Positions 1-64,000 of a stretch of 64,000 bases of DNA are shown here, one piece after another. Every line of letters begins with the position of its first letter. The first letter of the stretch is position 1. This DNA comes from a bacterium (GTDB lineage Bacteria > UBA10199 > 2-02-FULL-50-16 > JAJFLM01). Position numbers and translations under genes: made by a program. The stretch lies in NCBI GenBank assembly GCA_965216315.1, contig CBDCFN010000016.1, positions 96,001 to 160,000 of the forward strand, in the 5' to 3' direction. The notes beneath the pieces are model-generated. The model ran no database searches. It was not told the origin of the DNA and was given only the letters and a program-made list of their open reading frames with translations.

Positions 1-966
1 TCTCGGTTACAACGGATATTTGTTGGTAGGCTCGGAGTAAAACATGATGTGGCCCAACGTTGGCTTGATGCGCGGCAGATTCCCTTGAGAGAATTGCACG
101 CCGAGGCGGCCGTGGGAGAGGTGCTCAAGCTGGACGCGCTTCATGCCTTGGCGCGCCTTTATTTGAAATCACCGGCCGTGCTGGGGAACTTTAGCGAGTT
201 GTATCCATCCGTCGTCGAAAGATTTCTCATTCTTATGCAGGATATCGCAGAGCTGCGGAAGCGTCCTACGATAGACGGTTTGTACGTGAGTCAGGGACGT
301 CTCTTTGGTAGCCCGCGGTTTAGTGGCGGTTGGCGTTTGTCTCCGTCGGCTTCGGCCCGGATATTTCATGCGCAGTATTATTGGTATGTTCCTGGCGATG
401 TCGGTTTGACTTCTGAACAACTCATCGCCGAGCTTAATGACCCTGTCGCTTTTTATGAGTCCCTTCCGCAGATGAAAGGGAGTTATGAACTCATCAAACT
501 GCCAAACGCTGAACCGGGTCGAAAATATTATGAAATGACAGCCGGTCTTGCCGGAAGCCTCGAGTTAAAAACCCTGCTAAATGTGTCCGAGCCGGCGCTT
601 TTTCTGGGAGGTGGTGTTTTTTTGTCTGATTGGAAGATGGAGGCGATGGATGCCGTGTTACTGCAAATAGCTCTGAACGATATCAGAAGAATCGTGATAC
701 CTATAAAGAATGGCGGGCATGTTATAAGCGATGTTCGTCGGTCGGCTGTTGTGCCGGAACTACAAAAAGAGTTCAACGATACAGGTGTCCAACTGGTAGC
801 CTTAGATTATTTGAATGAGGCGGTTTCAGTGTCGGTGCAGGCTGCCCAGCGCAAAGCGGGACAGGTGCCTGTTGAGCTGCGATTCACGTCAGGGTCCATT
901 TGGAAGACCGGTCGCATGAATCAATGTTTTCCACCAAGAAAGTGTGACGCGCAAATTGCCGAGTAA
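1..966 (+). CDS. Hypothetical protein, probably 5'-truncated by the window edge
   Basis: Frame 1 is open from base 1 to the stop at 966; no recognisable motif. Confidence 0.55.
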   Translation, partial: SRLQRIFVGRLGVKHDVAQRWLDARQIPLRELHAEAAVGEVLKLDALHALARLYLKSPAVLGNFSELYPSVVERFLILMQDIAELRKRPTIDGLYVSQGRLFGSPRFSGGWRLSPSASARIFHAQYYWYVPGDVGLTSEQLIAELNDPVAFYESLPQMKGSYELIKLPNAEPGRKYYEMTAGLAGSLELKTLLNVSEPALFLGGGVFLSDWKMEAMDAVLLQIALNDIRRIVIPIKNGGHVISDVRRSAVVPELQKEFNDTGVQLVALDYLNEAVSVSVQAAQRKAGQVPVELRFTSGSIWKTGRMNQCFPPRKCDAQIAE

Positions 967-1073
967 CGTATGAGTCACATAAATATAATTTTGCTTCGGT
1001 GTGTATCATTAATAGTTTCGTCATTCGGCACGGCATTACAAAAACTTTGTCAACCCCAGTCAATGAAAGGGAG

Positions 1074-1718
1074 TTATTTGGGTGTCCGAATCATTTCAAA
1101 TACACCTGGCTTGATCCGAGCATTTGAACTGCGACCTGATGGCGTCACGGGTCCTTTGATGGGATTATTGAGCTGATATGTTTGTGGCTCATCATCTTCA
1201 CTGTCCGATGACTTTGGCGTATCGACCGTAAAGGCATCGGGCTCCGGCGCGGGAAATTCCATGACCGGCTCTTCGGCGTAGGCGACCGTTTCTTCATTTT
1301 CATTCTCCGCCCAGTTGATGACGATTGTGCCGAGATCTATGTCGCCGTGGCCCGCCGGGACGGAGAAGGTAGCGCTAAATTCCACTTCGTTAAGGGGGAA
1401 AAAGACGGTGATGGTTTGGTCAGCGACGACGAGTTGGAGGCCGTAATTGTCGCCGACGTGGACCAGACCTTTGAAAGTACAGTCGGATGAGAGCTGCAGG
1501 GAAAAGGCGTTTTCTATCGGTGCACTGATGGCAACGACTTCGTCGACTTCACAGCTGCCATCAAGGAGGATGCGTCCTGCGACACTACGGAATTGGTGTG
1601 GATTGGTCGCTTCAGTGCCGCCCTGAAAATTCCATTCCGCAGGACCGCCGGCTTGGCAGGCCACGAGGCCCCAGATCAATAATAAACTCGCGACGCGGAT
1701 GAGGCGGATTTTCTTCAT
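1074..1718 (-). CDS. Putative lipoprotein, partner of TIGR02147 protein
   Basis: Lipobox LVAC; GGTEATNP motif; overlaps the upstream stop; paralog of 9937..10650. Confidence 0.7.
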   Translation of the reverse strand: MKKIRLIRVASLLLIWGLVACQAGGPAEWNFQGGTEATNPHQFRSVAGRILLDGSCEVDEVVAISAPIENAFSLQLSSDCTFKGLVHVGDNYGLQLVVADQTITVFFPLNEVEFSATFSVPAGHGDIDLGTIVINWAENENEETVAYAEEPVMEFPAPEPDAFTVDTPKSSDSEDDEPQTYQLNNPIKGPVTPSGRSSNARIKPGVFEMIRTPK

Positions 1719-2599
1719 GTGCGTTTTTCCTTATTTTCGGTTGCCGTGACCGGTAGGAGCTGCAGGGAGAGGAGTACGACTTCTTCGGGTTCCGTTACGC
1801 TTGAGACCAATTTAAGAATCTCGCCACGAAACTCTTCAATTTTCTTTTTTAGGATCGGAATATCGGAACACTTGATTCCTAAGGTAAGGGCGCTGATATC
1901 GCGTTGATCGGGTTTGACCTCGGCCATGCGATTCCTCATGAGCTCGAGTATGCTGTGATAGTAATTGAAAAGCGGAATGTGTGAGGCATCTTGTCCTGAA
2001 GTGACAAGCGGAGAAGACTGTTCCCATTTGACGGACTCTTTGTCGGAGGTTCGTTTAATAAACTCCATGCGTTCGAGTAGTTCGAGGGATTCCGCGACTT
2101 GACCGGAAGAGATGGCAGGCTTGATGCGCCGGGCGATCCATTCATGGGTACCGTCATATTCCGGGGAGATCGCAAGTTCGCGGACGACCGGATGATACCA
2201 AGTTGAATAGTAGTCGTATTGATACCTGGCGACGGGTTGGAGCCGGTGATATTCTTGCGAACAGACGAGTTTCCGATAAAAGCTATTTTTTTCGTCATGG
2301 GATGTGGCCTGATTAAAAAAGACAAGATTGGTGAAATATTCCGCTTCCGGACGACCGAGAGTGAGGCCGCGGATGAATTTTTTTATACTGGACTCCGTGA
2401 GATTGCGGTCCCCGTCCATGACGAATTTATACACGCTGGGGGAACGTAGTCCGGCCTTGCGGGAGAAGAAGCGATAGGAGAAGTTATATGCTTGTTTGGC
2501 CTGCTCCAGCCAGTCGCGCAGAAATTGGCGATAATCGAGATAGTCAAAGATACTGACTTCCTGCTTAGGTTTCGATTGTGTCTCTTCAAGTACGAACAT
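1715..2599 (-). CDS. TIGR02147 (DUF4423) family protein
   Basis: IFDYLDYRQFLRD, FSYRFFSRKAG, YYSTWYHPVVREL, RDISALTL motifs. Confidence 0.9.
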   Translation of the reverse strand: MFVLEETQSKPKQEVSIFDYLDYRQFLRDWLEQAKQAYNFSYRFFSRKAGLRSPSVYKFVMDGDRNLTESSIKKFIRGLTLGRPEAEYFTNLVFFNQATSHDEKNSFYRKLVCSQEYHRLQPVARYQYDYYSTWYHPVVRELAISPEYDGTHEWIARRIKPAISSGQVAESLELLERMEFIKRTSDKESVKWEQSSPLVTSGQDASHIPLFNYYHSILELMRNRMAEVKPDQRDISALTLGIKCSDIPILKKKIEEFRGEILKLVSSVTEPEEVVLLSLQLLPVTATENKEKRT

Positions 2600-2618
2600 G
2601 CCGTTTCCTTAGCTGTAT

Positions 2619-2767
2619 TTATCGACGACGTACTGCGATCGTTGCGTTCGGGTCCACTGCAAGTCGTGACAAAACGTCCACGCGAGTGGACAAGCTAATT
2701 GTAATTATCGGCTGATAACGGGAGACGTTGTGGCAAAGGCGGCGTTTCTGTTTACGTGAGTCAACAG
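2619..2767 (-). promoter_or_regulatory. Two RCAAC-N16-CGATAA promoters plus palindromic operator
   Basis: Motifs at 2619-2645 and 2705-2731; CTGTTTAC-GTGA-GTCAACAG at 2748-2767. Confidence 0.6.
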
Positions 2768-2822
2768 TTGTTATTGGCATAAATTAACTGGCAGGGGCGA
2801 AGTGATTCTTTGCCTTATTAAT

Positions 2823-3968
2823 TTAGTTGGTTTTAGTGAGTAGCGCAGGCAATTCTTTTAGGCATATCGACAACGGGATAACATCGATTTTTCCTTCACT
2901 CATGCGTCGGGACCCTCCATAGACGAGATAGGCCTTGGCTTGAGGATAGTCGCGCAAGAAAGATCTCAGACCGGAAAAATCCTTTTTTTGAATTTTGGCG
3001 GTGCGCTTGATTTCAATCGCGACGAGGCCTTGTTTGCCATACAGGATGAAGTCGACTTCTGCTCCATTGGCGGTGCGCCAGTAGAAGAGTTCGTAACCCG
3101 GATTATAATAGTCGTTAATGGCCCTGAGCTCCTGAAACAAGAGTGTTTCAAAGGAGACCCCTTCGATTTCTTCAGGCCTGTCCAGCGGCCCCGCTGGGCG
3201 TATGGTCCTGAAGACCCCCACATCAAAGAAATAGAATTTTGGATGGGTGACCGTGCGTCGTTTGGCTCGTTTGGTGAAGACGGGGAGTCGGACACCGATT
3301 AAGAGGTCTTCCAGAATAGTAAAGTAACTTTCTACGACTTTTCGCTCAGTGGCGCATTCACGCGCGACTTCTGAAATATTGAGTACAGAGCCTTGAGAAA
3401 AACTTGCGGCCTCCATAAACCGTGCAAAGGTTCCGAGGTTGCGAGTGAGCCCTTCTGCCTGGACTTCTTCTTTGAGATAAGTCTTAACATAACTCTCAAG
3501 ATATTTTTTGGGGTCGGGTTCGCTTGGAATGGCCGGTAAGTGTCCAAACTGGAGCGAGCGCTCTAAATTAAAGTCACGGCCGAGTTCATTTGTTGTAAGT
3601 GGATACAGATTATAGGTGAGGGCGCGTCCTGCCAGTAGATTGACGCCTTTGCGGCGTAATTTTCGGGCACTGGATCCCGTTAGGATAAAGTGATGCCGTT
3701 TTTTTTCGATGAGACGATGCACTTCATCTAGTAGTGTTGGGACTTTCTGGATTTCATCGATAATGATCCAGTCATCAAAACCTTGAGGGATAAAGTTTTC
3801 GAGTCTTTGCGGGTGAGCTAAGAGATCAGTGTATATATCGGCTTCCAATAGGTCCAGGTAGAGCGCATCAGGATATTGCTTTTGAACCCAAGTTGATTTT
3901 CCGGTTCCGCGCGGGCCAAAAAGAAAGAAACTTTTTTTTTCGGGGGGCTTGAGTAATCTGGAGTACAT
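2823..3968 (-). CDS. AAA_14 / DUF4143 ATP-binding protein
   Basis: Walker A GPRGTGKS, IIDEIQK, LTGSS, C-terminal EVDF..AIEIK; likely start MYSRLL at 3968. Confidence 0.9.
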   Translation of the reverse strand: MYSRLLKPPEKKSFFLFGPRGTGKSTWVQKQYPDALYLDLLEADIYTDLLAHPQRLENFIPQGFDDWIIIDEIQKVPTLLDEVHRLIEKKRHHFILTGSSARKLRRKGVNLLAGRALTYNLYPLTTNELGRDFNLERSLQFGHLPAIPSEPDPKKYLESYVKTYLKEEVQAEGLTRNLGTFARFMEAASFSQGSVLNISEVARECATERKVVESYFTILEDLLIGVRLPVFTKRAKRRTVTHPKFYFFDVGVFRTIRPAGPLDRPEEIEGVSFETLLFQELRAINDYYNPGYELFYWRTANGAEVDFILYGKQGLVAIEIKRTAKIQKKDFSGLRSFLRDYPQAKAYLVYGGSRRMSEGKIDVIPLSICLKELPALLTKTN

Positions 3969-4056
3969 AACTCCATAATGCATATAAATATGGAATTATC
4001 AATTCCATATTGCATATTATTTATATTGAGAGAAGATGTATAAATATCTAATAATA

Positions 4057-5316
4057 TCAGCTAGTTATCTTTATATCGGAGACCTCATCTTCTTCTACAG
4101 CAATTTGTTCGTTCTCAGCCATCTCGTCTTGAACCGCCGCGGCTAAATCTTCAGTGATGACGACGCGTAGTCGGGCGGGTGTTTTCATGCGGTGCCATTC
4201 GTCGGCCAACTGGAGGCGGACGTCTTGAAAGTCTTTGTAAGCAGAGGCGGAATGATTCATTTCTTCATGGATGGCGAGTTTATTGAGCCTTGATCTGACA
4301 AATCTATAAAGAATCACGACGGCTATCCCGAGGCTCATAAAATATCCAGCAAGAGAGATCGTAGGAATGGTGCAGGATCCAAAATAGAAGAGCATGAACC
4401 CCAGAATAAATGGGAATTCGGTGTTCCAAAAATTACTCATTATTAGCCTATCCGCTTGTAGCTCTTGGTTCAAGCGCAGTTCCTGTTTGTCGAGGGTGAG
4501 GCGCGCCTCTTCCAGCTGAATCCGAGTCGATTCGAACAGGATATTCTGCTGATCATTTTTTTCGGAATGAGTGCTGAGTTGTTTGGAGAGGGTATCGGCC
4601 AAACGGCGGAGCAGGAGACGTTCTGGGCGATGGATATCGATGACGTTCGGTGCCACGCGATAGAGTTGATCAAGCTCACATGAGCCGGGGATTTCTATTA
4701 GTTTTATGTCTGCGCCCGTTGCGTTGGCGTGAATAAACTTGGTCAGTTGCGCCAGCGCTTCTAGCTCTAAGGTAATATCAGGACGGCCTAAGAGCTGTAT
4801 GAGGACAATGAGTGCATAGTTTTGTAATAAATCCGCTGCGACATAAATATGAGCATAACTACTATCAAGATAACTTTTATTTAATCGAGGTTGTTGTGCG
4901 CTGATGAAAGCCCGCATTATTTGAATACCCCGCCGGGTTTCTTGCTGAGGGGTGGCGGCTTCAAAGGCTTGCAGGGCGGCGATTTTTTCTCGCAGCGAAA
5001 TCTCTCGGGAACTGAGCAGAGCGGCCAGCTCCGTTAAATTCCAGCCGTGTCGAATTCGGTAAGGGGCTCGGGGCGGCCCTGTTTCATCAGCGCTCATAAA
5101 ACAAGGTGCAACTTGTTGAGTCATGAGCTGTTCCGTATAGGACTGTGCTGCCGCGCGATCCGTAAGTTGTGCAAAGTGATAGTGTTGATCGAGTTGGCAC
5201 TGATAAGCGGAGATGCTGGCTGGCACTCCTGAGCAGGAGACATCAAAAACCGAGTAGGTACTGGAGACCAGCTGAGTCGGTACGACTGACGATGAAAGCA
5301 CTGTCGAAGAGAACAT
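4057..5316 (-). CDS. Hypothetical protein with coiled coil and C-terminal TM hairpin
   Basis: Long ORF; start reassigned to MFSSTVLSS at 5316, 7 nt downstream of the promoter motif at 5324-5350. Confidence 0.65.
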   Translation of the reverse strand: MFSSTVLSSSVVPTQLVSSTYSVFDVSCSGVPASISAYQCQLDQHYHFAQLTDRAAAQSYTEQLMTQQVAPCFMSADETGPPRAPYRIRHGWNLTELAALLSSREISLREKIAALQAFEAATPQQETRRGIQIMRAFISAQQPRLNKSYLDSSYAHIYVAADLLQNYALIVLIQLLGRPDITLELEALAQLTKFIHANATGADIKLIEIPGSCELDQLYRVAPNVIDIHRPERLLLRRLADTLSKQLSTHSEKNDQQNILFESTRIQLEEARLTLDKQELRLNQELQADRLIMSNFWNTEFPFILGFMLFYFGSCTIPTISLAGYFMSLGIAVVILYRFVRSRLNKLAIHEEMNHSASAYKDFQDVRLQLADEWHRMKTPARLRVVITEDLAAAVQDEMAENEQIAVEEDEVSDIKITS

Positions 5317-5480
5317 AACAGCATTTTCGCGATGAGAGGGGAATCGTTGCGGGAGAGTTGACCTCGCATCACATAAAGCGTCCACATCCGTGGATGATAA
5401 TTTTCTTCCACGACAACTAAGTCTTGGTCCTCAGCGAGAATGGAGTGAAATAAGTGCGCACCATTTGAAGGAGGAATAGG

Positions 5481-7967
5481 ATGTATAGCAAACTGAATTT
5501 AGCGGTAGGATTTTTTATTCTCATGCTTGGGGTAATGCCTCTATCAGCTAGGGCTGCAACAATTACCGTCGATACCAATGCAGATCTTACTGATGGTAAT
5601 AGCAGCGGCTTTTGCAATCTGCGTGAAGCAATTGAAAATGCCAATGATCCGAATGGCGTTGATCAGTCCGGTGGCGATTGTGAAAGCGGCGACATCGGGC
5701 ACGATGAAGTTGTATTTGATGACATCACGAATACGATTCCGATTGTCATTAACTTCAACGGCCCGGGCGATTTAGATATTACTGATAGCGTCACGGTGAG
5801 TGGCAATGGCCCAGCTCAGACCATAATTGACGGTAACTCCTTATTCCGCCTCTTTGATATCGTTGCCGGTGCCGGAGGCGTCATACTAAGCGGACTAACC
5901 ATGCAGCACGCATCAGCGGATGCCGGTGCCGCGGTGCGGGCCTTTTCCGATTTGACAATAGAGAACTGCCTAATCACCGACAATGAGCAGACAGATGCCG
6001 CCAGTGGTGGCGGAGGCATTTCGGTAGGTGGGATTGGCACGACCCTCATCATTCAGAACAGTACGCTCTCCAATCATACGAGCGTCGCCGGATCAGGGGG
6101 TGCGCTCTACAGCGCCGGCCTCTCGTCTAACGTCTCAATCATTAATAGTACGGTGAGCGGGAACAATGCGGGAAGTAATGAAGACGGCGGTGGAATATTT
6201 CATTTAGGTGGAACGCTCACGATAAAGAATTCAACCATAACAAATAATTCAGCAGCCATGGGAGGCACCGGTGGAGGGCTCTTTGTTGCGGGTGGCCTCG
6301 TGAATATATCCAATACGATCCTGGCGCTGAACACGGCTTTTGATTCGTCTGACTGTTCAGGGACTATTACGAGTTCTACTTACAATATCATCAGTGACAC
6401 GCAAGGCTGCACGCTGGATTCAGCCATGGGCAATTTGCTTCACGTCGACCCGCTTGTAGGTGAATTGACCGATAATGGTGGGCTCATGGCCACACATGCA
6501 TTATTGCCGGGGAGTCCAGCCATTGATCAGGGTAGCAGCGTAGCCTGTGCCGATTCCGATCTCAATGGAATAGATCAGCGCGGGAGTCCAAGGTGTGTGG
6601 ATGCCAAAGGGCTTGGAAATCCAAATGCTATCGACATTGGGGCTTATGAAGTACAGGCTCATACCGTCACCAAGTTAGAAGATGTAAGTGGGGTACTTTG
6701 TGCGATAAACGATTGCTCACTCCGTGATGCCCTTGCCGTTGCGAATATAGCGAAGGGAACCGATGCTATCAATTTTGCGGATTCCGTTGCAGGTACAATG
6801 AATATTGATCCGAACCTGGGTCAATTATTGGTGTCGGATAACGTGGCTATTTACGGACCGGGCGCCGATGTATTGAACCTTGATGCCAATAAGATGAACC
6901 GAATTCTCCTTTTGAGTGGAATTGCAAATACGGCTGAAATTTCAGGACTGACCTTCAATCAGGGGGGTATCAGCGGCGGTAATGTGGGAGCTATATCAAG
7001 TACGGGGAATTTGTTTCTAAGAAACTGTGCTGTCCGCAATAGTGTGAGCGGTAGCAATGGTGCGGGCATTACCAATGCCGGCAGCGGCAATCTTGTGATT
7101 GAAAATTGCACGGTCAGCAATAATGTTGCCGAAGCGGGTGCCGGCGGCGGCATCTATCAAGGCAGCAGTGGTGCATTAACGATTACGAACAGCACCTTGA
7201 GCGGCAATCAAGCAGAACTCGGTGGCGGCGCTCTCTACGTCGGGAACGGGTCGGTATCGCTCAATAATATCTCCATGACCGGCAATGTCGTGCAAGCCGG
7301 CGACGGCGGCGGCATCTATCGCACCAACGGTACCATTAACGTGCGCAATTCGTTAATTGTAGGCAACAGCGATCTAGAAATGAGCGTTGATGCTCCGGAT
7401 TGCTACGTGACCGGCATCTTGCCGGCCATTCAGTCGCTCGGATATAACCTCTTGGGGGATGTCGACATCGGAGATGATGACTGCAACTTTAACGGACCCG
7501 GCGACATTTTGGATTTCATTGCAAGTGGGGGGAGTATCAATGGCATCCTCGATACGACATTGCGCAACAACGGCGGCTCTACGCTGACTCATGCCTTAGT
7601 GGCGTCGAGCCCGGCCATTGACGCCGGCGATGCGAACGGTTGCTCGGATGCCGAAGACGTTACACTTGCGACGGATCAGCGGGGATGGACGCGTCCGGTC
7701 GGAAGCGCCTGTGACATCGGGGCCTATGAGGTCGGGTTTTGCGGGGATGGCATCGTGGATCCGGGTGAAGAGTGCGATGATGGCAATACCGATGACGGCG
7801 ACGGTTGCAACAGCGGGTGTGAGATCGAAGTGGCCTCCGGTGAAGATGGAGGCGAGGCCGGTTCAGGTGATGGCTTAGGTGATGATGGTAATGATGATAG
7901 CAGCGACTTAGGAGCTGCGGAAGATTCCGGCATCAATTCAGGCGGCGGGTGTTCCTTAATGCGTTAG
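5481..7967 (+). CDS. Secreted CSLREA / choice-of-anchor Q beta-helix surface protein with Myxococcus Cys-rich repeat
   Basis: Signal peptide; CNLREA and CSLRDA; GGAI/GGGI repeats; NGG.T.THAL..SPAID..DQRG..CDIGAYE twice; CGDG..EECDDGN; ends GGGCSLMR. Confidence 0.9.
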   Translation: MYSKLNLAVGFFILMLGVMPLSARAATITVDTNADLTDGNSSGFCNLREAIENANDPNGVDQSGGDCESGDIGHDEVVFDDITNTIPIVINFNGPGDLDITDSVTVSGNGPAQTIIDGNSLFRLFDIVAGAGGVILSGLTMQHASADAGAAVRAFSDLTIENCLITDNEQTDAASGGGGISVGGIGTTLIIQNSTLSNHTSVAGSGGALYSAGLSSNVSIINSTVSGNNAGSNEDGGGIFHLGGTLTIKNSTITNNSAAMGGTGGGLFVAGGLVNISNTILALNTAFDSSDCSGTITSSTYNIISDTQGCTLDSAMGNLLHVDPLVGELTDNGGLMATHALLPGSPAIDQGSSVACADSDLNGIDQRGSPRCVDAKGLGNPNAIDIGAYEVQAHTVTKLEDVSGVLCAINDCSLRDALAVANIAKGTDAINFADSVAGTMNIDPNLGQLLVSDNVAIYGPGADVLNLDANKMNRILLLSGIANTAEISGLTFNQGGISGGNVGAISSTGNLFLRNCAVRNSVSGSNGAGITNAGSGNLVIENCTVSNNVAEAGAGGGIYQGSSGALTITNSTLSGNQAELGGGALYVGNGSVSLNNISMTGNVVQAGDGGGIYRTNGTINVRNSLIVGNSDLEMSVDAPDCYVTGILPAIQSLGYNLLGDVDIGDDDCNFNGPGDILDFIASGGSINGILDTTLRNNGGSTLTHALVASSPAIDAGDANGCSDAEDVTLATDQRGWTRPVGSACDIGAYEVGFCGDGIVDPGEECDDGNTDDGDGCNSGCEIEVASGEDGGEAGSGDGLGDDGNDDSSDLGAAEDSGINSGGGCSLMR

Positions 7968-7974
7968 TAGCTAA

Positions 7975-8772
7975 TTAGGCCAGCACGGTCGAGCGAACGA
8001 GGTCGCGCTTGCTGCGCGTGCGGTCTTTGGCAGCCTCAATCAATGGGCGTGCGCTTTCAAACAGGTACGTCCCGTCATTCATAGTCGAAAAATGGTCATG
8101 GGCGCGGTCGTAGGTCTCCGCCGTACGGTGACTCGGGCCGTCGGCAAGAAAGAGCAGGTCGGCGCTTGTCTCCAGCAGACTTGCGTAGCTGCCGCGTTGC
8201 TGGAGGTCGGGCTCGTGCGGCGGCCAACATAAGTAACTGCGCAGGGAGAGTTGGGTTCCCGCTAAGGCGCGCTCGCTCTGTCCGAGCCGCCAGGCATTGT
8301 ATGAAAATTCTAACATGGCTTTGGCCGCGTTGAGAATCACTCCCGCCTGCCGCCAGATGGCCGCCTCGTCGCGCGCTTTTTGTTCCGCTTCCAGCAGTGA
8401 TGCCGTGGCCGGTTCGATTGCATTACTCTTTAAATAATGAAACACACTTTGTATCGCTATCTGGGTGGCGCGTTCTTCATTTCGCGCGGCTTCAATCAGC
8501 TGGCTGAGTTCCTGCTGATAGCGGCTGACTTGAAAAGGGCGGGCGATCGTGAACCGCAGCGCTTGAAAGCCCCGTGCCAACATACCGGGCATGCGGGAAC
8601 GAAAACGTCTAATACGAAGGATGGGGGGCCTTGAGGCCGGATCGACAAAGTCAGGTTGCAATGGCCGTTGTGTTCCGAAGTCGCGCCAGGGCTGAGACGC
8701 ACTGTGCAGGCACCAGTTGGGTAGCCGGGCCGCGGTCATCGCGGCGGGAATCTGGAGGACGAGGGCGCTCAT
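7975..8772 (-). CDS. Hypothetical helical protein
   Basis: 265 aa ORF with promoter motif at 8783-8809. Confidence 0.6.
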   Translation of the reverse strand: MSALVLQIPAAMTAARLPNWCLHSASQPWRDFGTQRPLQPDFVDPASRPPILRIRRFRSRMPGMLARGFQALRFTIARPFQVSRYQQELSQLIEAARNEERATQIAIQSVFHYLKSNAIEPATASLLEAEQKARDEAAIWRQAGVILNAAKAMLEFSYNAWRLGQSERALAGTQLSLRSYLCWPPHEPDLQQRGSYASLLETSADLLFLADGPSHRTAETYDRAHDHFSTMNDGTYLFESARPLIEAAKDRTRSKRDLVRSTVLA

Positions 8773-8934
8773 GATAGGCCCGGTATCGAAGCAGAAAGCG
8801 ATGAGTTGTGGCTTTTTTGTTTAGGGGTCGTGTGAGGCCTCGGCCCCAATGAAACGGAGCAGGCTGCGCGCGACGCCCGTATTTTTGACCGCAATAAGTA
8901 CCTGTTGTTATGGAAAACTGATGAAAGTGATTAT

Positions 8935-9060
8935 CTGTTAACACGAGTCAACAGATAAGATCTTCGTTCACAGCTGTGAACAGATATTCCCGATTAAATG
9001 CAACTACCAGTTGTCTTAAACTGACATCGACGCGCAACTCTCATGACAATAGTCCGATAA
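8935..9060 (+). promoter_or_regulatory. Two palindromic operators plus GCAAC-N16/17 promoters
   Basis: Palindromes at 8935-8954 and 8964-8983; GCAAC at 9000 and GCAAC-N16-CGATAA at 9034-9060. Confidence 0.6.
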
Positions 9061-9077
9061 TACTGTGAACACTGGAA

Positions 9078-9926
9078 ATGATTATGCCGACTAAACAAAC
9101 ACAGCTATCGATTATTAATTATTTAGACTACCGACAGTTTTTATGCGATTGGTATGCGGCAGCTAAGAAGCAATATGGTTTTTCCTATCGGGTATTCTCG
9201 AGGAGAGCGGGCTTTAATTCACCCGCCGTGTTTAAGCAGGTGGCCGAGGGTGACCGGGGCCTGACGGAAAAGAGCTTGCCTAAATTTGCCAAGGGACTTG
9301 GTCTTAATGCTGAGGATAAGAAGTACTTTTATCTGCTGGTAAAATTTAATCAGGCCAAAAGCCACGAGAAGAAAAACACCTATTATCAAAAACTTATCCG
9401 TACGCGACAGTATCGGGAACTCAAACCGGTTGCTGAGGATCAGTACGAATACTATTCGACTTGGTATCATGCGGTTGTCCGCGAGCTTGTCGTTACCAAG
9501 GAATTTGACGGCAACCCGGAATGGGTCGCAAAGCGAGTGACGCCGCGGCTGACGATCGAACAGGTTCAACATTCGATAAATCTATTGGAGAGGCTTGGCT
9601 TTATCGCGAGGAATGAAAGTGAGGCCGGACCACTATGGTTGCAGGCGAGTCCGGTAGTCAGCTCCGGTGCCGAAGTGGCGTCGATTCCCCTGTTTAATTA
9701 TCATCGTTCCGTCTTGGATCTGGTTAAAAATCAGATGACGACAGTGGCTTGGCAAAACCGGGATGTGAGTACGTTAACCATCGGGATGGTCAAGGAACGT
9801 TTGCCTGAACTGAAGAAGAAAATCCAAGAATTCAGGCGCGAGATTATTCAAATGGTCTCTTCCGATCGCGATACGGAAGAGGTCTTTGTCCTGTCCATGC
9901 AGCTTTTACCCGTCACCGAAATGTAG
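9078..9926 (+). CDS. TIGR02147 (DUF4423) family protein
   Basis: Clear paralog of 1715..2599 (YLDYRQFL, YYSTWYH, RDVSTLT). Confidence 0.9.
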   Translation: MIMPTKQTQLSIINYLDYRQFLCDWYAAAKKQYGFSYRVFSRRAGFNSPAVFKQVAEGDRGLTEKSLPKFAKGLGLNAEDKKYFYLLVKFNQAKSHEKKNTYYQKLIRTRQYRELKPVAEDQYEYYSTWYHAVVRELVVTKEFDGNPEWVAKRVTPRLTIEQVQHSINLLERLGFIARNESEAGPLWLQASPVVSSGAEVASIPLFNYHRSVLDLVKNQMTTVAWQNRDVSTLTIGMVKERLPELKKKIQEFRREIIQMVSSDRDTEEVFVLSMQLLPVTEM

Positions 9927-9936
9927 CGCAAAGGAA

Positions 9937-10650
9937 ATGATTATGATGAAACAAAAGAGTTGGCTTTTAGTGATTCTATTGACTGCATGTTTGGGTACAG
10001 CCTGTCAGCAAGGTACGGCTAACCTGCAGGGACCGTCTTGGCAGGACGAAGCCCAGGAAGGCCTGCTTCCGGAGGGGGGCGAAGATTTGCAGGAGGGGGT
10101 CAGTGAAGCCGGCAATCCGCAACAATTAAGACCGGTGATAGGCGTAGTCATCAACGAGGATCCTGATGTCGTAGCTTGTGGCGCCGATATCGTTATCGCG
10201 ACGACTAAAAAAGGCGAATCGGTTGAGTTTGCGGTAGGGGCCGACTGTGATTTTTTCAAAGAACTTGGAGTCGGGGAAGAATATAGCCTAGCCTTGATCA
10301 AAGACGAGCAAGCCTTGCCGGAAGTCATGTTCAAGGATATGGAGTCGGGCGAGCTCAGTAAGTATTTCTTGCTCCCAAGCGGTGAGGGGCCTTTTGATCT
10401 GGGGATCATCGTTGTTGCTCTTGAGATAATGCCGATTGAAATTTATCCGAACTATGTTGAATCATCTGAGAATGCAGAGGCATCGACTCATGAAACAGTG
10501 GCGGATAGTGAGCAGCTATTCTCAGATAAGTATAGGATTGATCTTCCGGGACCTGATTTAGAGAAACCGACGTCGGCAGATAAGGCCCCTCCGCAGGCAC
10601 CATCGTTGCCGCCCATTAAGATCATGCGCCACCTACATCATAGCTTCTAG
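9937..10650 (+). CDS. Putative lipoprotein, partner of TIGR02147 protein
   Basis: AAGGA RBS before ATG 9937; LTACLGTAC lipobox; GVSEAGNP motif. Confidence 0.7.
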   Translation: MIMMKQKSWLLVILLTACLGTACQQGTANLQGPSWQDEAQEGLLPEGGEDLQEGVSEAGNPQQLRPVIGVVINEDPDVVACGADIVIATTKKGESVEFAVGADCDFFKELGVGEEYSLALIKDEQALPEVMFKDMESGELSKYFLLPSGEGPFDLGIIVVALEIMPIEIYPNYVESSENAEASTHETVADSEQLFSDKYRIDLPGPDLEKPTSADKAPPQAPSLPPIKIMRHLHHSF

Positions 10651-10802
10651 TCTCTTCTTTACGCGTTCACACCCGCGAACAGATAATGACGTCATTCAAC
10701 AACATTCGTTTTCACATTGTCGATTACATAGTAATCGTAATATTTGCGGCAGATCTGAATGTGCTCATGACAACATTTATATGGCGGAGGTTTTTTTTGA
10801 AG

Positions 10803-12161
10803 ATGAAAAATTTACTAGTTGCTCTCGGGATATGTCTTTTCACCTTATCAGCGCCGTCTATACATGCCGGACCGTTTTTGTACGTCACAAACTCAGCTGA
10901 TGATACGGTATCAGTTATCGATACGGCAATCAACGAAGTTGTCGGAGATACGATTTCTGTAGGGAATATACCTGATAAAATTGCCGTCACGCCTGATGGT
11001 AGCCGCGTGTATGTTACCAATTATGGTGACGATACGGTTACAGTTATTGATACAGAGACAAATCAGGTTGTTGGTAATCCCATTGCCGTCGGTAATGGAC
11101 CCGAAGGTATCGAAGTCGGCCCTGATGGCAATTTTGTTTATGTCGCGAATAGTTTGGCGGGGAGCCTGTCGGTGATAGATGTGAGCACCAACAAGGTGAT
11201 TGCAGAGCCGACGGTTGGGGCATCGTCTTGGGAACTTGCCTTAAGTTCCGATGGCAATTTTGTTTATGTCACAAATTATGCGGATGACTCGGTGACGGTC
11301 ATAGATGCTGCCACTAACCAAGTTGTGGGCACTCCAATTGCATCGGGAGAGGCGGATTATGCCATAGGATCTCATCCTGACAGCAATTTCGTTTATGTAG
11401 CGCATAACCAAAACAATACGGTTTCAGCGATCGATACCTCCCTCAATCAGGTCATTGCAGGTCCGATTCCGGTTGGAACGGAGCCCTGGAGCCTGGCACT
11501 GAGTCCCGATGGAAAATACGTTTATGTTGGTTATTTTGGGGGTGGAATCCTTTCTATTATCGATACACAAAATAACGAGCTCCTTGGAGACTCAATAGTG
11601 TTGGGGACGGACATCACGGCCGATCAATTAGTATTCTCTGCCGATGGAAGTCGCTTGTATGCTGTGTCAAGAACGGGTGGAAGTGTTTATGTGATAGATG
11701 CGGAATCTAATGAAGTTATCGGTAGTCCGATTCAGGTAGGTGGCAGTGCAGTAGGGATCGCTATTACACCACCACTCCAAGCCCTTAGTTCCGTGGCGGA
11801 ACTCAATTTTCCGGCGACAGCGATAGGCGAGACCAGCACCGCTCAGAATGTTGAAATCTATTTTGAAGTGGGTGTCGGCGCGTTGAGCTTTGGTGAGACT
11901 CAAGTCACAGGGCCGTTCAAGATTGCCGATACAAGCTGTGCTGAAACGATTTCACTGCAACGCAATGAAACCTGTTCTATTAGTGTCGTTGCTGAACGGA
12001 CCGAAAATAGCGCGCAAGCAGGTATGCTGAAGGTAACGACTCATGATGATAGTGGCACAGTTCTTAATATTGCATTAAGCACCCCTGAAATCGTCGTGCC
12101 CTCCGATGGCGGTGATGGTGCAGGTAATCCCTCCGCAGGTGGATGCAGCTTATTAAGATAA
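10803..12161 (+). CDS. Secreted YVTN/YncE beta-propeller with Ig-like C-terminal domain
   Basis: GGAGG RBS; signal peptide; 7 YVTN..VSVID repeats; ends AGGCSLLR. Confidence 0.9.
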   Translation: MKNLLVALGICLFTLSAPSIHAGPFLYVTNSADDTVSVIDTAINEVVGDTISVGNIPDKIAVTPDGSRVYVTNYGDDTVTVIDTETNQVVGNPIAVGNGPEGIEVGPDGNFVYVANSLAGSLSVIDVSTNKVIAEPTVGASSWELALSSDGNFVYVTNYADDSVTVIDAATNQVVGTPIASGEADYAIGSHPDSNFVYVAHNQNNTVSAIDTSLNQVIAGPIPVGTEPWSLALSPDGKYVYVGYFGGGILSIIDTQNNELLGDSIVLGTDITADQLVFSADGSRLYAVSRTGGSVYVIDAESNEVIGSPIQVGGSAVGIAITPPLQALSSVAELNFPATAIGETSTAQNVEIYFEVGVGALSFGETQVTGPFKIADTSCAETISLQRNETCSISVVAERTENSAQAGMLKVTTHDDSGTVLNIALSTPEIVVPSDGGDGAGNPSAGGCSLLR

Positions 12162-12194
12162 TAAAGTAGTTACATCTAGGGTATTGTTCCAGCT

Positions 12195-13109
12195 ATGAAG
12201 TTCTATCGCACTCCGGATTCTTGCTTTACCGACCTCAAGGACTATCCATTCACTCCCCATTACACGGACGTTCATTCGTTGCGCATGCACTATGTTGACG
12301 AAGGTCCCGAGGCGGCCGATCCGGTTCTCATGCTGCATGGCGAGCCGTCATGGTCTTATCTCTATCGTCATATGATACCCGTGTGTGCCGCTGCGGGTCA
12401 CCGCGTGATCGCGCCCGATCTTATCGGATTCGGCAGGTCGGACAAACCACGAAGACTTGGTGATTATAGCTATAAGAATCACGTCGACTGGATTGCCGGC
12501 TTTATTCAATCGCTTGACCTCAATAACATCACTTTGGTTTGCCAGGACTGGGGATCGCTGATCGGTTTGCGTGTTGCCGCTGAGAATGAAGCCCGCTTCG
12601 CCCGTATTGTCGTCGGTAACGGTGCGCTGCCTACGGGAAAGGGGCGCAATCGCCTGCCACTAGCCTTTACTTTATGGAAAACCTTCGCTCGCTGGAGTCC
12701 TTGGTTCCCGATCGATCGCATCATGATGATTGGAACCTCGAGATCCCTCGATGCTGACGAGCGGCGTGCCTACCGTGCGCCCTTTCCTGCAACTAAATAT
12801 AAAGTGGCAACACGCGCCTTCCCGAGACTCGTACCGGTGTCAACAAAAGATCCCGCCCATCGGGCTAATGAAGCCGCTTGGGAGAGGCTGTGCCGATGGA
12901 ACAAACCTTTTTTGACGGCGTTCAGCGATGGAGATCCGATTTTTAAGGGAAAGGATAAATACTTGCAGCGTCACATCCCCGGAGCCCGTAGTCAGAAGCA
13001 TGTCACTTTAAAAGGAGGGCACTTCTTGCAGGAAGATTCGGGAGTCGAGTTTGCAAACGTCATTAATGATTTCATCGCTGCCACCTCCATGAACTCAAGC
13101 AATGCCTGA
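12195..13109 (+). CDS. Haloalkane dehalogenase (alpha/beta hydrolase)
   Basis: MHYVDEG, HGEPSWSYLYR, QDWG nucleophile, GHFLQED. Confidence 0.92.
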   Translation: MKFYRTPDSCFTDLKDYPFTPHYTDVHSLRMHYVDEGPEAADPVLMLHGEPSWSYLYRHMIPVCAAAGHRVIAPDLIGFGRSDKPRRLGDYSYKNHVDWIAGFIQSLDLNNITLVCQDWGSLIGLRVAAENEARFARIVVGNGALPTGKGRNRLPLAFTLWKTFARWSPWFPIDRIMMIGTSRSLDADERRAYRAPFPATKYKVATRAFPRLVPVSTKDPAHRANEAAWERLCRWNKPFLTAFSDGDPIFKGKDKYLQRHIPGARSQKHVTLKGGHFLQEDSGVEFANVINDFIAATSMNSSNA

Positions 13110-13288
13110 TGCCTGATGCTTGAATGCAGCATTCGGTCTGTCGTTCACGGCTGAGAACAGATAATGCTTTCTTAGCACAACATGCTCTTTACCTGTGACG
13201 ACAAGTTTATAGTTTGATGATGGTGTTCCTAGCACTACTAGTTCGACGGAAACGCTTGCGCGCCCGTTCGAACTAACCATACCGCATC

Positions 13289-13322
13289 CGGGACGGGGCT
13301 CCGTTAGCCCCGTCCCGTTATT
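13289..13322. terminator. GC-rich hairpin between convergent genes
   Basis: GGGACGGGGCT..AGCCCCGTCCC followed by A/T-rich tail. Confidence 0.55.
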
Positions 13323-13348
13323 AATGAACTATTGTCTTGGTACCGACA

Positions 13349-14467
13349 TCAAGACCAGGTGAATTTTTGGAGTGCCGCTTCGAAACGATCGCGTCGGGGA
13401 TGGCTAGCGAGATCTTGTTTGAGCTGTTTCTGAAAGAGCAGCAGTAATTCTTTGATTGCTTTATCGCGCTCTGGGTTGGTCGTTTTGAGATAGATTGGGA
13501 GGCTGGCGATAAAACCGTCGTAGGCGTTGTCGCGCGCGAGGCGGATCCCGCTCAAGAATGAGTCCAGGGCGTAATCGACATCGAGCTGCTGTTGTAAATC
13601 GGGAGGAGCGTCGTGATAACAGCGCTCGAACGCGTCGTACATAAAGAGTGCATCCGCGCGTTCCTCCTCACTGAAGAGGCCCCAACGATAGGCATGGTCG
13701 ATATCGTGATAGGCGGCCTGGAGCGGATGCGCATAACTCTGATGGAAGCGTTGGGGGCTGCAGGCTAGAAGCAGGCAGCGGCGGGCCGGTGTGTCCTCGA
13801 GCATGTCGCGCAAATCAGGCAAGGTGCTGATGCGGGCCGTCAGTTGGAGTTCGAGCGGTGACGCGATGTTGAGGGTTTGCAAGAGCCCGACGAGTAGGGC
13901 GAGGGGCGGCAGGCGGTGGATGCGCGTGCCCTCCGGAAAGAAGAATTCCTGGAGTCCTGCACCGGCGGGATGGCCGACCCCTAAGTTTCTTAAGTTGTTG
14001 GTCGCCGCGGCTTTGGCAGCACTCAAATACAAGACGCGTTGACTTTGTTTGTGGCGAACGGTGACAAAATCGCCGGGTTCATTCGCGAGCACCAGTTCAT
14101 GCATTTCCAAGGCGCCGCCGGCCGGGAAATCGGTTAGCCATCGTTCTACGACGGGCGGACGCTCGGAGATCGCGTCGAGCGGGACCGTGCGGATCTCGTC
14201 GAGAAAATTATGGGGCTGACCCGCTTTGTCTTCGTAGCCCTGCTGTAATTCAGTCGCGAGTGAAGTGCGGAGACTGTTCATCAGAGTGTCAGCCGCCTGA
14301 AATACCGTTACCCGCTGTTGCAAGGCGAGTCGTATCCTCTGTTGGCTCTGTTGTTGACCGTTACGCTGAACGACCGAATTTGCCTGGTTGAGATTGCTGA
14401 GCGTCGTCTGCAAAAAGGCGTAGTTCGCCGGCGTCAAGGCCGTCAATGTTGAGGGGAGTGAAACCAT
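13349..14467 (-). CDS. Hypothetical protein (HDIDH motif)
   Basis: 372 aa ORF; promoter motif 14474-14500 directly upstream of the ATG. Confidence 0.65.
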   Translation of the reverse strand: MVSLPSTLTALTPANYAFLQTTLSNLNQANSVVQRNGQQQSQQRIRLALQQRVTVFQAADTLMNSLRTSLATELQQGYEDKAGQPHNFLDEIRTVPLDAISERPPVVERWLTDFPAGGALEMHELVLANEPGDFVTVRHKQSQRVLYLSAAKAAATNNLRNLGVGHPAGAGLQEFFFPEGTRIHRLPPLALLVGLLQTLNIASPLELQLTARISTLPDLRDMLEDTPARRCLLLACSPQRFHQSYAHPLQAAYHDIDHAYRWGLFSEEERADALFMYDAFERCYHDAPPDLQQQLDVDYALDSFLSGIRLARDNAYDGFIASLPIYLKTTNPERDKAIKELLLLFQKQLKQDLASHPRRDRFEAALQKFTWS

Positions 14468-14659
14468 GCTGTCTTGTCGGGGACGCTGGACGAATGTTGT
14501 CGTTTAGCTCCAGAAAGTGTTGACGCGAGTAAGCGGCGTTTCAGCTGATGGCACCGATCCTCACAGCTTTGGGAGCCGTTCACGTGAATAAGCCCTCTTG
14601 TTATTAACGTTAAATCAAGTTGACGTTAATAAAAATATCCCTTATTAACATTTCAGGAC

Positions 14660-15811
14660 ATGAAACCGGATCAATTCAAAGGCAGCACGGCGGGGAATTG
14701 TATTCTAACAGACCGAGACTATTGGGCTTTTATCCCTAACCCCCTTCCGCCCCCGATCGAGATCGATTGGCGGCTGGCTGACGTCTTATCGGAGGCGGAT
14801 CGGGCCTTGAGTGAACTGTCCGGAGTGGGCCGCTTGCTACCGAATCCCTACCTGTTGATTAATCCCTACGTCCGGAAGGAGGCGGTCTTGAGCTCCCGGA
14901 TCGAGGGGACGCAGGCGAGCTTAAGCGATCTCTTTTATTTCGAAGCGGAGGAGCCGGAGTCCCCGTCGGTTCCCGATGTCCGCGAAGTCCATAATTACGT
15001 CTTGGCTATGAACCACGGCCTCGAGCGCCTCAAGACACTACCGATCAGCAACCGCCTCGTACGAGAGATCCATGCCGTCTTGATGGAAGGGGTCCGAGGC
15101 GGAGCGGCCACGCCGGGAGAATTTCGGCGTTCCCAAAACTGGATCGGACCTCCCGGCTGTACCTTAAAGGAGGCCACGTTTGTGCCGCCCCCGCCGACTG
15201 AAATGAATCAGGCTTTAACGGAGTGGGAAAAGTTTTTACATGCACCCACCGAACTGCCCCCGCTGATTGTGTGCGCGCTCATGCACTATCAGTTCGAGGC
15301 GATCCATCCCTTTCTGGATGGCAATGGGCGGGTGGGGCGGCTGCTGATCACCTTCTTCTTGTGCGAGCGTAATCATCTTTCGGAGCCGTTGCTCTATCTG
15401 TCGGATTATTTTGAAAGGACTCGATCCGATTACTATCGTCATTTACTTGAGGTCAGTCAGTCGGGCACATGGCGCGCCTGGCTGGAGTATTTTCTAAAAG
15501 GCGTTGCGCTTCAGGCCAAGGATGCCTGTGAAACCGCGACCCGCCTGATGGACCTACATCAGAAGTATCGTACTCAGGTGGGAACAAAACGCGTTCCTGC
15601 GGCGGCCTATCAGCTGGTCGATCAAATTTTTATTACCCCCGTTCTTTCTATCGCGAAGCTCGCTCGTGAATGGAAGATGTCTTATCCCAAGGTGACCCGT
15701 GGCATAGAACGACTTGTCAAAATAGGAATACTCAAAGAAGTGACGGGACAACGTCGCAACCGTCTCTTTGCGGCCGATCAACTGATCCGACTTTTGACCC
15801 GTGAAAAATAA
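14660..15811 (+). CDS. Fic family protein with N-terminal domain and C-terminal wHTH
   Basis: EAVLSSRIEGT and HPFLDGNGRVGR. Confidence 0.92.
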   Translation: MKPDQFKGSTAGNCILTDRDYWAFIPNPLPPPIEIDWRLADVLSEADRALSELSGVGRLLPNPYLLINPYVRKEAVLSSRIEGTQASLSDLFYFEAEEPESPSVPDVREVHNYVLAMNHGLERLKTLPISNRLVREIHAVLMEGVRGGAATPGEFRRSQNWIGPPGCTLKEATFVPPPPTEMNQALTEWEKFLHAPTELPPLIVCALMHYQFEAIHPFLDGNGRVGRLLITFFLCERNHLSEPLLYLSDYFERTRSDYYRHLLEVSQSGTWRAWLEYFLKGVALQAKDACETATRLMDLHQKYRTQVGTKRVPAAAYQLVDQIFITPVLSIAKLAREWKMSYPKVTRGIERLVKIGILKEVTGQRRNRLFAADQLIRLLTREK

Positions 15812-15953
15812 GGTGTTCACAACTGTAAACACTTTTCGCGCCGTTTTCACAACTTATGCTGATACATTTCGAAAAGCCGTAAGGATTCGGAGATGGATCC
15901 GAGTTGTGCCGTGACGATTTTCGCATCATTTGGTGAAGAAAAGAGTCGGAACC

Positions 15954-16991
15954 ATGTCATTTATCGCCAGCATCCCGATATCGGGGTATCTAAACAGCTT
16001 TCAGGTATTGCCGGATGCCGGGCAGATGGTCGTTCCGATCGTCTACGGTAGCCTCGGGCGTCCGTCGGCGGTCACCGTTAAAGCGGAGGTACTGACCTCG
16101 GAAAATGTCGATCGCTTCGCGGAGGCGGCTAGAGCATTGTTGCAAGGTCGAAAATCTCCGGGGCCGGTGCTATCAGAGGGTTGGGACATCCAGCGGGATC
16201 CTCTCGATGATCTCCTGGGTCGCAAGCGTATTCACGTCATCGAGCAGGTTGTGGGCTCGGGACCTTGGAAAGAGATTCAACTCACGGAGTCTGGTTCGAC
16301 CGATGAGGTTGGGCTTGTCGTGAATGTCAGCCAGCACCGAAACTCTCGTTCGGTTACGATGGGCATGGATATAGGCCGGGCCCGTAGACCTGCTTCTCTT
16401 GATGACTGGATTCTCACCAACGACTTTGCGATGCGATTGGAGGGACTTGCCGTTCGCGGGCTTAAGGAGTACGTCGGCCTATTGCCGGAGCACCGCGTGG
16501 ATCTCGTCTGTCATGTCTTCTTCAAGAGCCTGGGGTTGATGCTCGATGAGGAGGAATTCGAGGATGACTCACTTCCCCCACGCTTGAGAGAACTATTTGA
16601 AACGATGAAGCAGGTGAAACCTTCGCGGGAAAGAATGTATGAGCAGGCCGTGGAGATATTCGGTGAGGAAGAAGCGAAAAAGATCATGAATCGAGAGCCG
16701 AGGCAGGGGACGTCACGGGATGTCTACGTCCAATCGCATATCAGAGATCTCGGGCCGGGTGAGACATGCTCCTTTGACTATCGTGTCGAGAAAGAAAGTC
16801 TCGGTTTTACGGAGGAAGTCGCGATTTATTTTTTTTCATCAAGTCATCACTTTCCCTGGCCGCTCCCCACGTCGGTCCGCCCGATGTGGGACTGGTTGCT
16901 CTCGGATCGCTCCGAACCGGACGAAAATATGCGTCAAAAATATTATGAAATGACAGAGCGGACCTACGGCCATCTAAAACTCCGTAGTTGA
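15954..16991 (+). CDS. Hypothetical protein
   Basis: Long ORF, probable start MSFIASIP; promoter module at 15813-15875. Confidence 0.6.
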
Positions 16992-17022
16992 ACCTTCGCA
17001 TTCATACCGCTATCTTGAGTGT

Positions 17023-18180
17023 ATGGATGCCCCGATTTATCTGGACAACCACGCGACCACGCCCGTGGACCCCAAGGTCCTCGAGGCGATGCTGCCGTAC
17101 TTTCAAGAGCGGTTCGGCAATGCGGCGAGCAAACAGCATTCTTATGGCTGGGTGGCCGAAGAGGCCGTGGAGACCGCGCGCGAACAAATCGCGAAGCTGA
17201 TTGGCTGCAAGGCCAAAGAGATCGTTTTTACCAGCGGGGCGACGGAGGCCAACAACCTCGCCTTGTTCGGGGTCGCCCAGAGCTATCGTCCCCAAGGGAA
17301 GCATATTATTACGGTCGTTACCGAACACAAGGCCATCCTCGATCCGGTTGCCTATCTGGCAAAGAATGGATTCGACGTCACGTATCTTTCCGTCGATAAG
17401 CAAGGACACATCGATCTCGATCGGCTTGAAAAGGCGATTACGGATCAAACGATTTTAATCTCCGTCATGGCGGCGAACAATGAAATCGGGACCCTGCATC
17501 CTCTCGCTGAAATTGGTCAGTTCGCCAAGACGAAGGACGTTTTTTTTCACACCGACGCCGCCCAGGCGCTCGGAAAAATCCCATTAAATGTTGAAGCGAT
17601 GGGTATCGATTTAGTCAGCCTTTCCGCGCATAAGCTCTATGGGCCCAAGGGGATCGGGGCCCTTTATGTCCGGTCCCGTGATCCGCATGTGCAGTTGCTT
17701 CCTCAGATCTTGGGGGGCGGCCACGAACGCGGGTTGCGTTCCGGGACCTTAGCGGTTCCGCTCTGTGTCGGCTTTGGGGCGGCCTGTGCGCTTGCGCATC
17801 AGGTGATGCCGGAAGAGGCGCCGCGGATGAAGGGCCTCCGCGATCGTTTGCAGGACGGAATTTGCAATCAATTGGATGCCGTCCTTTTAAACGGCGATGC
17901 CGCGCGGCGCTTGCCCAACAATCTCAACCTCAGTTTTGCGGGGACGCAGGCCGAGGCCTTGATGATGAAACTTGATACGGTCGCCTGTTCCTCCGGTTCG
18001 GCGTGCACGACCGCGGACCCCAAACCGTCGCACGTGCTCCGTGCTTTAGGTCTGGGTGAAGATCTCGCGCATGCCGCCCTGCGCTTTGGCGTAGGACGCT
18101 TCAATACCGAGGCGGAGATCGACGTGGCGATCGAAAAGATCGTTGCCGCCGTCAATGAGCTCCGCGCAGGGTCTGGATAA
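17023..18180 (+). CDS. iscS: Cysteine desulfurase (IscS type)
   Basis: [19 protein letters not shown] (PLP Lys), SSGSACT catalytic Cys. Confidence 0.93.
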
Positions 18181-19198
18181 AAATTTCCAGTGATTCCGTT
18201 AAGAGATCAGCGAGTTGTGCCGCTGCGGTGACTTCAGGGTCGCCGCCGTCATCGGCCGGCACAACAGCGCCGAGCCTTTGCAGCTCCGATCCGACGACAT
18301 CACCTAGGGTCATCGAATTCCGCGGCAGATCCAAGGGCAGCGGGATTTCTTCGCTCTCATCATCCAGCAGCTTGATGTCGGGGCTCGAAGGGACGATTTC
18401 GTCATCGATACTGATGCGGCTCTGCGGCGCGCCCATGGTCTCTTGAAAGAGCGTGAGAGCGAGTTCACGGAGTGGGTCAGCAACGTTGAAGGCGGCCTGC
18501 AACTTGGCTTCAAAGGGATCTATCTCATCAGAAATTTGTCCCAAGAAAACCAACGCTGATTGGAGACGCATGGTAATCGCCAGGGCGGCTTCGTATTGAC
18601 TATGGATCGCATCGACATCGGACAAGAGGTCGATCGAGAGTGACGAGAGCGAGGCGTCTAAATCCAACAGGCTCGGTAAGGTCGGTCGGAATCCCATAAT
18701 GAGTCGGGCCGCGTTGATCGTTGCCGTGTCTTGGGTACGCGCCAAATGAGGCTGTTCGAGGAGAAACTCTAATTCGCGCGCCCGCGCGGCAAAGGCGTCT
18801 TCTCCTTCCAACTCGATATCACGGAGAATCGCGAGTGCATCATCGTTGTCAGCAAGGGCCTCGACGTAACTGATTTCATGAGTGACCGAGTCGCCTTCTC
18901 GAACGATAGAAAAGAATTCGTGGATCAGATCGAGTGGCGTCTCGCCTTCGTCAACCTCAGTCTGAGGGGCTGCATTGAGTAGCTGGTTGGCACTATCAGC
19001 CAAAGAATGCTCGCCGATTTCCTCGAGGGCCGGTCCCACGCTGCGCAGATAAGGGTCGACTTCCTCAACCGACTCCGTTTGCAGGGCATCATCCAAAAAA
19101 CTCTGGACGAAAGACACATTATAGGCACTGAGATTGGTAACACTGGCCAGGGCAAGTGAACTCGTGTTCAATGATAGCGACGGAATAGCCGAAAACAT
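18152..19198 (-). CDS. Hypothetical acidic helical protein
   Basis: GAGGAG RBS; promoter motif 19245-19271. Confidence 0.65.
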
Positions 19199-19281
19199 AA
19201 CAGACTCCTCATATTATTTGATGAATTCACAATGACGAGCCGTGTCATCGACGGGCGCGGCGATAGGTTGCGTCTTTTTTT

Positions 19282-20202
19282 CTAGGCCTTTAGCGCGTAG
19301 CGTAGCCCATCATGGAAGACCTGGTTGTATTCCTGCAGTTGCTCCAGGTGCTTTTTGATCATTTTATCCGAGAAGTAGACCTTGAGGGGATCCTTGAGCA
19401 GGGCCGGGCGATAGATAATTCCTTCCGTCGTGAGTTCGGAAATGGTCTTGGGGCCGTCCTTGAGGGCGGCCAGGATGAGTTCTTCGCGCCGGCTGAAATG
19501 GCGTTGAAAACGTTCCAGTTTCTCCAAAAATTTTTCACGGGTGAAAATGCGCACTCCATGTGACGTAATGTAATGGGGCACGTCGATGGCGCGAACTTTT
19601 TCAATCGATTGCTTAAATAGTTCAATGTCCGAAACTTCGTTGGCATACCAAGGGCCGAAGGGCGTCAGGTCGATGTCCGAAGTAAAGAGCAGCCCGATAT
19701 CGATAAAATGAATTCCAATCAACCCCGGCGTGTGCCCGGGGAGATGGATGATCTCAAGCTGGTGTTGATCCGTTTCGAGAATCTGCCCATCTTCAAGTTC
19801 GACGCTTACCGGGGTTTCATGGAGGTGCATCTGTTGCCACATACGTCGGACCCATTCAGAATAAATAGAACTTTCGTCGTTATCGATTCGTTTTTGAAAT
19901 GCCTTCCAGGAGCGTAACGCCGGTGCATCTTCCTTGTGGCACATGAAAGTCGCATTAGGGAAACGGCTGTTCAGGGCACGATGGTCGCTGTGATAATGCG
20001 TATTAATAATGCGGTAACTGACGTTGCTGAGGGCCAGATGTCGCAAATACGTGAAGTTGGCTGAAGGGTCGATGATGATGGGTTCGTGGCCGTGGACGAC
20101 AATGCTGTTCGCAAAAAAGAAATCTTTAGAGTTGCGCGCCCACACCAATTCTACATTGCCGCACCGGTGCCCGTGTTCCGTTTCTTTGAAATCTTTATGC
20201 AT
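19282..20202 (-). CDS. MBL-fold metallo-hydrolase with C-terminal wHTH
   Basis: THYHSDH, GHTPG, FTSD, SHG motifs. Confidence 0.88.
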   Translation of the reverse strand: MHKDFKETEHGHRCGNVELVWARNSKDFFFANSIVVHGHEPIIIDPSANFTYLRHLALSNVSYRIINTHYHSDHRALNSRFPNATFMCHKEDAPALRSWKAFQKRIDNDESSIYSEWVRRMWQQMHLHETPVSVELEDGQILETDQHQLEIIHLPGHTPGLIGIHFIDIGLLFTSDIDLTPFGPWYANEVSDIELFKQSIEKVRAIDVPHYITSHGVRIFTREKFLEKLERFQRHFSRREELILAALKDGPKTISELTTEGIIYRPALLKDPLKVYFSDKMIKKHLEQLQEYNQVFHDGLRYALKA

Positions 20203-20208
20203 TGCTGT

Positions 20209-20700
20209 TTAGTCGTGTTGTTCGATGGCGAGCAATTTACGTTTGATTGCCAGTCCACCGGTGTAACCGCCGATGCTTCCGTCTTTTTGGATGATGCGAT
20301 GACAGGGAACGACCAATGAAAACGGATTTTTTCCGTTGGCCTGGCCGACCGCGCGGACGGCGGCGGGATTACGGATTTTGTTGGCAATCCATTGATACGA
20401 CCGGGTCTCGCCATAGGGGACGGCTTGTAAGGCGCGCCAGACTTTTTGTTGAAAAGGAGTCCCTTGTGACCAATCAAACGGCCAATTGAAGGTGGGAGTC
20501 TCTCCGTTAAAATACTTGTCGAGATCACGAACGACTCTTTTGAGCAGGCGAAGCTCGGCGCCGCTTCCATGGATTTCAGGCGTGGCGTTCCGTGCCGCTT
20601 TACCGGTGATCCATTCAACGGACTGGACCCGTCCCTGGGCGCAGCAAACCCGCAGCGGCGGCAAGTCCGGCGGCGTTATGATCGCGTAATTAGCAAGCAT
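20209..20700 (-). CDS. ogt: Methylated-DNA-protein-cysteine methyltransferase
   Basis: GTPFQQKVW, RAVGQANGKNP, PCHR active site. Confidence 0.93.
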   Translation of the reverse strand: MLANYAIITPPDLPPLRVCCAQGRVQSVEWITGKAARNATPEIHGSGAELRLLKRVVRDLDKYFNGETPTFNWPFDWSQGTPFQQKVWRALQAVPYGETRSYQWIANKIRNPAAVRAVGQANGKNPFSLVVPCHRIIQKDGSIGGYTGGLAIKRKLLAIEQHD

Positions 20701-20726
20701 GCAAATTTCCTATTATCAGCTTCACA

Positions 20727-20847
20727 TTATCAAAATGAGAAAATTATCAAAATGAGAACAAAAAAATCGGTTCTCATTTTGATAAAGTGTTTAAAATCAG
20801 TAACTTATCCGTGCCTCCGCGCGTCAGATTTTGGCATGCCATATGCA
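20727..20847 (+). promoter_or_regulatory. Sigma54 promoter with three upstream enhancer-like sites
   Basis: TTGGCATGCCATATGCA (GG-N10-GC) at 20831-20847; TTATCAAAATGAGAA twice (20727, 20744) and inverted (20771). Confidence 0.7.
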
Positions 20848-20912
20848 AAGTATTGTAAGAGAGCGAGGCGTGTGCGCTCCAGCATGAGCCTCAATCGTTA
20901 CGGATAGGTGAT

Positions 20913-21299
20913 GTGATGTCAATGGATAACCGAGACCCAGAAGGCGTGGAATCTTCCCGAAAAAAGGCCGAAAGCGGCACGGATCTCTCGCCCTGGGCAC
21001 GCTACTGGGCCCGTCATAAGCGGGTTCCGCAGGATAGCCACCTCGTGAGCTTCGGGGATAAGGTGACCTATACCTTCGCCATGGGCAATGATGTCGCCTC
21101 GATTCACTATGATCAGCACCGTGGCGAAGTCTTCTACAAAGGCCATAAAGTTGAAACGTCCCGCTTGGATGCCTGGATGATCGACCTGCTCAAACATTTC
21201 AAAACTATTCTCGCCGAGAGCGAATATGCGGAAAAGTTCCTCAAGGGCTATTCCGAACTCCTCAATAAGAAACTCCATATGCCCCCCAAGGGCGAATAA
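20913..21299 (+). CDS. Hypothetical protein
   Basis: First ORF after the sigma54 promoter. Confidence 0.6.
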   Translation: MMSMDNRDPEGVESSRKKAESGTDLSPWARYWARHKRVPQDSHLVSFGDKVTYTFAMGNDVASIHYDQHRGEVFYKGHKVETSRLDAWMIDLLKHFKTILAESEYAEKFLKGYSELLNKKLHMPPKGE

Positions 21300-21332
21300 G
21301 TCCTGTGCTTTCTAATCAAGCCTCGCTGGGTT

Positions 21333-21995
21333 ATGATAAGGCTATCTATGCGGATTCGTGATCGCTTCAAAGATTTGCGCTTGCCTAAACTAGGGCGGGC
21401 ACGGCGCAAAAAAACGCTGACCGATGTCGCCCTCGATCCGGTTTTTTCTTATGAACGTGACGGCCACCGTTGGACCTTCGAAGAAGGGCATATTTTAATC
21501 GACGGTCATGATGTCAATCCGGTGATTTCGGAAGAAGAGACGACGGTCAGCACCTTGATTGGTTTGGCGTCCGGATTGGATGATTATAAAAAAGTCGTTG
21601 GTAATTCAAGACAGGCACCCCGCGCAGGGCGCCTCTTGGCGCTGGCTGACGCCTTGGTTGAGAAAGTTCTTGGCAAGGTCAAAAAAGTTTACGATGACAA
21701 GATATTCGGCGTGTCCTGGAAATTTAAGGATGGCGCCTTGATAGTCAACGGCGTGAATATTCATTCGTTCTTGGCCCTCTATCGTGTTCGCAAGACCGAA
21801 AAGGCCCGCCGTTTTCTCGTGGGGCTCAGATCTAAGATCGATACCTTAATAGCCAACCCAGCCGGCAGTCTTCGCAACGAAAAGGCGCGCCGGCTTTTAT
21901 TGGAACTACAAAGGGAAATCGATGAAGAACTGCGCAAATCATCTTCCGCTGGTGTGGCTGGCCGTCTCCTTAATTCTGGGGATCCTCAGCAGTGA
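21333..21995 (+). CDS. Hypothetical protein with internal duplication
   Basis: WTFEEGHILIDGHDV and WKFKDGALIVNGVNI; overlaps the comEC start. Confidence 0.65.
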   Translation: MIRLSMRIRDRFKDLRLPKLGRARRKKTLTDVALDPVFSYERDGHRWTFEEGHILIDGHDVNPVISEEETTVSTLIGLASGLDDYKKVVGNSRQAPRAGRLLALADALVEKVLGKVKKVYDDKIFGVSWKFKDGALIVNGVNIHSFLALYRVRKTEKARRFLVGLRSKIDTLIANPAGSLRNEKARRLLLELQREIDEELRKSSSAGVAGRLLNSGDPQQ

Positions 21996-24312
21996 GTTTG
22001 TTGAACCACATTCCATCCGCCCTCAAGTACAGCCTTCTGCTCGCCATGAATTAGTCATTACGGCACCGGTTGAGTTCCGGCGCGCGGGTCTGCGCGTGGC
22101 GGCGGAGTTTATGGATTCCGGGCGCCCGACGGTTCTTAATATATATGGCCATTATCCTGAACTGCGCAGTGGTGATGTCGTGGCGCTGCGCGGGCGTCTC
22201 TTGCCGGTGGCGGGCTATCGCAATCCCGGCGCCCCGGATCCGATCCGCCAGGCCCAGCGACAGGGGATCGATCGCGTTGTTCGGGTGACGCGTTTCGAGG
22301 ATATTCATATTACGGGACAGGCGGCGGGGTGGTGGTTGCTGCGTCCGTTGGAAACATTGCGGTATCGGATTCGGGATTTTCTTATCGATAAAATCCCCCT
22401 CGGTCCCCCTTTGGCAAAGGGGGATGTAACGGTTTCCACTAGTGTTCCCCCCTTTATGAAAGGGGGGGTAGGGGGGATTTCGTTATTACGCGCCTTATTA
22501 ATTGGCGACCGCTCCGGCCTGGACGAAGCGACGACCGCCGCCTTCCGTGACGCCGGACTCGCCCATTTGCTGGCGATCTCGGGACAGCATATTGGCATGT
22601 TGGCCCTGCTGAGCTACGGCCTGCTTCGTCTCCTGTTGTGCGGCGTGCCGCGACTGGCGTTATGGGTTCCACTGCAACAAGTGGCGTGGGGCTTGGCCTG
22701 GTTTCCGACGGCTCTCTATGTAGGCATTGCCGGCGCGCCCCTCTCCGCGCGCCGCGCGTTGATTCTCTTTTCGGTCTTTGTCTTGGCTTTTCTCTTGAAG
22801 CGCCGCCGCGAACTCTGGTCGGCCCTGGCGTTGGCGGCCCTCATTATCCTCGCGTGGGATCCGAGCAGCCTGTTTACGATTTCGTTTCAACTCTCATTCA
22901 TGGCCGTTGCGGCCCTTTTAGCCTGCTCCGGCCCCCAAGGCGCGGGCTTTAAGAACTGGTTGGTGCGACTCGTAACGGCTTCAGCCATCGTGACTCTGAT
23001 TACGGCGCCGGTGGTGAGTTACTATTTTCAGAGTGTTCCCATCGCCGGCTTGATCGCCAACCTCATTGCCATTCCTCTGGTCGGATTTGTTGTCTTGCCC
23101 CTGGCAAGTTTAAGCGTTTTAGGCGGTTCTTTTGTCTTCCCGTGCGCCGACTGGGCGGCGGAGCGGCTCATTAATATCGCTGAATTTTTTGCCGCCTGGG
23201 ACTTAAGTCTTCCCTTGGCCTTGCGGCCGGCCCAAGTTTGGATTTGTTATGGGGCGATTTTAATTGGCGTCGTTCTGTGGCGTTGTTGGATTTTTTCCCC
23301 TCCTTACAAAGGAGGGGACTCAGGGGAGGTCAAGAAGGACCCCACCCTAACCCTCCCCTTTGTAAGGGGAGGGAAGATTGCAGGAGCTGCACTGATCTTT
23401 GGAACTGTCGTTTTGTTAGGGGTAATCCACTTTGATACCCATAGCCGTGACCGACTCCAACTCACGATGCTCGATGTCGGCCAAGGGGATGCGATCCATC
23501 TGCGTTTCCCCAATGGAACCCATTTCTTAGTCGATGGCGGCGGCTTTTATATCCCGCGCGACAAGCGAAAATTTCCCGTCAGTGACGTGGGTACCCGCGT
23601 CGTGTTGCCGTATCTGCAGCGACAAGGTGTGAAAGAACTTGCGGGCATGATTCTGTCGCATCCCCACCCCGACCATTATGAAGGTCTCATCGCGGTCGCG
23701 CGTCACTTGCGGGTGCATGATTTTTACTGGAGTGGGGATCGTTTTCCGGATTCCAGCTTCAACGAACTATTGGATTTGTTACGTGCACAAGGGACCCGCT
23801 TTCATCGCGTTGCTGCCGGGGCGTCGCCGCTGCGACAGGGCGAAGTCGATATTCAATGGCTCAATCCGCGCGCACGTGGCCGTGAAAATTTAAATAATCG
23901 CTCTCTGGTGATGCGACTCGACTATCGGAATATCTGCTTTATCCTGACCGGAGATATCGAAGCGGCTACGGAGCGACGCCTCGCGCGCCAAAGGGATGTC
24001 GACTGCGATATTCTCAAAGTCCCCCATCATGGCAGTCGGACCTCGAGTCTGCCGGAGTTCTTAGCTGCGGTTTCTCCAGATTGGGCCCTGGTCAGCGCCG
24101 GGGCGCGTAACCCCTTTCGACACCCTCACTCACAAGTCATGGCACGTTACGAGCAGCAGGGGATTCAAGTCCTGCGGACGGATCAACACGGGGCTATAAT
24201 CGTAACGACAGATGGTGGAAAGATAGATATTACTGCGGTGGCGTCGTCGGAAAATCGTTTGGCAGACCAACATCGGCTTCAGTCGCGAAGTCGAGGAAGG
24301 GTTCGCTCGTAA
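21922..24312 (+). CDS. comEC: DNA internalization competence protein ComEC/Rec2
   Basis: GLAHLLAISGQH, SFQLSF, DVGQGD, SHPHPDH, TGD, KVPHHGS. Confidence 0.93.
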   Translation: MKNCANHLPLVWLAVSLILGILSSEFVEPHSIRPQVQPSARHELVITAPVEFRRAGLRVAAEFMDSGRPTVLNIYGHYPELRSGDVVALRGRLLPVAGYRNPGAPDPIRQAQRQGIDRVVRVTRFEDIHITGQAAGWWLLRPLETLRYRIRDFLIDKIPLGPPLAKGDVTVSTSVPPFMKGGVGGISLLRALLIGDRSGLDEATTAAFRDAGLAHLLAISGQHIGMLALLSYGLLRLLLCGVPRLALWVPLQQVAWGLAWFPTALYVGIAGAPLSARRALILFSVFVLAFLLKRRRELWSALALAALIILAWDPSSLFTISFQLSFMAVAALLACSGPQGAGFKNWLVRLVTASAIVTLITAPVVSYYFQSVPIAGLIANLIAIPLVGFVVLPLASLSVLGGSFVFPCADWAAERLINIAEFFAAWDLSLPLALRPAQVWICYGAILIGVVLWRCWIFSPPYKGGDSGEVKKDPTLTLPFVRGGKIAGAALIFGTVVLLGVIHFDTHSRDRLQLTMLDVGQGDAIHLRFPNGTHFLVDGGGFYIPRDKRKFPVSDVGTRVVLPYLQRQGVKELAGMILSHPHPDHYEGLIAVARHLRVHDFYWSGDRFPDSSFNELLDLLRAQGTRFHRVAAGASPLRQGEVDIQWLNPRARGRENLNNRSLVMRLDYRNICFILTGDIEAATERRLARQRDVDCDILKVPHHGSRTSSLPEFLAAVSPDWALVSAGARNPFRHPHSQVMARYEQQGIQVLRTDQHGAIIVTTDGGKIDITAVASSENRLADQHRLQSRSRGRVRS
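22391..22480. repeat. Double-hairpin palindromic element inserted in frame in comEC
   Basis: AAATCCCCC..GGGGGATTT ends with two CCCCCTTT..AAAGGGGG hairpins; 90 bp. Confidence 0.75.
23295..23375. repeat. Second double-hairpin element in frame in comEC
   Basis: CCCCTCCTT..AAGGAGGGG and CCCTCCCCTT..AAGGGGAGGG; same family as 36234-36315. Confidence 0.75.
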
Positions 24313-25381
24313 CATCGATACTGAGATCTTCGCAGGTACCGATCCCCGCCAAGGCCCCAGTACTTGCTTGGGCGCAGACCGCGGGACTGATGTCCTGAGT
24401 CGGCGAATCGTCGGCCAGGAGGAAGAAGCCGTTGATAAGCAGGTGGAGTCCCACCAAATCGATGCCCTCAATGAACTTGGCGTTGTACTGTTGGGTATCG
24501 GGACATTCGATGCAAAAGGCGGCCGTTTCGTCGAGGATAGAGGCGATTCTAATGGTCTTCTTGTTCTGTGTTCCCTCCACCTCTTCACCAACGAAGGTGT
24601 GGTTGAAAATGGATGGGGGATCTCCCGGAGCAGCGTCATTGTCTCTTATCCCCATAAAGGTCGTGGTCGAGCGATTATCGGGGTCCACGTGATCATAGAT
24701 GGTGTGAAATTCAAAACTGTCATCACCGAATTCGGCGAGTGCAGTGTTGAAGAATTCACCTGCGCCAATGCTGTCATCATCGGGCATGTGCGTGAAGACT
24801 CCCGCCATGAAACGCTTGTCGTTTAGCCAGACACGGAAACAGATATTCTTAATTTCGTCGGCCGGGGCCTCTGCGGGACAGGTCTCGGTGCCGGTCACCG
24901 GGCAGGTCGAACCACTACAATCCTCGTTGACGCCGTCGCCGTCGAGGTCGAAGGTGCTGAAATCAATCTTGACGTCGATATCGAGAGGGGTGCCCGAGCC
25001 AGAGAGTGTTATGGTTTCTTGGAAGCTCGTTTGCTGCGGGTCGACGGGGATTTCGGTTTGGCTGACGGGGAGCAAGGTGAGCATCAAGAGCTCATTGTTT
25101 TCCTTTATAAAGCTTGGTCCTGCGCTGGCGGCTCTTTTGACGTCGGTGGCTGTCGCCTGCGCCAGGAGCGTGCTGCCGGAATTGGTCTGGCCCACACTGG
25201 ACACATCGATTCCCACATCGGCCGGGAAACGGAGAAACTGGGGAATCTCTAGGGGTGGGGCCGGAGCGGCGGGGAGGGTCCCACCGCCGTTACCCGGGCC
25301 GGGGCCTGCACCGGAACATCCCGTAAAAAAAGCGAAAATAACAACTGTTGCAACCGCGTACAACCAGCGCGTGACCCACAT
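24230..25381 (-). CDS. Putative lipoprotein (Cys-containing, acidic)
   Basis: FFTGC lipobox, Pro/Gly linker. Confidence 0.7.
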   Translation of the reverse strand: MWVTRWLYAVATVVIFAFFTGCSGAGPGPGNGGGTLPAAPAPPLEIPQFLRFPADVGIDVSSVGQTNSGSTLLAQATATDVKRAASAGPSFIKENNELLMLTLLPVSQTEIPVDPQQTSFQETITLSGSGTPLDIDVKIDFSTFDLDGDGVNEDCSGSTCPVTGTETCPAEAPADEIKNICFRVWLNDKRFMAGVFTHMPDDDSIGAGEFFNTALAEFGDDSFEFHTIYDHVDPDNRSTTTFMGIRDNDAAPGDPPSIFNHTFVGEEVEGTQNKKTIRIASILDETAAFCIECPDTQQYNAKFIEGIDLVGLHLLINGFFLLADDSPTQDISPAVCAQASTGALAGIGTCEDLSIDVTSEPFLDFATEADVGLPNDFPTTPPQ

Positions 25382-25417
25382 GGGACAGATTTTACTCCGA
25401 TGCTGGCTGAAAGACTA

Positions 25418-25768
25418 CTAACTTGCGCGTCCCAGATTTTCCCAAGAGAGCATGCGCCAGAAGAGGGTCTTTTTGAGGAGAGTGGCGCCGACCTTGTAGA
25501 CGATATCGCCATCGCCGAGGGAGACGTAAGCGATAACGAGAACCATTTCGTGCTGCAGCTCTTGGATTGCGTTGACTTCGACATCATCGACTTTGTGTTG
25601 GCCGAAGTCGCTATCTTTGTATTTTTTGCCGTAGTCTTTGAAATAACTCTTGATGACGCCCTGAGCGGTCTTGGGTTTGGGCATGCGCTGCGAGCAGGCG
25701 GCGGTGCTAGCGACAGCAAAGCCGAGGATGACGACGACCAATATTTTTTTAATGCGATTAATATACAT
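25418..25768 (-). CDS. Small putative lipoprotein
   Basis: Hydrophobic leader ending TAAC; immediately downstream of the tRNA. Confidence 0.65.
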   Translation of the reverse strand: MYINRIKKILVVVILGFAVASTAACSQRMPKPKTAQGVIKSYFKDYGKKYKDSDFGQHKVDDVEVNAIQELQHEMVLVIAYVSLGDGDIVYKVGATLLKKTLFWRMLSWENLGRAS

Positions 25769-25778
25769 ATCCTATGTG

Positions 25779-25850
25779 TGGGCGCGACAGGGATTGAACC
25801 TGTGACCCCTGCCGTGTGAAGGCAGTGCTCTCCCACTGAGCTACGCGCCC
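25779..25850 (-). tRNA. tRNA-Val (anticodon CAC), CCA not encoded
   Basis: GGGCGCGTAGCTCAGTGGGAGAGCACTGCCTTCACACGGCAGGGGTCACAGGTTCAATCCCTGTCGCGCCCA forms a cloverleaf. Confidence 0.95.
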
Positions 25851-26022
25851 TAATAATGGGGGTCCACTGTGGTTCGCTTTCAGCGAATCCTCGCATGACC
25901 CCCAAACCCCCTGTTCCTTCGGTCGGCAAAGCCGCCTCGGAACCATTGCTCGTAAATCGGAGGAGGGTCCAGGCAGACAAGTATTACGAGGCCGTAGGGT
26001 ATTCCGTCAAGGGGAGCTTTTG

Positions 26023-28938
26023 CTAGAAGGAGGTCCCGAAATCGAGGATCAGGATGCCGTTGCGGACGCTATGACCGAGGATGGGGTCGGTGACCGCCGA
26101 GACGCGATTGCGGTTGGTGACAATGAATCCGTAACCGAGGCGGCCCATGATCGGCAGATGGTAGCCGAGGACGAAATTGGCTCGTAATTCGGCGCCAACG
26201 CCCAATAAAAAATCGTCGAAGAAGTTTCGAGGTCCCGGCGTCTGGCCCTTATTCCAGGCGTTGCCGTAGTCGGCAAAAAGCGCCAAAGAGACCTGGTTCA
26301 AAAAGAACGGATAGGTGCCCAAACCGCGTTGGACCGAGAAGAGGGGCATGCGGTACTCAGCCGAAAAGACCAGCGCGCGATCGCGTAAAAAAGTCGTCAG
26401 CGGGAGGCCCCGCAGCGTGAAGGTTCGGTTGGAGGTCGTGGCAATCGGGCTTTCACCTAAAGAACCACCGACGGCAAAGGTTCCCTGTGTCAGCGTGTCA
26501 CCCAATGCGACGCCAAACATTTGGCGGAAGGCGAGCACGTGATTTTTGTTCCAAGGCATCTCAACGTATTGACGCGTGTCCGTTGCAAAGATCGTTTGTT
26601 CCATATTGTTGCTGGCACCGAAGATACTATTCGTAATGTCGACGGTGGCCCGGACGTAGTAGGACTCGCGAGGGCTGATGGCCGCGCGATATTTTTTGCG
26701 CTGATTCCAAATGTATCCGAAACGCATGCCGGCGAAGCGACCCAGTACCGGTTGAAAGGCGGCGCCGGCGGGAATCGTAGTTTCGGCGCTGCGATCCTCG
26801 AAGAAATACTGCGCGGAAAGAACATGCCCGCCTTTGAGCGCGCCACGGACGCCTGCATAACCGCGGCGTCTCTCTTCAAAGAAGTCCTGTCCGTTGCCGA
26901 ATATATCCCCGAAGTTGACCGCAAAATCCGCAAAGCCGACGAAGAACTTGGGGGCGTAGCGGCCGTATTGGTAGCCCACACCAAAGCCGGCGAAGTCGGC
27001 ATCCGTTCGGTACGATACACTCCCGAACCAGGAATGACGGGCCAGTGGGTCCTGCGAGCCGATGATGGCGTTCAAAAAGATCGCCTCATCTAAGAAGGCC
27101 GCATTGGGTCGGATGTAGTGGGGCAAGAGTGCCGGGCTCAACGGGGTGTAGGGTCTGTCATCATAATCTTCGCTCATGGGCGCGGACGCGCTGGTTGCCG
27201 GAATGAGCGGCTCGGTATTTTTAGTTTTGGTTGCAAAGATGGAATTCAACGGGTGCGCTATCGGTTGTGCAGTGGCATCCCTCAATTCATAACCATCGCC
27301 GGTGTAGTATTGAAAAGTCAGTTGTTGTGAGTTGGGTTGAGGGGCCGCGGAAAACGCACCGGTGAGAGTTTCCGTGACCATTGCCGTCCGACGTGTCGCC
27401 CATTCATAGCGGTAGATGTTGTAGAAGCCACTGCGATCCGAACTGAAATAGATATAACGGCCATCCGGGCTCCAACGCGGGTAGAGGTCGGAGTGGCCGC
27501 TGGAAATAGTCCGCAATTCCTGGCCCAGGTCATTGTAGACGACGATGTCGCGATTGCCGTTGCGCGCGACCGATGCAGCAATGCCGCGCGGTGACCAATC
27601 GAGATGATCGATGCGTCGATTGGCCGGCATGGGTTTTTTGATTGAGAGTTTTTTGGTTTTGATCGTGTAGATACCAATGCGATCGCCGTCTTTCTGGTGA
27701 ATGCTGACGGCGATGCGTGTCCCGTCCGGTGAATAGGCGGCATCTCGGGCCCGACGTCCCTTGGTTAGTGCAGCGGCTTTCTGAGTCTCCATGTCATAGC
27801 GATAAAGATCCGTGTAAAAATAACCGCGCTTGTTAATGCCCCGGCTTGTATAGGCGATATAGCGACCGTCAGGACTCCATGACATCTGAGCGGGTCCGTG
27901 TTTTTCGAAGAGGACATAATCCTCGTTGCCGGACTTGATACGGACTTCCGTCGCTCGGTCCGGTGCCGCGGAAACATAAGCGAGTTCGGTTCCCTCACGG
28001 TTCCAGGCCGGAGCACTGTAAAAACCTTTTTTGGAAGTGACGAGCGGGCGGCCCTGTTGTCGCTGGCTGTTGCGGTAGGCCGCTATTTCTTTGGCGTAGC
28101 GCTGGCGTAAATGACCTTTCCAGTCACGCCATAATTGGTACCAGTACTTACCAAAGACACGTTTGGCCTTGTTGTTGAGTGAAAAGAACCACAATGATGC
28201 GCCGTACTTGTGACTGAATTGCGCAATTTTATCGCGGCCGTAGGTCTCCGCCAGATAGTTCCAAAAGGCGACGCCGTAGATGTAGCCGGCTCGCCAGGCC
28301 GGCCAGTCATGCATCGACCCGGCGGCTTTATCGATCGGAAGAAATTTGTCACGGATGATGTCCGTACGGACGATCATTTCCGCGTAACTCGAACGTCCCC
28401 GGCCATAACCCGTAATCGCGGTTTCATAGTATGTCGCCATCCCTTCCGTGATCCAGGTCGGGGAGAGTGCATTCGTCGCGACGATTTTGCCGAGCAGAAA
28501 CTTGAGTATCTTGGCAGGGTAACCCGCATCCGACAAATTGAGCACGTGCGTGTATTCGTGCGCAATGAGCAGCCGGAGCCAGTCGCCATAATAGTCCAAG
28601 GGGCTACCGGCCGTTGGCGGCACCATTCTTAAGATCATCAGGTTGTAGGGAATGACGGTAGCAAAACCGTTGGCTTGGTCATGTTGATCCGTCAGGACGA
28701 CTTCGACTTTACCTTTTGGATAAACATTAAATTCGCGTCCGAGCGCTTGGTGCATTTCTTCCAGGATATGGGCTGAACGATGGGCGACGTCGCGATAGCC
28801 ACTTTGATAATGGAGACGGAAGTGCTCGGTATGGATGGTTCGGTATTTGCTGCTCCCCGGGACGAGGCCAGCGCTTGAGACTTGAGCCAGACTCAGGACA
28901 AAAGCGAGGGCAAGGCTGAAAATGATGACCTGGCGCAC
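26023..28938 (-). CDS. Outer-membrane protein: gluzincin-like N-domain, TolB/PD40 propeller and BamA/TamA barrel
   Basis: Signal peptide; AHEYTH..WITEG; WSPDG repeats; LRG motif; C-terminal Phe. Confidence 0.85.
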   Translation of the reverse strand: MRQVIIFSLALAFVLSLAQVSSAGLVPGSSKYRTIHTEHFRLHYQSGYRDVAHRSAHILEEMHQALGREFNVYPKGKVEVVLTDQHDQANGFATVIPYNLMILRMVPPTAGSPLDYYGDWLRLLIAHEYTHVLNLSDAGYPAKILKFLLGKIVATNALSPTWITEGMATYYETAITGYGRGRSSYAEMIVRTDIIRDKFLPIDKAAGSMHDWPAWRAGYIYGVAFWNYLAETYGRDKIAQFSHKYGASLWFFSLNNKAKRVFGKYWYQLWRDWKGHLRQRYAKEIAAYRNSQRQQGRPLVTSKKGFYSAPAWNREGTELAYVSAAPDRATEVRIKSGNEDYVLFEKHGPAQMSWSPDGRYIAYTSRGINKRGYFYTDLYRYDMETQKAAALTKGRRARDAAYSPDGTRIAVSIHQKDGDRIGIYTIKTKKLSIKKPMPANRRIDHLDWSPRGIAASVARNGNRDIVVYNDLGQELRTISSGHSDLYPRWSPDGRYIYFSSDRSGFYNIYRYEWATRRTAMVTETLTGAFSAAPQPNSQQLTFQYYTGDGYELRDATAQPIAHPLNSIFATKTKNTEPLIPATSASAPMSEDYDDRPYTPLSPALLPHYIRPNAAFLDEAIFLNAIIGSQDPLARHSWFGSVSYRTDADFAGFGVGYQYGRYAPKFFVGFADFAVNFGDIFGNGQDFFEERRRGYAGVRGALKGGHVLSAQYFFEDRSAETTIPAGAAFQPVLGRFAGMRFGYIWNQRKKYRAAISPRESYYVRATVDITNSIFGASNNMEQTIFATDTRQYVEMPWNKNHVLAFRQMFGVALGDTLTQGTFAVGGSLGESPIATTSNRTFTLRGLPLTTFLRDRALVFSAEYRMPLFSVQRGLGTYPFFLNQVSLALFADYGNAWNKGQTPGPRNFFDDFLLGVGAELRANFVLGYHLPIMGRLGYGFIVTNRNRVSAVTDPILGHSVRNGILILDFGTSF

Positions 28939-29052
28939 GAAAGGGGAGCATATCCTGTTTTACCCAATCATTTCAATTAATTTCATCAGGATGGGCCCCA
29001 TCTTTCTCCTCTTGACAGTCGGCAGAGCTCTCCGTACAGTTGCCGGTACATT

Positions 29053-29173
29053 TTCTTATCAAGAGTGGCTGAGGGACTGGCCCGGTGACGCCACAGCAAC
29101 CACCCCATCCGGGGCAGGTGCTAATTCCAGCCCTGTGAGATGCAAAATTCATCTCATGGGGGGCAGATAAGAA
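29053..29173 (+). ncRNA. SAM-I (S-box) riboswitch
   Basis: TTCTTATCAAGAG..GAGGGACTGGCCC..GCAACC..GGTGCTAATTCC..GATAAGAA consensus. Confidence 0.92.
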
Positions 29174-29190
29174 GAGCAACTTTTAAGGGA

Positions 29191-29225
29191 CCTCTTCTTA
29201 ACATTATTTAAGAAGGGGTTTTTTT
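29191..29225 (+). terminator. Riboswitch expression-platform terminator
   Basis: CCTCTTCTTAA..TTAAGAAGGGG followed by a T run. Confidence 0.85.
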
Positions 29226-29237
29226 ATAGGAACTGGA

Positions 29238-30140
29238 ATGGCGGAATCACTACTCGACGCAACCGGCAATACGCCACTGCTGCATATCGATCTCGAAGTC
29301 CCGGAGGGGACGGTCAATCTTTATGCGAAGTTGGAGCGCTTTAATCCGAGCGTTTCGATCAAGGACAGGAACGTGCGCGCGATGATCGACGCGGCGGAAC
29401 AAAGTGGGGAGCTTCAAGCGGGTGGAACCGTTCTTGAGCCCGTTGCCGGCAATACGGGAATTGCCTTGGCGCACATCTGTAACGTTCGCGGCTATCAACT
29501 TATTCTTACTATGCCCGAGGATTACATGCCGGAGCGGCGCCATATTTTAAAACGCCTGGGAATTAAGATTGAAACGACGCCGGCCGATCAGGGGATCGCG
29601 GGTGCGGTTGAGCGGGCGCAGGTTATCAAGACCGAGCATCCCGACTATTATGTGCCCGACCATTTTACCAATGAGGTGCAGGTTGAGGCGCATCGAGCCG
29701 GGTTGGTCCGTGAGATCTTGGACGATCTCAACGGGGTGTCGATCGATGCGTTTATTGGGAGTATTGGCACGGGGAGCAGTCTAGTGGCCATTGCGGAGGC
29801 GCTTAAGCCCGCCGGGACACAAATCATCGCGGTCGAGCCGGCGGCGGCGAAGCATGCGATCCAGGGAATCGGATTCGGATTCCAACCGCCCTATCTCAAG
29901 GAGGGAACGATCGATCATGTCGAAAAAGTGAGCGATCAAGATGCCGTGCAAGGCTTTCGAGAAATGGCTGCTGAGACCGGTGTGTTAGGGGGGTTGTCCT
30001 GTGGAGCGAATTACATTGTCGCCAAAAGAATGGCCCGGACCCTCGGGCCGGATAAAAATATTTTGACGGTTTTTTATGATGGCGGGGAACGCTACTTTAG
30101 TTTGGAGAAAGAACTAAAGAATGAAGGAGTAAAATCATGA
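29238..30140 (+). CDS. Cysteine synthase family PLP enzyme (divergent CysK-like)
   Basis: KLERFNPSVSIKDR, AGNTG, IQGIG, DGGERY. Confidence 0.85.
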   Translation: MAESLLDATGNTPLLHIDLEVPEGTVNLYAKLERFNPSVSIKDRNVRAMIDAAEQSGELQAGGTVLEPVAGNTGIALAHICNVRGYQLILTMPEDYMPERRHILKRLGIKIETTPADQGIAGAVERAQVIKTEHPDYYVPDHFTNEVQVEAHRAGLVREILDDLNGVSIDAFIGSIGTGSSLVAIAEALKPAGTQIIAVEPAAAKHAIQGIGFGFQPPYLKEGTIDHVEKVSDQDAVQGFREMAAETGVLGGLSCGANYIVAKRMARTLGPDKNILTVFYDGGERYFSLEKELKNEGVKS

Positions 30141-31363
30141 GTTCTGTACGGTGGCTAAAATGTCGGGAGTGCGGGGAAAAATACGAAATTGCACCCAATC
30201 ATGTCTGCGAGATGTGTTTTGGTCCGCTCGAAGTCGGCTATGACTACGAAAAAATAAAGAAAAAACTGACGCGTGAGGTGATCGAATCCCGTCCTTATAC
30301 GATGTGGCGTTATCGTGAACTGTTGCCGATTGACAAAGAGCCGACGGTTGGGACGCAGGTCGGTTATACGCCTTTGATTGATGCCAAGCGCTTGGCGGGG
30401 GCTCTGGGGGTTAAAAAAGTCTGGGTCAAGAACGATGGCCTCAATCATCCTACCTTATCCTTTAAGGACCGGGTTGTTTCGGTGGCCTTGTCGAAAGCCA
30501 AAGAGTTCGGGTTTGATACGGCGTCGTGCGCATCGACCGGCAATCTTGCCAATTCCGTGGCTGCAAATGCCGCGAGTGCGGGGATGAAAAGCTATGTGTT
30601 TATCCCGCATGACCTGGAGCAGGGGAAGATCTTGGGCGCGTTGATTTACGGAGCGCGTGTGGTCGGCATCAAAGGGAATTACGACGAAGTCAACCGCCTC
30701 TGCAGTGAGATCGCGAACAAATATAAATGGGCCTTTGTGAATATCAATATTCGACCTTATTACGCGGAGGGGTCCAAGACGCTCGGTTACGAAGTTGTCG
30801 AGCAGCTTAACTGGAAGACGCCCGATCATTTTGTCGTGCCTATGGCGAGTGGGTCTTTGTTGACCAAGATTCACAAGTCGCTCAAGGAGATGGAGCAGTT
30901 AGGGCTCATCAAGAAAAGTAAAGCCAAGGTCCACGGCGCTCAAGCGACCGGGTGTAGCCCGATTGCCAAAGCTTTTAAAGATGGGATGGACTTCTTTCAA
31001 CCGGTGATTCCCGATACGATCTGCAAATCGCTTGCAATTGGTAATCCGGCGGACGGGTATTATGCCTTGCAGACGATTCGTGAAACCAAGGCGGTCGCCG
31101 AAGATGTCAGTGACAAAGAATTGGTCGCGGCGATGCGGCTGCTTGCCGAGACTGAAGGCATCTTTGCCGAGACGGCTGGCGGTGTGACGGTCGGCGTGAC
31201 GAAAAAATTGATTAAACAGGGAGTCATTAAAAAAGACGATACGGTAGTTATCTACAATACGGGAAATGGGTTGAAGACCCAGGAGGCGGTCCAGCCGGTC
31301 TTGCCGAAGCCGGATATTATCAAGCCGCATATTGATGAAGTCGATCGAATCTTAAAAAAGTAG
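30137..31363 (+). CDS. thrC: Threonine synthase-like PLP enzyme
   Basis: N-terminal CxxC..CxxC; PTLSFKDR, ASTGN, TGNGLK. Confidence 0.85.
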   Translation: MSSVRWLKCRECGEKYEIAPNHVCEMCFGPLEVGYDYEKIKKKLTREVIESRPYTMWRYRELLPIDKEPTVGTQVGYTPLIDAKRLAGALGVKKVWVKNDGLNHPTLSFKDRVVSVALSKAKEFGFDTASCASTGNLANSVAANAASAGMKSYVFIPHDLEQGKILGALIYGARVVGIKGNYDEVNRLCSEIANKYKWAFVNINIRPYYAEGSKTLGYEVVEQLNWKTPDHFVVPMASGSLLTKIHKSLKEMEQLGLIKKSKAKVHGAQATGCSPIAKAFKDGMDFFQPVIPDTICKSLAIGNPADGYYALQTIRETKAVAEDVSDKELVAAMRLLAETEGIFAETAGGVTVGVTKKLIKQGVIKKDDTVVIYNTGNGLKTQEAVQPVLPKPDIIKPHIDEVDRILKK

Positions 31364-31383
31364 GGGCGCCGCTTGCCGCGCCC
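31360..31383 (+). repeat. GTAG-type REP-like palindrome (second copy 33295-33318)
   Basis: GTAGGGGCGCCGCTTGCCGCGCCC vs GTAGGGGCGCTGCTTGCTGCGCCC. Confidence 0.6.
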
Positions 31384-31398
31384 GTACATGGAGGAAAT

Positions 31399-31719
31399 AT
31401 GGCAACCAAGAAGACGGTAAAAAAGAAAACCGCACGCAAGACGACAAAGCGACCGGTGACTAAGAAGGGCAAAAAGGTGAAGCGCAAAGTCTATCTGACT
31501 TTTCCACGTGCCAAGACCAAAGAAGCGATTATTTGCGACATGTATGATCGATATAAGGTGCGCTTTAATATTCGATCGGCTTCCGTTGATGATCAAATGG
31601 GTCTCATCGCCTTGGAGATGGAGGCGCCGGATTATGATACTTTAGTGACGGCGTTCAAGTATTTTGAGCGACGCGGCGTCAAGGTAGAGCCGATTGAGAT
31701 CAACGTAATCGAGCCCTGA
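31399..31719 (+). CDS. NIL-domain protein with basic N-terminal tail
   Basis: LTFP..FNIRSASV..G.IALE..GVKVEPIE. Confidence 0.75.
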   Translation: MATKKTVKKKTARKTTKRPVTKKGKKVKRKVYLTFPRAKTKEAIICDMYDRYKVRFNIRSASVDDQMGLIALEMEAPDYDTLVTAFKYFERRGVKVEPIEINVIEP

Positions 31720-32627
31720 TGCTGATACGCAATATACTAGAACAAGTGGGCAATACCCCACTCGTGCGGATACGTAAGGCGGGCAATGATATCCCGCAAG
31801 TGGCTTCGGGAGATGTCGAGATCTACGCCAAGCTCGAGTATTTCAATCCCGGCGGGTCGGTCAAGGACCGCGCGGCCAAACGCATGGTTGAAGAAGCACT
31901 TCGGAGTGGCGACCTGAAGCCGGGTAAAACATTGATTGATTCAACCTCCGGTAATACGGGGATTGCCTATGCGATGATCGGGGCCGCGTTGAAGTATCCG
32001 GTCGAGCTCGTCATGCCGGGCAATGTGAGTATTCAACGCAAGCAGATCATTGAAAATTTTGGGACCAAGATCATTTATTCGTCGCCGATGGATGGATCGG
32101 ATGGGGCGATCGTGATGGCGAAAGAGATTTACGAGGCGAATCGGGAGAAATATTTTATGCCGGACCAGTATAACAATGATCTGAATCCGCAAGCGCACGC
32201 GGACACGACGGCGCCGGAGATTTGGGAACAGACGAATCAGCGCATCACTCATTTTGCGGCGACCTTAGGGACGAGTGGAACGTGCATGGGGACGAGTCGG
32301 GGGCTTAAAAAGTTGAACGCGGACATCGAATGTTACGCGCTGATGCCCGATGCGTCCCTGCACGGTTTGGAAGGATTGAAGCACATGCCGAGCTCGATTG
32401 TTCCCGGAATCTATCAACCCGAGACGATTGACGGGGTGATCGAGATTGAAACGGAAGCGAGCTATACATGCACGGAACGCCTGGCGGCAGACGAGGGACT
32501 TGCCGTCGGTCATTCCTCAGGCGGGGCGTTGTTAGGCGCGTTGGAGCTCGCCAAAAAAATTGATAAGGGCGTCATCGTGACGGTGTTCCCGGATCATGGA
32601 GATAGGTATTTTGCAGAACATTTTTAG
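31719..32627 (+). CDS. cysM: Cysteine synthase (CysM type)
   Basis: NPGGSVKDR, STSGNTG, DQYNN, GTSGT, EGLK, PDHGDRY. Confidence 0.85.
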   Translation: MLIRNILEQVGNTPLVRIRKAGNDIPQVASGDVEIYAKLEYFNPGGSVKDRAAKRMVEEALRSGDLKPGKTLIDSTSGNTGIAYAMIGAALKYPVELVMPGNVSIQRKQIIENFGTKIIYSSPMDGSDGAIVMAKEIYEANREKYFMPDQYNNDLNPQAHADTTAPEIWEQTNQRITHFAATLGTSGTCMGTSRGLKKLNADIECYALMPDASLHGLEGLKHMPSSIVPGIYQPETIDGVIEIETEASYTCTERLAADEGLAVGHSSGGALLGALELAKKIDKGVIVTVFPDHGDRYFAEHF

Positions 32628-32640
32628 GAAATTTGACATG

Positions 32641-32722
32641 TGGGCGGGTCCTGCCCCGTCGAAGTCCTTTTGTCAGGTCGTGGGAGCCCTGACAATAAGG
32701 ACTCCTCGGGTCACCCGCCGCA
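32641..32722. repeat. 82-bp structured repeat, copy 1
   Basis: Identical to 33199-33280; nested inverted repeats. Confidence 0.9.
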
Positions 32723-32735
32723 AGTAGTAATAGTG

Positions 32736-33197
32736 ATGATCAAAATAGACGACAAAGTTTGGGAGCAGATGGTGCAGCAGGCAGTTGACGGCGTGCCGAG
32801 TGAGGTCTGTGGGATACTCGCCGGACCGAAGGGCGAGCGCGTCGGGACCGTCTATCATCCCTGCCGCAATATTTACGATGAGATGCACTCGAAGGATCCG
32901 GAGACCTATCCGCGGACCTCGGCGACCGCTTATTTGATCGACGGGAAGGAACAACAAGGGATCTTTGATCAAGTGAGCTCTGATGGGTTGGAGGTCAAGT
33001 CCATCGTGCATTCACACGTCGAGCACGACGCTTATTTTTCTAAGGAGGACCGTTACGTCGCGGCCCCCTGGGGCGAGCCGTTTTATCCGGAGATTTCTTA
33101 TATCGTGATTTCCGTCTGGGACGGAAAGTTTAAGGAAGCGAATGAGTTTCGCTGGGACACGGAGACCAGCGACTTCATCGAGTGCAAATTAAAGTAA
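32736..33197 (+). CDS. JAMM/MPN (Mec/HcyD-like) metallopeptidase
   Basis: EVCG and HSHxxxxxxxSxxD JAMM motif; start at ATG 32736. Confidence 0.88.
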   Translation: MIKIDDKVWEQMVQQAVDGVPSEVCGILAGPKGERVGTVYHPCRNIYDEMHSKDPETYPRTSATAYLIDGKEQQGIFDQVSSDGLEVKSIVHSHVEHDAYFSKEDRYVAAPWGEPFYPEISYIVISVWDGKFKEANEFRWDTETSDFIECKLK

Positions 33198-33198
33198 C

Positions 33199-33280
33199 TG
33201 GGCGGGTCCTGCCCCGTCGAAGTCCTTTTGTCAGGTCGTGGGAGCCCTGACAATAAGGACTCCTCGGGTCACCCGCCGCA
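33199..33280. repeat. 82-bp structured repeat, copy 2
   Basis: Identical to 32641-32722. Confidence 0.9.
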
Positions 33281-33334
33281 CGTAATCACATTGAGTAGGG
33301 GCGCTGCTTGCTGCGCCCGATAAAGGAGAAAACA

Positions 33335-33619
33335 ATGGCAGTCAAAGTAAGAATCCCCACGCCACTACAAAAATTAACCAACAACCAACCCGAGGTCGAT
33401 GCCGCGGGTGGCAGCGTTAAGGATGTATTGGCCGATCTTGAAAAGCAATTTCCGGGCATCAAGGAACGTCTTTATGATGAGCAAGGCAATCTGCGTCGGT
33501 TCATTAATTTTTACGTGAACAACGAAGATATCCGCTTTTTAGAAGGCGAAAACACGGCCATCAAAGAAGGCGATGAAGTCTCGGTCGTGCCGGCGATTGC
33601 AGGAGGCCGCGACGTTTGA
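33335..33619 (+). CDS. MoaD/ThiS/CysO ubiquitin-like sulfur carrier with C-terminal extension
   Basis: [37 protein letters not shown]. Confidence 0.9.
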
Positions 33620-34794
33620 ACGGAGATAATCCCGGACAGATCAAGCTCGACCTGTTGTACCGCGGGTTGAAGCTTGGTGAATGTGTTGAAGTGCCTGAGG
33701 ATCCATCCGGCGCCGCTATCTTGATGCTGCCCGAAGATCTCTTGGTCAACGTGACTTTTCAGGCGCCTTACGCACAGAAGTCCCCGTATACCTTGCACAG
33801 TGACGGGGGTGTTTGGTCGCTCAAGAAAGACGGTGACACCATTCCGGTCGATGTGCTGCAGCCGTTGAAGGCGTATGAACAGACGACGTCATCCGGCATC
33901 CCGGTTTCCGATATACTCTGTGTGCATGGCGGCTTTGTGGCGGTCGAGCCGATGGGCGTGTGCCGTTTCACGAAGTCCGGTCTGGAGTGCAAGTACTGCC
34001 GGCATAAAGGCCCGCGCGTCAAGACGGCCTTTTCCGCGCGGGATCTGATTGAGGCGCTTGAAATAATCCGTAAAGAAGTTGCGATTGATATCGTTCATCT
34101 TTCTTCAGGATTCGTGGAGAGCGAAGACGGCGGAATCTTGGCATTGGATCCCTTTGTCCGGGAAATTCGCAACCACTTTAACGTCTTTATCAGTCTCGAT
34201 GTGATGCCTCCGGCGCACAATGACTGGATCGATCGCACTTATGCGATGGGGGTTGACGCGGTATATTACGATATCGATGTCTTCGATCCGGATCTGTTTA
34301 AGGGTTTTTATCCGGAGAAAGAAGAGACGATACGTTTTCAGCGCTATTTGGAGGCGTTGGAGTTCGCGGCGCATACCTTTCCCAGCGGCGCGGTCTGCAC
34401 GCATCTGGTGATGGGCTTAGAGCCACTGGAGTCCACGTTGCGCGGGATTAAAACGCTGACCAAGATGGGTGTCTTGCCGGTGTTGACGTTTTTTAGACCC
34501 TTGCCGGATTCGGACCTTAATAAAAGGTGGAAGCTGCAAGAGTCGGATGTCGCCCCTTTGTATAGTGATCTGTATAAACAGGTCGTTAAGCATAAGATCA
34601 ATCCGACCTGGATCCGCCAATATGACGTCCTGCTCACGCCACTCGAAGGGCGCTTTTTTGCCGGTGGTAAACAGAAGTCCTGGCGGGTGATGCAACAGAA
34701 TTTTTATAAAACCGCGATCGGGCGCAAGACACAGCTGGGCTTGGCTTCGATGCGACGTAATTTGCGAGTCAAAGAGATTAAGAAGGCGACATGA
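33616..34794 (+). CDS. Radical SAM protein with CX8CX2C motif
   Basis: [25 protein letters not shown] start overlapping the carrier stop. Confidence 0.75.
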
Positions 34795-36233
34795 ATCCGG
34801 AACCAAATGTCATTATCGATCGGCGACCCCTTTGGATCGTGATGCTCACCCGTGGGTATCGCTATTTGTTGATGGGGGCCCTCGCGATTTTTGCGATCCA
34901 AATGAGTTTATCTGCGCCGCCGGCAGGACTGACCCTCGAAGCGTGGCGCGTCATCATCCTCTTTGTGATGTGCATTGTCCTCTGGATCTTTCAACTAATT
35001 CCCTTGGCGATGACCGGCCTGTTAGCGATTGCCGCACAGCCTTTGATGGGCATTGCGACCTATAAAGAGGCCTATTCGTCCTTCGGTCATCCGACGGTGT
35101 TCTTTCTGTTGGGCGTGTTTATCTTGGCCGGTGCCTTTATGAAGACAGGCCTGTCGACGCGGCTGGCGATTTGGATGCTGCGCGGGGCGGGGCGCAATCC
35201 GCGCCGGATGATCTTACAGATCATGGGGACCTGCACGCTGATGAGTTTTATCATGAGCGAGCATGCGGTCGCGGCGATGATGTTTCCCATTATCCTCGAG
35301 TTTGCCCGGGCGCTCGCCTTCGTGCCTTATGGCGGGAGTTATGGGCGTTTGCTCTTTTTGTCGATGGCCTGGGGCTGTGTCATCGGCGGGATCGGGACGT
35401 TGCTGGGTGGAGGACGGGCCCCGTTGGCGATTGGTTTTCTGGAAGAGTTTACCGGTGACTCGATCGCCTTTTTGGAATGGATGGTCATGATGGTTCCCGT
35501 CGTCGTGATCATGTTTGTCGTTGGCTATGTGATGTTGGTGCGGCTCTTTCCCGTTGATGTCGATACGGTTGAATCGATTGAGGTAGAATTGCAAAAAAAG
35601 AAGGAAGCCCTTGGTCGGATCAAACCCGCGCAACAAATTGTCGCCTTGATTTTTGCGGCGGCGGTATTGGGTTGGATGCTGCTCGGTCACCAAGTGGGCA
35701 TGGCGACGGTTGCGATGTTGGCCGTGATGGGCCTGTTTGTCTTTAATGTCGTGCGCTGGGTGGACCTGGAAGCCTACGTCAATTGGGGGGTGATTCTCCT
35801 GTATGGGGGAGCCATTGGTCTCGGGGCAGCGCTCCACCGCACCGGTGCCGGTGAATGGCTGGTGCAGCAGTATGTCCTGCCGCATGTCGGCAGTCCGTTT
35901 GCCTTGGTCCTGGTCTTTGCGGTGACGGCCGTCTTGATGACGGAGGCGATCAGTAATTCGGCGGTGGTGGCGGTATTGATCCCGATTGCCCTCTCCGTGG
36001 CCGGAAAATACGGCATTGACCCCAAAGGGATGATTTTCCTCATTGCGGGCGGGTCGGGTTTGGCCTATTTGCTCCCGATGTCGACGCCGGCGATTGCGAT
36101 TGCCTATTCCTCGGGATACTACAATTTAAGGGCAATTGCCGTGCCGGCAGTCCTATTGCATATCGTGTCGATCGCCGTTATGTTGCTGGCCGCCTGGCTC
36201 TGGTGGCCCTTGTTTGGGGTCAGGGTATTTTGA
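34791..36233 (+). CDS. SLC13/DASS anion (probably sulfate) transporter
   Basis: Many TM helices; MSEHA, TEAISNSA, PMSTPA motifs. Confidence 0.85.
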   Translation: MNPEPNVIIDRRPLWIVMLTRGYRYLLMGALAIFAIQMSLSAPPAGLTLEAWRVIILFVMCIVLWIFQLIPLAMTGLLAIAAQPLMGIATYKEAYSSFGHPTVFFLLGVFILAGAFMKTGLSTRLAIWMLRGAGRNPRRMILQIMGTCTLMSFIMSEHAVAAMMFPIILEFARALAFVPYGGSYGRLLFLSMAWGCVIGGIGTLLGGGRAPLAIGFLEEFTGDSIAFLEWMVMMVPVVVIMFVVGYVMLVRLFPVDVDTVESIEVELQKKKEALGRIKPAQQIVALIFAAAVLGWMLLGHQVGMATVAMLAVMGLFVFNVVRWVDLEAYVNWGVILLYGGAIGLGAALHRTGAGEWLVQQYVLPHVGSPFALVLVFAVTAVLMTEAISNSAVVAVLIPIALSVAGKYGIDPKGMIFLIAGGSGLAYLLPMSTPAIAIAYSSGYYNLRAIAVPAVLLHIVSIAVMLLAAWLWWPLFGVRVF

Positions 36234-36315
36234 TTCCCTCTCCTTGCGAAGGAGAGGGCTAGGGAGAGGTCTTTAAGTGACCTCCCCTCAATCCCCTCCT
36301 TACTAAGGAGGGGAA
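36234..36315. repeat. Intergenic double-hairpin element (same family as comEC insertions)
   Basis: CCCTCTCCTT..AAGGAGAGGG and CCCCTCCTT..AAGGAGGGG. Confidence 0.75.
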
Positions 36316-36324
36316 GTTGAGGTT

Positions 36325-36792
36325 ATGAAGAACACGTTATTAGTACTATCGACTGCCGCTCAATCGCCGAAGGCGACCGACGTGGCTTTGAACATCGCCA
36401 AAGAACAGGGTGGTACGCTGATCGTTCTCTTCGTGGCGGATGTCGATATGACGGCGACGATCTTCGATCGCCTCGAAGGGACGACGATGATCGGTGAGAG
36501 TCAGGGCCAAGCGGTGCAGTGTGCCTTGCTGGAAGAGTATAAGCGGCAAGGGGAACAGCAGTTGGCGATGATCAAGAAACGCGCCGAGGAGCAAGGTATC
36601 CCGACCGAAACAATTTTTAAAATGGGTGGCTTTGCCGATGAATGTATCGCCGCGATTCGCGGCAATGAGATTGAGACGACGGTGTTGACGCGTACGCGTC
36701 GCTCCCAGCTCTCGCGCTTCATTTTCGGCTCCCCGATTAAAAAAATACAGGACAACGTCGACTGTCAGTTTGAGATTGTTGATTTGGATTAA
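36325..36792 (+). CDS. Universal stress protein
   Basis: USP pattern; C-terminal RFIFGS. Confidence 0.75.
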   Translation: MKNTLLVLSTAAQSPKATDVALNIAKEQGGTLIVLFVADVDMTATIFDRLEGTTMIGESQGQAVQCALLEEYKRQGEQQLAMIKKRAEEQGIPTETIFKMGGFADECIAAIRGNEIETTVLTRTRRSQLSRFIFGSPIKKIQDNVDCQFEIVDLD

Positions 36793-36812
36793 TAATTTAG
36801 GAAGGAAATACA

Positions 36813-37970
36813 ATGACACAGATAGCAGCCCACGGCGGCACTTTAGTAAACCGCATCATTGAAGGGGAAGAGCGCGACAAGCTCTTGAGTGCTGCGGCCT
36901 CGATGCCGGCAAAAGTTTTAAACGAACGTGAGATGAGTGATCTCGATATGATCGCCGCGGGCGGATTGTCTCCGCTGGAAGGCTTCATGACCCAGTTGGA
37001 GTATGACAGCTGTGTCGATCGCATACGTCTTCCCAATGGATGCGCATGGTCGATCCCCATCGTCCTGTCGGCGACGGAAGAAGAAGCGGAAGCGTATCAG
37101 GAAGGATCCGATATCCGCTTGGATGATGCGGCGGGCAATCCGTTGGCGATTCTGCATCTCGAAGAAAAGTACGCGGTCGATAAGGACAAAGAGGCGCAGA
37201 ATGTCTACCGCACCACCGATACCGCGCATCCGGGAGTCGCGGTTATCAAGGAGATGGGCAATATCTACCTCGGTGGCAAGATCTCGATGCTCAATCGGGT
37301 CGTCTACGAAGACTTTCCGAAATACCGGCTCGATCCCGCGCAGACGCGCGAAGCCTTCAAAAAGCGTAAATGGAATACCGTCGTTGGGTTTCAGACCCGT
37401 AACCCGATTCACCGGGCGCATGAATTTATTACCAAATGCGCCTTGGAAGCGGTGGACGGTTTGTTGATCCACCCGCTCGTCGGAGCGACTAAGCAGGGCG
37501 ATATCCCGGCGGATGTCCGGATGAAGTGTTACGAGGTCTTGATGGAAAATTACTATTCCCAAGATCACGTCATGCTTTCAGTGTTGCCGGCGGCGATGCG
37601 TTATGCCGGTCCACGGGAGGCGATTCATCACGCGATCATGCGTCAGAACTACGGCCTGACGCATTTTATCGTCGGACGAGACCATGCCGGTGTCGGCGAT
37701 TATTACGGGACCTATGATGCCCAGCATATTTTCCGTGAGTTCAGTCGCGATGAGTTGGCGATCGAGCCGCTGTGCTTCGAGCACTCCTTCTTCTGCAAGA
37801 AGAACGGCGAGATGGCGACCAACAAGACCTCTAACTCCGGCAAGGAAGAACGCTTCTTCTTGTCGGGAACCAAGGTTCGCGACATGCTCGCCAAGGGCGA
37901 ACGCCCCCCGGCGGAGTTTACCCGGCCGGAAGTCGCCGACATCCTCGTCGAAGCGATGAAAGAATCCTAA
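36813..37970 (+). CDS. sat: Sulfate adenylyltransferase
   Basis: FQTRNPIHRAHE, MRYAGPREA, VGRDHAGVG, SGTKVR. Confidence 0.95.
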   Translation: MTQIAAHGGTLVNRIIEGEERDKLLSAAASMPAKVLNEREMSDLDMIAAGGLSPLEGFMTQLEYDSCVDRIRLPNGCAWSIPIVLSATEEEAEAYQEGSDIRLDDAAGNPLAILHLEEKYAVDKDKEAQNVYRTTDTAHPGVAVIKEMGNIYLGGKISMLNRVVYEDFPKYRLDPAQTREAFKKRKWNTVVGFQTRNPIHRAHEFITKCALEAVDGLLIHPLVGATKQGDIPADVRMKCYEVLMENYYSQDHVMLSVLPAAMRYAGPREAIHHAIMRQNYGLTHFIVGRDHAGVGDYYGTYDAQHIFREFSRDELAIEPLCFEHSFFCKKNGEMATNKTSNSGKEERFFLSGTKVRDMLAKGERPPAEFTRPEVADILVEAMKES

Positions 37971-37977
37971 GTTCTGG

Positions 37978-38017
37978 CCCCGTGAGAGGGGTTTTTTACA
38001 CTCTCACGGGGTTTCTT
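37978..38017 (+). terminator. Intrinsic terminator ending the sulfur operon
   Basis: CCCCGTGAGAG..CTCTCACGGGG followed by TTTCTT. Confidence 0.75.
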
Positions 38018-38126
38018 GCCTATATATTGTGCACTGCGTCAAAAAGTTCGCAACTTTTTATCGAAGCGGACGAGCAAGGGCCGTTCCTCAAGAATTTGGA
38101 CAGTCATTTATTAATTTAGTGAAGGG

Positions 38127-38807
38127 GTGTGTATGCCGGGAAGTGTTTATTTCAGTGTGGCGCAGGGCCAATTATTTGGATTTATGTCCGCGATGAGTCG
38201 GGTGGATGCTGCGCGGATTCAGACGGATCCGTTTGCGCTGACTCAATTGGATGGCAGCACCTATGCGCTCATGAATCCGGATACGACCGTGGCCTTGGAT
38301 GTGTCCCACCTGGCGGCGGCAGCGTATCTGTTTCGTCTGGGTGAGACCGAGGCCCAGTTGATCCGGGCCCTGGATGTCGAGCCCGATGACCTCACGAGGC
38401 ATGAAAATGCGGAACACCCGCTAATAGATTTTTTCGCCGACCAAGATCTCGCCTGGAAACGTTTGACTGAGTTCGCGCCGATCGCGATCGACGACCTGGC
38501 GGCGATTCGCTTGGCACGTCAGGCGGCCGATCGCAAATTGAGTCGCTGGGCCCGCGTCGTTGCGGGAGACCTCCAAACGCCTTCTATTGATGACGCGACG
38601 GAACAGCTCAATAAGGCCCTGGCCGACTTGAGCTTTGAGTGGCTGTATCGAATCAATGTCGCGCAGTTTGCGTATACGTTTGTATCCGATGATCCGCGGA
38701 AGGCACTCCGGGCCTACTACGATGAGGGGGTTCGGATCGAACGTCGAGACATGGTATTACGCGAAATTGAAGAATCTCTGCGTATTCTCGTCGGAAATGA
38801 CGGGTAG
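38127..38807 (+). CDS. Hypothetical protein
   Basis: 226 aa ORF; start uncertain. Confidence 0.55.
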   Translation: MCMPGSVYFSVAQGQLFGFMSAMSRVDAARIQTDPFALTQLDGSTYALMNPDTTVALDVSHLAAAAYLFRLGETEAQLIRALDVEPDDLTRHENAEHPLIDFFADQDLAWKRLTEFAPIAIDDLAAIRLARQAADRKLSRWARVVAGDLQTPSIDDATEQLNKALADLSFEWLYRINVAQFAYTFVSDDPRKALRAYYDEGVRIERRDMVLREIEESLRILVGNDG

Positions 38808-38845
38808 TCGTTGATTCTCTAGGATCTCCCCTATAGAATGGATTC

Positions 38846-40234
38846 ATGTTTTCCAAAGAGAAGGCGGCAAACTACCTAGGAACGGCCTTAAGCCAGGGAG
38901 GCGATTGGGCGGATGTCTTTGCGGAAGAGACCGTCAAACACCATGGCCTGCTCTCCGATGCCTCGATCAAGACCGTCTCGCAAAACCAGCTTGCGGGTGC
39001 CGGCATTCGCGTCGTCAAAGATCAACAAGAATATTACGCCTACACCAATGATCTCAGTGATGCGGGCATGCTCAAGATTGCCCGTGAAGTTGCGGACTCG
39101 ATTGCGGCGGAAAAGAAAGATGTTAAGATTGCTCTCGAAGCCGAGAGCCATGAACCTCAACACGATCCCCAACATTTTCCCGACAAGGTGACCTGGCATC
39201 AGAAGATTGAGCTGTTGCGCCAGGCCGACGAGATCTGTCGCGCCCAATCCCCGCAAATCGTCCAGGTCAACGTCGACTATGTCGATGAAACCCAGCGCAT
39301 TCTCGTTGCGAATTCGGACGGCTTGTTCAAAGAAGACGCGCGCACGCGCGGACGCTTTGCAGTCACGGCAGTCGCCGGCGAAGGGGACAACAAACAATTC
39401 GGTTACGAGGCGCCCGGGGCGCATAAAGGTTTTGAATTTTTTGAGGCCCTGGACGTCAAGGACATCGCTCAAAAGGCCGCCGAGACGGCATTGAAAATGC
39501 TCAAGGCCGACTATGCGCCCCAAGGGGAGATGACGGTGATTATCGATTCCGGTTTTGGCGGCGTGATCTTTCACGAGGCCTGCGGGCACGCCTTGGAGGC
39601 GTCGGCGGTCGCGCGCAAGGCGACGGTGATGGCTGACAAGTTGGGACAACAAATCGCGGCGCCCTGTGTCTCGGCCGTCGATGACGGGACGCTCATCCAT
39701 GAATGGGGGTCCAGCAATATTGATGACGAGGGCATTGTGACGCGACGCAATCTGTTGATCGAAGACGGGGTGTTGCGGTCTTATCTCGTCGACCGCCTGA
39801 ACGGCGAACGCATCGGGCTCGAGTCGACGGGCAGTTCGCGGCGTCAGTCCTATCGATTTGCACCGACCTCGCGCATGAACAATACCTTTATCCTGCCGGG
39901 CAAGGAGCACTTGGCCGAGATGATTGCGAATACCGAGTATGGTTTGTATGCGAAGAAGATGGGGGGCGGATCCGTCAATCCGGCGACGGGTGAGTTTAAC
40001 TTTGCAGTGCAAGAAGGGTATCTGATTCGCAACGGTAAGTTGGCGGAGCCGGTGCGCGGGGCGGTGTTGATCGGCCGTGGTGAAGAGATCCTGATGAATA
40101 TCGATATGGTCGGGAAAGAAATGAAGATGGCACAGGGCATGTGCGGGGCCGCCTCGGGTTGGGTCCCGGTCAACGTCGGTCAACCTGCCATCCGCGTGCA
40201 GAACCTGCTCGTCGGGGGTCAGTCGAGTGGGTAA
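38846..40234 (+). CDS. tldD: TldD metalloprotease
   Basis: FHEACGHALE, DDEG, RMNNT, CG..GQP. Confidence 0.93.
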   Translation: MFSKEKAANYLGTALSQGGDWADVFAEETVKHHGLLSDASIKTVSQNQLAGAGIRVVKDQQEYYAYTNDLSDAGMLKIAREVADSIAAEKKDVKIALEAESHEPQHDPQHFPDKVTWHQKIELLRQADEICRAQSPQIVQVNVDYVDETQRILVANSDGLFKEDARTRGRFAVTAVAGEGDNKQFGYEAPGAHKGFEFFEALDVKDIAQKAAETALKMLKADYAPQGEMTVIIDSGFGGVIFHEACGHALEASAVARKATVMADKLGQQIAAPCVSAVDDGTLIHEWGSSNIDDEGIVTRRNLLIEDGVLRSYLVDRLNGERIGLESTGSSRRQSYRFAPTSRMNNTFILPGKEHLAEMIANTEYGLYAKKMGGGSVNPATGEFNFAVQEGYLIRNGKLAEPVRGAVLIGRGEEILMNIDMVGKEMKMAQGMCGAASGWVPVNVGQPAIRVQNLLVGGQSSG

Positions 40235-41570
40235 AATCTTAGATCTTTTCGATGCCGCCCTGAGCGAAAAATCCGGACCTGAAATCGAACACATTCTGTT
40301 AGCGGGACATACCAACAGCCAACGCGCGGTGTCCCTCTACGCAGGCAAGATCGATTCGGTCGAGATCGCGGATGAGATCAAGATCGGCGTGTGGCTGCGC
40401 ACCAAGGGCCGCTGGGGGTGTGCGACCTTGGAACAAGTCGAGGCCGAGGCGCTTGATCGCGCGATCCAGCAGGCCGTGCTCGCGGCGGAGTTTAGTGACC
40501 CGGATCCGGATTACAGTCTCGCGCCGCCGGAAGAGGTCGCGACCCATTACGAGCCGGATGCCGCGATTCTTGAATTGGGCATGGGGGATTTCGAGGAGAT
40601 TGCGCACCAGATGGAGCAGCAGGCGCAGGACACCTCGCCCTTGATCAAGAACATTCCGCGTATTGGGTGCGGCTCGTCGAGTCGCTCGCATGTGATTGCC
40701 AATTCCGAAGGGGTGCGCATCATCGAGCGGAACAATTTCTTGAAGGCCGGTCTCTCGGTCATGGCCTGCGGCCCGGACGAGCGCATGGTCAATTGTTATG
40801 AGATCAATTATTTTCCCGACCGTGCCTCGTTTGATCCGCAGGGAACGGTCGCGGAAGTCGCAGAGGAAGCGGTGGCACGCGTGGAACCGCGCGGCGTCAA
40901 GAACGGAACCTGGCCGGTGATCTTCGATGCGCGCACGGCGGCGCAATTGCTGAGTACGTTCTCGAGTTGTTTCAGTGGCGATGCCCTCTATCGCAAGTTG
41001 ACGCGACTTGAAGGCAAGTTGGGGCAACAGATTGCGAGTGAGATGGTGTCCGTTGCCCAAAAGAGTTTGATCGGTTTGGTGCGCCACGCCTATGACGCCG
41101 AGGGAACGCCTTGTCAGGATAAGTATCTTATCCACCAAGGGCGCTTTGAGACCTTCCTTAATAATAGATACACGGCCAAGCGGAATCAGATGGAGTCGAC
41201 GGGTAATGCCGACGGGGCGATCGGTGAGGCGCCGGGTGTCGCACCAACCAACTTCTACTGGGACGCGGACGGCGTACCGGTGACCAATCTCTATGAAGAG
41301 ATGGGGACAGGCATCCTTATTAAGGAGTTACACGGGGCCTCGGCCTCGCCGATTTCCGGGGACTTTTCTTATGGGGGGCTTGGGTATTGGGTCGAGAATG
41401 GGAAGATCGATCATCCTATTGCGGACTTTACCATCGCGGGCAACTTCTTTGACTTGCTCAAGAACATCATCGGGTTAGGGGATGACCTGCGGTTCGTCTC
41501 GCCGCATGCTTCCGGATCCTGTGGGGGGCGCTCCTTGTTCGTTAAGTCCTTGGCGGTTTCGGGGAAATAG
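40227..41570 (+). CDS. pmbA: PmbA/TldE protein
   Basis: DAEG, STGNA, SGDFS, TIAGN; overlaps tldD. Confidence 0.9.
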   Translation: MGKILDLFDAALSEKSGPEIEHILLAGHTNSQRAVSLYAGKIDSVEIADEIKIGVWLRTKGRWGCATLEQVEAEALDRAIQQAVLAAEFSDPDPDYSLAPPEEVATHYEPDAAILELGMGDFEEIAHQMEQQAQDTSPLIKNIPRIGCGSSSRSHVIANSEGVRIIERNNFLKAGLSVMACGPDERMVNCYEINYFPDRASFDPQGTVAEVAEEAVARVEPRGVKNGTWPVIFDARTAAQLLSTFSSCFSGDALYRKLTRLEGKLGQQIASEMVSVAQKSLIGLVRHAYDAEGTPCQDKYLIHQGRFETFLNNRYTAKRNQMESTGNADGAIGEAPGVAPTNFYWDADGVPVTNLYEEMGTGILIKELHGASASPISGDFSYGGLGYWVENGKIDHPIADFTIAGNFFDLLKNIIGLGDDLRFVSPHASGSCGGRSLFVKSLAVSGK

Positions 41571-41572
41571 GC

Positions 41573-41653
41573 GTCTCAAAATGAGACTCTTTTCAATTTA
41601 AACCATTCTATTTATTTGAATTTTAATGACATTTATTTGGCATCCGAATTGCT
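41573..41653 (+). promoter_or_regulatory. Sigma54 promoter with palindromic enhancer site
   Basis: GTCTCAAAATGAGAC at 41573; TTGGCATCCGAATTGCT at 41637. Confidence 0.65.
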
Positions 41654-41667
41654 AGTTATTAGCAATC

Positions 41668-42165
41668 ATGACCAAAAGTCTCACGAATATCGAGCAGTGG
41701 ATTTATGCAATACGAGGTCAGCGTGTCATTCTGGATGAGATATTGGCAGAACTCTACGGCATCGAAACAAAACGACTTAATCAACAAGTTCGGCGCAATA
41801 TAAAGAGATTTCCAGCAGATTTTATGTTTCAGCTAACGTCCAAGGAAAATGACTCTTTAAGGTCACAATTTGCAACCTTAAAGAAAGGTCGAGGAACGCA
41901 CCGTAAATACCTGCCTCTTGCCTTTACAGAACAAGGAATTGCCATGCTCTCCAGTGTGCTCAATACAGACAAAGCGATCCAGGTCAACATCGAGATTATG
42001 CGAGCCTTCGTGCAGATCCGCCGCATGGCCTCCTACCATCATGATCTGGCCGTCCAGATAGGGCGGCTTGAGAAAAAATACGATAGCAAATTTAAGGTCG
42101 TTTTTGAGGCGATTCGCAAATTGATGGAACCGCCACGGAAAAAATCACGGAAGATTGGGTTTTAA
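41668..42165 (+). CDS. ORF6N-domain DNA-binding protein
   Basis: IRGQRVILD..LAELYG..LNQQVRRN..RFPADFMFQL..PLAFTEQGIAMLSSVL; ends KIGF. Confidence 0.92.
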   Translation: MTKSLTNIEQWIYAIRGQRVILDEILAELYGIETKRLNQQVRRNIKRFPADFMFQLTSKENDSLRSQFATLKKGRGTHRKYLPLAFTEQGIAMLSSVLNTDKAIQVNIEIMRAFVQIRRMASYHHDLAVQIGRLEKKYDSKFKVVFEAIRKLMEPPRKKSRKIGF

Positions 42166-42172
42166 AATCCAC

Positions 42173-42295
42173 TTCGACCTGCTCAAGAACATCATCGGCT
42201 TCGGCGACGACCTGCGTTTCGTCTCGCCGAGCGCCTCCGGTTCCTGCGGCGGACGTTCCCTCTACGTCAAGGCGCTGGCGGTGTCGGGAAAGTAG
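42173..42295 (+). repeat. pmbA 3'-end copy 1 (40 codons plus stop)
   Basis: Translates FDLLKNIIGFGDDLRFVSPSASGSCGGRSLYVKALAVSGK*. Confidence 0.92.
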
Positions 42296-42337
42296 GAAAG
42301 GCCCTTTTTCCCTTTATCGTTGCCCATGCCTTTAACC

Positions 42338-42420
42338 GTCCCAAAATGAAACCCTCCTTTGTGTCCTAACCAGCTAAGTCATTGAAATCTAAACAACACG
42401 CTTTTGGCACAGCCCTTGCT
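42338..42420 (+). promoter_or_regulatory. Sigma54 promoter with enhancer-like and IHF-like sites
   Basis: GTCCCAAAATGAAAC 42338; TAAGTCATTGAAAT 42375; TTGGCACAGCCCTTGCT 42404. Confidence 0.65.
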
Positions 42421-42482
42421 TAAATGATGGCAACAGGTGGCACAGGGCCCCTTGCAAATAATATCATAAATGATATCATCAT

Positions 42483-42704
42483 ATGGGAATCAAAGATAAG
42501 CTCAAGGCGGGTAAGCCCTTAACGTTCAGGGAAGCGGAAGTACTTCTTAAGGAGATGGGTTTCACCTTGAGTCACATCAAAGGCAGTCATCATCACTGGG
42601 TGCGGGGACAGGAGATTTTTACTTTGCCACGACACGGCAAGGAATTGAAACGCTGGGTGACTCGTGAACTGAGGAAACGATACGATGCCGAAGAAAAGAC
42701 ATAA
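42483..42704 (+). CDS. hicA: HicA-family toxin
   Basis: LKEMGF..KGSH..LPRH. Confidence 0.85.
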   Translation: MGIKDKLKAGKPLTFREAEVLLKEMGFTLSHIKGSHHHWVRGQEIFTLPRHGKELKRWVTRELRKRYDAEEKT

Positions 42705-43026
42705 CGCGCGCGAATATCCTTTTGTTATTAGCTATGACGCGGCAGACCAGGTCTACATTGCGCGGGCCGTCGATCTCGCGGGCTGTCACTCCGATGGGGC
42801 GACACCGGAGAAGGCCGTCCGACGCATCTATGAAGCGATTGAGGGTTGGCTGGAGACCGCGCGTAAAAAACGCATCCCTATTCCGGCGCCCTCCCGACTC
42901 CAGGCCCAACCCAAGAAGTTCCTCTTGCGTATCGAGCCGCACAACGTCACCAAGCTGGAAACGATGGCGAGTTATAATAAAAAATCCCTGAATAAACTGA
43001 TCAATGAGGCGATTGAGGGGCTTTGA
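42685..43026 (+). CDS. hicB: HicB-family antitoxin with RHH tail
   Basis: DLAGCHSDGATPEKA..AIEGW..IPIP..SLNKLI. Confidence 0.88.
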   Translation: MPKKRHNAREYPFVISYDAADQVYIARAVDLAGCHSDGATPEKAVRRIYEAIEGWLETARKKRIPIPAPSRLQAQPKKFLLRIEPHNVTKLETMASYNKKSLNKLINEAIEGL

Positions 43027-43092
43027 AATGGGGAATAGAAAAGGGCAAAGGTTAATGGGAAACGGTGATCTTGCCCCTTGCCCATTTTTTCA

Positions 43093-43185
43093 GGGGATGA
43101 GTTGAGGTTTGTTTCGCCTTCAGCTTCTGGGCCTTTTGGGGGACGTTCCCTCTACGTCAAGGCGCTGGCGGTTTCGGGGAAATAA
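43093..43185 (+). repeat. pmbA 3'-end copy 2
   Basis: Translates GDELRFVSPSASGPFGGRSLYVKALAVSGK*. Confidence 0.88.
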
Positions 43186-43549
43186 GAGCGGGAAAAGGGG
43201 AAAGGCAAAGGGAAAACGTTGCCCTTTTTCCGTTTACCTTTGCCCCGTTCTCCCCTTGTTTGGGTTACCCCTTCCCCGTACCAAATTGAAATCCTCGAGT
43301 TTCATTATGAGATGATATAGCTTGCTGCTGATGGCTTCGGCATGATCAAGCAATTGAGCATGTAAATCCCTGCACGAGAATCCTGCCAAACAACTAGATC
43401 TTCGAAGCGGCGAATAGATGGCATGCTTGGGTTAAGAGCAAAATTGATGCCAAGTGGGGAAGGGGAGCGGGAAAAGTGAAATGGTCAAAGGGAAACCTTG
43501 TCCATTCATCATTTCCCATTGCCCGTTCTTCCCTTGCCCCGTTTTCCCC

Positions 43550-43742
43550 CTAGGATATTGGGTCGAGAACGGTAAGATCGATCATCCGATCGCTGATTTT
43601 ACCATCGCAGGCAACTTCTTTGACCTGCTCAAAAACATCATTGCCTTCGGCGAGGACCTACGTTTCGTCTCGCCCCATGCCTCCGGTTCCTGCGGGGGGC
43701 GGTCCCTCTACGTCAGGGACTTGGCGGTGTCAGGGGAAATAG
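43550..43742 (+). repeat. pmbA 3'-end copy 3 (~63 codons, +1 base near the stop)
   Basis: LGYWVENGKIDHPIADFTIAGNFFDLLKNIIAFGEDLRFVSPHASGSCGGRSLYVRDLAVSG. Confidence 0.92.
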
Positions 43743-43746
43743 TAGT

Positions 43747-44046
43747 CTAGGTTATGATTGAAATCCCACGGCGCGGAGCAGGTACTAATTTGCATCCGTA
43801 CCCCAAGGCCTTTAGTGCATTGAACAGGACATCATAGGTCAGCTTGGCTGTGCCGATCCCCGATTCTATTTGGGCGACGCGGCTCTGGCTGACATCGAGT
43901 ATTTTGGCGAACTCGACCTGTGTCAGCTTTTTTTTGATGCGTAGCTCACGAATCAGTTCCATCAAATGCTGCTTGGCTCGTACTTCATCAATATCAATGC
44001 CGAGATCGCTTGCTATTTCTTTAGCCGATGTCTTCTTCCAGGGCAT
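43747..44046 (-). CDS. XRE/HTH antitoxin (HigA-like)
   Basis: LRIKKKLTQVEFAKILDVSQSRVAQIESG. Confidence 0.85.
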   Translation of the reverse strand: MPWKKTSAKEIASDLGIDIDEVRAKQHLMELIRELRIKKKLTQVEFAKILDVSQSRVAQIESGIGTAKLTYDVLFNALKALGYGCKLVPAPRRGISIIT

Positions 44047-44047
44047 G

Positions 44048-44380
44048 CTAAACCTCTTTCAATCTTTTTAAGATAACCTTTTTCTCGCGCTCCGGGATCT
44101 TTTGCGTTTTTTTTCGAAAAGCATGGAGCAAGAAGATGGCATCCCGTTTCTTTAAATAATAAATAATCCTCGCGATTCCGGCCCGATCACGGAGCCTTAG
44201 CTCATGCAAACCCCTCTGTATTCCTGGCAAGGGCTTGGAGATGGGTGGCCCCAGCGTTTGTCCCCGCTCCAAGAGAGCGATGGCATCAACGAAATCCTGC
44301 CGCGCTCGAGATTCCAGGTCGGCCACAAATTCTTCGACCGGACTGCGCCCGCTACGGGTTACATAATACTTTATCGGCAT
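44048..44380 (-). CDS. RelE/ParE (HigB/Gp49-like) toxin
   Basis: GRSPVEEF..GLHELR..ARIIY..LLHAFRKKTQKIP. Confidence 0.88.
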   Translation of the reverse strand: MPIKYYVTRSGRSPVEEFVADLESRARQDFVDAIALLERGQTLGPPISKPLPGIQRGLHELRLRDRAGIARIIYYLKKRDAIFLLHAFRKKTQKIPEREKKVILKRLKEV

Positions 44381-44446
44381 CTTCTATTATAAGTTGCTGC
44401 TAATATTAGTCAAGACTAATACTTTTATTCTTGTTGAAAATAGCTA

Positions 44447-44559
44447 AGCAAATACGATGCCAAGGTCGAAAAGAACGTAAGTGGTTGAAATCAGGGGTGT
44501 GAGTACTTATGAATGAGCGTTGCCGAGTCCGAGAATGCGACGACGCCGTCTCATTTTGG
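44447..44559 (-). promoter_or_regulatory. Sigma54 promoter with IHF-like and enhancer-like sites
   Basis: Reverse-strand TTGGCATCGTATTTGCT at 44447-44463; TAAGTGGTTGAAAT 44478; CCAAAATGAGAC (rev) 44548-44559. Confidence 0.6.
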
Positions 44560-44575
44560 CTTCTATCGCTGCGCG

Positions 44576-44643
44576 GGTGAACTGCGCTTCGTCTCACCGA
44601 GTGCTCTCTCTACGTCAAGGCCTTGGCAGTTGCGGGAAAGTAA
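44576..44643 (+). repeat. pmbA 3'-end copy 4 (internal deletion)
   Basis: GELRFVSPSA-[deletion]-LYVKALAVAGK*. Confidence 0.8.
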
Positions 44644-44839
44644 GGACGGTCAACGGCTAAAGGCAAACGTTGTTCCTTGCACACTCGTCTTCTCCTTCCT
44701 TTGATGTCACGAACTGTGATTTCAAAGATTAGTAAGGCACCTCTTGACAATCGGCAAAAATATCGGCAATAATACTATATATTTACGGCCTAATTCCCTT
44801 ATAATATGTTGAAATAATTGATAAATATAGAGATATCAG

Positions 44840-46033
44840 ATGGGCAAAAATATAGGCAAAAGTGAGCCGGTTTCATTGATGGAACCGATGATGCCGGCAG
44901 AGGGGTGCCGGGTGCTCGAGGACTTGGCGGTGGAACTGACGGAGCGGTCCCACCGTTTGGCGGGGCATATTCATCCTGTGGTGCAGCGCTCCGTCGGTGA
45001 CTTGGTGCGTGCAATGAATTGCTATTATAGTAATTTGATTGAAGGGCATGACACGCATCCCCGCGACATTGAGCGCGCTTTGGCGCAGGATTTCTCCACT
45101 CAACCGGAACAACGTGAACTGCAATTAGAGGCCAAGGCTCACATCGAAGTTCAGAAGATGATTGATGAAGCCCCTGCGAACGCACAGCTCATGTCGGTGG
45201 ATTATATTTGTTGGCTGCATCAAGAATTTTGCAGGCGTCTTCCAGAGGAAATGTTGTGGGTGGAAGATCCCGATACCAAAAGAAAGATCAAAGTGGTTCC
45301 TGGTGAGTTGCGGAATGAAACCGTCACAGTCGGCCGACATATTCCGCCGCGCCCCGAGCATCTTGGCAAATTCATGGCCCGATTCGAAGAGGCTTATCAA
45401 CCGGATCGACTCTCTAAGTTGAAGCGGGTCCTCGCTGTGGCGGCCTCTCATCATCGCCTCTTGTGGATTCATCCTTTTTTTGATGGCAACGGACGCGTCA
45501 CGCGGCTGCTTTCTTATACCTATTTGAAATATATCGGACTCAGTAGCGGCCTTTGGTCGGCGTCTCGAGGACTGGCGCGCACGGTTAGTGAATATCGGAC
45601 GCGCCTTGAAGCCGCCGATAGCGCGCGCGCCGGTGATTTAGACGGTAGAGGGAGTCTCTCCTTGCAAGGCCTCGCGGATTTCTGTCGCTACTTTCTAAAG
45701 ACTTGTATCGATCAAGTCGAATACATGGGGGGATTGCTCGATCCTACTGAATTCTTGAGACGGGTACAAATATTCTGTGAAGAAGAGGAACATGCGGGTC
45801 GGCTTCCCAAGCGATCTTTTCAATTGCTCCGTGAAGCTTGGCTGGTGGGCACGTTTGAAAGAGGGCGTGCTCTAGAACTGACAGGTTATGGTCAGCGTCA
45901 GGCACGAACCGTTCTCAACGAATTAGTGAAACAAGGGTTATTGACTTCGGATACGCCGAAAGGACCAGTCCGCTTGAACTTTCCAATCCACGTTGTTGAA
46001 CGTTGGTTTCCTAACCTTTATCCGGTTACCTAA
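44840..46033 (+). CDS. Fic family protein
   Basis: MNCYYSNLIEGHDT and HPFFDGNGRVTR. Confidence 0.92.
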   Translation: MGKNIGKSEPVSLMEPMMPAEGCRVLEDLAVELTERSHRLAGHIHPVVQRSVGDLVRAMNCYYSNLIEGHDTHPRDIERALAQDFSTQPEQRELQLEAKAHIEVQKMIDEAPANAQLMSVDYICWLHQEFCRRLPEEMLWVEDPDTKRKIKVVPGELRNETVTVGRHIPPRPEHLGKFMARFEEAYQPDRLSKLKRVLAVAASHHRLLWIHPFFDGNGRVTRLLSYTYLKYIGLSSGLWSASRGLARTVSEYRTRLEAADSARAGDLDGRGSLSLQGLADFCRYFLKTCIDQVEYMGGLLDPTEFLRRVQIFCEEEEHAGRLPKRSFQLLREAWLVGTFERGRALELTGYGQRQARTVLNELVKQGLLTSDTPKGPVRLNFPIHVVERWFPNLYPVT

Positions 46034-46037
46034 CAGT

Positions 46038-47252
46038 TTAGCGCAGTTTCTTCGGAGTGCTCGGAGAGAATTTAAAAATCCGTTCGGTTGGTGCGGTGTC
46101 GGATTGAGGTATTTCGAGTGGGTCCGGTGTCAGTTGAGAGTTGTCTTTGCTCGCCCGTTCAGCGCGCGCCTTGAGGAAATCTTCAATGCTTCCGCCGGAG
46201 GCAAGGGTCTGGGCCAGCGGCCAATGTTTATCGGCCATAACTTTTCGGCCGGCCGGAATAAATTCGAGGAAGCCCGCGTTGATTTGCATGTCCGGGTTCT
46301 TTTCGGAAGTCCGCGTGCGGACGTAGGAGAGCAAACAGCCGGCCTGAATCGGACCGCCCCGCCGCCTAGCGCCCAGATCGACGTAGCCACATTCAAAATG
46401 ACGGACCCGCGTTCCATTAATGACGTCGAGCGGCACGCTCACGCGCTCGACGCGTTCTTTCAGCTCCGCCCAGGGTAACACTTCCTGCTTGGGGCCGCCC
46501 GTGGCAACTTGGTAGCGCGGCCAGTCGCCTTCGAGTGAAACAAGATTGCCTAAGTTGTCGAACCAGACGCGCACGCGTGAACCGGGCCCCACGACGGGGA
46601 CGCCGTTCACCTTCCGACCGAAGATGGCGATGTTGGCGACGTACACCGGTTCCGGGGTTGCTGCTTCGGGAGTCGTCGCCGGGATGCCGGTTAGTGCTGC
46701 ATTTTGGGGTGGCGCGGGAAAAGCCATGTTTTTGAGAAAGCGCGTGCCGCGAAAGGTCAATTCTTCCTGAGCACCGAGCGGAATGAGATCTTTGAGTTGG
46801 CCAATCACTTGGCGGCCCCGGTTTTCCAATTCCGCATCGCTCATGCGGCCTTTCTCGCGGCCCTTAGCGATGTAGTCGGGATTGTCGAGGTCGCCGCGAA
46901 AGCGGAACTTGCTGCCGTCGGCGAAGAATTCGGCATAGCTGGCGCCGTTTTTATAAAAATCACGGTTGCCTGCAGTTTCGCGTTTGACCGCCACCAGACC
47001 CTTCGCGACGAAGCGCTCGCCAAAACGTCCGTCGAGTTTTTCGATCAATTTTTTGGCTATCGCTTCGCGACCGTCCGCAGGGAGTCGCGTCAGCACCGAG
47101 ACGCTATCGATAGGGAAACCGCTCTGCAAGGCAGTCTCCTGCTGCGCCTGTCGGTACGCGGACGGCCCGGCCCAAACGGTTGAACCGAGTAAGGTGAAAG
47201 CGAGCAGGCTCAAAAATGTCATCTTCATCATGCGTGCCTCAGTCATCATCAA
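46038..47252 (-). CDS. Secreted hypothetical protein, partner of DUF6345 protein
   Basis: Signal peptide from MMKMTFLSLL; FGRKVNGVPV resembles PepSY/YcdB-like repeats. Confidence 0.65.
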   Translation of the reverse strand: MMMTEARMMKMTFLSLLAFTLLGSTVWAGPSAYRQAQQETALQSGFPIDSVSVLTRLPADGREAIAKKLIEKLDGRFGERFVAKGLVAVKRETAGNRDFYKNGASYAEFFADGSKFRFRGDLDNPDYIAKGREKGRMSDAELENRGRQVIGQLKDLIPLGAQEELTFRGTRFLKNMAFPAPPQNAALTGIPATTPEAATPEPVYVANIAIFGRKVNGVPVVGPGSRVRVWFDNLGNLVSLEGDWPRYQVATGGPKQEVLPWAELKERVERVSVPLDVINGTRVRHFECGYVDLGARRRGGPIQAGCLLSYVRTRTSEKNPDMQINAGFLEFIPAGRKVMADKHWPLAQTLASGGSIEDFLKARAERASKDNSQLTPDPLEIPQSDTAPTERIFKFSPSTPKKLR

Positions 47253-48681
47253 TCCAACTCATGCAGAGATACTCGATCGTGTCGTCGCGCACTCGTGCGT
47301 AATTTTTAAAATTCTTCCAGGTCAGGGTGTCTCGACGCAGTCCGCAATTGGTCGCCGCACTGACGTTTGTCGTATATCCGCTGGCCATCACCGCCACCGG
47401 TTGATCGTCCAGGTCCTCGAAAATGCCGTCGTACCAGGCCCACTTGACGCTCTTGCCGTCTTGGAGTCCTTCGGCGTATTCGGTGGCGGCCTCCGGATAG
47501 GGGTAAATAGCGATGTCGTACATCCCCAGGGCCATCATCAGCCCGCCACGAAAGGTATTGATCCAACGCTGATAAGTATACTCATCAATCTGGAGCATGC
47601 TGCAGGCGACGAGGGTCAAAAAGGCGAGCTTCGTGCCCTCATCGCCAAAGCGCCAGCCCTCCCGGTTCGTACAGATGTTGACGTCCTCGTTCCACGCGCT
47701 GAGACAGGCCTCATCTTTATTCACTGCGCCATGGGTCGTGATCATGGCGAGGTCGACGGCATCCAAGCCCCCGTACTGGCACTGGTCACACCAGGAAGAA
47801 AAATATTGTTTAGGATTCTTCAGATTCGTCGAATAGAGTTTAGTGTCGGTATTGTCCAAGACGTTAATGAACTCGCTGACAAAACCATTGGTTTCCCAGA
47901 GCAGCTGTTGCCAGTCGTTCTCAAAGCTTTCCTGGCTGCGGACACCGAAGCACTTGCCGGGACAGGTATAGGCCGGTTCCGGCTCTTCTTGGATATTAAA
48001 GTACCAGATCAAAGGTTGCAGGAGTTGACCGCCGTCGACGGCTTGAGGCCCGTTGTCCATGTGATAGATGGTGACCTTATATTGGACGCCGTCTTTTAAA
48101 GGTTGTTCGGGCGTAAGTACGAGCCCCTTGTAGTAGGACGCAACCTGGACCGGTACGGTTTGGGGCTGCGCCCAGCCGACATAGGGATGGGGTCTCTCCA
48201 GTTTGACGGAGCCGGCGATTGACGCCGGATCGACGTTGCGATCGAAGATGATCAACACGTAGAAAAAGTCATCGAGGGCGACGACGTCATCGGGTCCGGG
48301 CTGGCGGTCCTCGACGTGAAAGGCGATTTGGATCTTGTCGTCCCAACGTTCGGCGGCAATATTGGGTTTCCTGAGATCCGGATGGATGCGTCGCAGCCGG
48401 TCCATTACATCCGTTTGCTTTAATAGGAGCGGCGCGGTGGATGGTCTGGCTTGTTGTTCGGCGCCGCGCGCATTCTCTTGAGATGCCTCTTGTGAAGATT
48501 CCGTTGTGTCTTGCGTGGATAGCGTCCGGTCCGAACCCGTTTCCATTCGATACAGGCCTGTGTCCGCGGCAGCCGCAGGGGGAGCCGAAAGTACGCCCAG
48601 GAGACAGAGCAGCGTCATTAGTATGCGGAGGTCTCCTGTTAGCACCCGGCCGGAGTTTGTTTGGTTTGATTTCGTTTTCAC
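47239..48681 (-). CDS. Secreted Ig-like plus DUF6345 domain protein
   Basis: Signal peptide; LTPEQPL..G.QY.V Ig domain; DAVDLAMITTHG..ACSML..V.WAW. Confidence 0.7.
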   Translation of the reverse strand: MKTKSNQTNSGRVLTGDLRILMTLLCLLGVLSAPPAAAADTGLYRMETGSDRTLSTQDTTESSQEASQENARGAEQQARPSTAPLLLKQTDVMDRLRRIHPDLRKPNIAAERWDDKIQIAFHVEDRQPGPDDVVALDDFFYVLIIFDRNVDPASIAGSVKLERPHPYVGWAQPQTVPVQVASYYKGLVLTPEQPLKDGVQYKVTIYHMDNGPQAVDGGQLLQPLIWYFNIQEEPEPAYTCPGKCFGVRSQESFENDWQQLLWETNGFVSEFINVLDNTDTKLYSTNLKNPKQYFSSWCDQCQYGGLDAVDLAMITTHGAVNKDEACLSAWNEDVNICTNREGWRFGDEGTKLAFLTLVACSMLQIDEYTYQRWINTFRGGLMMALGMYDIAIYPYPEAATEYAEGLQDGKSVKWAWYDGIFEDLDDQPVAVMASGYTTNVSAATNCGLRRDTLTWKNFKNYARVRDDTIEYLCMSWIDDD

Positions 48682-48710
48682 GCGGCTCCTTTGTGTTGGC
48701 CTATAAAATG

Positions 48711-48830
48711 TTGCAAGACATGTGCCAGCTTTCGGGAAGAGTTTGGTAAATAAACGTTTTAAATACAGAGGGTTAGCACGACGGCTCTTTGGAAGGCGTT
48801 ATCAAAATGATAATATTTTCATTTTGATAA
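48711..48830 (-). promoter_or_regulatory. Sigma54 promoter with two enhancer-like palindromes
   Basis: Reverse CTGGCACATGTCTTGCA; TTATCAAAATGATAA 48799 and TTTTCATTTTGATAA 48816. Confidence 0.7.
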
Positions 48831-48962
48831 TGATGACCCATGCACTGAGTGGCGCGCTGGAGCCGGGAGACGAGGACGTACCGTCTTATTCAGTTAAGTC
48901 GAGAAAACGGACACGGGTGACAATTCGACGACGATCATCAATAACCTCTTATCAAGTGGGGG

Positions 48963-49706
48963 TTGAACGTGGATTTCTTCTTTAAATTGTATGGCGATTT
49001 GCCCAAGCAAGGCCCTGGGAGTAAAGAATGTACTTTAAAGGCTCTGCATGCCATACCCGAGCATGAAAACTTTAAACATATCTTAGATGTGGGCTGTGGA
49101 ACTGGAAGACACACAATACTGCTTGCCGAAAATACCTCTGCCAAAATAACCGCGTTAGAATTTTATGATCAACAAATAGCAAGGCTGAGCAAAACTGTGC
49201 AGTTGGCCAATCTTTCTGGGCGTATTGGGATAGTTAAAGGAGATATGGGTGATCTTTCATTTGCCAACGAAAAATATGATCTTATTTGGTCTGAATGTTC
49301 AATCTACAATATTGGGTTCGAAAGGGGACTCAGTCATTGGAAGAATTATCTCAAGGAAAATGGTTATCTGGCTGTGTCTGAAGTCGTTTGGTTGACAGAG
49401 ACTCCATCAAAAGAAGTCAAAGAATGGTGGGATGAGGAATATCCTGACATTCAAACCGTCGATCAGAAAATCGATATAATTAAGCGATGTGGCTATGAGT
49501 TGTTAACTCATTTTGTCGAACCTAAAAATAATTGGTGGGAAGGTTATTACGACCTTTTAGCGAAGCGAATTGCAAAATATGAAGATGTAAAGGTTAACAA
49601 AGCAGAACAGGAAATCATCTCCATGACCAAAATGGAGATAGATATGTTTAAGAAGTATTCCGATCAATATGGCTATGCTTTTTTTGTTATGAGAAAAAAA
49701 GCATAA
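48963..49706 (+). CDS. Class I SAM-dependent methyltransferase (AT-rich)
   Basis: QGPGS, LDVGCGTG, DLIWSE. Confidence 0.88.
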   Translation: MNVDFFFKLYGDLPKQGPGSKECTLKALHAIPEHENFKHILDVGCGTGRHTILLAENTSAKITALEFYDQQIARLSKTVQLANLSGRIGIVKGDMGDLSFANEKYDLIWSECSIYNIGFERGLSHWKNYLKENGYLAVSEVVWLTETPSKEVKEWWDEEYPDIQTVDQKIDIIKRCGYELLTHFVEPKNNWWEGYYDLLAKRIAKYEDVKVNKAEQEIISMTKMEIDMFKKYSDQYGYAFFVMRKKA

Positions 49707-49804
49707 ACACGACTCAATCAGAATGACACGATCTGTAAATAAATTGTAAAACGCACCCGCGTCTTTTTGCATTCGTTTAGTCGACCTTTCGGCTCCTTCA
49801 GCCG

Positions 49805-50521
49805 ATGATGACTCTAATGAAACGAGTCGCTGTCAACGTCGCGTGGTTGGGGATGTGGTTGGGATCCATCGCTATTACCCTCTCCAGTCTGGTCTATTTT
49901 ATCCCCGGCGAACGGGCCGCCTTTATCATCGAGAAACTCCCCTTGGCGGCGGAAGGGTTGTTCGTTTTGGTTTTGCGCCTTCACGTCATCGCTGCGGCCT
50001 TGTGTCTGCCCGGCTGTCTGTTGCTGACCTCAAAGACCGTGCTCCGGCGCTGGCCTGGCCTGCACCGTTGGGGCGGACGCGTGGTCGGCAGCCTGGTGAT
50101 TTTCGTGTTGGTCCCGACGGGGTTTTATCTCGCCTTTTTCGCCCGCGGCGGTTGGGGTGCTACCTTGGGATTCATACTGACGGGCGCGATCGCGCTGGGT
50201 GCGATGCTGCAAGCGATTCGGACCGCGCGCGCGAAGCGTTTCGCGACGCATCGCCGTTACGTCTTCCATGTGCTGGGCCAACTCAGCGTTGCCGTGACGT
50301 CGCGTACGCTGTTGTTTGGACTCGAATCAGCCAATCTCGACCCCGATTTTGCGTACCTGGTCAGCTTGTGGGTTCCGGTGGTCGGTACATTCATTTTAGT
50401 CGAACTGTTGGGCGCGCCCGTCCGGGCTCCATTTATTAACAGGAGGTCTTATGAAAAATTATTTCACCGTAATAATGCTCTTGGCGACGGCGCTGACGCC
50501 GCTCTTAGCGGACGCGGCTGA
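49805..50521 (+). CDS. DUF2306-like membrane protein
   Basis: Several TMs; LHV..LHRWGGR..HRR motif. Confidence 0.7.
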   Translation: MMTLMKRVAVNVAWLGMWLGSIAITLSSLVYFIPGERAAFIIEKLPLAAEGLFVLVLRLHVIAAALCLPGCLLLTSKTVLRRWPGLHRWGGRVVGSLVIFVLVPTGFYLAFFARGGWGATLGFILTGAIALGAMLQAIRTARAKRFATHRRYVFHVLGQLSVAVTSRTLLFGLESANLDPDFAYLVSLWVPVVGTFILVELLGAPVRAPFINRRSYEKLFHRNNALGDGADAALSGRG

Positions 50522-50891
50522 CCGCTTCGAACGTTCCGCCCGCTCGACCCTGCAGGCGGAACTCTTAGCGCCCCTTGAACTCAAGGAGTCCAAGCGCTCG
50601 CGTTTCTCCCGGGCGATGTTGCCGCCCCAGGCGCGGCGCATTCGGATGACAGGCCGGAGGCCCCAGACTGATCGTCAAGGCCGCCGTTTCATTATGTTTG
50701 CCGTCGACGAGAGCCACGCCAAAGACGCGGCCGAAGATCAGTGGTTTAAGAACGCGATTACCGGTTGCGTGTATCCGGTGAGTGGCGAGGTCTTGGTGAA
50801 ACGCGGCGAGGTTTATTATGCCGCTCCGATGATGTGGGGCAAAGCTGTGCCGACCGCGCCGTCGCATGTCTGCCGGCCCGCTTCAATTTGA
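50451..50891 (+). CDS. Secreted hypothetical protein
   Basis: AGGAGG RBS; signal peptide. Confidence 0.6.
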   Translation: MKNYFTVIMLLATALTPLLADAADRFERSARSTLQAELLAPLELKESKRSRFSRAMLPPQARRIRMTGRRPQTDRQGRRFIMFAVDESHAKDAAEDQWFKNAITGCVYPVSGEVLVKRGEVYYAAPMMWGKAVPTAPSHVCRPASI

Positions 50892-51027
50892 TTTCACGTG
50901 CTGTTCCTCCCTTTGTAAAGGGGGAGATCACGATATTCACTCGTTTACTTCAGTGAACAGAAAATAATTTCCCATAACATCTTTCTTCATCGGCGGTCGA
51001 TAAGGGGCCCTGAGAGGAGCGTTTAAT

Positions 51028-51510
51028 ATGACGTCGATGTTTGGAATTTTTTGCTCACCTTTATTAAGTGGGAGCCAACTTCTCGGCTCGCAACGGATGG
51101 CTGAAATTCGTGTTGCAGGAGCAGCAGAAGGCTATCGTGGGCCTAGCCTCGATGATTATGTGCGCATTACGGCGCAGAGTGAGCAGTTCCGAAATATCGG
51201 AAGCAACCTCGGCCTCGTAGGCGATGAACTCGCAGGCTATGTAAAACACCGTGAGTGTAATCTTGCTTGGCGCCAACATCGCGAGGCCCATGGACTTCTC
51301 CACCATGGAATATTCAAAGCCGAGTTTGCGAAATTTGAAGCGCTAACCAAGGTCAAATCACTAGAAAAACTGCGTGCTGAATGGGATTTCGAGCGTCACG
51401 GGCCAGCTTGGCCCTTTGGGGTCACTCGCGGTTATTCATCAGCCCAATCAAACTATATCGGGCAGTTGCTCTATGGAGCTGCCATCATTGCAGTCGACAA
51501 AGGAAAATAA
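51028..51510 (+). CDS. Hypothetical protein
   Basis: GAGGAG RBS; promoter module 50941-51003. Confidence 0.55.
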   Translation: MTSMFGIFCSPLLSGSQLLGSQRMAEIRVAGAAEGYRGPSLDDYVRITAQSEQFRNIGSNLGLVGDELAGYVKHRECNLAWRQHREAHGLLHHGIFKAEFAKFEALTKVKSLEKLRAEWDFERHGPAWPFGVTRGYSSAQSNYIGQLLYGAAIIAVDKGK

Positions 51511-51619
51511 TAACGTCCGTGTCGCGGATGAGGTTTAGGCTGTATACTCGAGGAAACAAATAGAGCTGCTTCATCACGTTTAGGCGCAACATCCACACAA
51601 GAATAGCGAGACATACTGC

Positions 51620-52723
51620 ATGATTATTGCAAGCGGAGTCATTAATTCATCCATGGCCTCCATCTTGGCGAGTAGTGCGTTTGACTCGAACAACCCGATA
51701 CGCAATCGGACCCAATTTGTTTCCGCCACGTCACCGCCTCTCTGGCAAAAGGTGGCGCCGCTATTGATTTCAACGTTAAGCCTGTTTGGTTCCGCTTGTG
51801 ATTGCGGCGACGGTCGCAGTGCTGCGCCAACGGCGGCAATCACTAGCAGTGCGCCGTCGGCGCCGGTTGAACCGACCGATCCGACGCGCCGGCAGAATCT
51901 GGATTTTCAAGGCCAGCCGGGACACGGTAGCATTCAATTCATCCGTGTCATCCATGCGTCGCGCTACTTCAAGGGGAGCATCCGTCAGATACCGAAGCAA
52001 TTTCTTAACAGCACCGGGCGCTATCAATTTAAGGTCCTGGAGGAACTCGCCCAGGCCCGTCCCAAGCATGTTTTTGTCGAAGGTCTTGCGAGTGAGCTCA
52101 ATTCGGTTGAGTTAAGCCATCCGCCGAGTCGCCATCCGTTTCATAAAGCCATTTCGGTTGGCGATATTCTGGCGGCGTTTCCGCAAGGCGTGCCGGCCGA
52201 GCCCAATGATATGCAATTACGCTACTTATTTAAGGCGGGTGCCCCTTTTATTTACGGCGTGTTGTTTAGCGGTGTCACGTTGCACGCAACCATTACGCTG
52301 GAACAAGATGAAGAGATTAGTCGTATGGAAAGGGAGCTGATTCTATCCGTGCCGCCGGAGCGTATCTCAGCAGGCGTCGCCAAGATGATTCAGGAAGGAA
52401 AATTAAAAGTTGGGCCAAACCAGCAAAAGATTCAGATAGACCCCCGTGATTACTTCGATCAAGAACAAAAAAACCGTTATCATTATTTTACCCACACACT
52501 GAGAGATAGTTACGCGGTGCAACACATAGTGGCGTTCTTAAAAAAACATCCCAGTGCCGAGGTTCATCTGGTGTATGGTGCTGCCCATAATTTTTGCGAT
52601 GAATTGGCAACTTCTGAGTTACAAGCGCAACTCACCTCTGTTTGGTGGGCGCAGGCTGATGTCAACATGGACGACGCAACGATGAACGAGACCATCAAAG
52701 CCTGTCCTGTAATCAACCAGTGA
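51620..52723 (+). CDS. Hypothetical protein, possible EreA/ChaN-like fold
   Basis: H..VFVEG..RD..LVYGAAH; promoter motif 51586-51612. Confidence 0.6.
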   Translation: MIIASGVINSSMASILASSAFDSNNPIRNRTQFVSATSPPLWQKVAPLLISTLSLFGSACDCGDGRSAAPTAAITSSAPSAPVEPTDPTRRQNLDFQGQPGHGSIQFIRVIHASRYFKGSIRQIPKQFLNSTGRYQFKVLEELAQARPKHVFVEGLASELNSVELSHPPSRHPFHKAISVGDILAAFPQGVPAEPNDMQLRYLFKAGAPFIYGVLFSGVTLHATITLEQDEEISRMERELILSVPPERISAGVAKMIQEGKLKVGPNQQKIQIDPRDYFDQEQKNRYHYFTHTLRDSYAVQHIVAFLKKHPSAEVHLVYGAAHNFCDELATSELQAQLTSVWWAQADVNMDDATMNETIKACPVINQ

Positions 52724-52740
52724 TCGAACAATCGTTTCCG

Positions 52741-53058
52741 TTACAAAAGCGGAGACAAATTGAAATGCGGCATTATCCACCTCATTACCCCCCACCCGAA
52801 TATAACAGCAGCACAATCTCCCAATGAGTTCTGTAAGGTGTCTGCGCTGGGATGAGGAAAAATGAAGGGCGCGTAGGCCTTCAGCGGATTTTCAATGAGT
52901 TCCCAAGCTACGGCGAGTATGATGACAAGCCAAAATTCAAGACCAAGGTAGCCATAGATCACCCCGATGACGAAGTGCGCCAAAGTAAAACGATCCATGA
53001 ACGGATAGTTGATCTCGCCTTTTTGCGCCCGCCGCAGTTTCGGAAAGAATTTGGTCAT
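52741..53058 (-). CDS. Small membrane protein (DUF2585-like)
   Basis: DRFTLAHFVIG..WELIEN..NSLGD. Confidence 0.65.
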   Translation of the reverse strand: MTKFFPKLRRAQKGEINYPFMDRFTLAHFVIGVIYGYLGLEFWLVIILAVAWELIENPLKAYAPFIFPHPSADTLQNSLGDCAAVIFGWGVMRWIMPHFNLSPLL

Positions 53059-53237
53059 GATGTACCATTAGCCATACCACATGACGCAATGGGCTCTCAA
53101 GTTGTCCTCCCGTAGGCGTATTTAGGATATAAATATTCAGTACAATGTGCTAGTAAAACCACAAGATGGCGATGGGGTTTGCAAAGTAAGCAACATAAAT
53201 ATCACTCATAAATTAACTAAAAAAAAGGAATTCTATT

Positions 53238-53567
53238 ATGGCTGAAGCAAAAGGTTTAAAGAAACCGGTAAAATTAAAACCCGAATTGGCAGCTATGTTG
53301 GGTGAACAGGAACTACCGAGGACTGAAATCACCAAGAAATTGTGGGACTATATCAAAGCCAATCAACTTCAGACTAAGACCGAAAATGGTAAGCCGGAAA
53401 ATGCCGGCAAGTTTATTGTCGCGGATGCAACGCTGCTGCCTATTTTTAAGAATACAAAATCTAAAAGTAAGTCGGGGAAGCTAACAGACTTAACGGGCAT
53501 GAAAGAGGGCGAGACCGTTAATATGATGCAAATGGCGGCCATTGTCGGGGCCAACATCGAATCTTAA
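53238..53567 (+). CDS. SWIB/MDM2-domain protein
   Basis: PELAAMLG..PRTEITKKLWDYIKANQLQ. Confidence 0.85.
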   Translation: MAEAKGLKKPVKLKPELAAMLGEQELPRTEITKKLWDYIKANQLQTKTENGKPENAGKFIVADATLLPIFKNTKSKSKSGKLTDLTGMKEGETVNMMQMAAIVGANIES

Positions 53568-53596
53568 AAGGGGAATAGGGAACGTTGTAAGCTAGC

Positions 53597-53935
53597 TCAA
53601 TACTCGCCGATATCTCTGGAACGAGAGGGGGTTGGTTTCCCCTTAGGCCACACGTAGGTCAGGTATAACACTGTCATGGCGAAGATGTTGAAAATAATGA
53701 CGAGCAGCGAGTAGAGTAATTTTTTGCCTCCGCTTAGGCCTTTGTCCGTCACGAAGATCACGATGTAGATCAAGATCATCGGCAAGATGAGCATGCCGGC
53801 GCAGACAAAGAATAAATGGCTGGCCGTTCCGATGACAGGTACGCCTTCTCCAGAAAAAAAGCGGACGTAAAACTGACCGATGCCCAACAGGGCGATGAGA
53901 TGACATAGACCGAAAATGATTTTCAGGGGCTTCAT
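53597..53935 (-). CDS. Small membrane protein
   Basis: Three hydrophobic segments from MKPLKII. Confidence 0.55.
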   Translation of the reverse strand: MKPLKIIFGLCHLIALLGIGQFYVRFFSGEGVPVIGTASHLFFVCAGMLILPMILIYIVIFVTDKGLSGGKKLLYSLLVIIFNIFAMTVLYLTYVWPKGKPTPSRSRDIGEY

Positions 53936-53988
53936 GTGTGGAGAAATGTAGCAAAATTTCGGTGCCGCGTCGAGTCTGTGAGAAAACG

Positions 53989-54387
53989 TTACTTCAATCT
54001 TGCAGTGGTTGACTTGAGGGCCTTGATGCCCGTGCGGTTGAAGCGGCATTCTGCGAAATTTTGTTCGTGTCCCCCTTTGCTCGTCACGACGATGCGTTGG
54101 GTAGATAAATTCAGATGGGTTGTTGGTAAATCCGTTTGGCGCAGCTCAATGGCATTCTTGCCTTTGTCGAAATAGATGACTTCTCCGAATTCATTGTAGT
54201 TCAGTAAGCGAAGAGGACGCCCATAGTTGACGTAGATTTCAACGGCAGTCGTGCGTTTGAGATCTGTTTCCGCTTCGATTTTCAAATCCTTGCACTGAGC
54301 AATTTTAGTAATTGTAGTTCCGGCAAACGCCTCGGCGCCAAGGAGGAAGAGTGCGAGCAGCAAGAGATATCTTGATAAGGCAGGCAT
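53989..54387 (-). CDS. Secreted hypothetical protein
   Basis: Signal peptide ending AFA. Confidence 0.55.
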   Translation of the reverse strand: MPALSRYLLLLALFLLGAEAFAGTTITKIAQCKDLKIEAETDLKRTTAVEIYVNYGRPLRLLNYNEFGEVIYFDKGKNAIELRQTDLPTTHLNLSTQRIVVTSKGGHEQNFAECRFNRTGIKALKSTTARLK

Positions 54388-54625
54388 CGCGAAATAATAC
54401 GACTAATGCCGCTTGCAAGCAAGGTCGTTGTTTCCCATTGCCCTTTAACCGATAGCCAGAAAAATAGGGATGTTGTAAATTAGTTCAACTAACGGTATTC
54501 CAGTTCTAATTGAAACGAGTCTGGGCAGGTATGCCACTCGTAAGCAGTTTGGCTTTCATTTTGAAGGTTGATCGACTCTCTATATTCACTTGAATCTTGA
54601 CCACTTATTAGGCATGCACGTCTGA

Positions 54626-55174
54626 GTGCGACGCATTTATTTCATCGTGTGGTTCGGGGTGATATGGCCGGGTTTGAGTCAGGCCGGCATCGAAGCGGAA
54701 CTATTTCTCAAGCAATATGAGGCGTGTACGGTACGCATTTATCATGACGCGACACCTGATGCGACGTCGGGAGTACTCGTGATTCGACCCTATCTGGAGA
54801 AAGACGGAGTTCATGAGCGATGTGAGTCTTTGGATAAAAAGCACATTACGCAGAGTCTTACCCAAGCCCTGCAGGCGTATAAAAAGAGAGATGATTTAAA
54901 ACCGGTCACCTCGCTTATGCTCGGCCGTTTGGTCAACTATCCCTGGATCAAGACAACTTTGGCCGCGCAGGCCGGTGTGCCGTCCGTCAAAAAACTTTCC
55001 CGTCGTCAATTTAATGCCTTCGTCTTAAAGGACGAGATGATGACGCCATTCAAACAGGCTCTTGAGTTACAGGGCTTTCGCCTAACGGGGGCCAGTTGTG
55101 AAAAACTCATATTCTATGACAACGGCGCGCCTCAAGACGCGATGTGTTGGTTGGTGATCGAGAGGCGCGACTAA
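54626..55174 (+). CDS. Secreted hypothetical protein
   Basis: Signal peptide ending SQA; 4 Cys. Confidence 0.55.
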   Translation: MRRIYFIVWFGVIWPGLSQAGIEAELFLKQYEACTVRIYHDATPDATSGVLVIRPYLEKDGVHERCESLDKKHITQSLTQALQAYKKRDDLKPVTSLMLGRLVNYPWIKTTLAAQAGVPSVKKLSRRQFNAFVLKDEMMTPFKQALELQGFRLTGASCEKLIFYDNGAPQDAMCWLVIERRD

Positions 55175-55358
55175 CGCCGCAGACAAGGTTTGGTGGCCGC
55201 TTGATCGGCGAGTTGGCGCGCGGCCTCGTTTTGTTTCGCTTGGGGCGGGACTGAGCCGATCACGCAAATTTTTGCCGCCGTGATTTTCATAACGACGAGA
55301 GAGGAGATTTTTTGACCGGGTTTCTCGATGTTGTCGATGTCGAGCCGCACGATTAGCG

Positions 55359-56339
55359 CATGGGGGCGCCATTTTTATCAATGGAACGTTGCTAGATATT
55401 CAAAACAGCTTGTTTGATGCCAATCAGGCCGGAGATGTTGGTGGTGCTTTGGCTTACTCCAACGGAGGTCCGGCGAGTCATATTCGCAATACGACTTTCA
55501 GCGGAAACTCATCCAAGGCCGATGGCGGCGCTATCTTTAATAATCAGGGGGAACTCGTGTTGAACAACATCACTATTGCGCAGAATGTTGCCGACTCGGA
55601 TCAAGGCGAGCCGGGCGACACGGACAGTGGTGACGGTGGTGGGATGTTTAATAACGATGCGAGTGCGGCAACGACACGCCTGAGAAATACGATTATTGCT
55701 GATAATCAGGCCCCCGGAAACGATGTCGATTGCTTTGGTACGCTGACTTCCGAAGGGTTTAACTTGATAGAAGACGTTTCCAGTGGTTGTACCTTTACGG
55801 AAACAAGTGGTGACATCACCGGTGAAGACCCGCTCTTGGTTGATCTTGCGGACAATGGGGGACCAACGCTGACGCATGCCTTGCAGGCGGCGAGCCCGGC
55901 GCTAGATCAGGGTAGTTGTACGGATACGGATGCCAATGACATCACCGAGGATCAACGTGGTTCGGAGCGTCCGGCGGATGCTTGTGATATCGGGGCCATC
56001 GAAGTCTCAGTTTGCGGTGATGATATCATCGCCGTTGATGAAGAATGTGATGATGGCAATGAGGTTGACACTGATGATTGTACCAGTGAGTGCCTCTTTA
56101 GTGTTTGCGGGGATGGCTTTGTTGAGGATGGATTCGAAGACTGTGATGACGGCAACACGGAAGACGGCGACGGTTGTGACAGTACCTGTGTCAATGAAGA
56201 TATTGATCCGCTCGGCACGGGTTGCCAGTTGATGGCGGCGCATCCGAGTCATGCGAAGGTCGTTAGTTTGTTGTTGTTGGGTTTGGCCCTGATCGGAATG
56301 GTTGGAATAAGAGCTAAGTCGGAAGGGTGCGGGGATTAA
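55359..56339 (+). pseudogene. 5'-truncated choice-of-anchor Q / Cys-rich repeat surface protein
   Basis: Homology begins mid-domain (HGGAIFING) with no signal peptide or RBS; two CGDG/D..ECDDGN repeats; GC plus TM tail. Confidence 0.65.
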
Positions 56340-56352
56340 GGAGACCGTTGTT

Positions 56353-58275
56353 TCAACGCGTATTAGCGTCTTCGTCCGGTTTTTCCAGCATCCCGAGCTT
56401 CTCTAGTCTTTTGGCTATCGCCCTAAGGTCGTAGGGCTTTTCGAGATAGGCTGACGGTTTCTGATCGGATTCTTCCTCTCTGAGTATCGATAGATTTCCA
56501 GAGGAGAGAATAATCTTTGCGTCAGGATGGTCGCTTCGTATCCTTTGCATGGTCTGAAGTCCGTCCATGCCCGGCATTTGATAGTCCATAATGACGAGAT
56601 CCGGGTTTTCCCGCTCAAATATTTCAATGGCCTCTTGACCACTCCCTGCCAGCAAGACTTGGCTAAAACCGAGTTTTTGCAACATTCGCCCGGAAGACCG
56701 TCTGACTATCGGGGTGTCATCGACAAATAAAATGACCAGGCCTTCTTTGGCTCGATATCCTAATGGCGGCTGTTCGGAGACTTTAGCGACTTTCCTTGGT
56801 TGGCTATAACGGAGATAGATCGTGAATGTCGTCCCTTTTCCGACCTCACTCGTGACTTCGATGTGACCGCCGTGCCCCTTTACTGTCGAGTGGACCATGG
56901 CTAGCCCAAGGCCGGTTCCAACGCCAATCGGCTTAGTGGTGAAGAAGGGGTCAAAAATCTTATCAAGATTTTCTGGTGGAATTCCCACTCCATCGTCACT
57001 CACGGAGATCTGCACGTATTCTCCCGGTTGCAGATCCAGTCGCGTCTGACAAAACTCTTTGCCTAACGTGACTCGTTCAGCCTTTAGTGAGACCGTTCCC
57101 TGTGAGCCGACAGCGTGTAACGCATTCATAGTCAGATGCAACAAAGCCTGCTCGATCATGCCTTTATCGATTCGTGAGGTAATTGCTCTACCCACCTCGA
57201 CGCTTACTTTAATGTCCGTCCCCACTCCACGTTCTCTGGGCAAATGTTTTTCGATGAAACGAAAGGAGGGGCCGAGATCGGCAAGGGTAAATTGGAGATT
57301 ATCCCGTCGTGCGTAGGTCATTATCTGCCTCATCAGCGTGACTGCCTTTTCGGAGCTATTGTAAGATAACTTTAGGTTCTCCATTATCTCCTCTGTATCC
57401 GCATCTGATTGGCCCATCCCATAGATTGCTAACTCGACGCCGACCATGATCCCTTGGAGCAGATTATTGAAATCGTGTGCGATGCCGCCGACTAAAGTGC
57501 CCAGTGCTTCCATCTTTTGGGCTTGCCTTAGCTGAGCTTCGAGTTTCTTGCGCGCGGTGATTTCGAGCGTTGCTACGGTGATGCCGATGATCGCGCCTTC
57601 CGCATCGCGCCTGGGCTCCACGGTGATATCGTAGACTTTTGTCTGGTCATTAACCGTATACGGGACCTCGCTGCGTTCCCCGACACCCGATTCAAGAACA
57701 CGGCGTTTCAATTGCATCAGTGGTTCGGCTTCGTGGAGTGGCGCGAGATCCAAGTCGGTCTTTCCGATGATGTCGTCCGGAGAGAGGCCCGATTGTTGAT
57801 TGTAGGCCCAGGTATAGCGAAGCTCCCGGTCTTGGTGGAGGAGCGCAACCGCGGAGCTCTTTAACGCCACGCGAAACCGCTCTTCGCTCTGCCGCAACGC
57901 CGTCTCCAGCCCTTCCAATTCCTTATCCGTTTCGGCGTCATGGCCAAAAAACGTCAGGGCCCCGGAAATCATCGTCGCGATGCGGGCTGTCTCTTGTGGT
58001 GAAAGGGTGGTACGGCCTTCGGCCACCTCAAGCAGGCGTGCCATTGCCTGCGTCATATCTTCAGAAAAAAAACCCGCGCTTTGGACGCGCTCTTGGAGAC
58101 TGGCAAGGCTTGTAATGTGGGGTGCCAGCGTCGAGGTGAGGGCTTCGGTAGACTGATCCGTGACCGACCGTTGCAGCACGGCCTCAATTCCACTCAGTGC
58201 ATGGAGCCCGTTACCGGACGTGCTGGCGAGGACTGCCGATGAAAAACCAAGATTGACTGCTGATGTGAGCAACAT
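56353..58275 (-). CDS. PAS hybrid sensor histidine kinase / receiver
   Basis: [40 protein letters not shown] receiver. Confidence 0.93.
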
Positions 58276-58381
58276 AATTGAGTACTATTTCTAATTGCCT
58301 CGTCTAGTCGGCTGTCCTCAAAAATTGTTGCTAAATTAAGACGTCCTGCGTCATTTCCCTAACTAGTTGAAACCAAGGAGG

Positions 58382-59221
58382 TTATTCTGTCGGGACGATA
58401 TGCAACGACACGGGTATCGGGGTCACCGGCGCCATCATCACGCCGAGGGTTGCCACGGCGAGTCCGCTGGACGGTCCACCGTCCAATGCCATCGCGGCAT
58501 CAATGTTGGGAAATATTTGGAGTAAGGCGTTTTGCAACTGATATAAATCTGTTTCTTGGGCCACGAGAAAAAACCAGCGCTCGTCGGTGGTTTTAACAAT
58601 AATGGTGCGGTTGGCGAGGATCGGTTCTTCTGAGGGTGGCGGCACGCCTATCTTGCCGCCCGGCTCGATGATCATGGGGCCGGCCTGCAGCGCGAGTTGA
58701 TAGTCACTCGTGTCGGCGGGAATTGTAATCCGTCCGGTCTGGGCATTGCGTAGATAGCTTAAATTCCACTCTCCGGTGTGTGTGACCGTCAACAACGCCG
58801 AATAAGGGCCTTCCGTTTCTGGGGGAGCAAGCTGTTGGCCGCCGGCAACTAGGAGTCCCATCGCCTCCCCACGCATTCCGAAAAAGCCGCCGTTGATCAG
58901 TGCTCCGCGTTGCCCCAGCTGGACCCAACTTTCATTAAAGGTTTTACCTTGATGCCGGTGGATGGATGCATTCACTTGTTTCGGATTGAAGGCGACTCCG
59001 TAGATGTGGACGCCCGCCTCATGCCGCACGAAGGGTACGATGCCGGCGACAGGGGGATGACTGTCGTGGCCACAGATAAGTTGATGGAGCCGCAACTCGG
59101 CATCCACAACGGGCTGGCGGACGAGCGGCTCCGGTGCGGGTTTGCAGCTCAGCTCATCGGCCGGCCGGCTTGCACGCGGAAGCACACAGATTTTTTGTTC
59201 GAGATCGAGGCACGTCCCCAT
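58382..59221 (-). CDS. Phosphodiester glycosidase (NAGPA) family protein
   Basis: INGGFF, QAGP, NRT, ALDGGPSS. Confidence 0.8.
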   Translation of the reverse strand: MGTCLDLEQKICVLPRASRPADELSCKPAPEPLVRQPVVDAELRLHQLICGHDSHPPVAGIVPFVRHEAGVHIYGVAFNPKQVNASIHRHQGKTFNESWVQLGQRGALINGGFFGMRGEAMGLLVAGGQQLAPPETEGPYSALLTVTHTGEWNLSYLRNAQTGRITIPADTSDYQLALQAGPMIIEPGGKIGVPPPSEEPILANRTIIVKTTDERWFFLVAQETDLYQLQNALLQIFPNIDAAMALDGGPSSGLAVATLGVMMAPVTPIPVSLHIVPTE

Positions 59222-59311
59222 GGTTCATTACCCACTTCGATCTCTCATCGGAGCATAAGGGGATTAGTTGCTAGGAACGCCTTTAAGACGGTGTTATTAG
59301 ACAGTTTTTAA

Positions 59312-60661
59312 TTATTTGACGTAAACGATGGTCGCTGACGTGACCGGAAATCCGTAGTCTTCGGTCTCTCCCGTATGGTAATACGAGCCGTCTTCCTGCT
59401 GGTAGCCGGCGACATTACTCCCGCCCGTGTCTAAGTTTACCGCATGAACGAGGTTCGGGATCTTGGTGAGGATCTGTCCGGCCTCATAGAGATCAATATA
59501 GTCATCAATTTGGACGATGCCATAGCTGCCATCATTGAAAGTCACCAAGATTCTCCTGATGTCTGCACTATAACTGGACCCGTCTTTGGGGACCGTATTG
59601 GTTCCGTTATGCACGATCAAATTGCTTTGAAACATCGTGCCCCCCTGGGCCATCGTCTCGTCCATCACTTTGAAGATGTCGGTTCTATCGGCATTGAAAA
59701 TTTCCGGTTTTCCGTTGCGGATCACGACAATACCATCCATGTGGGGAGCGACATATAAGTTGGAGGGCTCTCCATTTACGATGGAAACCGTCGCCGGTAT
59801 CGTCTCATTCACTGAATAATTCGCCGCGGCAAAGAGACGATAGCCTTTCTGCTCGGCGCCCTCGTGAGACAGCTCCTCTACCGTATAACCCAAATTCAAG
59901 CCCGAGTCGGGTTTGATCCTGATTAAGAAGCCGATGGCCTCCGTGCCGATGGAAATATCGAAGCCTTGCAAACCATTGTGTATGGCCCAGTCGCCGAGCG
60001 AAACGCTAACGGGTGAATCGGTGAAGCGCGAATCATGTTGTTCCTCTTCCATGACTTCGGCGGTTATTTTTTGCGCGGCGCGCCCCGGTCCGTAGTTGGA
60101 GACGACGTTGCCGATCTGAATCGTAAAACTCTTGACGATGGGCAAATGAATCCCGAACGGTACGACCAGTTCTCTCAACGTGTCTTTTTCCACTCCGTTT
60201 TTCAGGGCAAACTTGACATATTCGGCGGCGGTGATGCGGCACTTGCGGCTGACGGCCGGGTCCTGTTGCTCAGCCAGCCGATAGATGTCGGCCAAGGTCT
60301 TCAAGAGTTCATGCACATTATCGACCGTCGGTGTGGTTTTCTTGAACGTGACAAAACGCCGTTCCGCTTCGCTCTGCGGTTTGGTCGGAATCTTCGGTTG
60401 AGGTCCGAACAGCACGGCACTGGAGCTGCAGTCCCACACAGAGTCATCAATCAACTGAGCCCACTCATCTACCGGCTCACAGGTCAGGTCGGTATCATAA
60501 CACACGGCTTCAGGGCCGGTTGAGACCAGACACGGATCCACGCATTGATTCGTTTCAGGATTATAAAAATTATTAACAGGAGAGCCGTCGGTACCGTTCC
60601 GTTGATTGACATTTTCACCCATACGCACACACACCTTTCCATTGCGGATACACCTCACCAC
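59312..60661 (-). CDS. Protein with C-terminal NAGPA-like domain
   Basis: FQSNLIV, RRILV, AVNLDTGGS; reverse sigma54 motif at 60691-60708. Confidence 0.6.
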   Translation of the reverse strand: MVRCIRNGKVCVRMGENVNQRNGTDGSPVNNFYNPETNQCVDPCLVSTGPEAVCYDTDLTCEPVDEWAQLIDDSVWDCSSSAVLFGPQPKIPTKPQSEAERRFVTFKKTTPTVDNVHELLKTLADIYRLAEQQDPAVSRKCRITAAEYVKFALKNGVEKDTLRELVVPFGIHLPIVKSFTIQIGNVVSNYGPGRAAQKITAEVMEEEQHDSRFTDSPVSVSLGDWAIHNGLQGFDISIGTEAIGFLIRIKPDSGLNLGYTVEELSHEGAEQKGYRLFAAANYSVNETIPATVSIVNGEPSNLYVAPHMDGIVVIRNGKPEIFNADRTDIFKVMDETMAQGGTMFQSNLIVHNGTNTVPKDGSSYSADIRRILVTFNDGSYGIVQIDDYIDLYEAGQILTKIPNLVHAVNLDTGGSNVAGYQQEDGSYYHTGETEDYGFPVTSATIVYVK

Positions 60662-60984
60662 TCATCCTAAGAAAGACCTGTACAGAATAAATGCAAAACA
60701 CATGCCACCGTATCGCTGAGAGGCGCTTTATAACTAGCCTGAAATATTAAGTTTTTTAGCCTGGTTGAAACGAGGGCTGCAAGATGCGGGGTTTCAGTGG
60801 TGGTTGGAGTCTCCGAATTGAGGGGCCGGCGTCCCGATTTCCAATTAAAATGCAACGTTCACTCGTCGAAACATTTTGTCGAGTAGTGAGATGACAATGG
60901 AGTTAGATTTCAATATATTGAGCCAATTCGAGCGGCGCTATCTGCTCGCTTGCAACTGTTTGCTTTAATGAGAGGAGTCACTGC

Positions 60985-62586
60985 ATGACGAAAATGAAAC
61001 GTTTGGTTTTATTTTGCACCTTGGTGCTATTCCCATTAACGATTGCGGCTGTTGAGATCGGTGAAAACAATTTCAGAATCAGTGATCAAGTCGGATTGGG
61101 CGATGCGAATTTTGATGCCGACAATCCTCTTGTAGCCTATAGCAGTGGATCGAATACGTATTTAGTCGTGTGGCCGGGCGACACGGGCGTCGGGTCGGAA
61201 GAAGAGATTTTTGGCCAGCTGCTGGATGCCAACGGGGATGAGGTGATTCCCGAGTTTCAGGTGAGTAATGCGGGGGAAGGAGAGGCCAACCCGGAAACTT
61301 TTAGCGCTCAGGAAGTAGGAGTGGCGTACAATTCCACCGATGATGAGTTTCTTGTCGTCTGGGATCAAGATCATCCGACCGGATTGGATGCCAATGCAGA
61401 TCACGTCTTCGGTCAGCGCATTGATGCGGCGACAGGAGACAAGATTGGGGATCCGTTTCTTATTAGTGACGAGACGTTGTGGGCTCGAACCTCTGATTCG
61501 GCAGTCACTTACAACTCGACCGATAATGAATATCTCGTGGTTTGGAGGGGTTCACCGACTAATTTCGATCATGAAATCCGCGGCCAGCGGATCAGTCCTA
61601 CGACAGGTTCGGAATTGGCTGGTGGTAATTTTACTGTCAGCGGAATGGGTGACGGTGAACTTAATCCTGAGGATTTTAAGTCATATGATCCGGCGGTTGC
61701 TTATAATGCGACGGATAACGAATATCTCGTGACCTGGCCCGGTGAATTAGTCTCTGATGGCCGCAGGGAAATTTTTGGGCAGCGACTCAGCGGATCAGGT
61801 GTCGAGATCGGAACAGACGACTTTCAGATCAGTGAGTTGAGTTCAGGTGAAACAACTCCGACTGATTTTGATAACTTTGGGGCTCGCATTGCCTATAATT
61901 CCAAGGACAATGAGTACTTCGTTGTTTGGGAATGGGGTGAGACGACCGTTGATAACGAGATCTACGGCCAGCGTATCCAACCGATAACTGGTTCTGAAAA
62001 AGTAGGAACTTCTAGCTTTCAAATATCCGACATGGGCTCGGCTGAAGCGATGCCGAAAAATTTTAACGCTGACGGAGCGTGGCCGGTATATAATGTCAAC
62101 ACTGATGAAATCCTTATTGTGTGGAATGGAGATGAATCGACGGATGAAGAATTTGAGGTTTTCGGACAGCGTGTAGATGGTTCCGGTGGTCCAATCGGGT
62201 CCATGTTTCAGATTAGCACCATGGGCCCGGATGGCGATGTGAATTTTACTGCCGACTCCCCGACTCTCGCTTACAATTCACAGCGCAATGAATACCTTGT
62301 GGTATGGGAAGGCGATGATGATACGGCTCCGTTGGTAGATGATGAAACGGAAATCTTTGGCCAATTACTGGCTTTTCCATCTTGCGGTGATGGCGTGACA
62401 CAGCCGGATTTTGAGGAATGCGATGATGGGAATACGGTGGATGGCGATTGCTGTGCAGCCGATTGTACGCATGAGGCCTCCGGTGCGTCCTGTGACGACG
62501 GTACGGGGACATGTGATGGGAGTGGGGCCTGCGTTGCAGATGATACCGGCTCTACCAGTGGGGGCGGCTGTTCGCTGATTCGGTAA
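60985..62586 (+). CDS. Secreted repeat (propeller-like) surface protein with Cys-rich repeat
   Basis: Signal peptide; ~7 AYN..NEYLVVW..EIFGQR repeats; CGDG..EECDDGN; ends GGGCSLIR. Confidence 0.85.
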   Translation: MTKMKRLVLFCTLVLFPLTIAAVEIGENNFRISDQVGLGDANFDADNPLVAYSSGSNTYLVVWPGDTGVGSEEEIFGQLLDANGDEVIPEFQVSNAGEGEANPETFSAQEVGVAYNSTDDEFLVVWDQDHPTGLDANADHVFGQRIDAATGDKIGDPFLISDETLWARTSDSAVTYNSTDNEYLVVWRGSPTNFDHEIRGQRISPTTGSELAGGNFTVSGMGDGELNPEDFKSYDPAVAYNATDNEYLVTWPGELVSDGRREIFGQRLSGSGVEIGTDDFQISELSSGETTPTDFDNFGARIAYNSKDNEYFVVWEWGETTVDNEIYGQRIQPITGSEKVGTSSFQISDMGSAEAMPKNFNADGAWPVYNVNTDEILIVWNGDESTDEEFEVFGQRVDGSGGPIGSMFQISTMGPDGDVNFTADSPTLAYNSQRNEYLVVWEGDDDTAPLVDDETEIFGQLLAFPSCGDGVTQPDFEECDDGNTVDGDCCAADCTHEASGASCDDGTGTCDGSGACVADDTGSTSGGGCSLIR

Positions 62587-62677
62587 AGCATTCACGATAA
62601 AGTCTGCTTGCTCGACCACTATTTGATGTCATACATCTGCTCTGCTGTGGCCATGCGGAGCCACGATAGGGGCAGAT

Positions 62678-64000
62678 ATGCATATTGGACGAGCTATTAA
62701 GATAAGTGCCTTCATGCTGGCGGGTTTTGCTACGCTTGCGATCGCGGGTGGTACTTATTTTATCGTCCAATTCAAGACGGGATTGGAGCAGGAACTCGCG
62801 CAGCGCTTGCCCGCCATTACTAAATCGCTTGGCATTGTGATCCACTATGAGGATGTCGCGTTTAGTCTCTTCACCGGGCCCGCCTTGGAAGGGGTCTCGG
62901 TCACATCCGAAAATCAAGATCCGTTGCTGCGCGTTAAATCAATCCGGCTCTTATACTCTCTTCATTTGAGGCCCGAGTTTCACGTTCTTGTCGAGGGCCT
63001 GCGTCTGGTGCGCCCCAAGGCCGAGCTGGTCATCAACGAGGAGGGCGTCACCAAGCTTCCGGATCAGCTGGGGGGGCTTATTGGTAAAGGGAAGGGGAGC
63101 GTACCGAGTTCCGCGCCTGTAGCGGACGTACCGGTGCAGTTGTCGCCACAATTGCAGCTGTTGTGGCGACAGGGACAAGTTCACATCGCTGATAAACGCG
63201 CTGCTGCAACGGATCCGTCGCCGTCGATTTCACTGCAGGAGATTGCCGGCGATCTCATTTATGATAGACAAGATGCGACTATCTCACTCGAGACGAAAGC
63301 GCGCGTTGCGGAGGAGGGCGGTCAACTCGAGTTCAAGGCGACCCGAAGTGAGGGCGATGTGAAGATGGAAGTAGCGACCGAGGAGCTCGCGCTCGCTACA
63401 TTCAAAAGTTTTCTCCCTCCCTTTGTTGTCGTCTCCGCGGACACGAAGGCGAAGCTCCAACTGAACGTGGAAAGTAAGGGTTTGGTTTGGGATACGGACT
63501 TCAGCGTGGAACTGCATGATGTAGCGCTTAATCATTGGAGACTGGCCGACCGGCGAATCAATGATATTGATGCGGGACTTGCCGGCAAGCTGCAATTTGA
63601 CCCGGCCGCGAAACGCCTCCAGTGGGAGCACTTAAATTTCGACACGAATGGTCTCGTGCTGACGGCAAACGGCCAGGCGGCGTTTGCCGACGGCTTCAAG
63701 TTGGACACAGTCATTACGAGTAAGCGCGTGCCCCTCCAGCGGGCGCTTGATGCGTTGCCTCGGGATTTTGTTCCCGCTTTATCCGGTGCCAAGGTGGATG
63801 GTACGATCAAGATCGACATGAGTTTTGGTCTCGATACGGCCAATCTGAAGACCCTCAAGTTTGAGCCGGACATTGAGATCGAGAACTTTAGATTGTTGCA
63901 GGCCTCTGAGGCTGTCGACATTGAAATGCTCAAGCAACCGTTCCTCCATCGAGCGCGTAAGGCGGGTGAAGTCGTTCAAGAGTTTTGGGTCGGACGTCGC
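62678..64000 (+). CDS. AsmA-like membrane-anchored protein, possibly fused to a transglycosylase (runs off the window)
   Basis: ORF from MHIGRAIKISAF with an N-terminal TM, open to the window end; missing from the ORF track because it has no stop. Confidence 0.6.
   Translation, partial: MHIGRAIKISAFMLAGFATLAIAGGTYFIVQFKTGLEQELAQRLPAITKSLGIVIHYEDVAFSLFTGPALEGVSVTSENQDPLLRVKSIRLLYSLHLRPEFHVLVEGLRLVRPKAELVINEEGVTKLPDQLGGLIGKGKGSVPSSAPVADVPVQLSPQLQLLWRQGQVHIADKRAAATDPSPSISLQEIAGDLIYDRQDATISLETKARVAEEGGQLEFKATRSEGDVKMEVATEELALATFKSFLPPFVVVSADTKAKLQLNVESKGLVWDTDFSVELHDVALNHWRLADRRINDIDAGLAGKLQFDPAAKRLQWEHLNFDTNGLVLTANGQAAFADGFKLDTVITSKRVPLQRALDALPRDFVPALSGAKVDGTIKIDMSFGLDTANLKTLKFEPDIEIENFRLLQASEAVDIEMLKQPFLHRARKAGEVVQEFWVGRR

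Follow-up and report, generated by a model that had tools for sequence, protein, structure and literature searches.

What reads the bipartite element RCAAC-N16/17-CGA that recurs ahead of genes in a 64,000-nucleotide stretch of a UBA10199 genome (the window), and what kind of programme does it control? The original prediction named 17 sites here and took them for an alternative-sigma promoter of orphan and surface genes. All 17 lie at the coordinates and on the strands it gave, and 13 of them score at least 13 bits with a matrix trained on the whole genome; the site at 5413 and a degenerate copy at 9000 (0.2 bits) lose their support. The list captured most sites but missed two N16 sites, at 993 and 44371, and the whole class with N18 spacing. 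The window's intergenic DNA (8,182 bases by our own gene calls) holds 13 RCAAC-N16-CGA matches, compared with a mean of 0.43 and a maximum of 2 in 300 mononucleotide shuffles, and four N17 matches (shuffled mean 0.42, maximum 3). The sites and associated genes are:

993..1019, minus strand: N16 site, GAAAC variant, 13.8 bits, newly found
1715..2599, minus: TIGR02147/DUF4423 gene with two sites upstream
2619..2645, minus: N16 site, 19.7 bits, 20 nt ahead of TIGR02147 gene 1715-2599
2705..2731, minus: N16 site, 21.7 bits, second site of the same gene
5324..5350, minus: N16 site, 16.1 bits, ahead of orphan 4057-5226
5413..5440, plus: N17 site named earlier, weak at 8.2 bits and left out of counts
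8783..8809, minus: N16 site, 16.9 bits, ~11 nt ahead of the ATG of orphan 7975-8772 (predicted leaderless)
9034..9060, plus: N16 site, 23.0 bits, ahead of TIGR02147 gene 9084-9926
9084..9926, plus: TIGR02147/DUF4423 gene under the 9034 site
10699..10726, plus: N17 site, 14.5 bits, ahead of a beta-propeller gene ending at 12161
13177..13204, plus: N17 site, borderline at 12.8 bits; with no gene called on its strand for 1.4 kb, it marks a small RNA or is a chance match
14474..14500, minus: N16 site, 16.2 bits, 7 nt ahead of the ATG of orphan 13349-14467 (predicted leaderless, N-terminus free of charges)
15849..15875, plus: N16 site, 20.3 bits, ahead of orphan 15954-16991 (charge-free N-terminus)
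19245..19271, minus: N16 site, 20.1 bits, ahead of orphan 18152-19198 (shared leader, 15.9 bits)
38050..38076, plus: N16 site, 16.3 bits, ahead of orphan 38133-38807
44048-44380 and 43747-44046: Gp49/HTH toxin-antitoxin-like pair with the 44371 site at its start
44371..44397, minus: N16 site, 24.7 bits, newly found, at the start of that pair
50977..51003, plus: N16 site, ACATC variant, 17.3 bits, ahead of orphan 51097-51510
51586..51612, plus: N16 site, borderline at 12.5 bits, ahead of orphan 51653-52723
56353..58275, minus: PAS-HisKA-HATPase-REC hybrid kinase, shared charge-free leader (15.7 bits)
58305..58331, minus: N16 site, 16.5 bits, ahead of that hybrid histidine kinase
59245..59271, minus: N16 site, 19.9 bits, ahead of NAGPA-family gene 58382-59221

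Two further leader-bearing hybrid kinases lie under the same promoter type elsewhere in the genome. The motif is absent before iscS (best score -4.5 bits), tldD (1.8) and the sulfur operon (6.2), just as had been noticed. The adhesin part of the original prediction fails in the window, where the three DUF4215 genes have best upstream scores of 8.2, -1.6 and 11.3 bits. Its inclusion of TIGR02147 modules holds for 5 of the 14 copies in the genome but not for the remainder.

Genome-wide, the motif lies upstream of 277 of the 2541 called genes and of 5 and 5 in shuffled controls. Gene and start calls come from a simple purpose-made caller, and the matrix was trained on the same regions that it scores, with shuffles, other spacings and other genomes as controls. 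In tandem gaps 160 of 165 sites point with the gene and 5 against it, so that the enrichment and orientation originally proposed are borne out. The consensus, cRCAACTTTT-N10-GCCGATAA, has a sigma-28-like layout, with TTT(T) 3' of the -35 element, GC ahead of CGATAA and an N16 spacer. Its -10 matrix (G.55, C.55, C.96, G.99, A.99, T.74, A.75, A.74) is the sigma-28 box, as originally recognised. The distance from -35 pentamer to CGA is also that of sigma-28 (16 nt): RCAAC-N-CGATA occurs 127 times at N16, 44 times at N18 and 39 times at N17, the last two being minor classes, and 9-31 times at other spacings between 10 and 24. The -35 box is where the motif departs. Sigma-28 promoters have TAAAG/TTAAG there, and the motif has RCAAC instead; genome-wide, T(T/A)AAG-N-CGA has no N16 peak beyond codon periodicity, and RCAAC-N-CGT has no peak at all (151-195 at every spacing).

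One clue to the transcription start comes from the start codons. At 81 of 283 sites an ATG lies 7-11 nt 3' of the box, with a mode of 8 and 0-13 sites at each other position. The P. aeruginosa fliC promoter, as described in PMC12784957, consists of TCTAAAG and GCCGATAA, the latter at -15 to -8, which predicts a +1 position 8 nt 3' of the box. Shine-Dalgarno sequences are scarce when the ATG is within 14 nt of the box (15/98 vs 1081/2541 genes, p=2.5e-8). A chance background does exist, since 145 of 437 genome-wide matches fall inside called coding regions, and just 26 of these lie close to the start of a gene further downstream.

Could the motif be a transcription-factor site or a dispersed repeat rather than a core promoter? 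TIGR02147 regulators are abundant and lie near some sites. However, the motif is non-palindromic, strictly oriented and at a fixed distance from start codons, with a variable spacer sequence; convergent gaps, with four sites, are essentially without it, and its 213 N16 targets span 173 unrelated families. This reading is extremely improbable. Judged from these sequence properties, the motif is genuine and serves as the promoter for an alternative sigma factor, as originally proposed, and by its architecture it is a sigma-28 promoter with RCAAC replacing TAAAG. No earlier description of it was found in the openly searchable literature.

The next question is which sigma factor would read it. The genome has five sigma-70 genes, as an inventory of the kind originally proposed reveals, including one FliA-like, two ECF and one RpoH-like. 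The most likely reader is the sole FliA-like sigma, which appears to be a repurposed flagellar sigma copy encoded outside the window (G000:C16:350583-351410) within a type III secretion (T3SS) cluster, and we strongly infer that it binds the motif. Its best-matching family is TIGR02479, although the score is below the cut-off (133.1 vs 189.6 bits). Neither flagellin nor FlgM has a match in this 98% complete genome, which does not fit a flagellar class-3 regulon. In P. aeruginosa FliA, R80, D87 and R97 contact the -10 and extended -10 (GCCGA) and Q228 contacts the -35, according to PMC12784957. The first three correspond to R91, D98 and R108 here, invariant in 18/18 orthologues, whereas Q228 aligns with R230; S224 aligns with S226. 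The region 4.2 helix reads SKSWTSRLH where flagellar FliA has SESRVSQLH (KSWTSR in place of ESRVSQ), and this change may explain why RCAAC is read where flagellar FliA reads TAAAG. A K/R-x-W-x-x-R helix occurs in 98 of the 107 representatives with a readable pattern (150 examined), and SKSW-type and ESR-type sigmas split at 100/100. Compared with P. aeruginosa and E. coli FliA, as far as PMC12784957 and PDB 9wsf and 6pmi describe them, GCCGATAA, spacer length, R80/D87/R97 and S224 are conserved. In contrast, Arg replaces Q228, Lys and Trp replace the adjacent Glu and Arg, the alignments show a shorter region 3, and the targets are T3SS subunits rather than flagellin.

The distribution of sigma and motif is informative. 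Both occur in 87/87 phylum genomes and flagellin in 10/87, although these genomes are related rather than independent and the set holds no negative cases. Five flagellated members have a second FliA of the ES/EARV/I-SQ type, beside or away from flagellar genes. Among 12 flagellin upstream stretches from such members, none has RCAAC-N16-CGAT, and by eye 9-10 have T(A/C/T)AAG-N16/17-CGT. Beyond the phylum, 80 distant loci were compared, with sigma homologues of 35-48% identity and G+C of 0.39-0.73. There GCAAC is the top 5-mer 16 and 17 nt ahead of CGATA (21 and 17 of 606; T(A/C/T)AAG 2 and 1). A sense site lies directly 3' of the sigma gene in 32 of 73 loci (antisense 2, shuffled 0.2), and 41 of the 73 have no site there. 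Some of the loci that combine this sigma with the motif are named Myxococcota (Myxococcales/Polyangia).

These data also bear on another candidate reader. ECF -35 boxes often contain AAC, which is why an ECF sigma was originally considered, and the genome does have ECF and RpoH-like sigmas. However, with the queries used, homologues of the two ECF sigmas occur in 8/51 and 10/51 phylum genomes, compared with 87/87 for the motif. The -10 element is GCCGATAA, the CGT variant gives no peak, the RpoH consensus differs from the motif, and in distant loci the motif accompanies the SKSW sigma gene. An ECF or RpoH-like reader is thus very unlikely.

What would the FliA-like sigma control? One set of targets is in the T3SS itself. 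SctV, D, J, L, N, Q, R, S, T and U are all found, with SctD, J, Q, S and T below curated cut-offs. sctU lies away from the cluster with no motif site upstream; Pfam finds it, and BLAST of our own gene calls does not. Searches gave no dedicated T3SS secretin, only the GspD of a type II secretion system and a single weak match of 253 aa, and no Tad/Kil ATPase. The conserved motif targets are inner-rod-like and needle-like subunits. The needle-like gene is conserved between an SctE-sized gene, which has no meaningful PDB match, and a TPR gene with generic TPR matches only (CdsG model 32.8 bits vs cut-off 170). Its product has a needle-like C-terminus and no family name in Pfam or NCBIfam, with nothing above the PF09392 (needle) cut-off. 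The family profile matches EsaG at E 0.0022 and MxiH and PrgI at E 0.5-1.7, as well as an Atlas cluster with 11% PF09392; its profile-profile match to the rod-like family is weak (probability 4%, E 0.0099). AlphaFold gives a low-confidence model (mean pLDDT 57.5) with one helix, 127-182, at 72-93. As described in PMC12075869 and PMC3459982, the 'needleless' T3SS* of Myxococcus xanthus (Myxo NF-T3SS) likewise has an export apparatus and sorting platform and no dedicated secretin. It differs in the needle-like gene present here and the Tad/Kil ATPase not found here; the sigma and motif are shared by the distant loci named Myxococcales/Polyangia.

The larger set consists of N16 targets. These are mostly orphans, as originally predicted: 92/122 have no Pfam match at E<=1e-7, compared with 41/125 control operon leaders (p=1.6e-11). 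The 'surface gene' label holds only for the N18 subclass, where 15/25 have Sec-like signals; in the main N16 class these are rarer than in controls (21/213 vs 292/1217). On the evidence above, the ECF reading, the repeat or operator reading and the surface label for the N16 class are rejected. N16 proteins often lack D/E/K/R in residues 2-20 (95/213 vs 43/1217, p=2e-54). This leader is rich in Ser/Thr/Leu/Ala, has an LAA(S)-like stretch at its end, and is found on ATP-using enzymes (PFK, RtcB, acyl-CoA ligase-like, DAG kinase, hybrid kinases), several of which have a separate genomic copy without the promoter. The specific leader motif is lineage-limited, with counts of 5/16 in one genome of the same family, 1/17 in the same order and 0/13, 0/2 and 2/9 in other families. 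The same-family count includes one ordinary lipoprotein signal. Ankyrin repeats were searched for and not found; an ATP/ADP translocase search had no match anywhere, controls included, and is thus uninformative. Some other N16 targets (RibBA, LysM, DEAD helicase, TIGR02147) are ordinary proteins whose N-termini carry charges, which makes the regulon wider than T3SS cargo. Nevertheless, many N16 products are probably T3SS substrates, and the leader proteins, second copies of cytoplasmic enzymes included, are candidate cargo.

Perhaps, with the same sigma and promoter, the regulon is developmental (attack, dormant or late-phase), the leader an atypical Sec signal or membrane tether, and the duplicate enzymes active in the cell. 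This touches the cargo step alone, is compatible with the promoter assignment, and has not quite an even chance. The leader's LAA(S)-like end fits it, as do the 9-13 bits that the leader matrix gives true Sec signals, the ordinary cytoplasmic targets and the failure to find a dedicated secretin. There is also a precedent in Bdellovibrio bacteriovorus, whose FliA governs many non-flagellar or unknown genes, with 92/140 attack-phase promoters (Karunker et al. 2013, PMC3627812). That sigma-28 global regulator shares the N16 spacing and CCGATA -10; as described there, it differs in its TTAAG -35, while the sigma here belongs to a clade of its own and is encoded in a T3SS cluster, with many predicted leaderless targets and no flagellin or FlgM in the genome. 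On the other side, a charge-free stretch is unlike the basic n-region of Sec signals, and known T3SS signals have many serines and few charges over the first 16-30 residues (PMC2668754). The leader's presence on ATP-using enzymes, several of which have a separate copy lacking this promoter, also counts against the alternative.

Late substrates of the flagellar T3SS are expressed under the sigma-28 family. Some T3SSs have a dedicated ECF sigma, such as HrpL in Pseudomonas syringae and BtrS in Bordetella, which is encoded in the T3SS cluster, drives apparatus and scattered effector genes and has a box that predicts effectors; the sigma here is a sigma-28 paralogue. We consider it highly probable that the motif is the promoter of this T3SS-cluster paralogue and drives late subunits together with ~200 mostly orphan genes, many of them probable T3SS substrates. 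The sigma, encoded in a secretin-less T3SS cluster, would retain the region-2 residues for GCCGATAA and use an altered region-4.2 helix for RCAAC at an unchanged 16 nt. It would turn on small late subunits (inner-rod-like, needle-like) and some lipoproteins, mostly from N17/N18 promoters, and ~200 scattered, mostly orphan genes from N16 promoters, about a third as predicted leaderless mRNAs. Many N16 products with the charge-free leader would then be exported by the T3SS. Motif, orientation, ATG spacing, sigma co-occurrence, residue changes and target composition were computed directly; confidence in the start site, the leader as export signal and cargo entry into another bacterium is moderate to weak.

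A bolder extension is distinctly tentative. The system of UBA10199, Myxococcota and Acidobacteriota might be an early-branching injectisome that retains flagellar regulatory logic with a re-coded -35, its own sigma-28 clade driving the inner rod, a needle disguised by about 100 additional Gly-rich residues, and a genome-wide arsenal injected into prey or hosts. Roughly 100-150 charge-free-leader proteins, including second copies of PFK, RtcB and a GatA-like amidase and hybrid histidine kinases, would rewire bacterial prey or hosts. A lifestyle programme of host contact or predation, as originally suggested, is a plausible guess that the T3SS link makes more specific.

The myxobacterial secretin-less T3SS is required for prey lysis, as reported in PMC12075869. 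What is added here is that the conserved targets are rod-like and needle-like and that N16 targets are orphan, Sec-poor and often charge-free at the N-terminus. A promoter that moves with the cluster's sigma across phyla offers a sequence handle on the regulon and its candidate cargo, and the needle-like protein may be the subunit that has been reported as missing. Two sigma-28 paralogues that coexist naturally in the same cell and use distinct -35 boxes should be useful for the sigma recognition code. If the injectisome reading is true, the box would list the substrates of 'needleless' predatory T3SS* straight from sequence. For this uncultured phylum, it is a first clue to lifestyle.

The motif is strongly over-represented. 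Intergenic DNA of the window holds 13 N16 sites (16-nt spacer) where 0.43 are expected, and 4 N17 sites where 0.42 are expected. The 17 sites named in the original prediction were all located, although scoring by matrix left 13, with two borderline and those at 5413 and 9000 failing; a strong site at 44371-44397 (minus strand) had been overlooked. Across the source genome (2.96 Mb, 98% complete), of which the window is G000:C16:96001-160000, RCAAC-N-CGATA matches number 127 for N16, 39 for N17, 44 for N18 and 9-31 for other spacings. Genes were called with our own hexamer caller (2541 genes, start positions approximate), and the matrix was iterated on upstream regions, converging on cRCAACTTTT-N10-GCCGATAA. 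At a cut-off of 13 bits it matches 277 of 2541 upstream regions, far above the two shuffled sets, the control that had been proposed, with 5 matches each, and the mid-gene stretches, with 3 of 1734. This matrix is scored on its own training regions, so independent tests carry weight. Of the sites in tandem gaps, 160 are aligned with genes and 5 against; 123 others lie in divergent gaps and 4 in convergent gaps. The 96 antisense matches are largely divergent promoters. Called coding DNA holds 145 of the 437 genome-wide sites.

The N17 site at 13177-13204 (plus strand) lacks a downstream gene, and a G+C-rich hairpin-like stretch follows near 13280-13320. Possibly it drives a small RNA, or an antisense RNA to 13349-14467. 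Two further features of the window are as follows.

29238-37970, plus strand: sulfur cluster, no promoter site
53238-53567, plus strand: stand-alone SWIB/MDM2-domain gene

The sulfur cluster (three PALP enzymes, NIL, JAB, ThiS, radical SAM, sulfate symporter, ATP sulfurylase) is predicted from gene content to carry out sulfur-carrier-type cysteine synthesis. A short TldD/PmbA C-terminal fragment at 43454-43750 (plus strand), lying between HicB and a Gp49/HTH pair, duplicates the end of 40227-41570 and appears to form the terminal part of an inserted element (41668-43750).

What kind of promoter is this? The available text of PMC12784957 gives the P. aeruginosa fliC promoter as TCTAAAG at -36 to -30 and GCCGATAA at -15 to -8. 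The motif shares this -10 box and the spacing, as the suggestion of a sigma-28-like -10 half had it, but RCAAC replaces TAAAG. Taking promoter and reader jointly, it is very probably a sigma-28-type promoter read by the FliA-like sigma of the type III secretion (T3SS) cluster. The fliC-like geometry predicts a +1 lying 8 nt beyond the box. Gene-opening ATGs cluster 7-11 nt past the box (17, 23, 11, 14 and 16; 81 of 283 non-coding sites), compared with 0-13 at every other position up to 60 nt, and Shine-Dalgarno sequences occur in 15 of 98 genes whose ATG is at most 14 nt from the box versus 1081 of 2541. Therefore, about one third of N16 transcripts are predicted to be leaderless, and the start codons near the box would mark the expected transcription start. 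The predicted share varies in relatives (7/20, 6/16, 4/17, 1/5 and 0/12).

The genome encodes five sigma-70 proteins: RpoD, one RpoH-like, two ECF and one FliA/WhiG-like. The last sits in the T3SS cluster with SctV, SctD-like, J, L, N, Q, R, S and T; sctU is located apart. Neither flagellin nor FlgM was found in this 98% complete genome. By alignment (construct offset 5, confirmed at ten residues), P. aeruginosa FliA R80, D87 and R97 are conserved as R91, D98 and R108, and S224 as S226. In place of Q228 this sigma has R230, and the neighbouring E and R are replaced by K225 and W227. Sigma-70 R584 reads a C:G pair; Lys in place of Glu, facing a last -35 base that is C rather than G, would fit this mode.

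All 87 phylum genomes contain both the sigma and the motif (18-105 strict sites per genome, reversed pattern 0-7), which supports the proposed alternative sigma. The ECF reading of the -35 AAC does not survive, the queries used having found homologues of the two ECF sigmas in 8 and 10 of 51 genomes. Phylum kin are not independent, so the flagellin-promoter and distant-locus controls weigh more. Ten of the 87 members are flagellated and may have another FliA whose helix is of the usual kind (ES/EARV/I-SQ type), seen in the 5 fetched. RCAAC-N16-CGAT is absent from all 12 flagellin upstream stretches examined; most, judged by eye, carry T(A/C/T)AAG-N16/17-CGT (L086-L097). For the phylum's flagellar FliA the -10 thus seems to be shifted (TCCGT), so that both boxes would insulate this FliA from the T3SS sigma.

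Further afield, the SKSW-type helix (KSWTSR) marks a wide sigma clade, split from the ESR-type at 100/100 in a tree of 38 rows; some of its members carry the names Acidobacteriota, Myxococcales and Polyangia. Among the best 80 of 592 distant metagenome loci of this clade, GCAAC is the commonest 5-mer 16 and 17 nt before CGATA, with no prior set. A sense site directly follows the sigma gene in 32 of 73 distant loci (antisense 2, shuffled 0.2), and 41 have no motif site there. In one family, three genomes have an additional SKSW-type sigma that evolves fast and sits on a long branch.

L106:8752-9285, L107:1637-2245 and L108:1141-1767: second SKSW-type sigma genes of the three genomes

HrpL serves its own T3SS, and the system here would work likewise. 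It also resembles that of Bdellovibrio, whose FliA uses TTAAG-N16-CCGATA at 92 of 140 attack-phase promoters (available text of PMC3627812). It falls short of a FliA system, however, in its -35 box and its helix, in a score below the family cut-off, and in having neither flagellin nor FlgM. Literature searches of the main text of openly accessible papers found no prior description of this promoter or sigma.

The regulon comprises 270 genes with a site, or 362 with operon followers. Pfam scanning in 40 site-rich 20-kb tiles (122 of 152 targets and 125 of 287 control leaders scanned) left 92 of 122 targets without a match versus 41 of 125 controls, so the targets are indeed mostly orphans, as predicted. 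The accompanying description as surface genes holds for the N18 class, where a crude rule finds Sec or lipoprotein signals in 15 of 25 genes, but not for the N16 class (21 of 213 versus 292 of 1217 controls). The strongest sites (24-27 bits) precede a paralogous orphan family starting M-G-C-D/E-L-Y-G-A-S (G000:C16:2175864-2185583, on the source contig).

The targets conserved across phyla are small T3SS genes, and N18 prevails in relatives' T3SS loci (68 of 95 sites, 46 loci). One is inner-rod-like (PF17001 in 13 of 24 members; MxiI E 0.025). Another is needle-like: its C-terminus matches needle subunits, with E 0.0022 for PDB 7Y6C chain F, an EsaG peptide (PMC9426511), and 0.5-1.7 for MxiH and PrgI, and its family matches an Atlas cluster with 11% PF09392. 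Pfam and NCBIfam searches gave it no name. It is present in 63 of 65 phylum genomes and in 14 of the distant loci (best 80 of 592), in every case followed by a TPR gene and in most cases preceded by a small conserved gene, which is the E-F-G order. In genome G059 it looks frameshift-split (L059 region; G059:C1:1821835-1822367), which may be an assembly error. Such T3SSs are labeled 'needle-less' in the available text of PMC3459982 and PMC12075869; as a lead, the needle-like gene would speak against that label. Further genes in or next to the cluster also have promoter sites.

G000:C16:349541-349996 (L007:17542-17994): third conserved T3SS-cluster gene, N18 promoter, 30 loci
G000:C16:360590-370038 (L008:9591-19036): five large orphan genes directly after sctT, of which three have promoter sites of their own

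The former encodes 130-165 aa, Gly/Pro-rich, two genes ahead of the sigma, and is possibly a late substrate or an anti-sigma. The latter are the best local effector candidates.

The N16 proteins share an unusual N-terminus. Residues 2-20 lack D, E, K and R in 95 of 213, versus 43 of 1217 control leaders (p=2e-54), and 113 of the 167 proteins of at least 150 aa with such a start belong to the regulon. A Ser/Thr-rich leader motif with an L-L-A-A-S-like end, trained on half of the N16 set, recalls 33 of 106 held-out proteins versus 40 of 1217 controls and 7 of 102 internal stretches. Its carriers span 173 unrelated families and include ATP-using cytoplasmic enzymes: PFK, RtcB, an acyl-CoA ligase-like protein, DAG kinase and three hybrid histidine kinases.

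56353-58275 of the window: leader-bearing hybrid histidine kinase, one of the three

PFK, RtcB and a GatA-like amidase each also have a separate promoter-less copy. In a genome of the same family (G002; L295, L289), a second RtcB copy and a patatin are likewise under the promoter.

In known T3SS signals, the first 16-30 residues are rich in serine and poor in charge (available text of PMC2668754). Are the leader proteins T3SS cargo? We consider the chances about even. Counted against export are that the exact leader motif fades outside the family, with charge-poor N-termini persisting in two other families (p=7e-4 and 0.017) and not in a third (2 genes); that the leader matrix scores Sec signals too; that several targets have ordinary N-termini; and that no outer-membrane exit route was found, the search for secretins having turned up a type II GspD and one weak 253-aa hit. 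The one secretion ATPase in the genome search was GspE. If exported, the leader proteins would pass through the T3SS into another cell. The bacterial-type signalling domains, together with ankyrin repeats being searched for and not found, point to a bacterial target cell. Perhaps, then, though we hold this tentatively and lean against it, a re-coded sigma-28 clade drives a needle, a rod and an arsenal of leader proteins that would be injected into bacterial prey or hosts.

Follow-up and report, generated by a model that had tools for sequence, protein, structure and literature searches.

How does a housekeeping gene come to be followed by several displaced copies of its own 3' end, with small unrelated genes between them? 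In the 64,000-nt stretch of bacterial DNA analysed here (the window), the intact anchor of such an array is pmbA (40227–41570, + strand), of which the last 192 nt make up the copied part; its partner tldD (38846–40234, + strand; Pfam PmbA_TldD domains) lies upstream. Unit 1 (41571–42172, + strand; 42% G+C) consists of a sigma54-type motif at 41638 and an ORF6N gene (41668–42165, + strand) that matches the PADLOC candidate PDC-S05, and is closed by displaced tail 1 (42173–42295, + strand; 123 nt, 41 codons, in frame and with the stop codon present). Unit 2 (42296–43092, + strand) has its motif at 42405, followed by hicA (42483–42704, + strand) and hicB (42685–43026, + strand), and ends at the mosaic tail 2 (43093–43185, + strand; 93 nt, 31 codons). 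Beyond unit 3 (43186–43549, − strand) and tail 3 (43550–43742, + strand; 193 nt, 64 codons) comes the inverted unit 4 (43743–44575, − strand), with an HTH_3 gene (43747–44046, − strand), a RelE/Gp49-like gene (44048–44380, − strand) and a motif at 44462, then tail 4 (44576–44643, + strand; 68 nt, originally ~30 codons). Each cargo unit thus carries one sigma54-type motif.

This order of genes and copies and their coordinates, given in the initial annotation, hold on re-analysis, as does the absence of an integrase, there being no recombinase among the domain matches of the array; no Rfam match was found in it either. What had been called a non-coding spacer between copies 2 and 3 is probably a decayed four-helix-bundle gene: a six-frame search matches the profile weakly at either end (E 0.003 and 0.12), which points to an internally deleted 23S_rRNA_IVP-like gene running from ~43424 on the − strand, with a motif at 43452 and purine/pyrimidine short-repeat hairpins on its flanks. 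The SoFic-like fic gene (44840–46033, + strand) has homologues with 69–79% identity in other families of the phylum. It does not form a bounded cassette, since a profile of the five tails (pmbA and its four copies) finds no tail 3' of it.

Across the window and the genome, the same profile recognizes these five places only (next best match, E 0.046). Copies 1, 2 and 3 are 79%, 75% and 83% identical to pmbA at the nucleotide level (E 1.5e-23, 1.6e-10 and 3.8e-50). As first described, the copies stop at the pmbA stop codon, have variable 5' ends and differ mainly at silent positions, the dS/dN values against pmbA being 1.45/0.071 for copy 1 (Fisher p 3e-10; dN/dS 0.05), 1.18/0.139 for copy 2 (p 1e-5) and 0.92/0.058 for copy 3 (p 9e-12). 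For copy 4, the excess of silent changes is not significant against pmbA (0.53/0.178, p 0.09) but is so against copies 1–3. The displaced copies also differ silently among themselves. Ratios of 0.05–0.12 for copies 1–3, far below 1, argue against simple duplication followed by decay, and each displaced tail is likely to have once ended a working pmbA allele, as had been proposed. The tails resemble pmbA at 80–89% of amino acids, whereas orthologues from other genera do so at 67–71%, which suggests that the donors were closer kin. Decay increases downstream, tails 3 and 4 being broken (a 1-nt insertion near the end of copy 3, an internal deletion of ~22 nt in copy 4). The 5' ends of the four copies map to pmbA positions 41379, ~41447, 41477 and 41481; that two of them fall within 4 nt of each other is plausible by chance. 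The 5' part of tail 2 is strongly diverged from tail 1 (19 mismatches in 39 nt) and is followed by 32 identical nucleotides, an arrangement reproduced in 0 of 20000 codon permutations; judged from sequence, this identical block beside diverged DNA is a recombination footprint.

We therefore favour, with a probability of roughly 0.6, growth of the array by repeated homology-anchored insertion, via RecA, of a pmbA end plus cargo from sister species. Incoming DNA from a sister species would bring both a pmbA 3' end and a small gene unit and would recombine with the end of the resident pmbA; the host RecA machinery would do the joining, so that pmbA is restored and the old end is shifted downstream. 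Such DNA may enter by natural transformation, and the joint may form by one crossover with a circular molecule or by a one-sided homology-facilitated illegitimate join, between which the data do not separate. The newest unit would then adjoin pmbA, the first landing of a unit would be non-homologous, beside a stop codon and with a short duplication, and toxin-antitoxin units may be kept because their recombinational loss between tails would be costly. The idea of the initial annotation that units accreted with no integrase in the array is supported, and homology-facilitated uptake, suggested from comEC (confirmed at 21922–24312 in the window), is possible in a genome that has comEC, dprA and recA, although these genes are so common in bacteria that they are weak evidence for it. 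Against insertion from sister species, recombination across 17–25% divergence should be rare, with mutS present in the genome, and the identical blocks could also stem from gene conversion that took place later between adjacent copies.

The same scar is found at other genes. A scan for further 3'-end duplicates, recommended earlier, gave a non-genic tail match downstream of 20 of the 2535 genes in the genome, of which 16, pmbA included, were judged real; the control yielded four upstream matches, all artefacts, and none on the opposite strand. At genes other than pmbA the displaced tail is present in a single copy. Codon changes pooled over 15 sites comprise 112 silent and 32 replacement ones; codon usage, tried at these 15 sites as a marker of donor versus resident tail, had no consistent sign. 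Four displaced gene heads were also found. In the displaced argG tail (421 nt), 80 consecutive identical nucleotides lie between diverged flanks (p 0.0002, last 177 nt), and this mosaic, like that of tails 1 and 2, is compatible with a circular intermediate; at 12 other sites the identical-block test gave p < 0.05 in only two.

Some of these sites bear on a fairly unlikely alternative: the non-homologous joint would be the work of a trans-acting nicking or strand-transfer enzyme (a REP-associated Y1 transposase, for example), with homology serving only to resolve the other end. At small hairpin repeats elsewhere, the displaced piece starts no more than a few bases from one and the same end of the repeat in 5 of 10 cases for family A, 10 of 36 for family B and 7 of 26 for family C (0 of 28 for family D), and the genome encodes one Y1 transposase, which is RAYT-like but scores 55.6 bits against a family cut-off of 80. 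However, repeats A, B and C have no copy in the window, and the four pmbA junctions share no common motif and show no significant hairpin (z 0.85 to −1.7).

Alternatively, insertion of each unit could have occurred in place and produced a long target duplication, the copies being identical at first and diverging later by allele replacement and gene conversion. The tails are direct repeats of variable length (68–193 nt, all >30 bp) with no mobility gene, as in such duplications, and some repeats are indeed near-identical (41 of 42 nt at suf, 46 of 47 nt at gcvP), as they are in published cases (PMC2853133). Displaced copies differ less in their 5' half (57/495 versus 111/504), but this bias is partly built in by the definition of the copy start. 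A dead copy should collect replacement changes, whereas dN is only 0.06–0.14 at a dS of ~1 and silent differences also separate the four copies from one another; we regard this explanation as unlikely. The restriction-modification genes described by Furuta et al. (2010, PMC2853133) are comparable in being selfish genes of the addiction type that lie between long direct repeats of variable length, with no mobility gene, mostly in competent species and with some repeats overlapping gene ends. The repeats in those accounts are near-identical and single and the cargo is a DNA-cutting system; here, allelic tails of 75–83% identity are stacked four deep and the cargo is ORF6N, HicAB and RelE-HTH, with no DNA nuclease recognised.

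Like an integron, the array is a stack of small units with toxin-antitoxin cargo, the newest presumably first, and its units have gene-restoring ends. The initial annotation spoke of an integron-like array, for which a site-specific recombinase encoded elsewhere would use the pmbA end as its attachment site, and there are five tyrosine and two serine recombinase matches elsewhere in the genome, two of which look, by their size, like XerC/D. Site-specific systems cross over at a fixed point, whereas the 5' ends here are spread over 100 nt, and many unrelated genes, as well as gene heads, show the scar too. The best match to IntI (TIGR02249) scores 88 bits, where the cut-off is 265, in a genome that is 98% complete, and a simple pattern search of 41301–46100 found no attC-like core/inverse-core pair 40–150 nt apart on either strand. 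No recombinase gene lies in or beside the array, all matches being far off or on other contigs, with two at tRNAs >800 kb away; no reverse transcriptase was found. The array is thus not an integron, and an integron-like array served by a site-specific recombinase from elsewhere is very unlikely, this reading being already largely refuted.

Simple tandem duplication with decay, or mis-assembly, is hardly credible even though no single record spans the array, given dN/dS far below 1, copies only 75–83% alike and hence too different to act as assembly repeats, junctions inside contigs of even depth and an exactly matching contig from a second study. Three contigs of run X1, possibly the source sample, tile 41364–46285 (depth 3.67, 3.8 and 3.76). 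Their only breaks fall in the 32 nt that copies 1 and 2 share, which leaves every cargo-tail junction within a contig, while the placement of the hicAB unit is not fixed by one record. The contig from the second study (151 nt, depth 2) corresponds to 43073–43223. In run X2, 66% of which was read and which has other holes too, a contig ends inside tail 3 with 21 unplaced letters and unit 4 is uncovered. The contigs of four runs contained no circle joint or empty site, but contigs drop rare forms.

Scans of metagenome and genome collections turned up no close relative whose pmbA locus carries another set of cassettes; only 2 of 160 collection loci had an orthologue of >45% identity, and the best protein relative is 67% identical. 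Complete pmbA orthologues in six other genomes (of 92) are distant, with tails of 63–73% amino acid identity, and have no extra pmbA tail, each giving one match. In a genome of the same family (G001), the locus is split at contig ends.

Insertion anchored in a gene end, the likely origin of the array, follows a known principle, although its location here, at a housekeeping gene, is unusual. At rhs and mafB loci, an intact gene is followed by a string of variable 3' fragments with genes between them and no integrase, and a circle with a single crossover has been proposed to shunt the old end (Jackson et al., 2009, PMC2935791). Variable-length 3' fragments with intervening genes likewise follow the intact gene here. 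In that account, however, the payload is the new tip itself, whose sequence differs while the cores are near-identical, and the host is a polymorphic toxin with non-homologous tips; here, the host is PmbA, the homologous tails are a conserved housekeeping end with silent divergence and the payload is unrelated cargo. Sequential displacement of Vibrio T6SS effector-immunity genes by homology-facilitated illegitimate recombination (Kirchberger et al., 2017, PMC5361080) shares upstream anchor homology, a downstream non-homologous join and stacking, likened to integrons, with no integrase; the cases described there are limited to toxin-delivery loci and keep immunity genes rather than silent tail copies. 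In fungal mitochondria, atp6 and cob are followed by mobile homing-endonuclease genes and a C-terminal duplicate (PMC6279837), but the present array contains no gene recognised as a homing endonuclease. Finally, many gene-acquisition hotspots described by Oliveira et al. (2017, PMC5635113) have no integrase; they gather accessory genes, without mobile-element genes, beside recombining core genes and are more frequent in transformable bacteria, yet the double-crossover model of that paper leaves no displaced gene end. For the filling of such integrase-free hotspots, the tails offer a readable record of events, giving arrival order, donor divergence (dS ~1, well beyond one species) and crossover tracts.

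Among homologues of the cargo elsewhere in the phylum, RelE-HTH pairs are bracketed by repeats holding the neighbour's stop codon at 6/27 and 1/17 usable loci (7/44), against 0/702 and 0/272 (0/974) in a shuffled-pair control, although one of the seven (L359) proves to be a repeat of a gene head and three measure only 18–22 nt; the host genes include rtcB, apaG and purH. The same test found no displaced-end bracket around ORF6N (0/25), HicB (0/19), four-helix-bundle (0/28) or Fic (0/7) genes, 0/79 overall, and a wider scan found one among 21 HicB loci, so that most cargo arrives otherwise or loses the scar, and these families are mostly not dedicated tail cassettes. No convincing tail was seen in 200 kb each of G075 and G035; the scar is thus not dense everywhere. 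An ORF-only tail scan of the collection loci without gene calling (33/160) was noisy and was set aside. Tentatively, and with odds clearly against it, RelE/Gp49-HTH and similar addiction modules might circulate between species without a recombinase, using the end of an essential gene as a landing pad, occasionally switching host gene and stacking in arrays, which would amount to a general cassette system based on housekeeping ends and RecA instead of integrase and attC. If toxin-antitoxin units do use gene ends in this way, this would explain their lone spread in chromosomes, provide a simple mark by which new defence genes can be found and imply that species exchange the ends of their housekeeping genes. 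The sigma54-type motif was rejected as an attachment site, since it tracks the orientation of the cargo and since, among the 17 usable ORF6N loci elsewhere (of 29), 8 also have it upstream of the gene.

Analysis of the 2.96 Mb genome that holds the window (98% complete) showed that the pmbA 3' end recurs four times downstream of tldD and pmbA, each copy ending at the stop codon: tail 1 (42173–42295), tail 2 (43093–43185), tail 3 (43550–43742, with a 1-nt insertion) and tail 4 (44576–44643, with a deletion of about 22 nt). The coordinates in the initial annotation hold, and a profile built from all five tails detected no sixth copy. Its claim that the copies differ mostly at synonymous positions proved correct for tails 1–3, whose dN and dS relative to pmbA (0.071 and 1.45, 0.139 and 1.18, and 0.058 and 0.92, respectively) give ratios far below 1; for tail 4 (20 codons) the silent excess relative to pmbA was not significant. 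Silent differences also separate the displaced tails from each other. The protein likeness of tails 1–3 to PmbA is 80–89%, as against 67–71% for the orthologues at five loci of other genera, and their donors were therefore probably closer kin than the other genera sampled, themselves unsampled.

Pfam matches confirmed ORF6N, HicA, HicB, HTH_3, Gp49 (RelE-like) and Fic in the array; the ORF6N protein matched the defence candidate PDC-S05 and the Fic protein matched SoFic. The third unit, initially described as a non-coding spacer, carries on its minus strand both ends of what is probably a four-helix-bundle gene (E = 0.003 and 0.12 with a profile made from 19 homologues of the class). This remnant is rated only as probable because the genome holds no intact copy. 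Short-repeat hairpins lie on both sides of the remnant, and most of the 19 homologues are likewise bordered by short repeats. Within the class, 62 of 93 genomes carry PF05635 four-helix-bundle genes, a single genome having as many as 39 matches, and most of these genes have runs of repeats of about 7 nt, in inverted orientation, on their flanks (L264–L293); a literature search found no paper on such repeat-flanked genes.

Two units are oriented forward and two backward, and all four contain a sigma54-type −24/−12 motif, oriented as the cargo. There are six such sites in the window, four of them in array units, and 94 in the genome (81 of 2535 genes). The motif was rejected as part of the landing site, since it also lies upstream of 8 of 17 ORF6N homologues elsewhere and therefore belongs to the cargo. 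A 20-nt stretch at 44750–44769, 70 nt upstream of the fic start, nearly repeats the opening codons of that gene. The variable region extends beyond the array, with more accessory-looking genes of uneven G+C content (42–59%) at 46038–53100, including DUF6345 and a methyltransferase.

We consider it reasonably probable (roughly 0.6) that the array was built by repeated insertion of units from relatives, anchored on the gene end. A unit would first have been placed beside a stop codon with a short duplication and would thereafter have moved together with the gene end. On uptake by a relative, the incoming end would pair with its resident counterpart. Either a circle would then recombine by one crossover or a one-sided join would form at the anchor, which would install the donor end and its cargo and shunt the old end downstream. 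The stack would grow by repetition, newest unit first, while tails decay and non-addictive cargo is deleted. The presence of comEC, noted initially, was verified, together with dprA, recA and mutS. Between tails 1 and 2, a run of 32 identical nt begins immediately after a 39-nt stretch with 19 mismatches (none of 20000 permutations was as extreme; p from 0.02 to 0.86 for the remaining nine tail pairs). Inside the displaced tail of argG (421 nt, 87%), 80 consecutive nt are identical and the sequence on either side has diverged (p = 0.0002); at L337 (G000:C16:1204631–1207085), a single gene of 216 aa, encoded on the opposite strand, separates argG from this tail. Among 12 sites, p was below 0.05 only for argG and the fliP-like site. 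Blocks of this kind would be expected if insertion involved a single crossover or gap repair, but they are also compatible with later conversion.

The initial annotation had proposed a genome scan for further 3'-end duplicates, and these do exist. Within 8 kb downstream, 20 of 2535 called genes had a non-genic tail match; four were dropped as artefacts (an obg-like gene repeat, tail 1 itself, a gene matching both ways and a far weak match), leaving 16 genes, pmbA included, with gene names assigned from sequence. Controls gave four upstream matches, all artefacts, and no reversed ones. The scan missed argG because its displaced copy is an ORF. Only pmbA among the genes scanned has more than one tail. 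Codon changes pooled over 15 sites comprised 112 silent and 32 replacement changes, and four of seven matches to displaced gene heads were real. At L334 (G000:C15:440854–442726), a nadC-like gene is followed by an HTH and nucleotidyltransferase (DUF2204) pair and a displaced tail.

Cutting by a nicking enzyme acting in trans is a rather unlikely alternative, and target duplication followed by later exchange appears slightly less probable still. Many short displaced-end sites enclose 70–90-nt hairpin repeats that match no Rfam family. About 72 full copies of three GC hairpin repeat families adjoin start codons or tRNA ends genome-wide, and at 22 of the 72, from all three families, a displaced gene tail, gene head or tRNA half begins at one fixed repeat end (examples outside the window are C16:459537–459629, C16:1841548–1841627 and C15:220499–220584). 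Of 93 genomes of the class, 41 have the core of one family; the pmbA array and the window hold no copies of the three families. The sole Y1 (RAYT-like) transposase of the genome (L338, G000:C16:1212844–1213947), with a sigma54-type motif and its own end region duplicated (358 nt), is a candidate mover of these repeats.

In relatives, direct repeats containing a neighbour's stop codon flank unit 4 homologues at 6 of the 27 loci that could be used out of 29 and, in a second set, at 1 of 17 out of 20, versus 0/702 and 0/272 mismatched-pair controls; the genomes behind these counts are kin, not independent, and of the seven flanked loci one, L359, has a repeated gene head instead, and at three the repeats measure only 18–22 nt. 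The hosts include rtcB, apaG and purH, whose repeats differ mostly silently (silent/replacement 6/2, 3/1 and 3/2); at rtcB and apaG the unit is inverted, stop-to-stop, like unit 4 at pmbA. A wider scan added gcvP ends around a HicB-like gene and ends of a ChsH2-type OB-fold gene on either side of a nucleotidyltransferase-HEPN pair. With rtcB, apaG and purH, this makes five further genomes of the class in which displaced tails surround units of toxin-antitoxin type (L391, L392, L393, L394 and L395). The narrow repeat-flank test was negative for ORF6N (0/25), HicB (0/19), four-helix-bundle (0/28) and Fic (0/7) homologues and for housekeeping controls (0/26). Complete orthologous pmbA genes, found in 6 of 92 other genomes, all have no extra tail.

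A site-specific recombinase is an improbable agent. Outside the array, searches of the genome gave matches to five tyrosine and two serine recombinases, one Y1 transposase and no reverse transcriptase; the domain search revealed no recombinase gene within the array, in agreement with the original description of an array with no integrase. The suggested likeness to an integron was not supported: the genome has no IntI match over the cut-off, the array has no attC-like pair, and no motif or hairpin is common to the tail junctions. The array is not an integron. In its mode of action it is like C-terminal displacement at rhs/mafB genes (PMC2935791) and like the T6SS arrays of Vibrio (PMC5361080), and there is also a resemblance to insertion with long target duplication (PMC2853133). 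The array belongs to none of these classes, because its host is a housekeeping gene, its tails are allelic and its cargo is unrelated. A narrow full-text literature search found no published case combining these features. The pmbA array is genuine and documents, to an unusual depth, how genes were captured without an integrase at the end of a housekeeping gene.

Mere duplication or an artefact is very improbable. Contigs of run X1, perhaps the source sample, cover 41364–42280, 42253–43170 and 43143–46285 at even depth, with breaks confined to the 32 nt common to tails 1 and 2. An exactly matching 151-nt contig that spans tail 2 comes from another study. No circle or empty site was seen among the assembled contigs of the runs compared, and there is a hint that the array may differ in run X2.

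Elsewhere in the window, the family D repeat, a palindrome with three hairpins, occurs at 23292–23377 and 36232–36317, one of these copies being inside the comEC reading frame; none of the 28 full copies in the genome is linked to displaced ends. The window also contains a SAM riboswitch (29053–29173) and a tRNA-Val gene (25779–25850).
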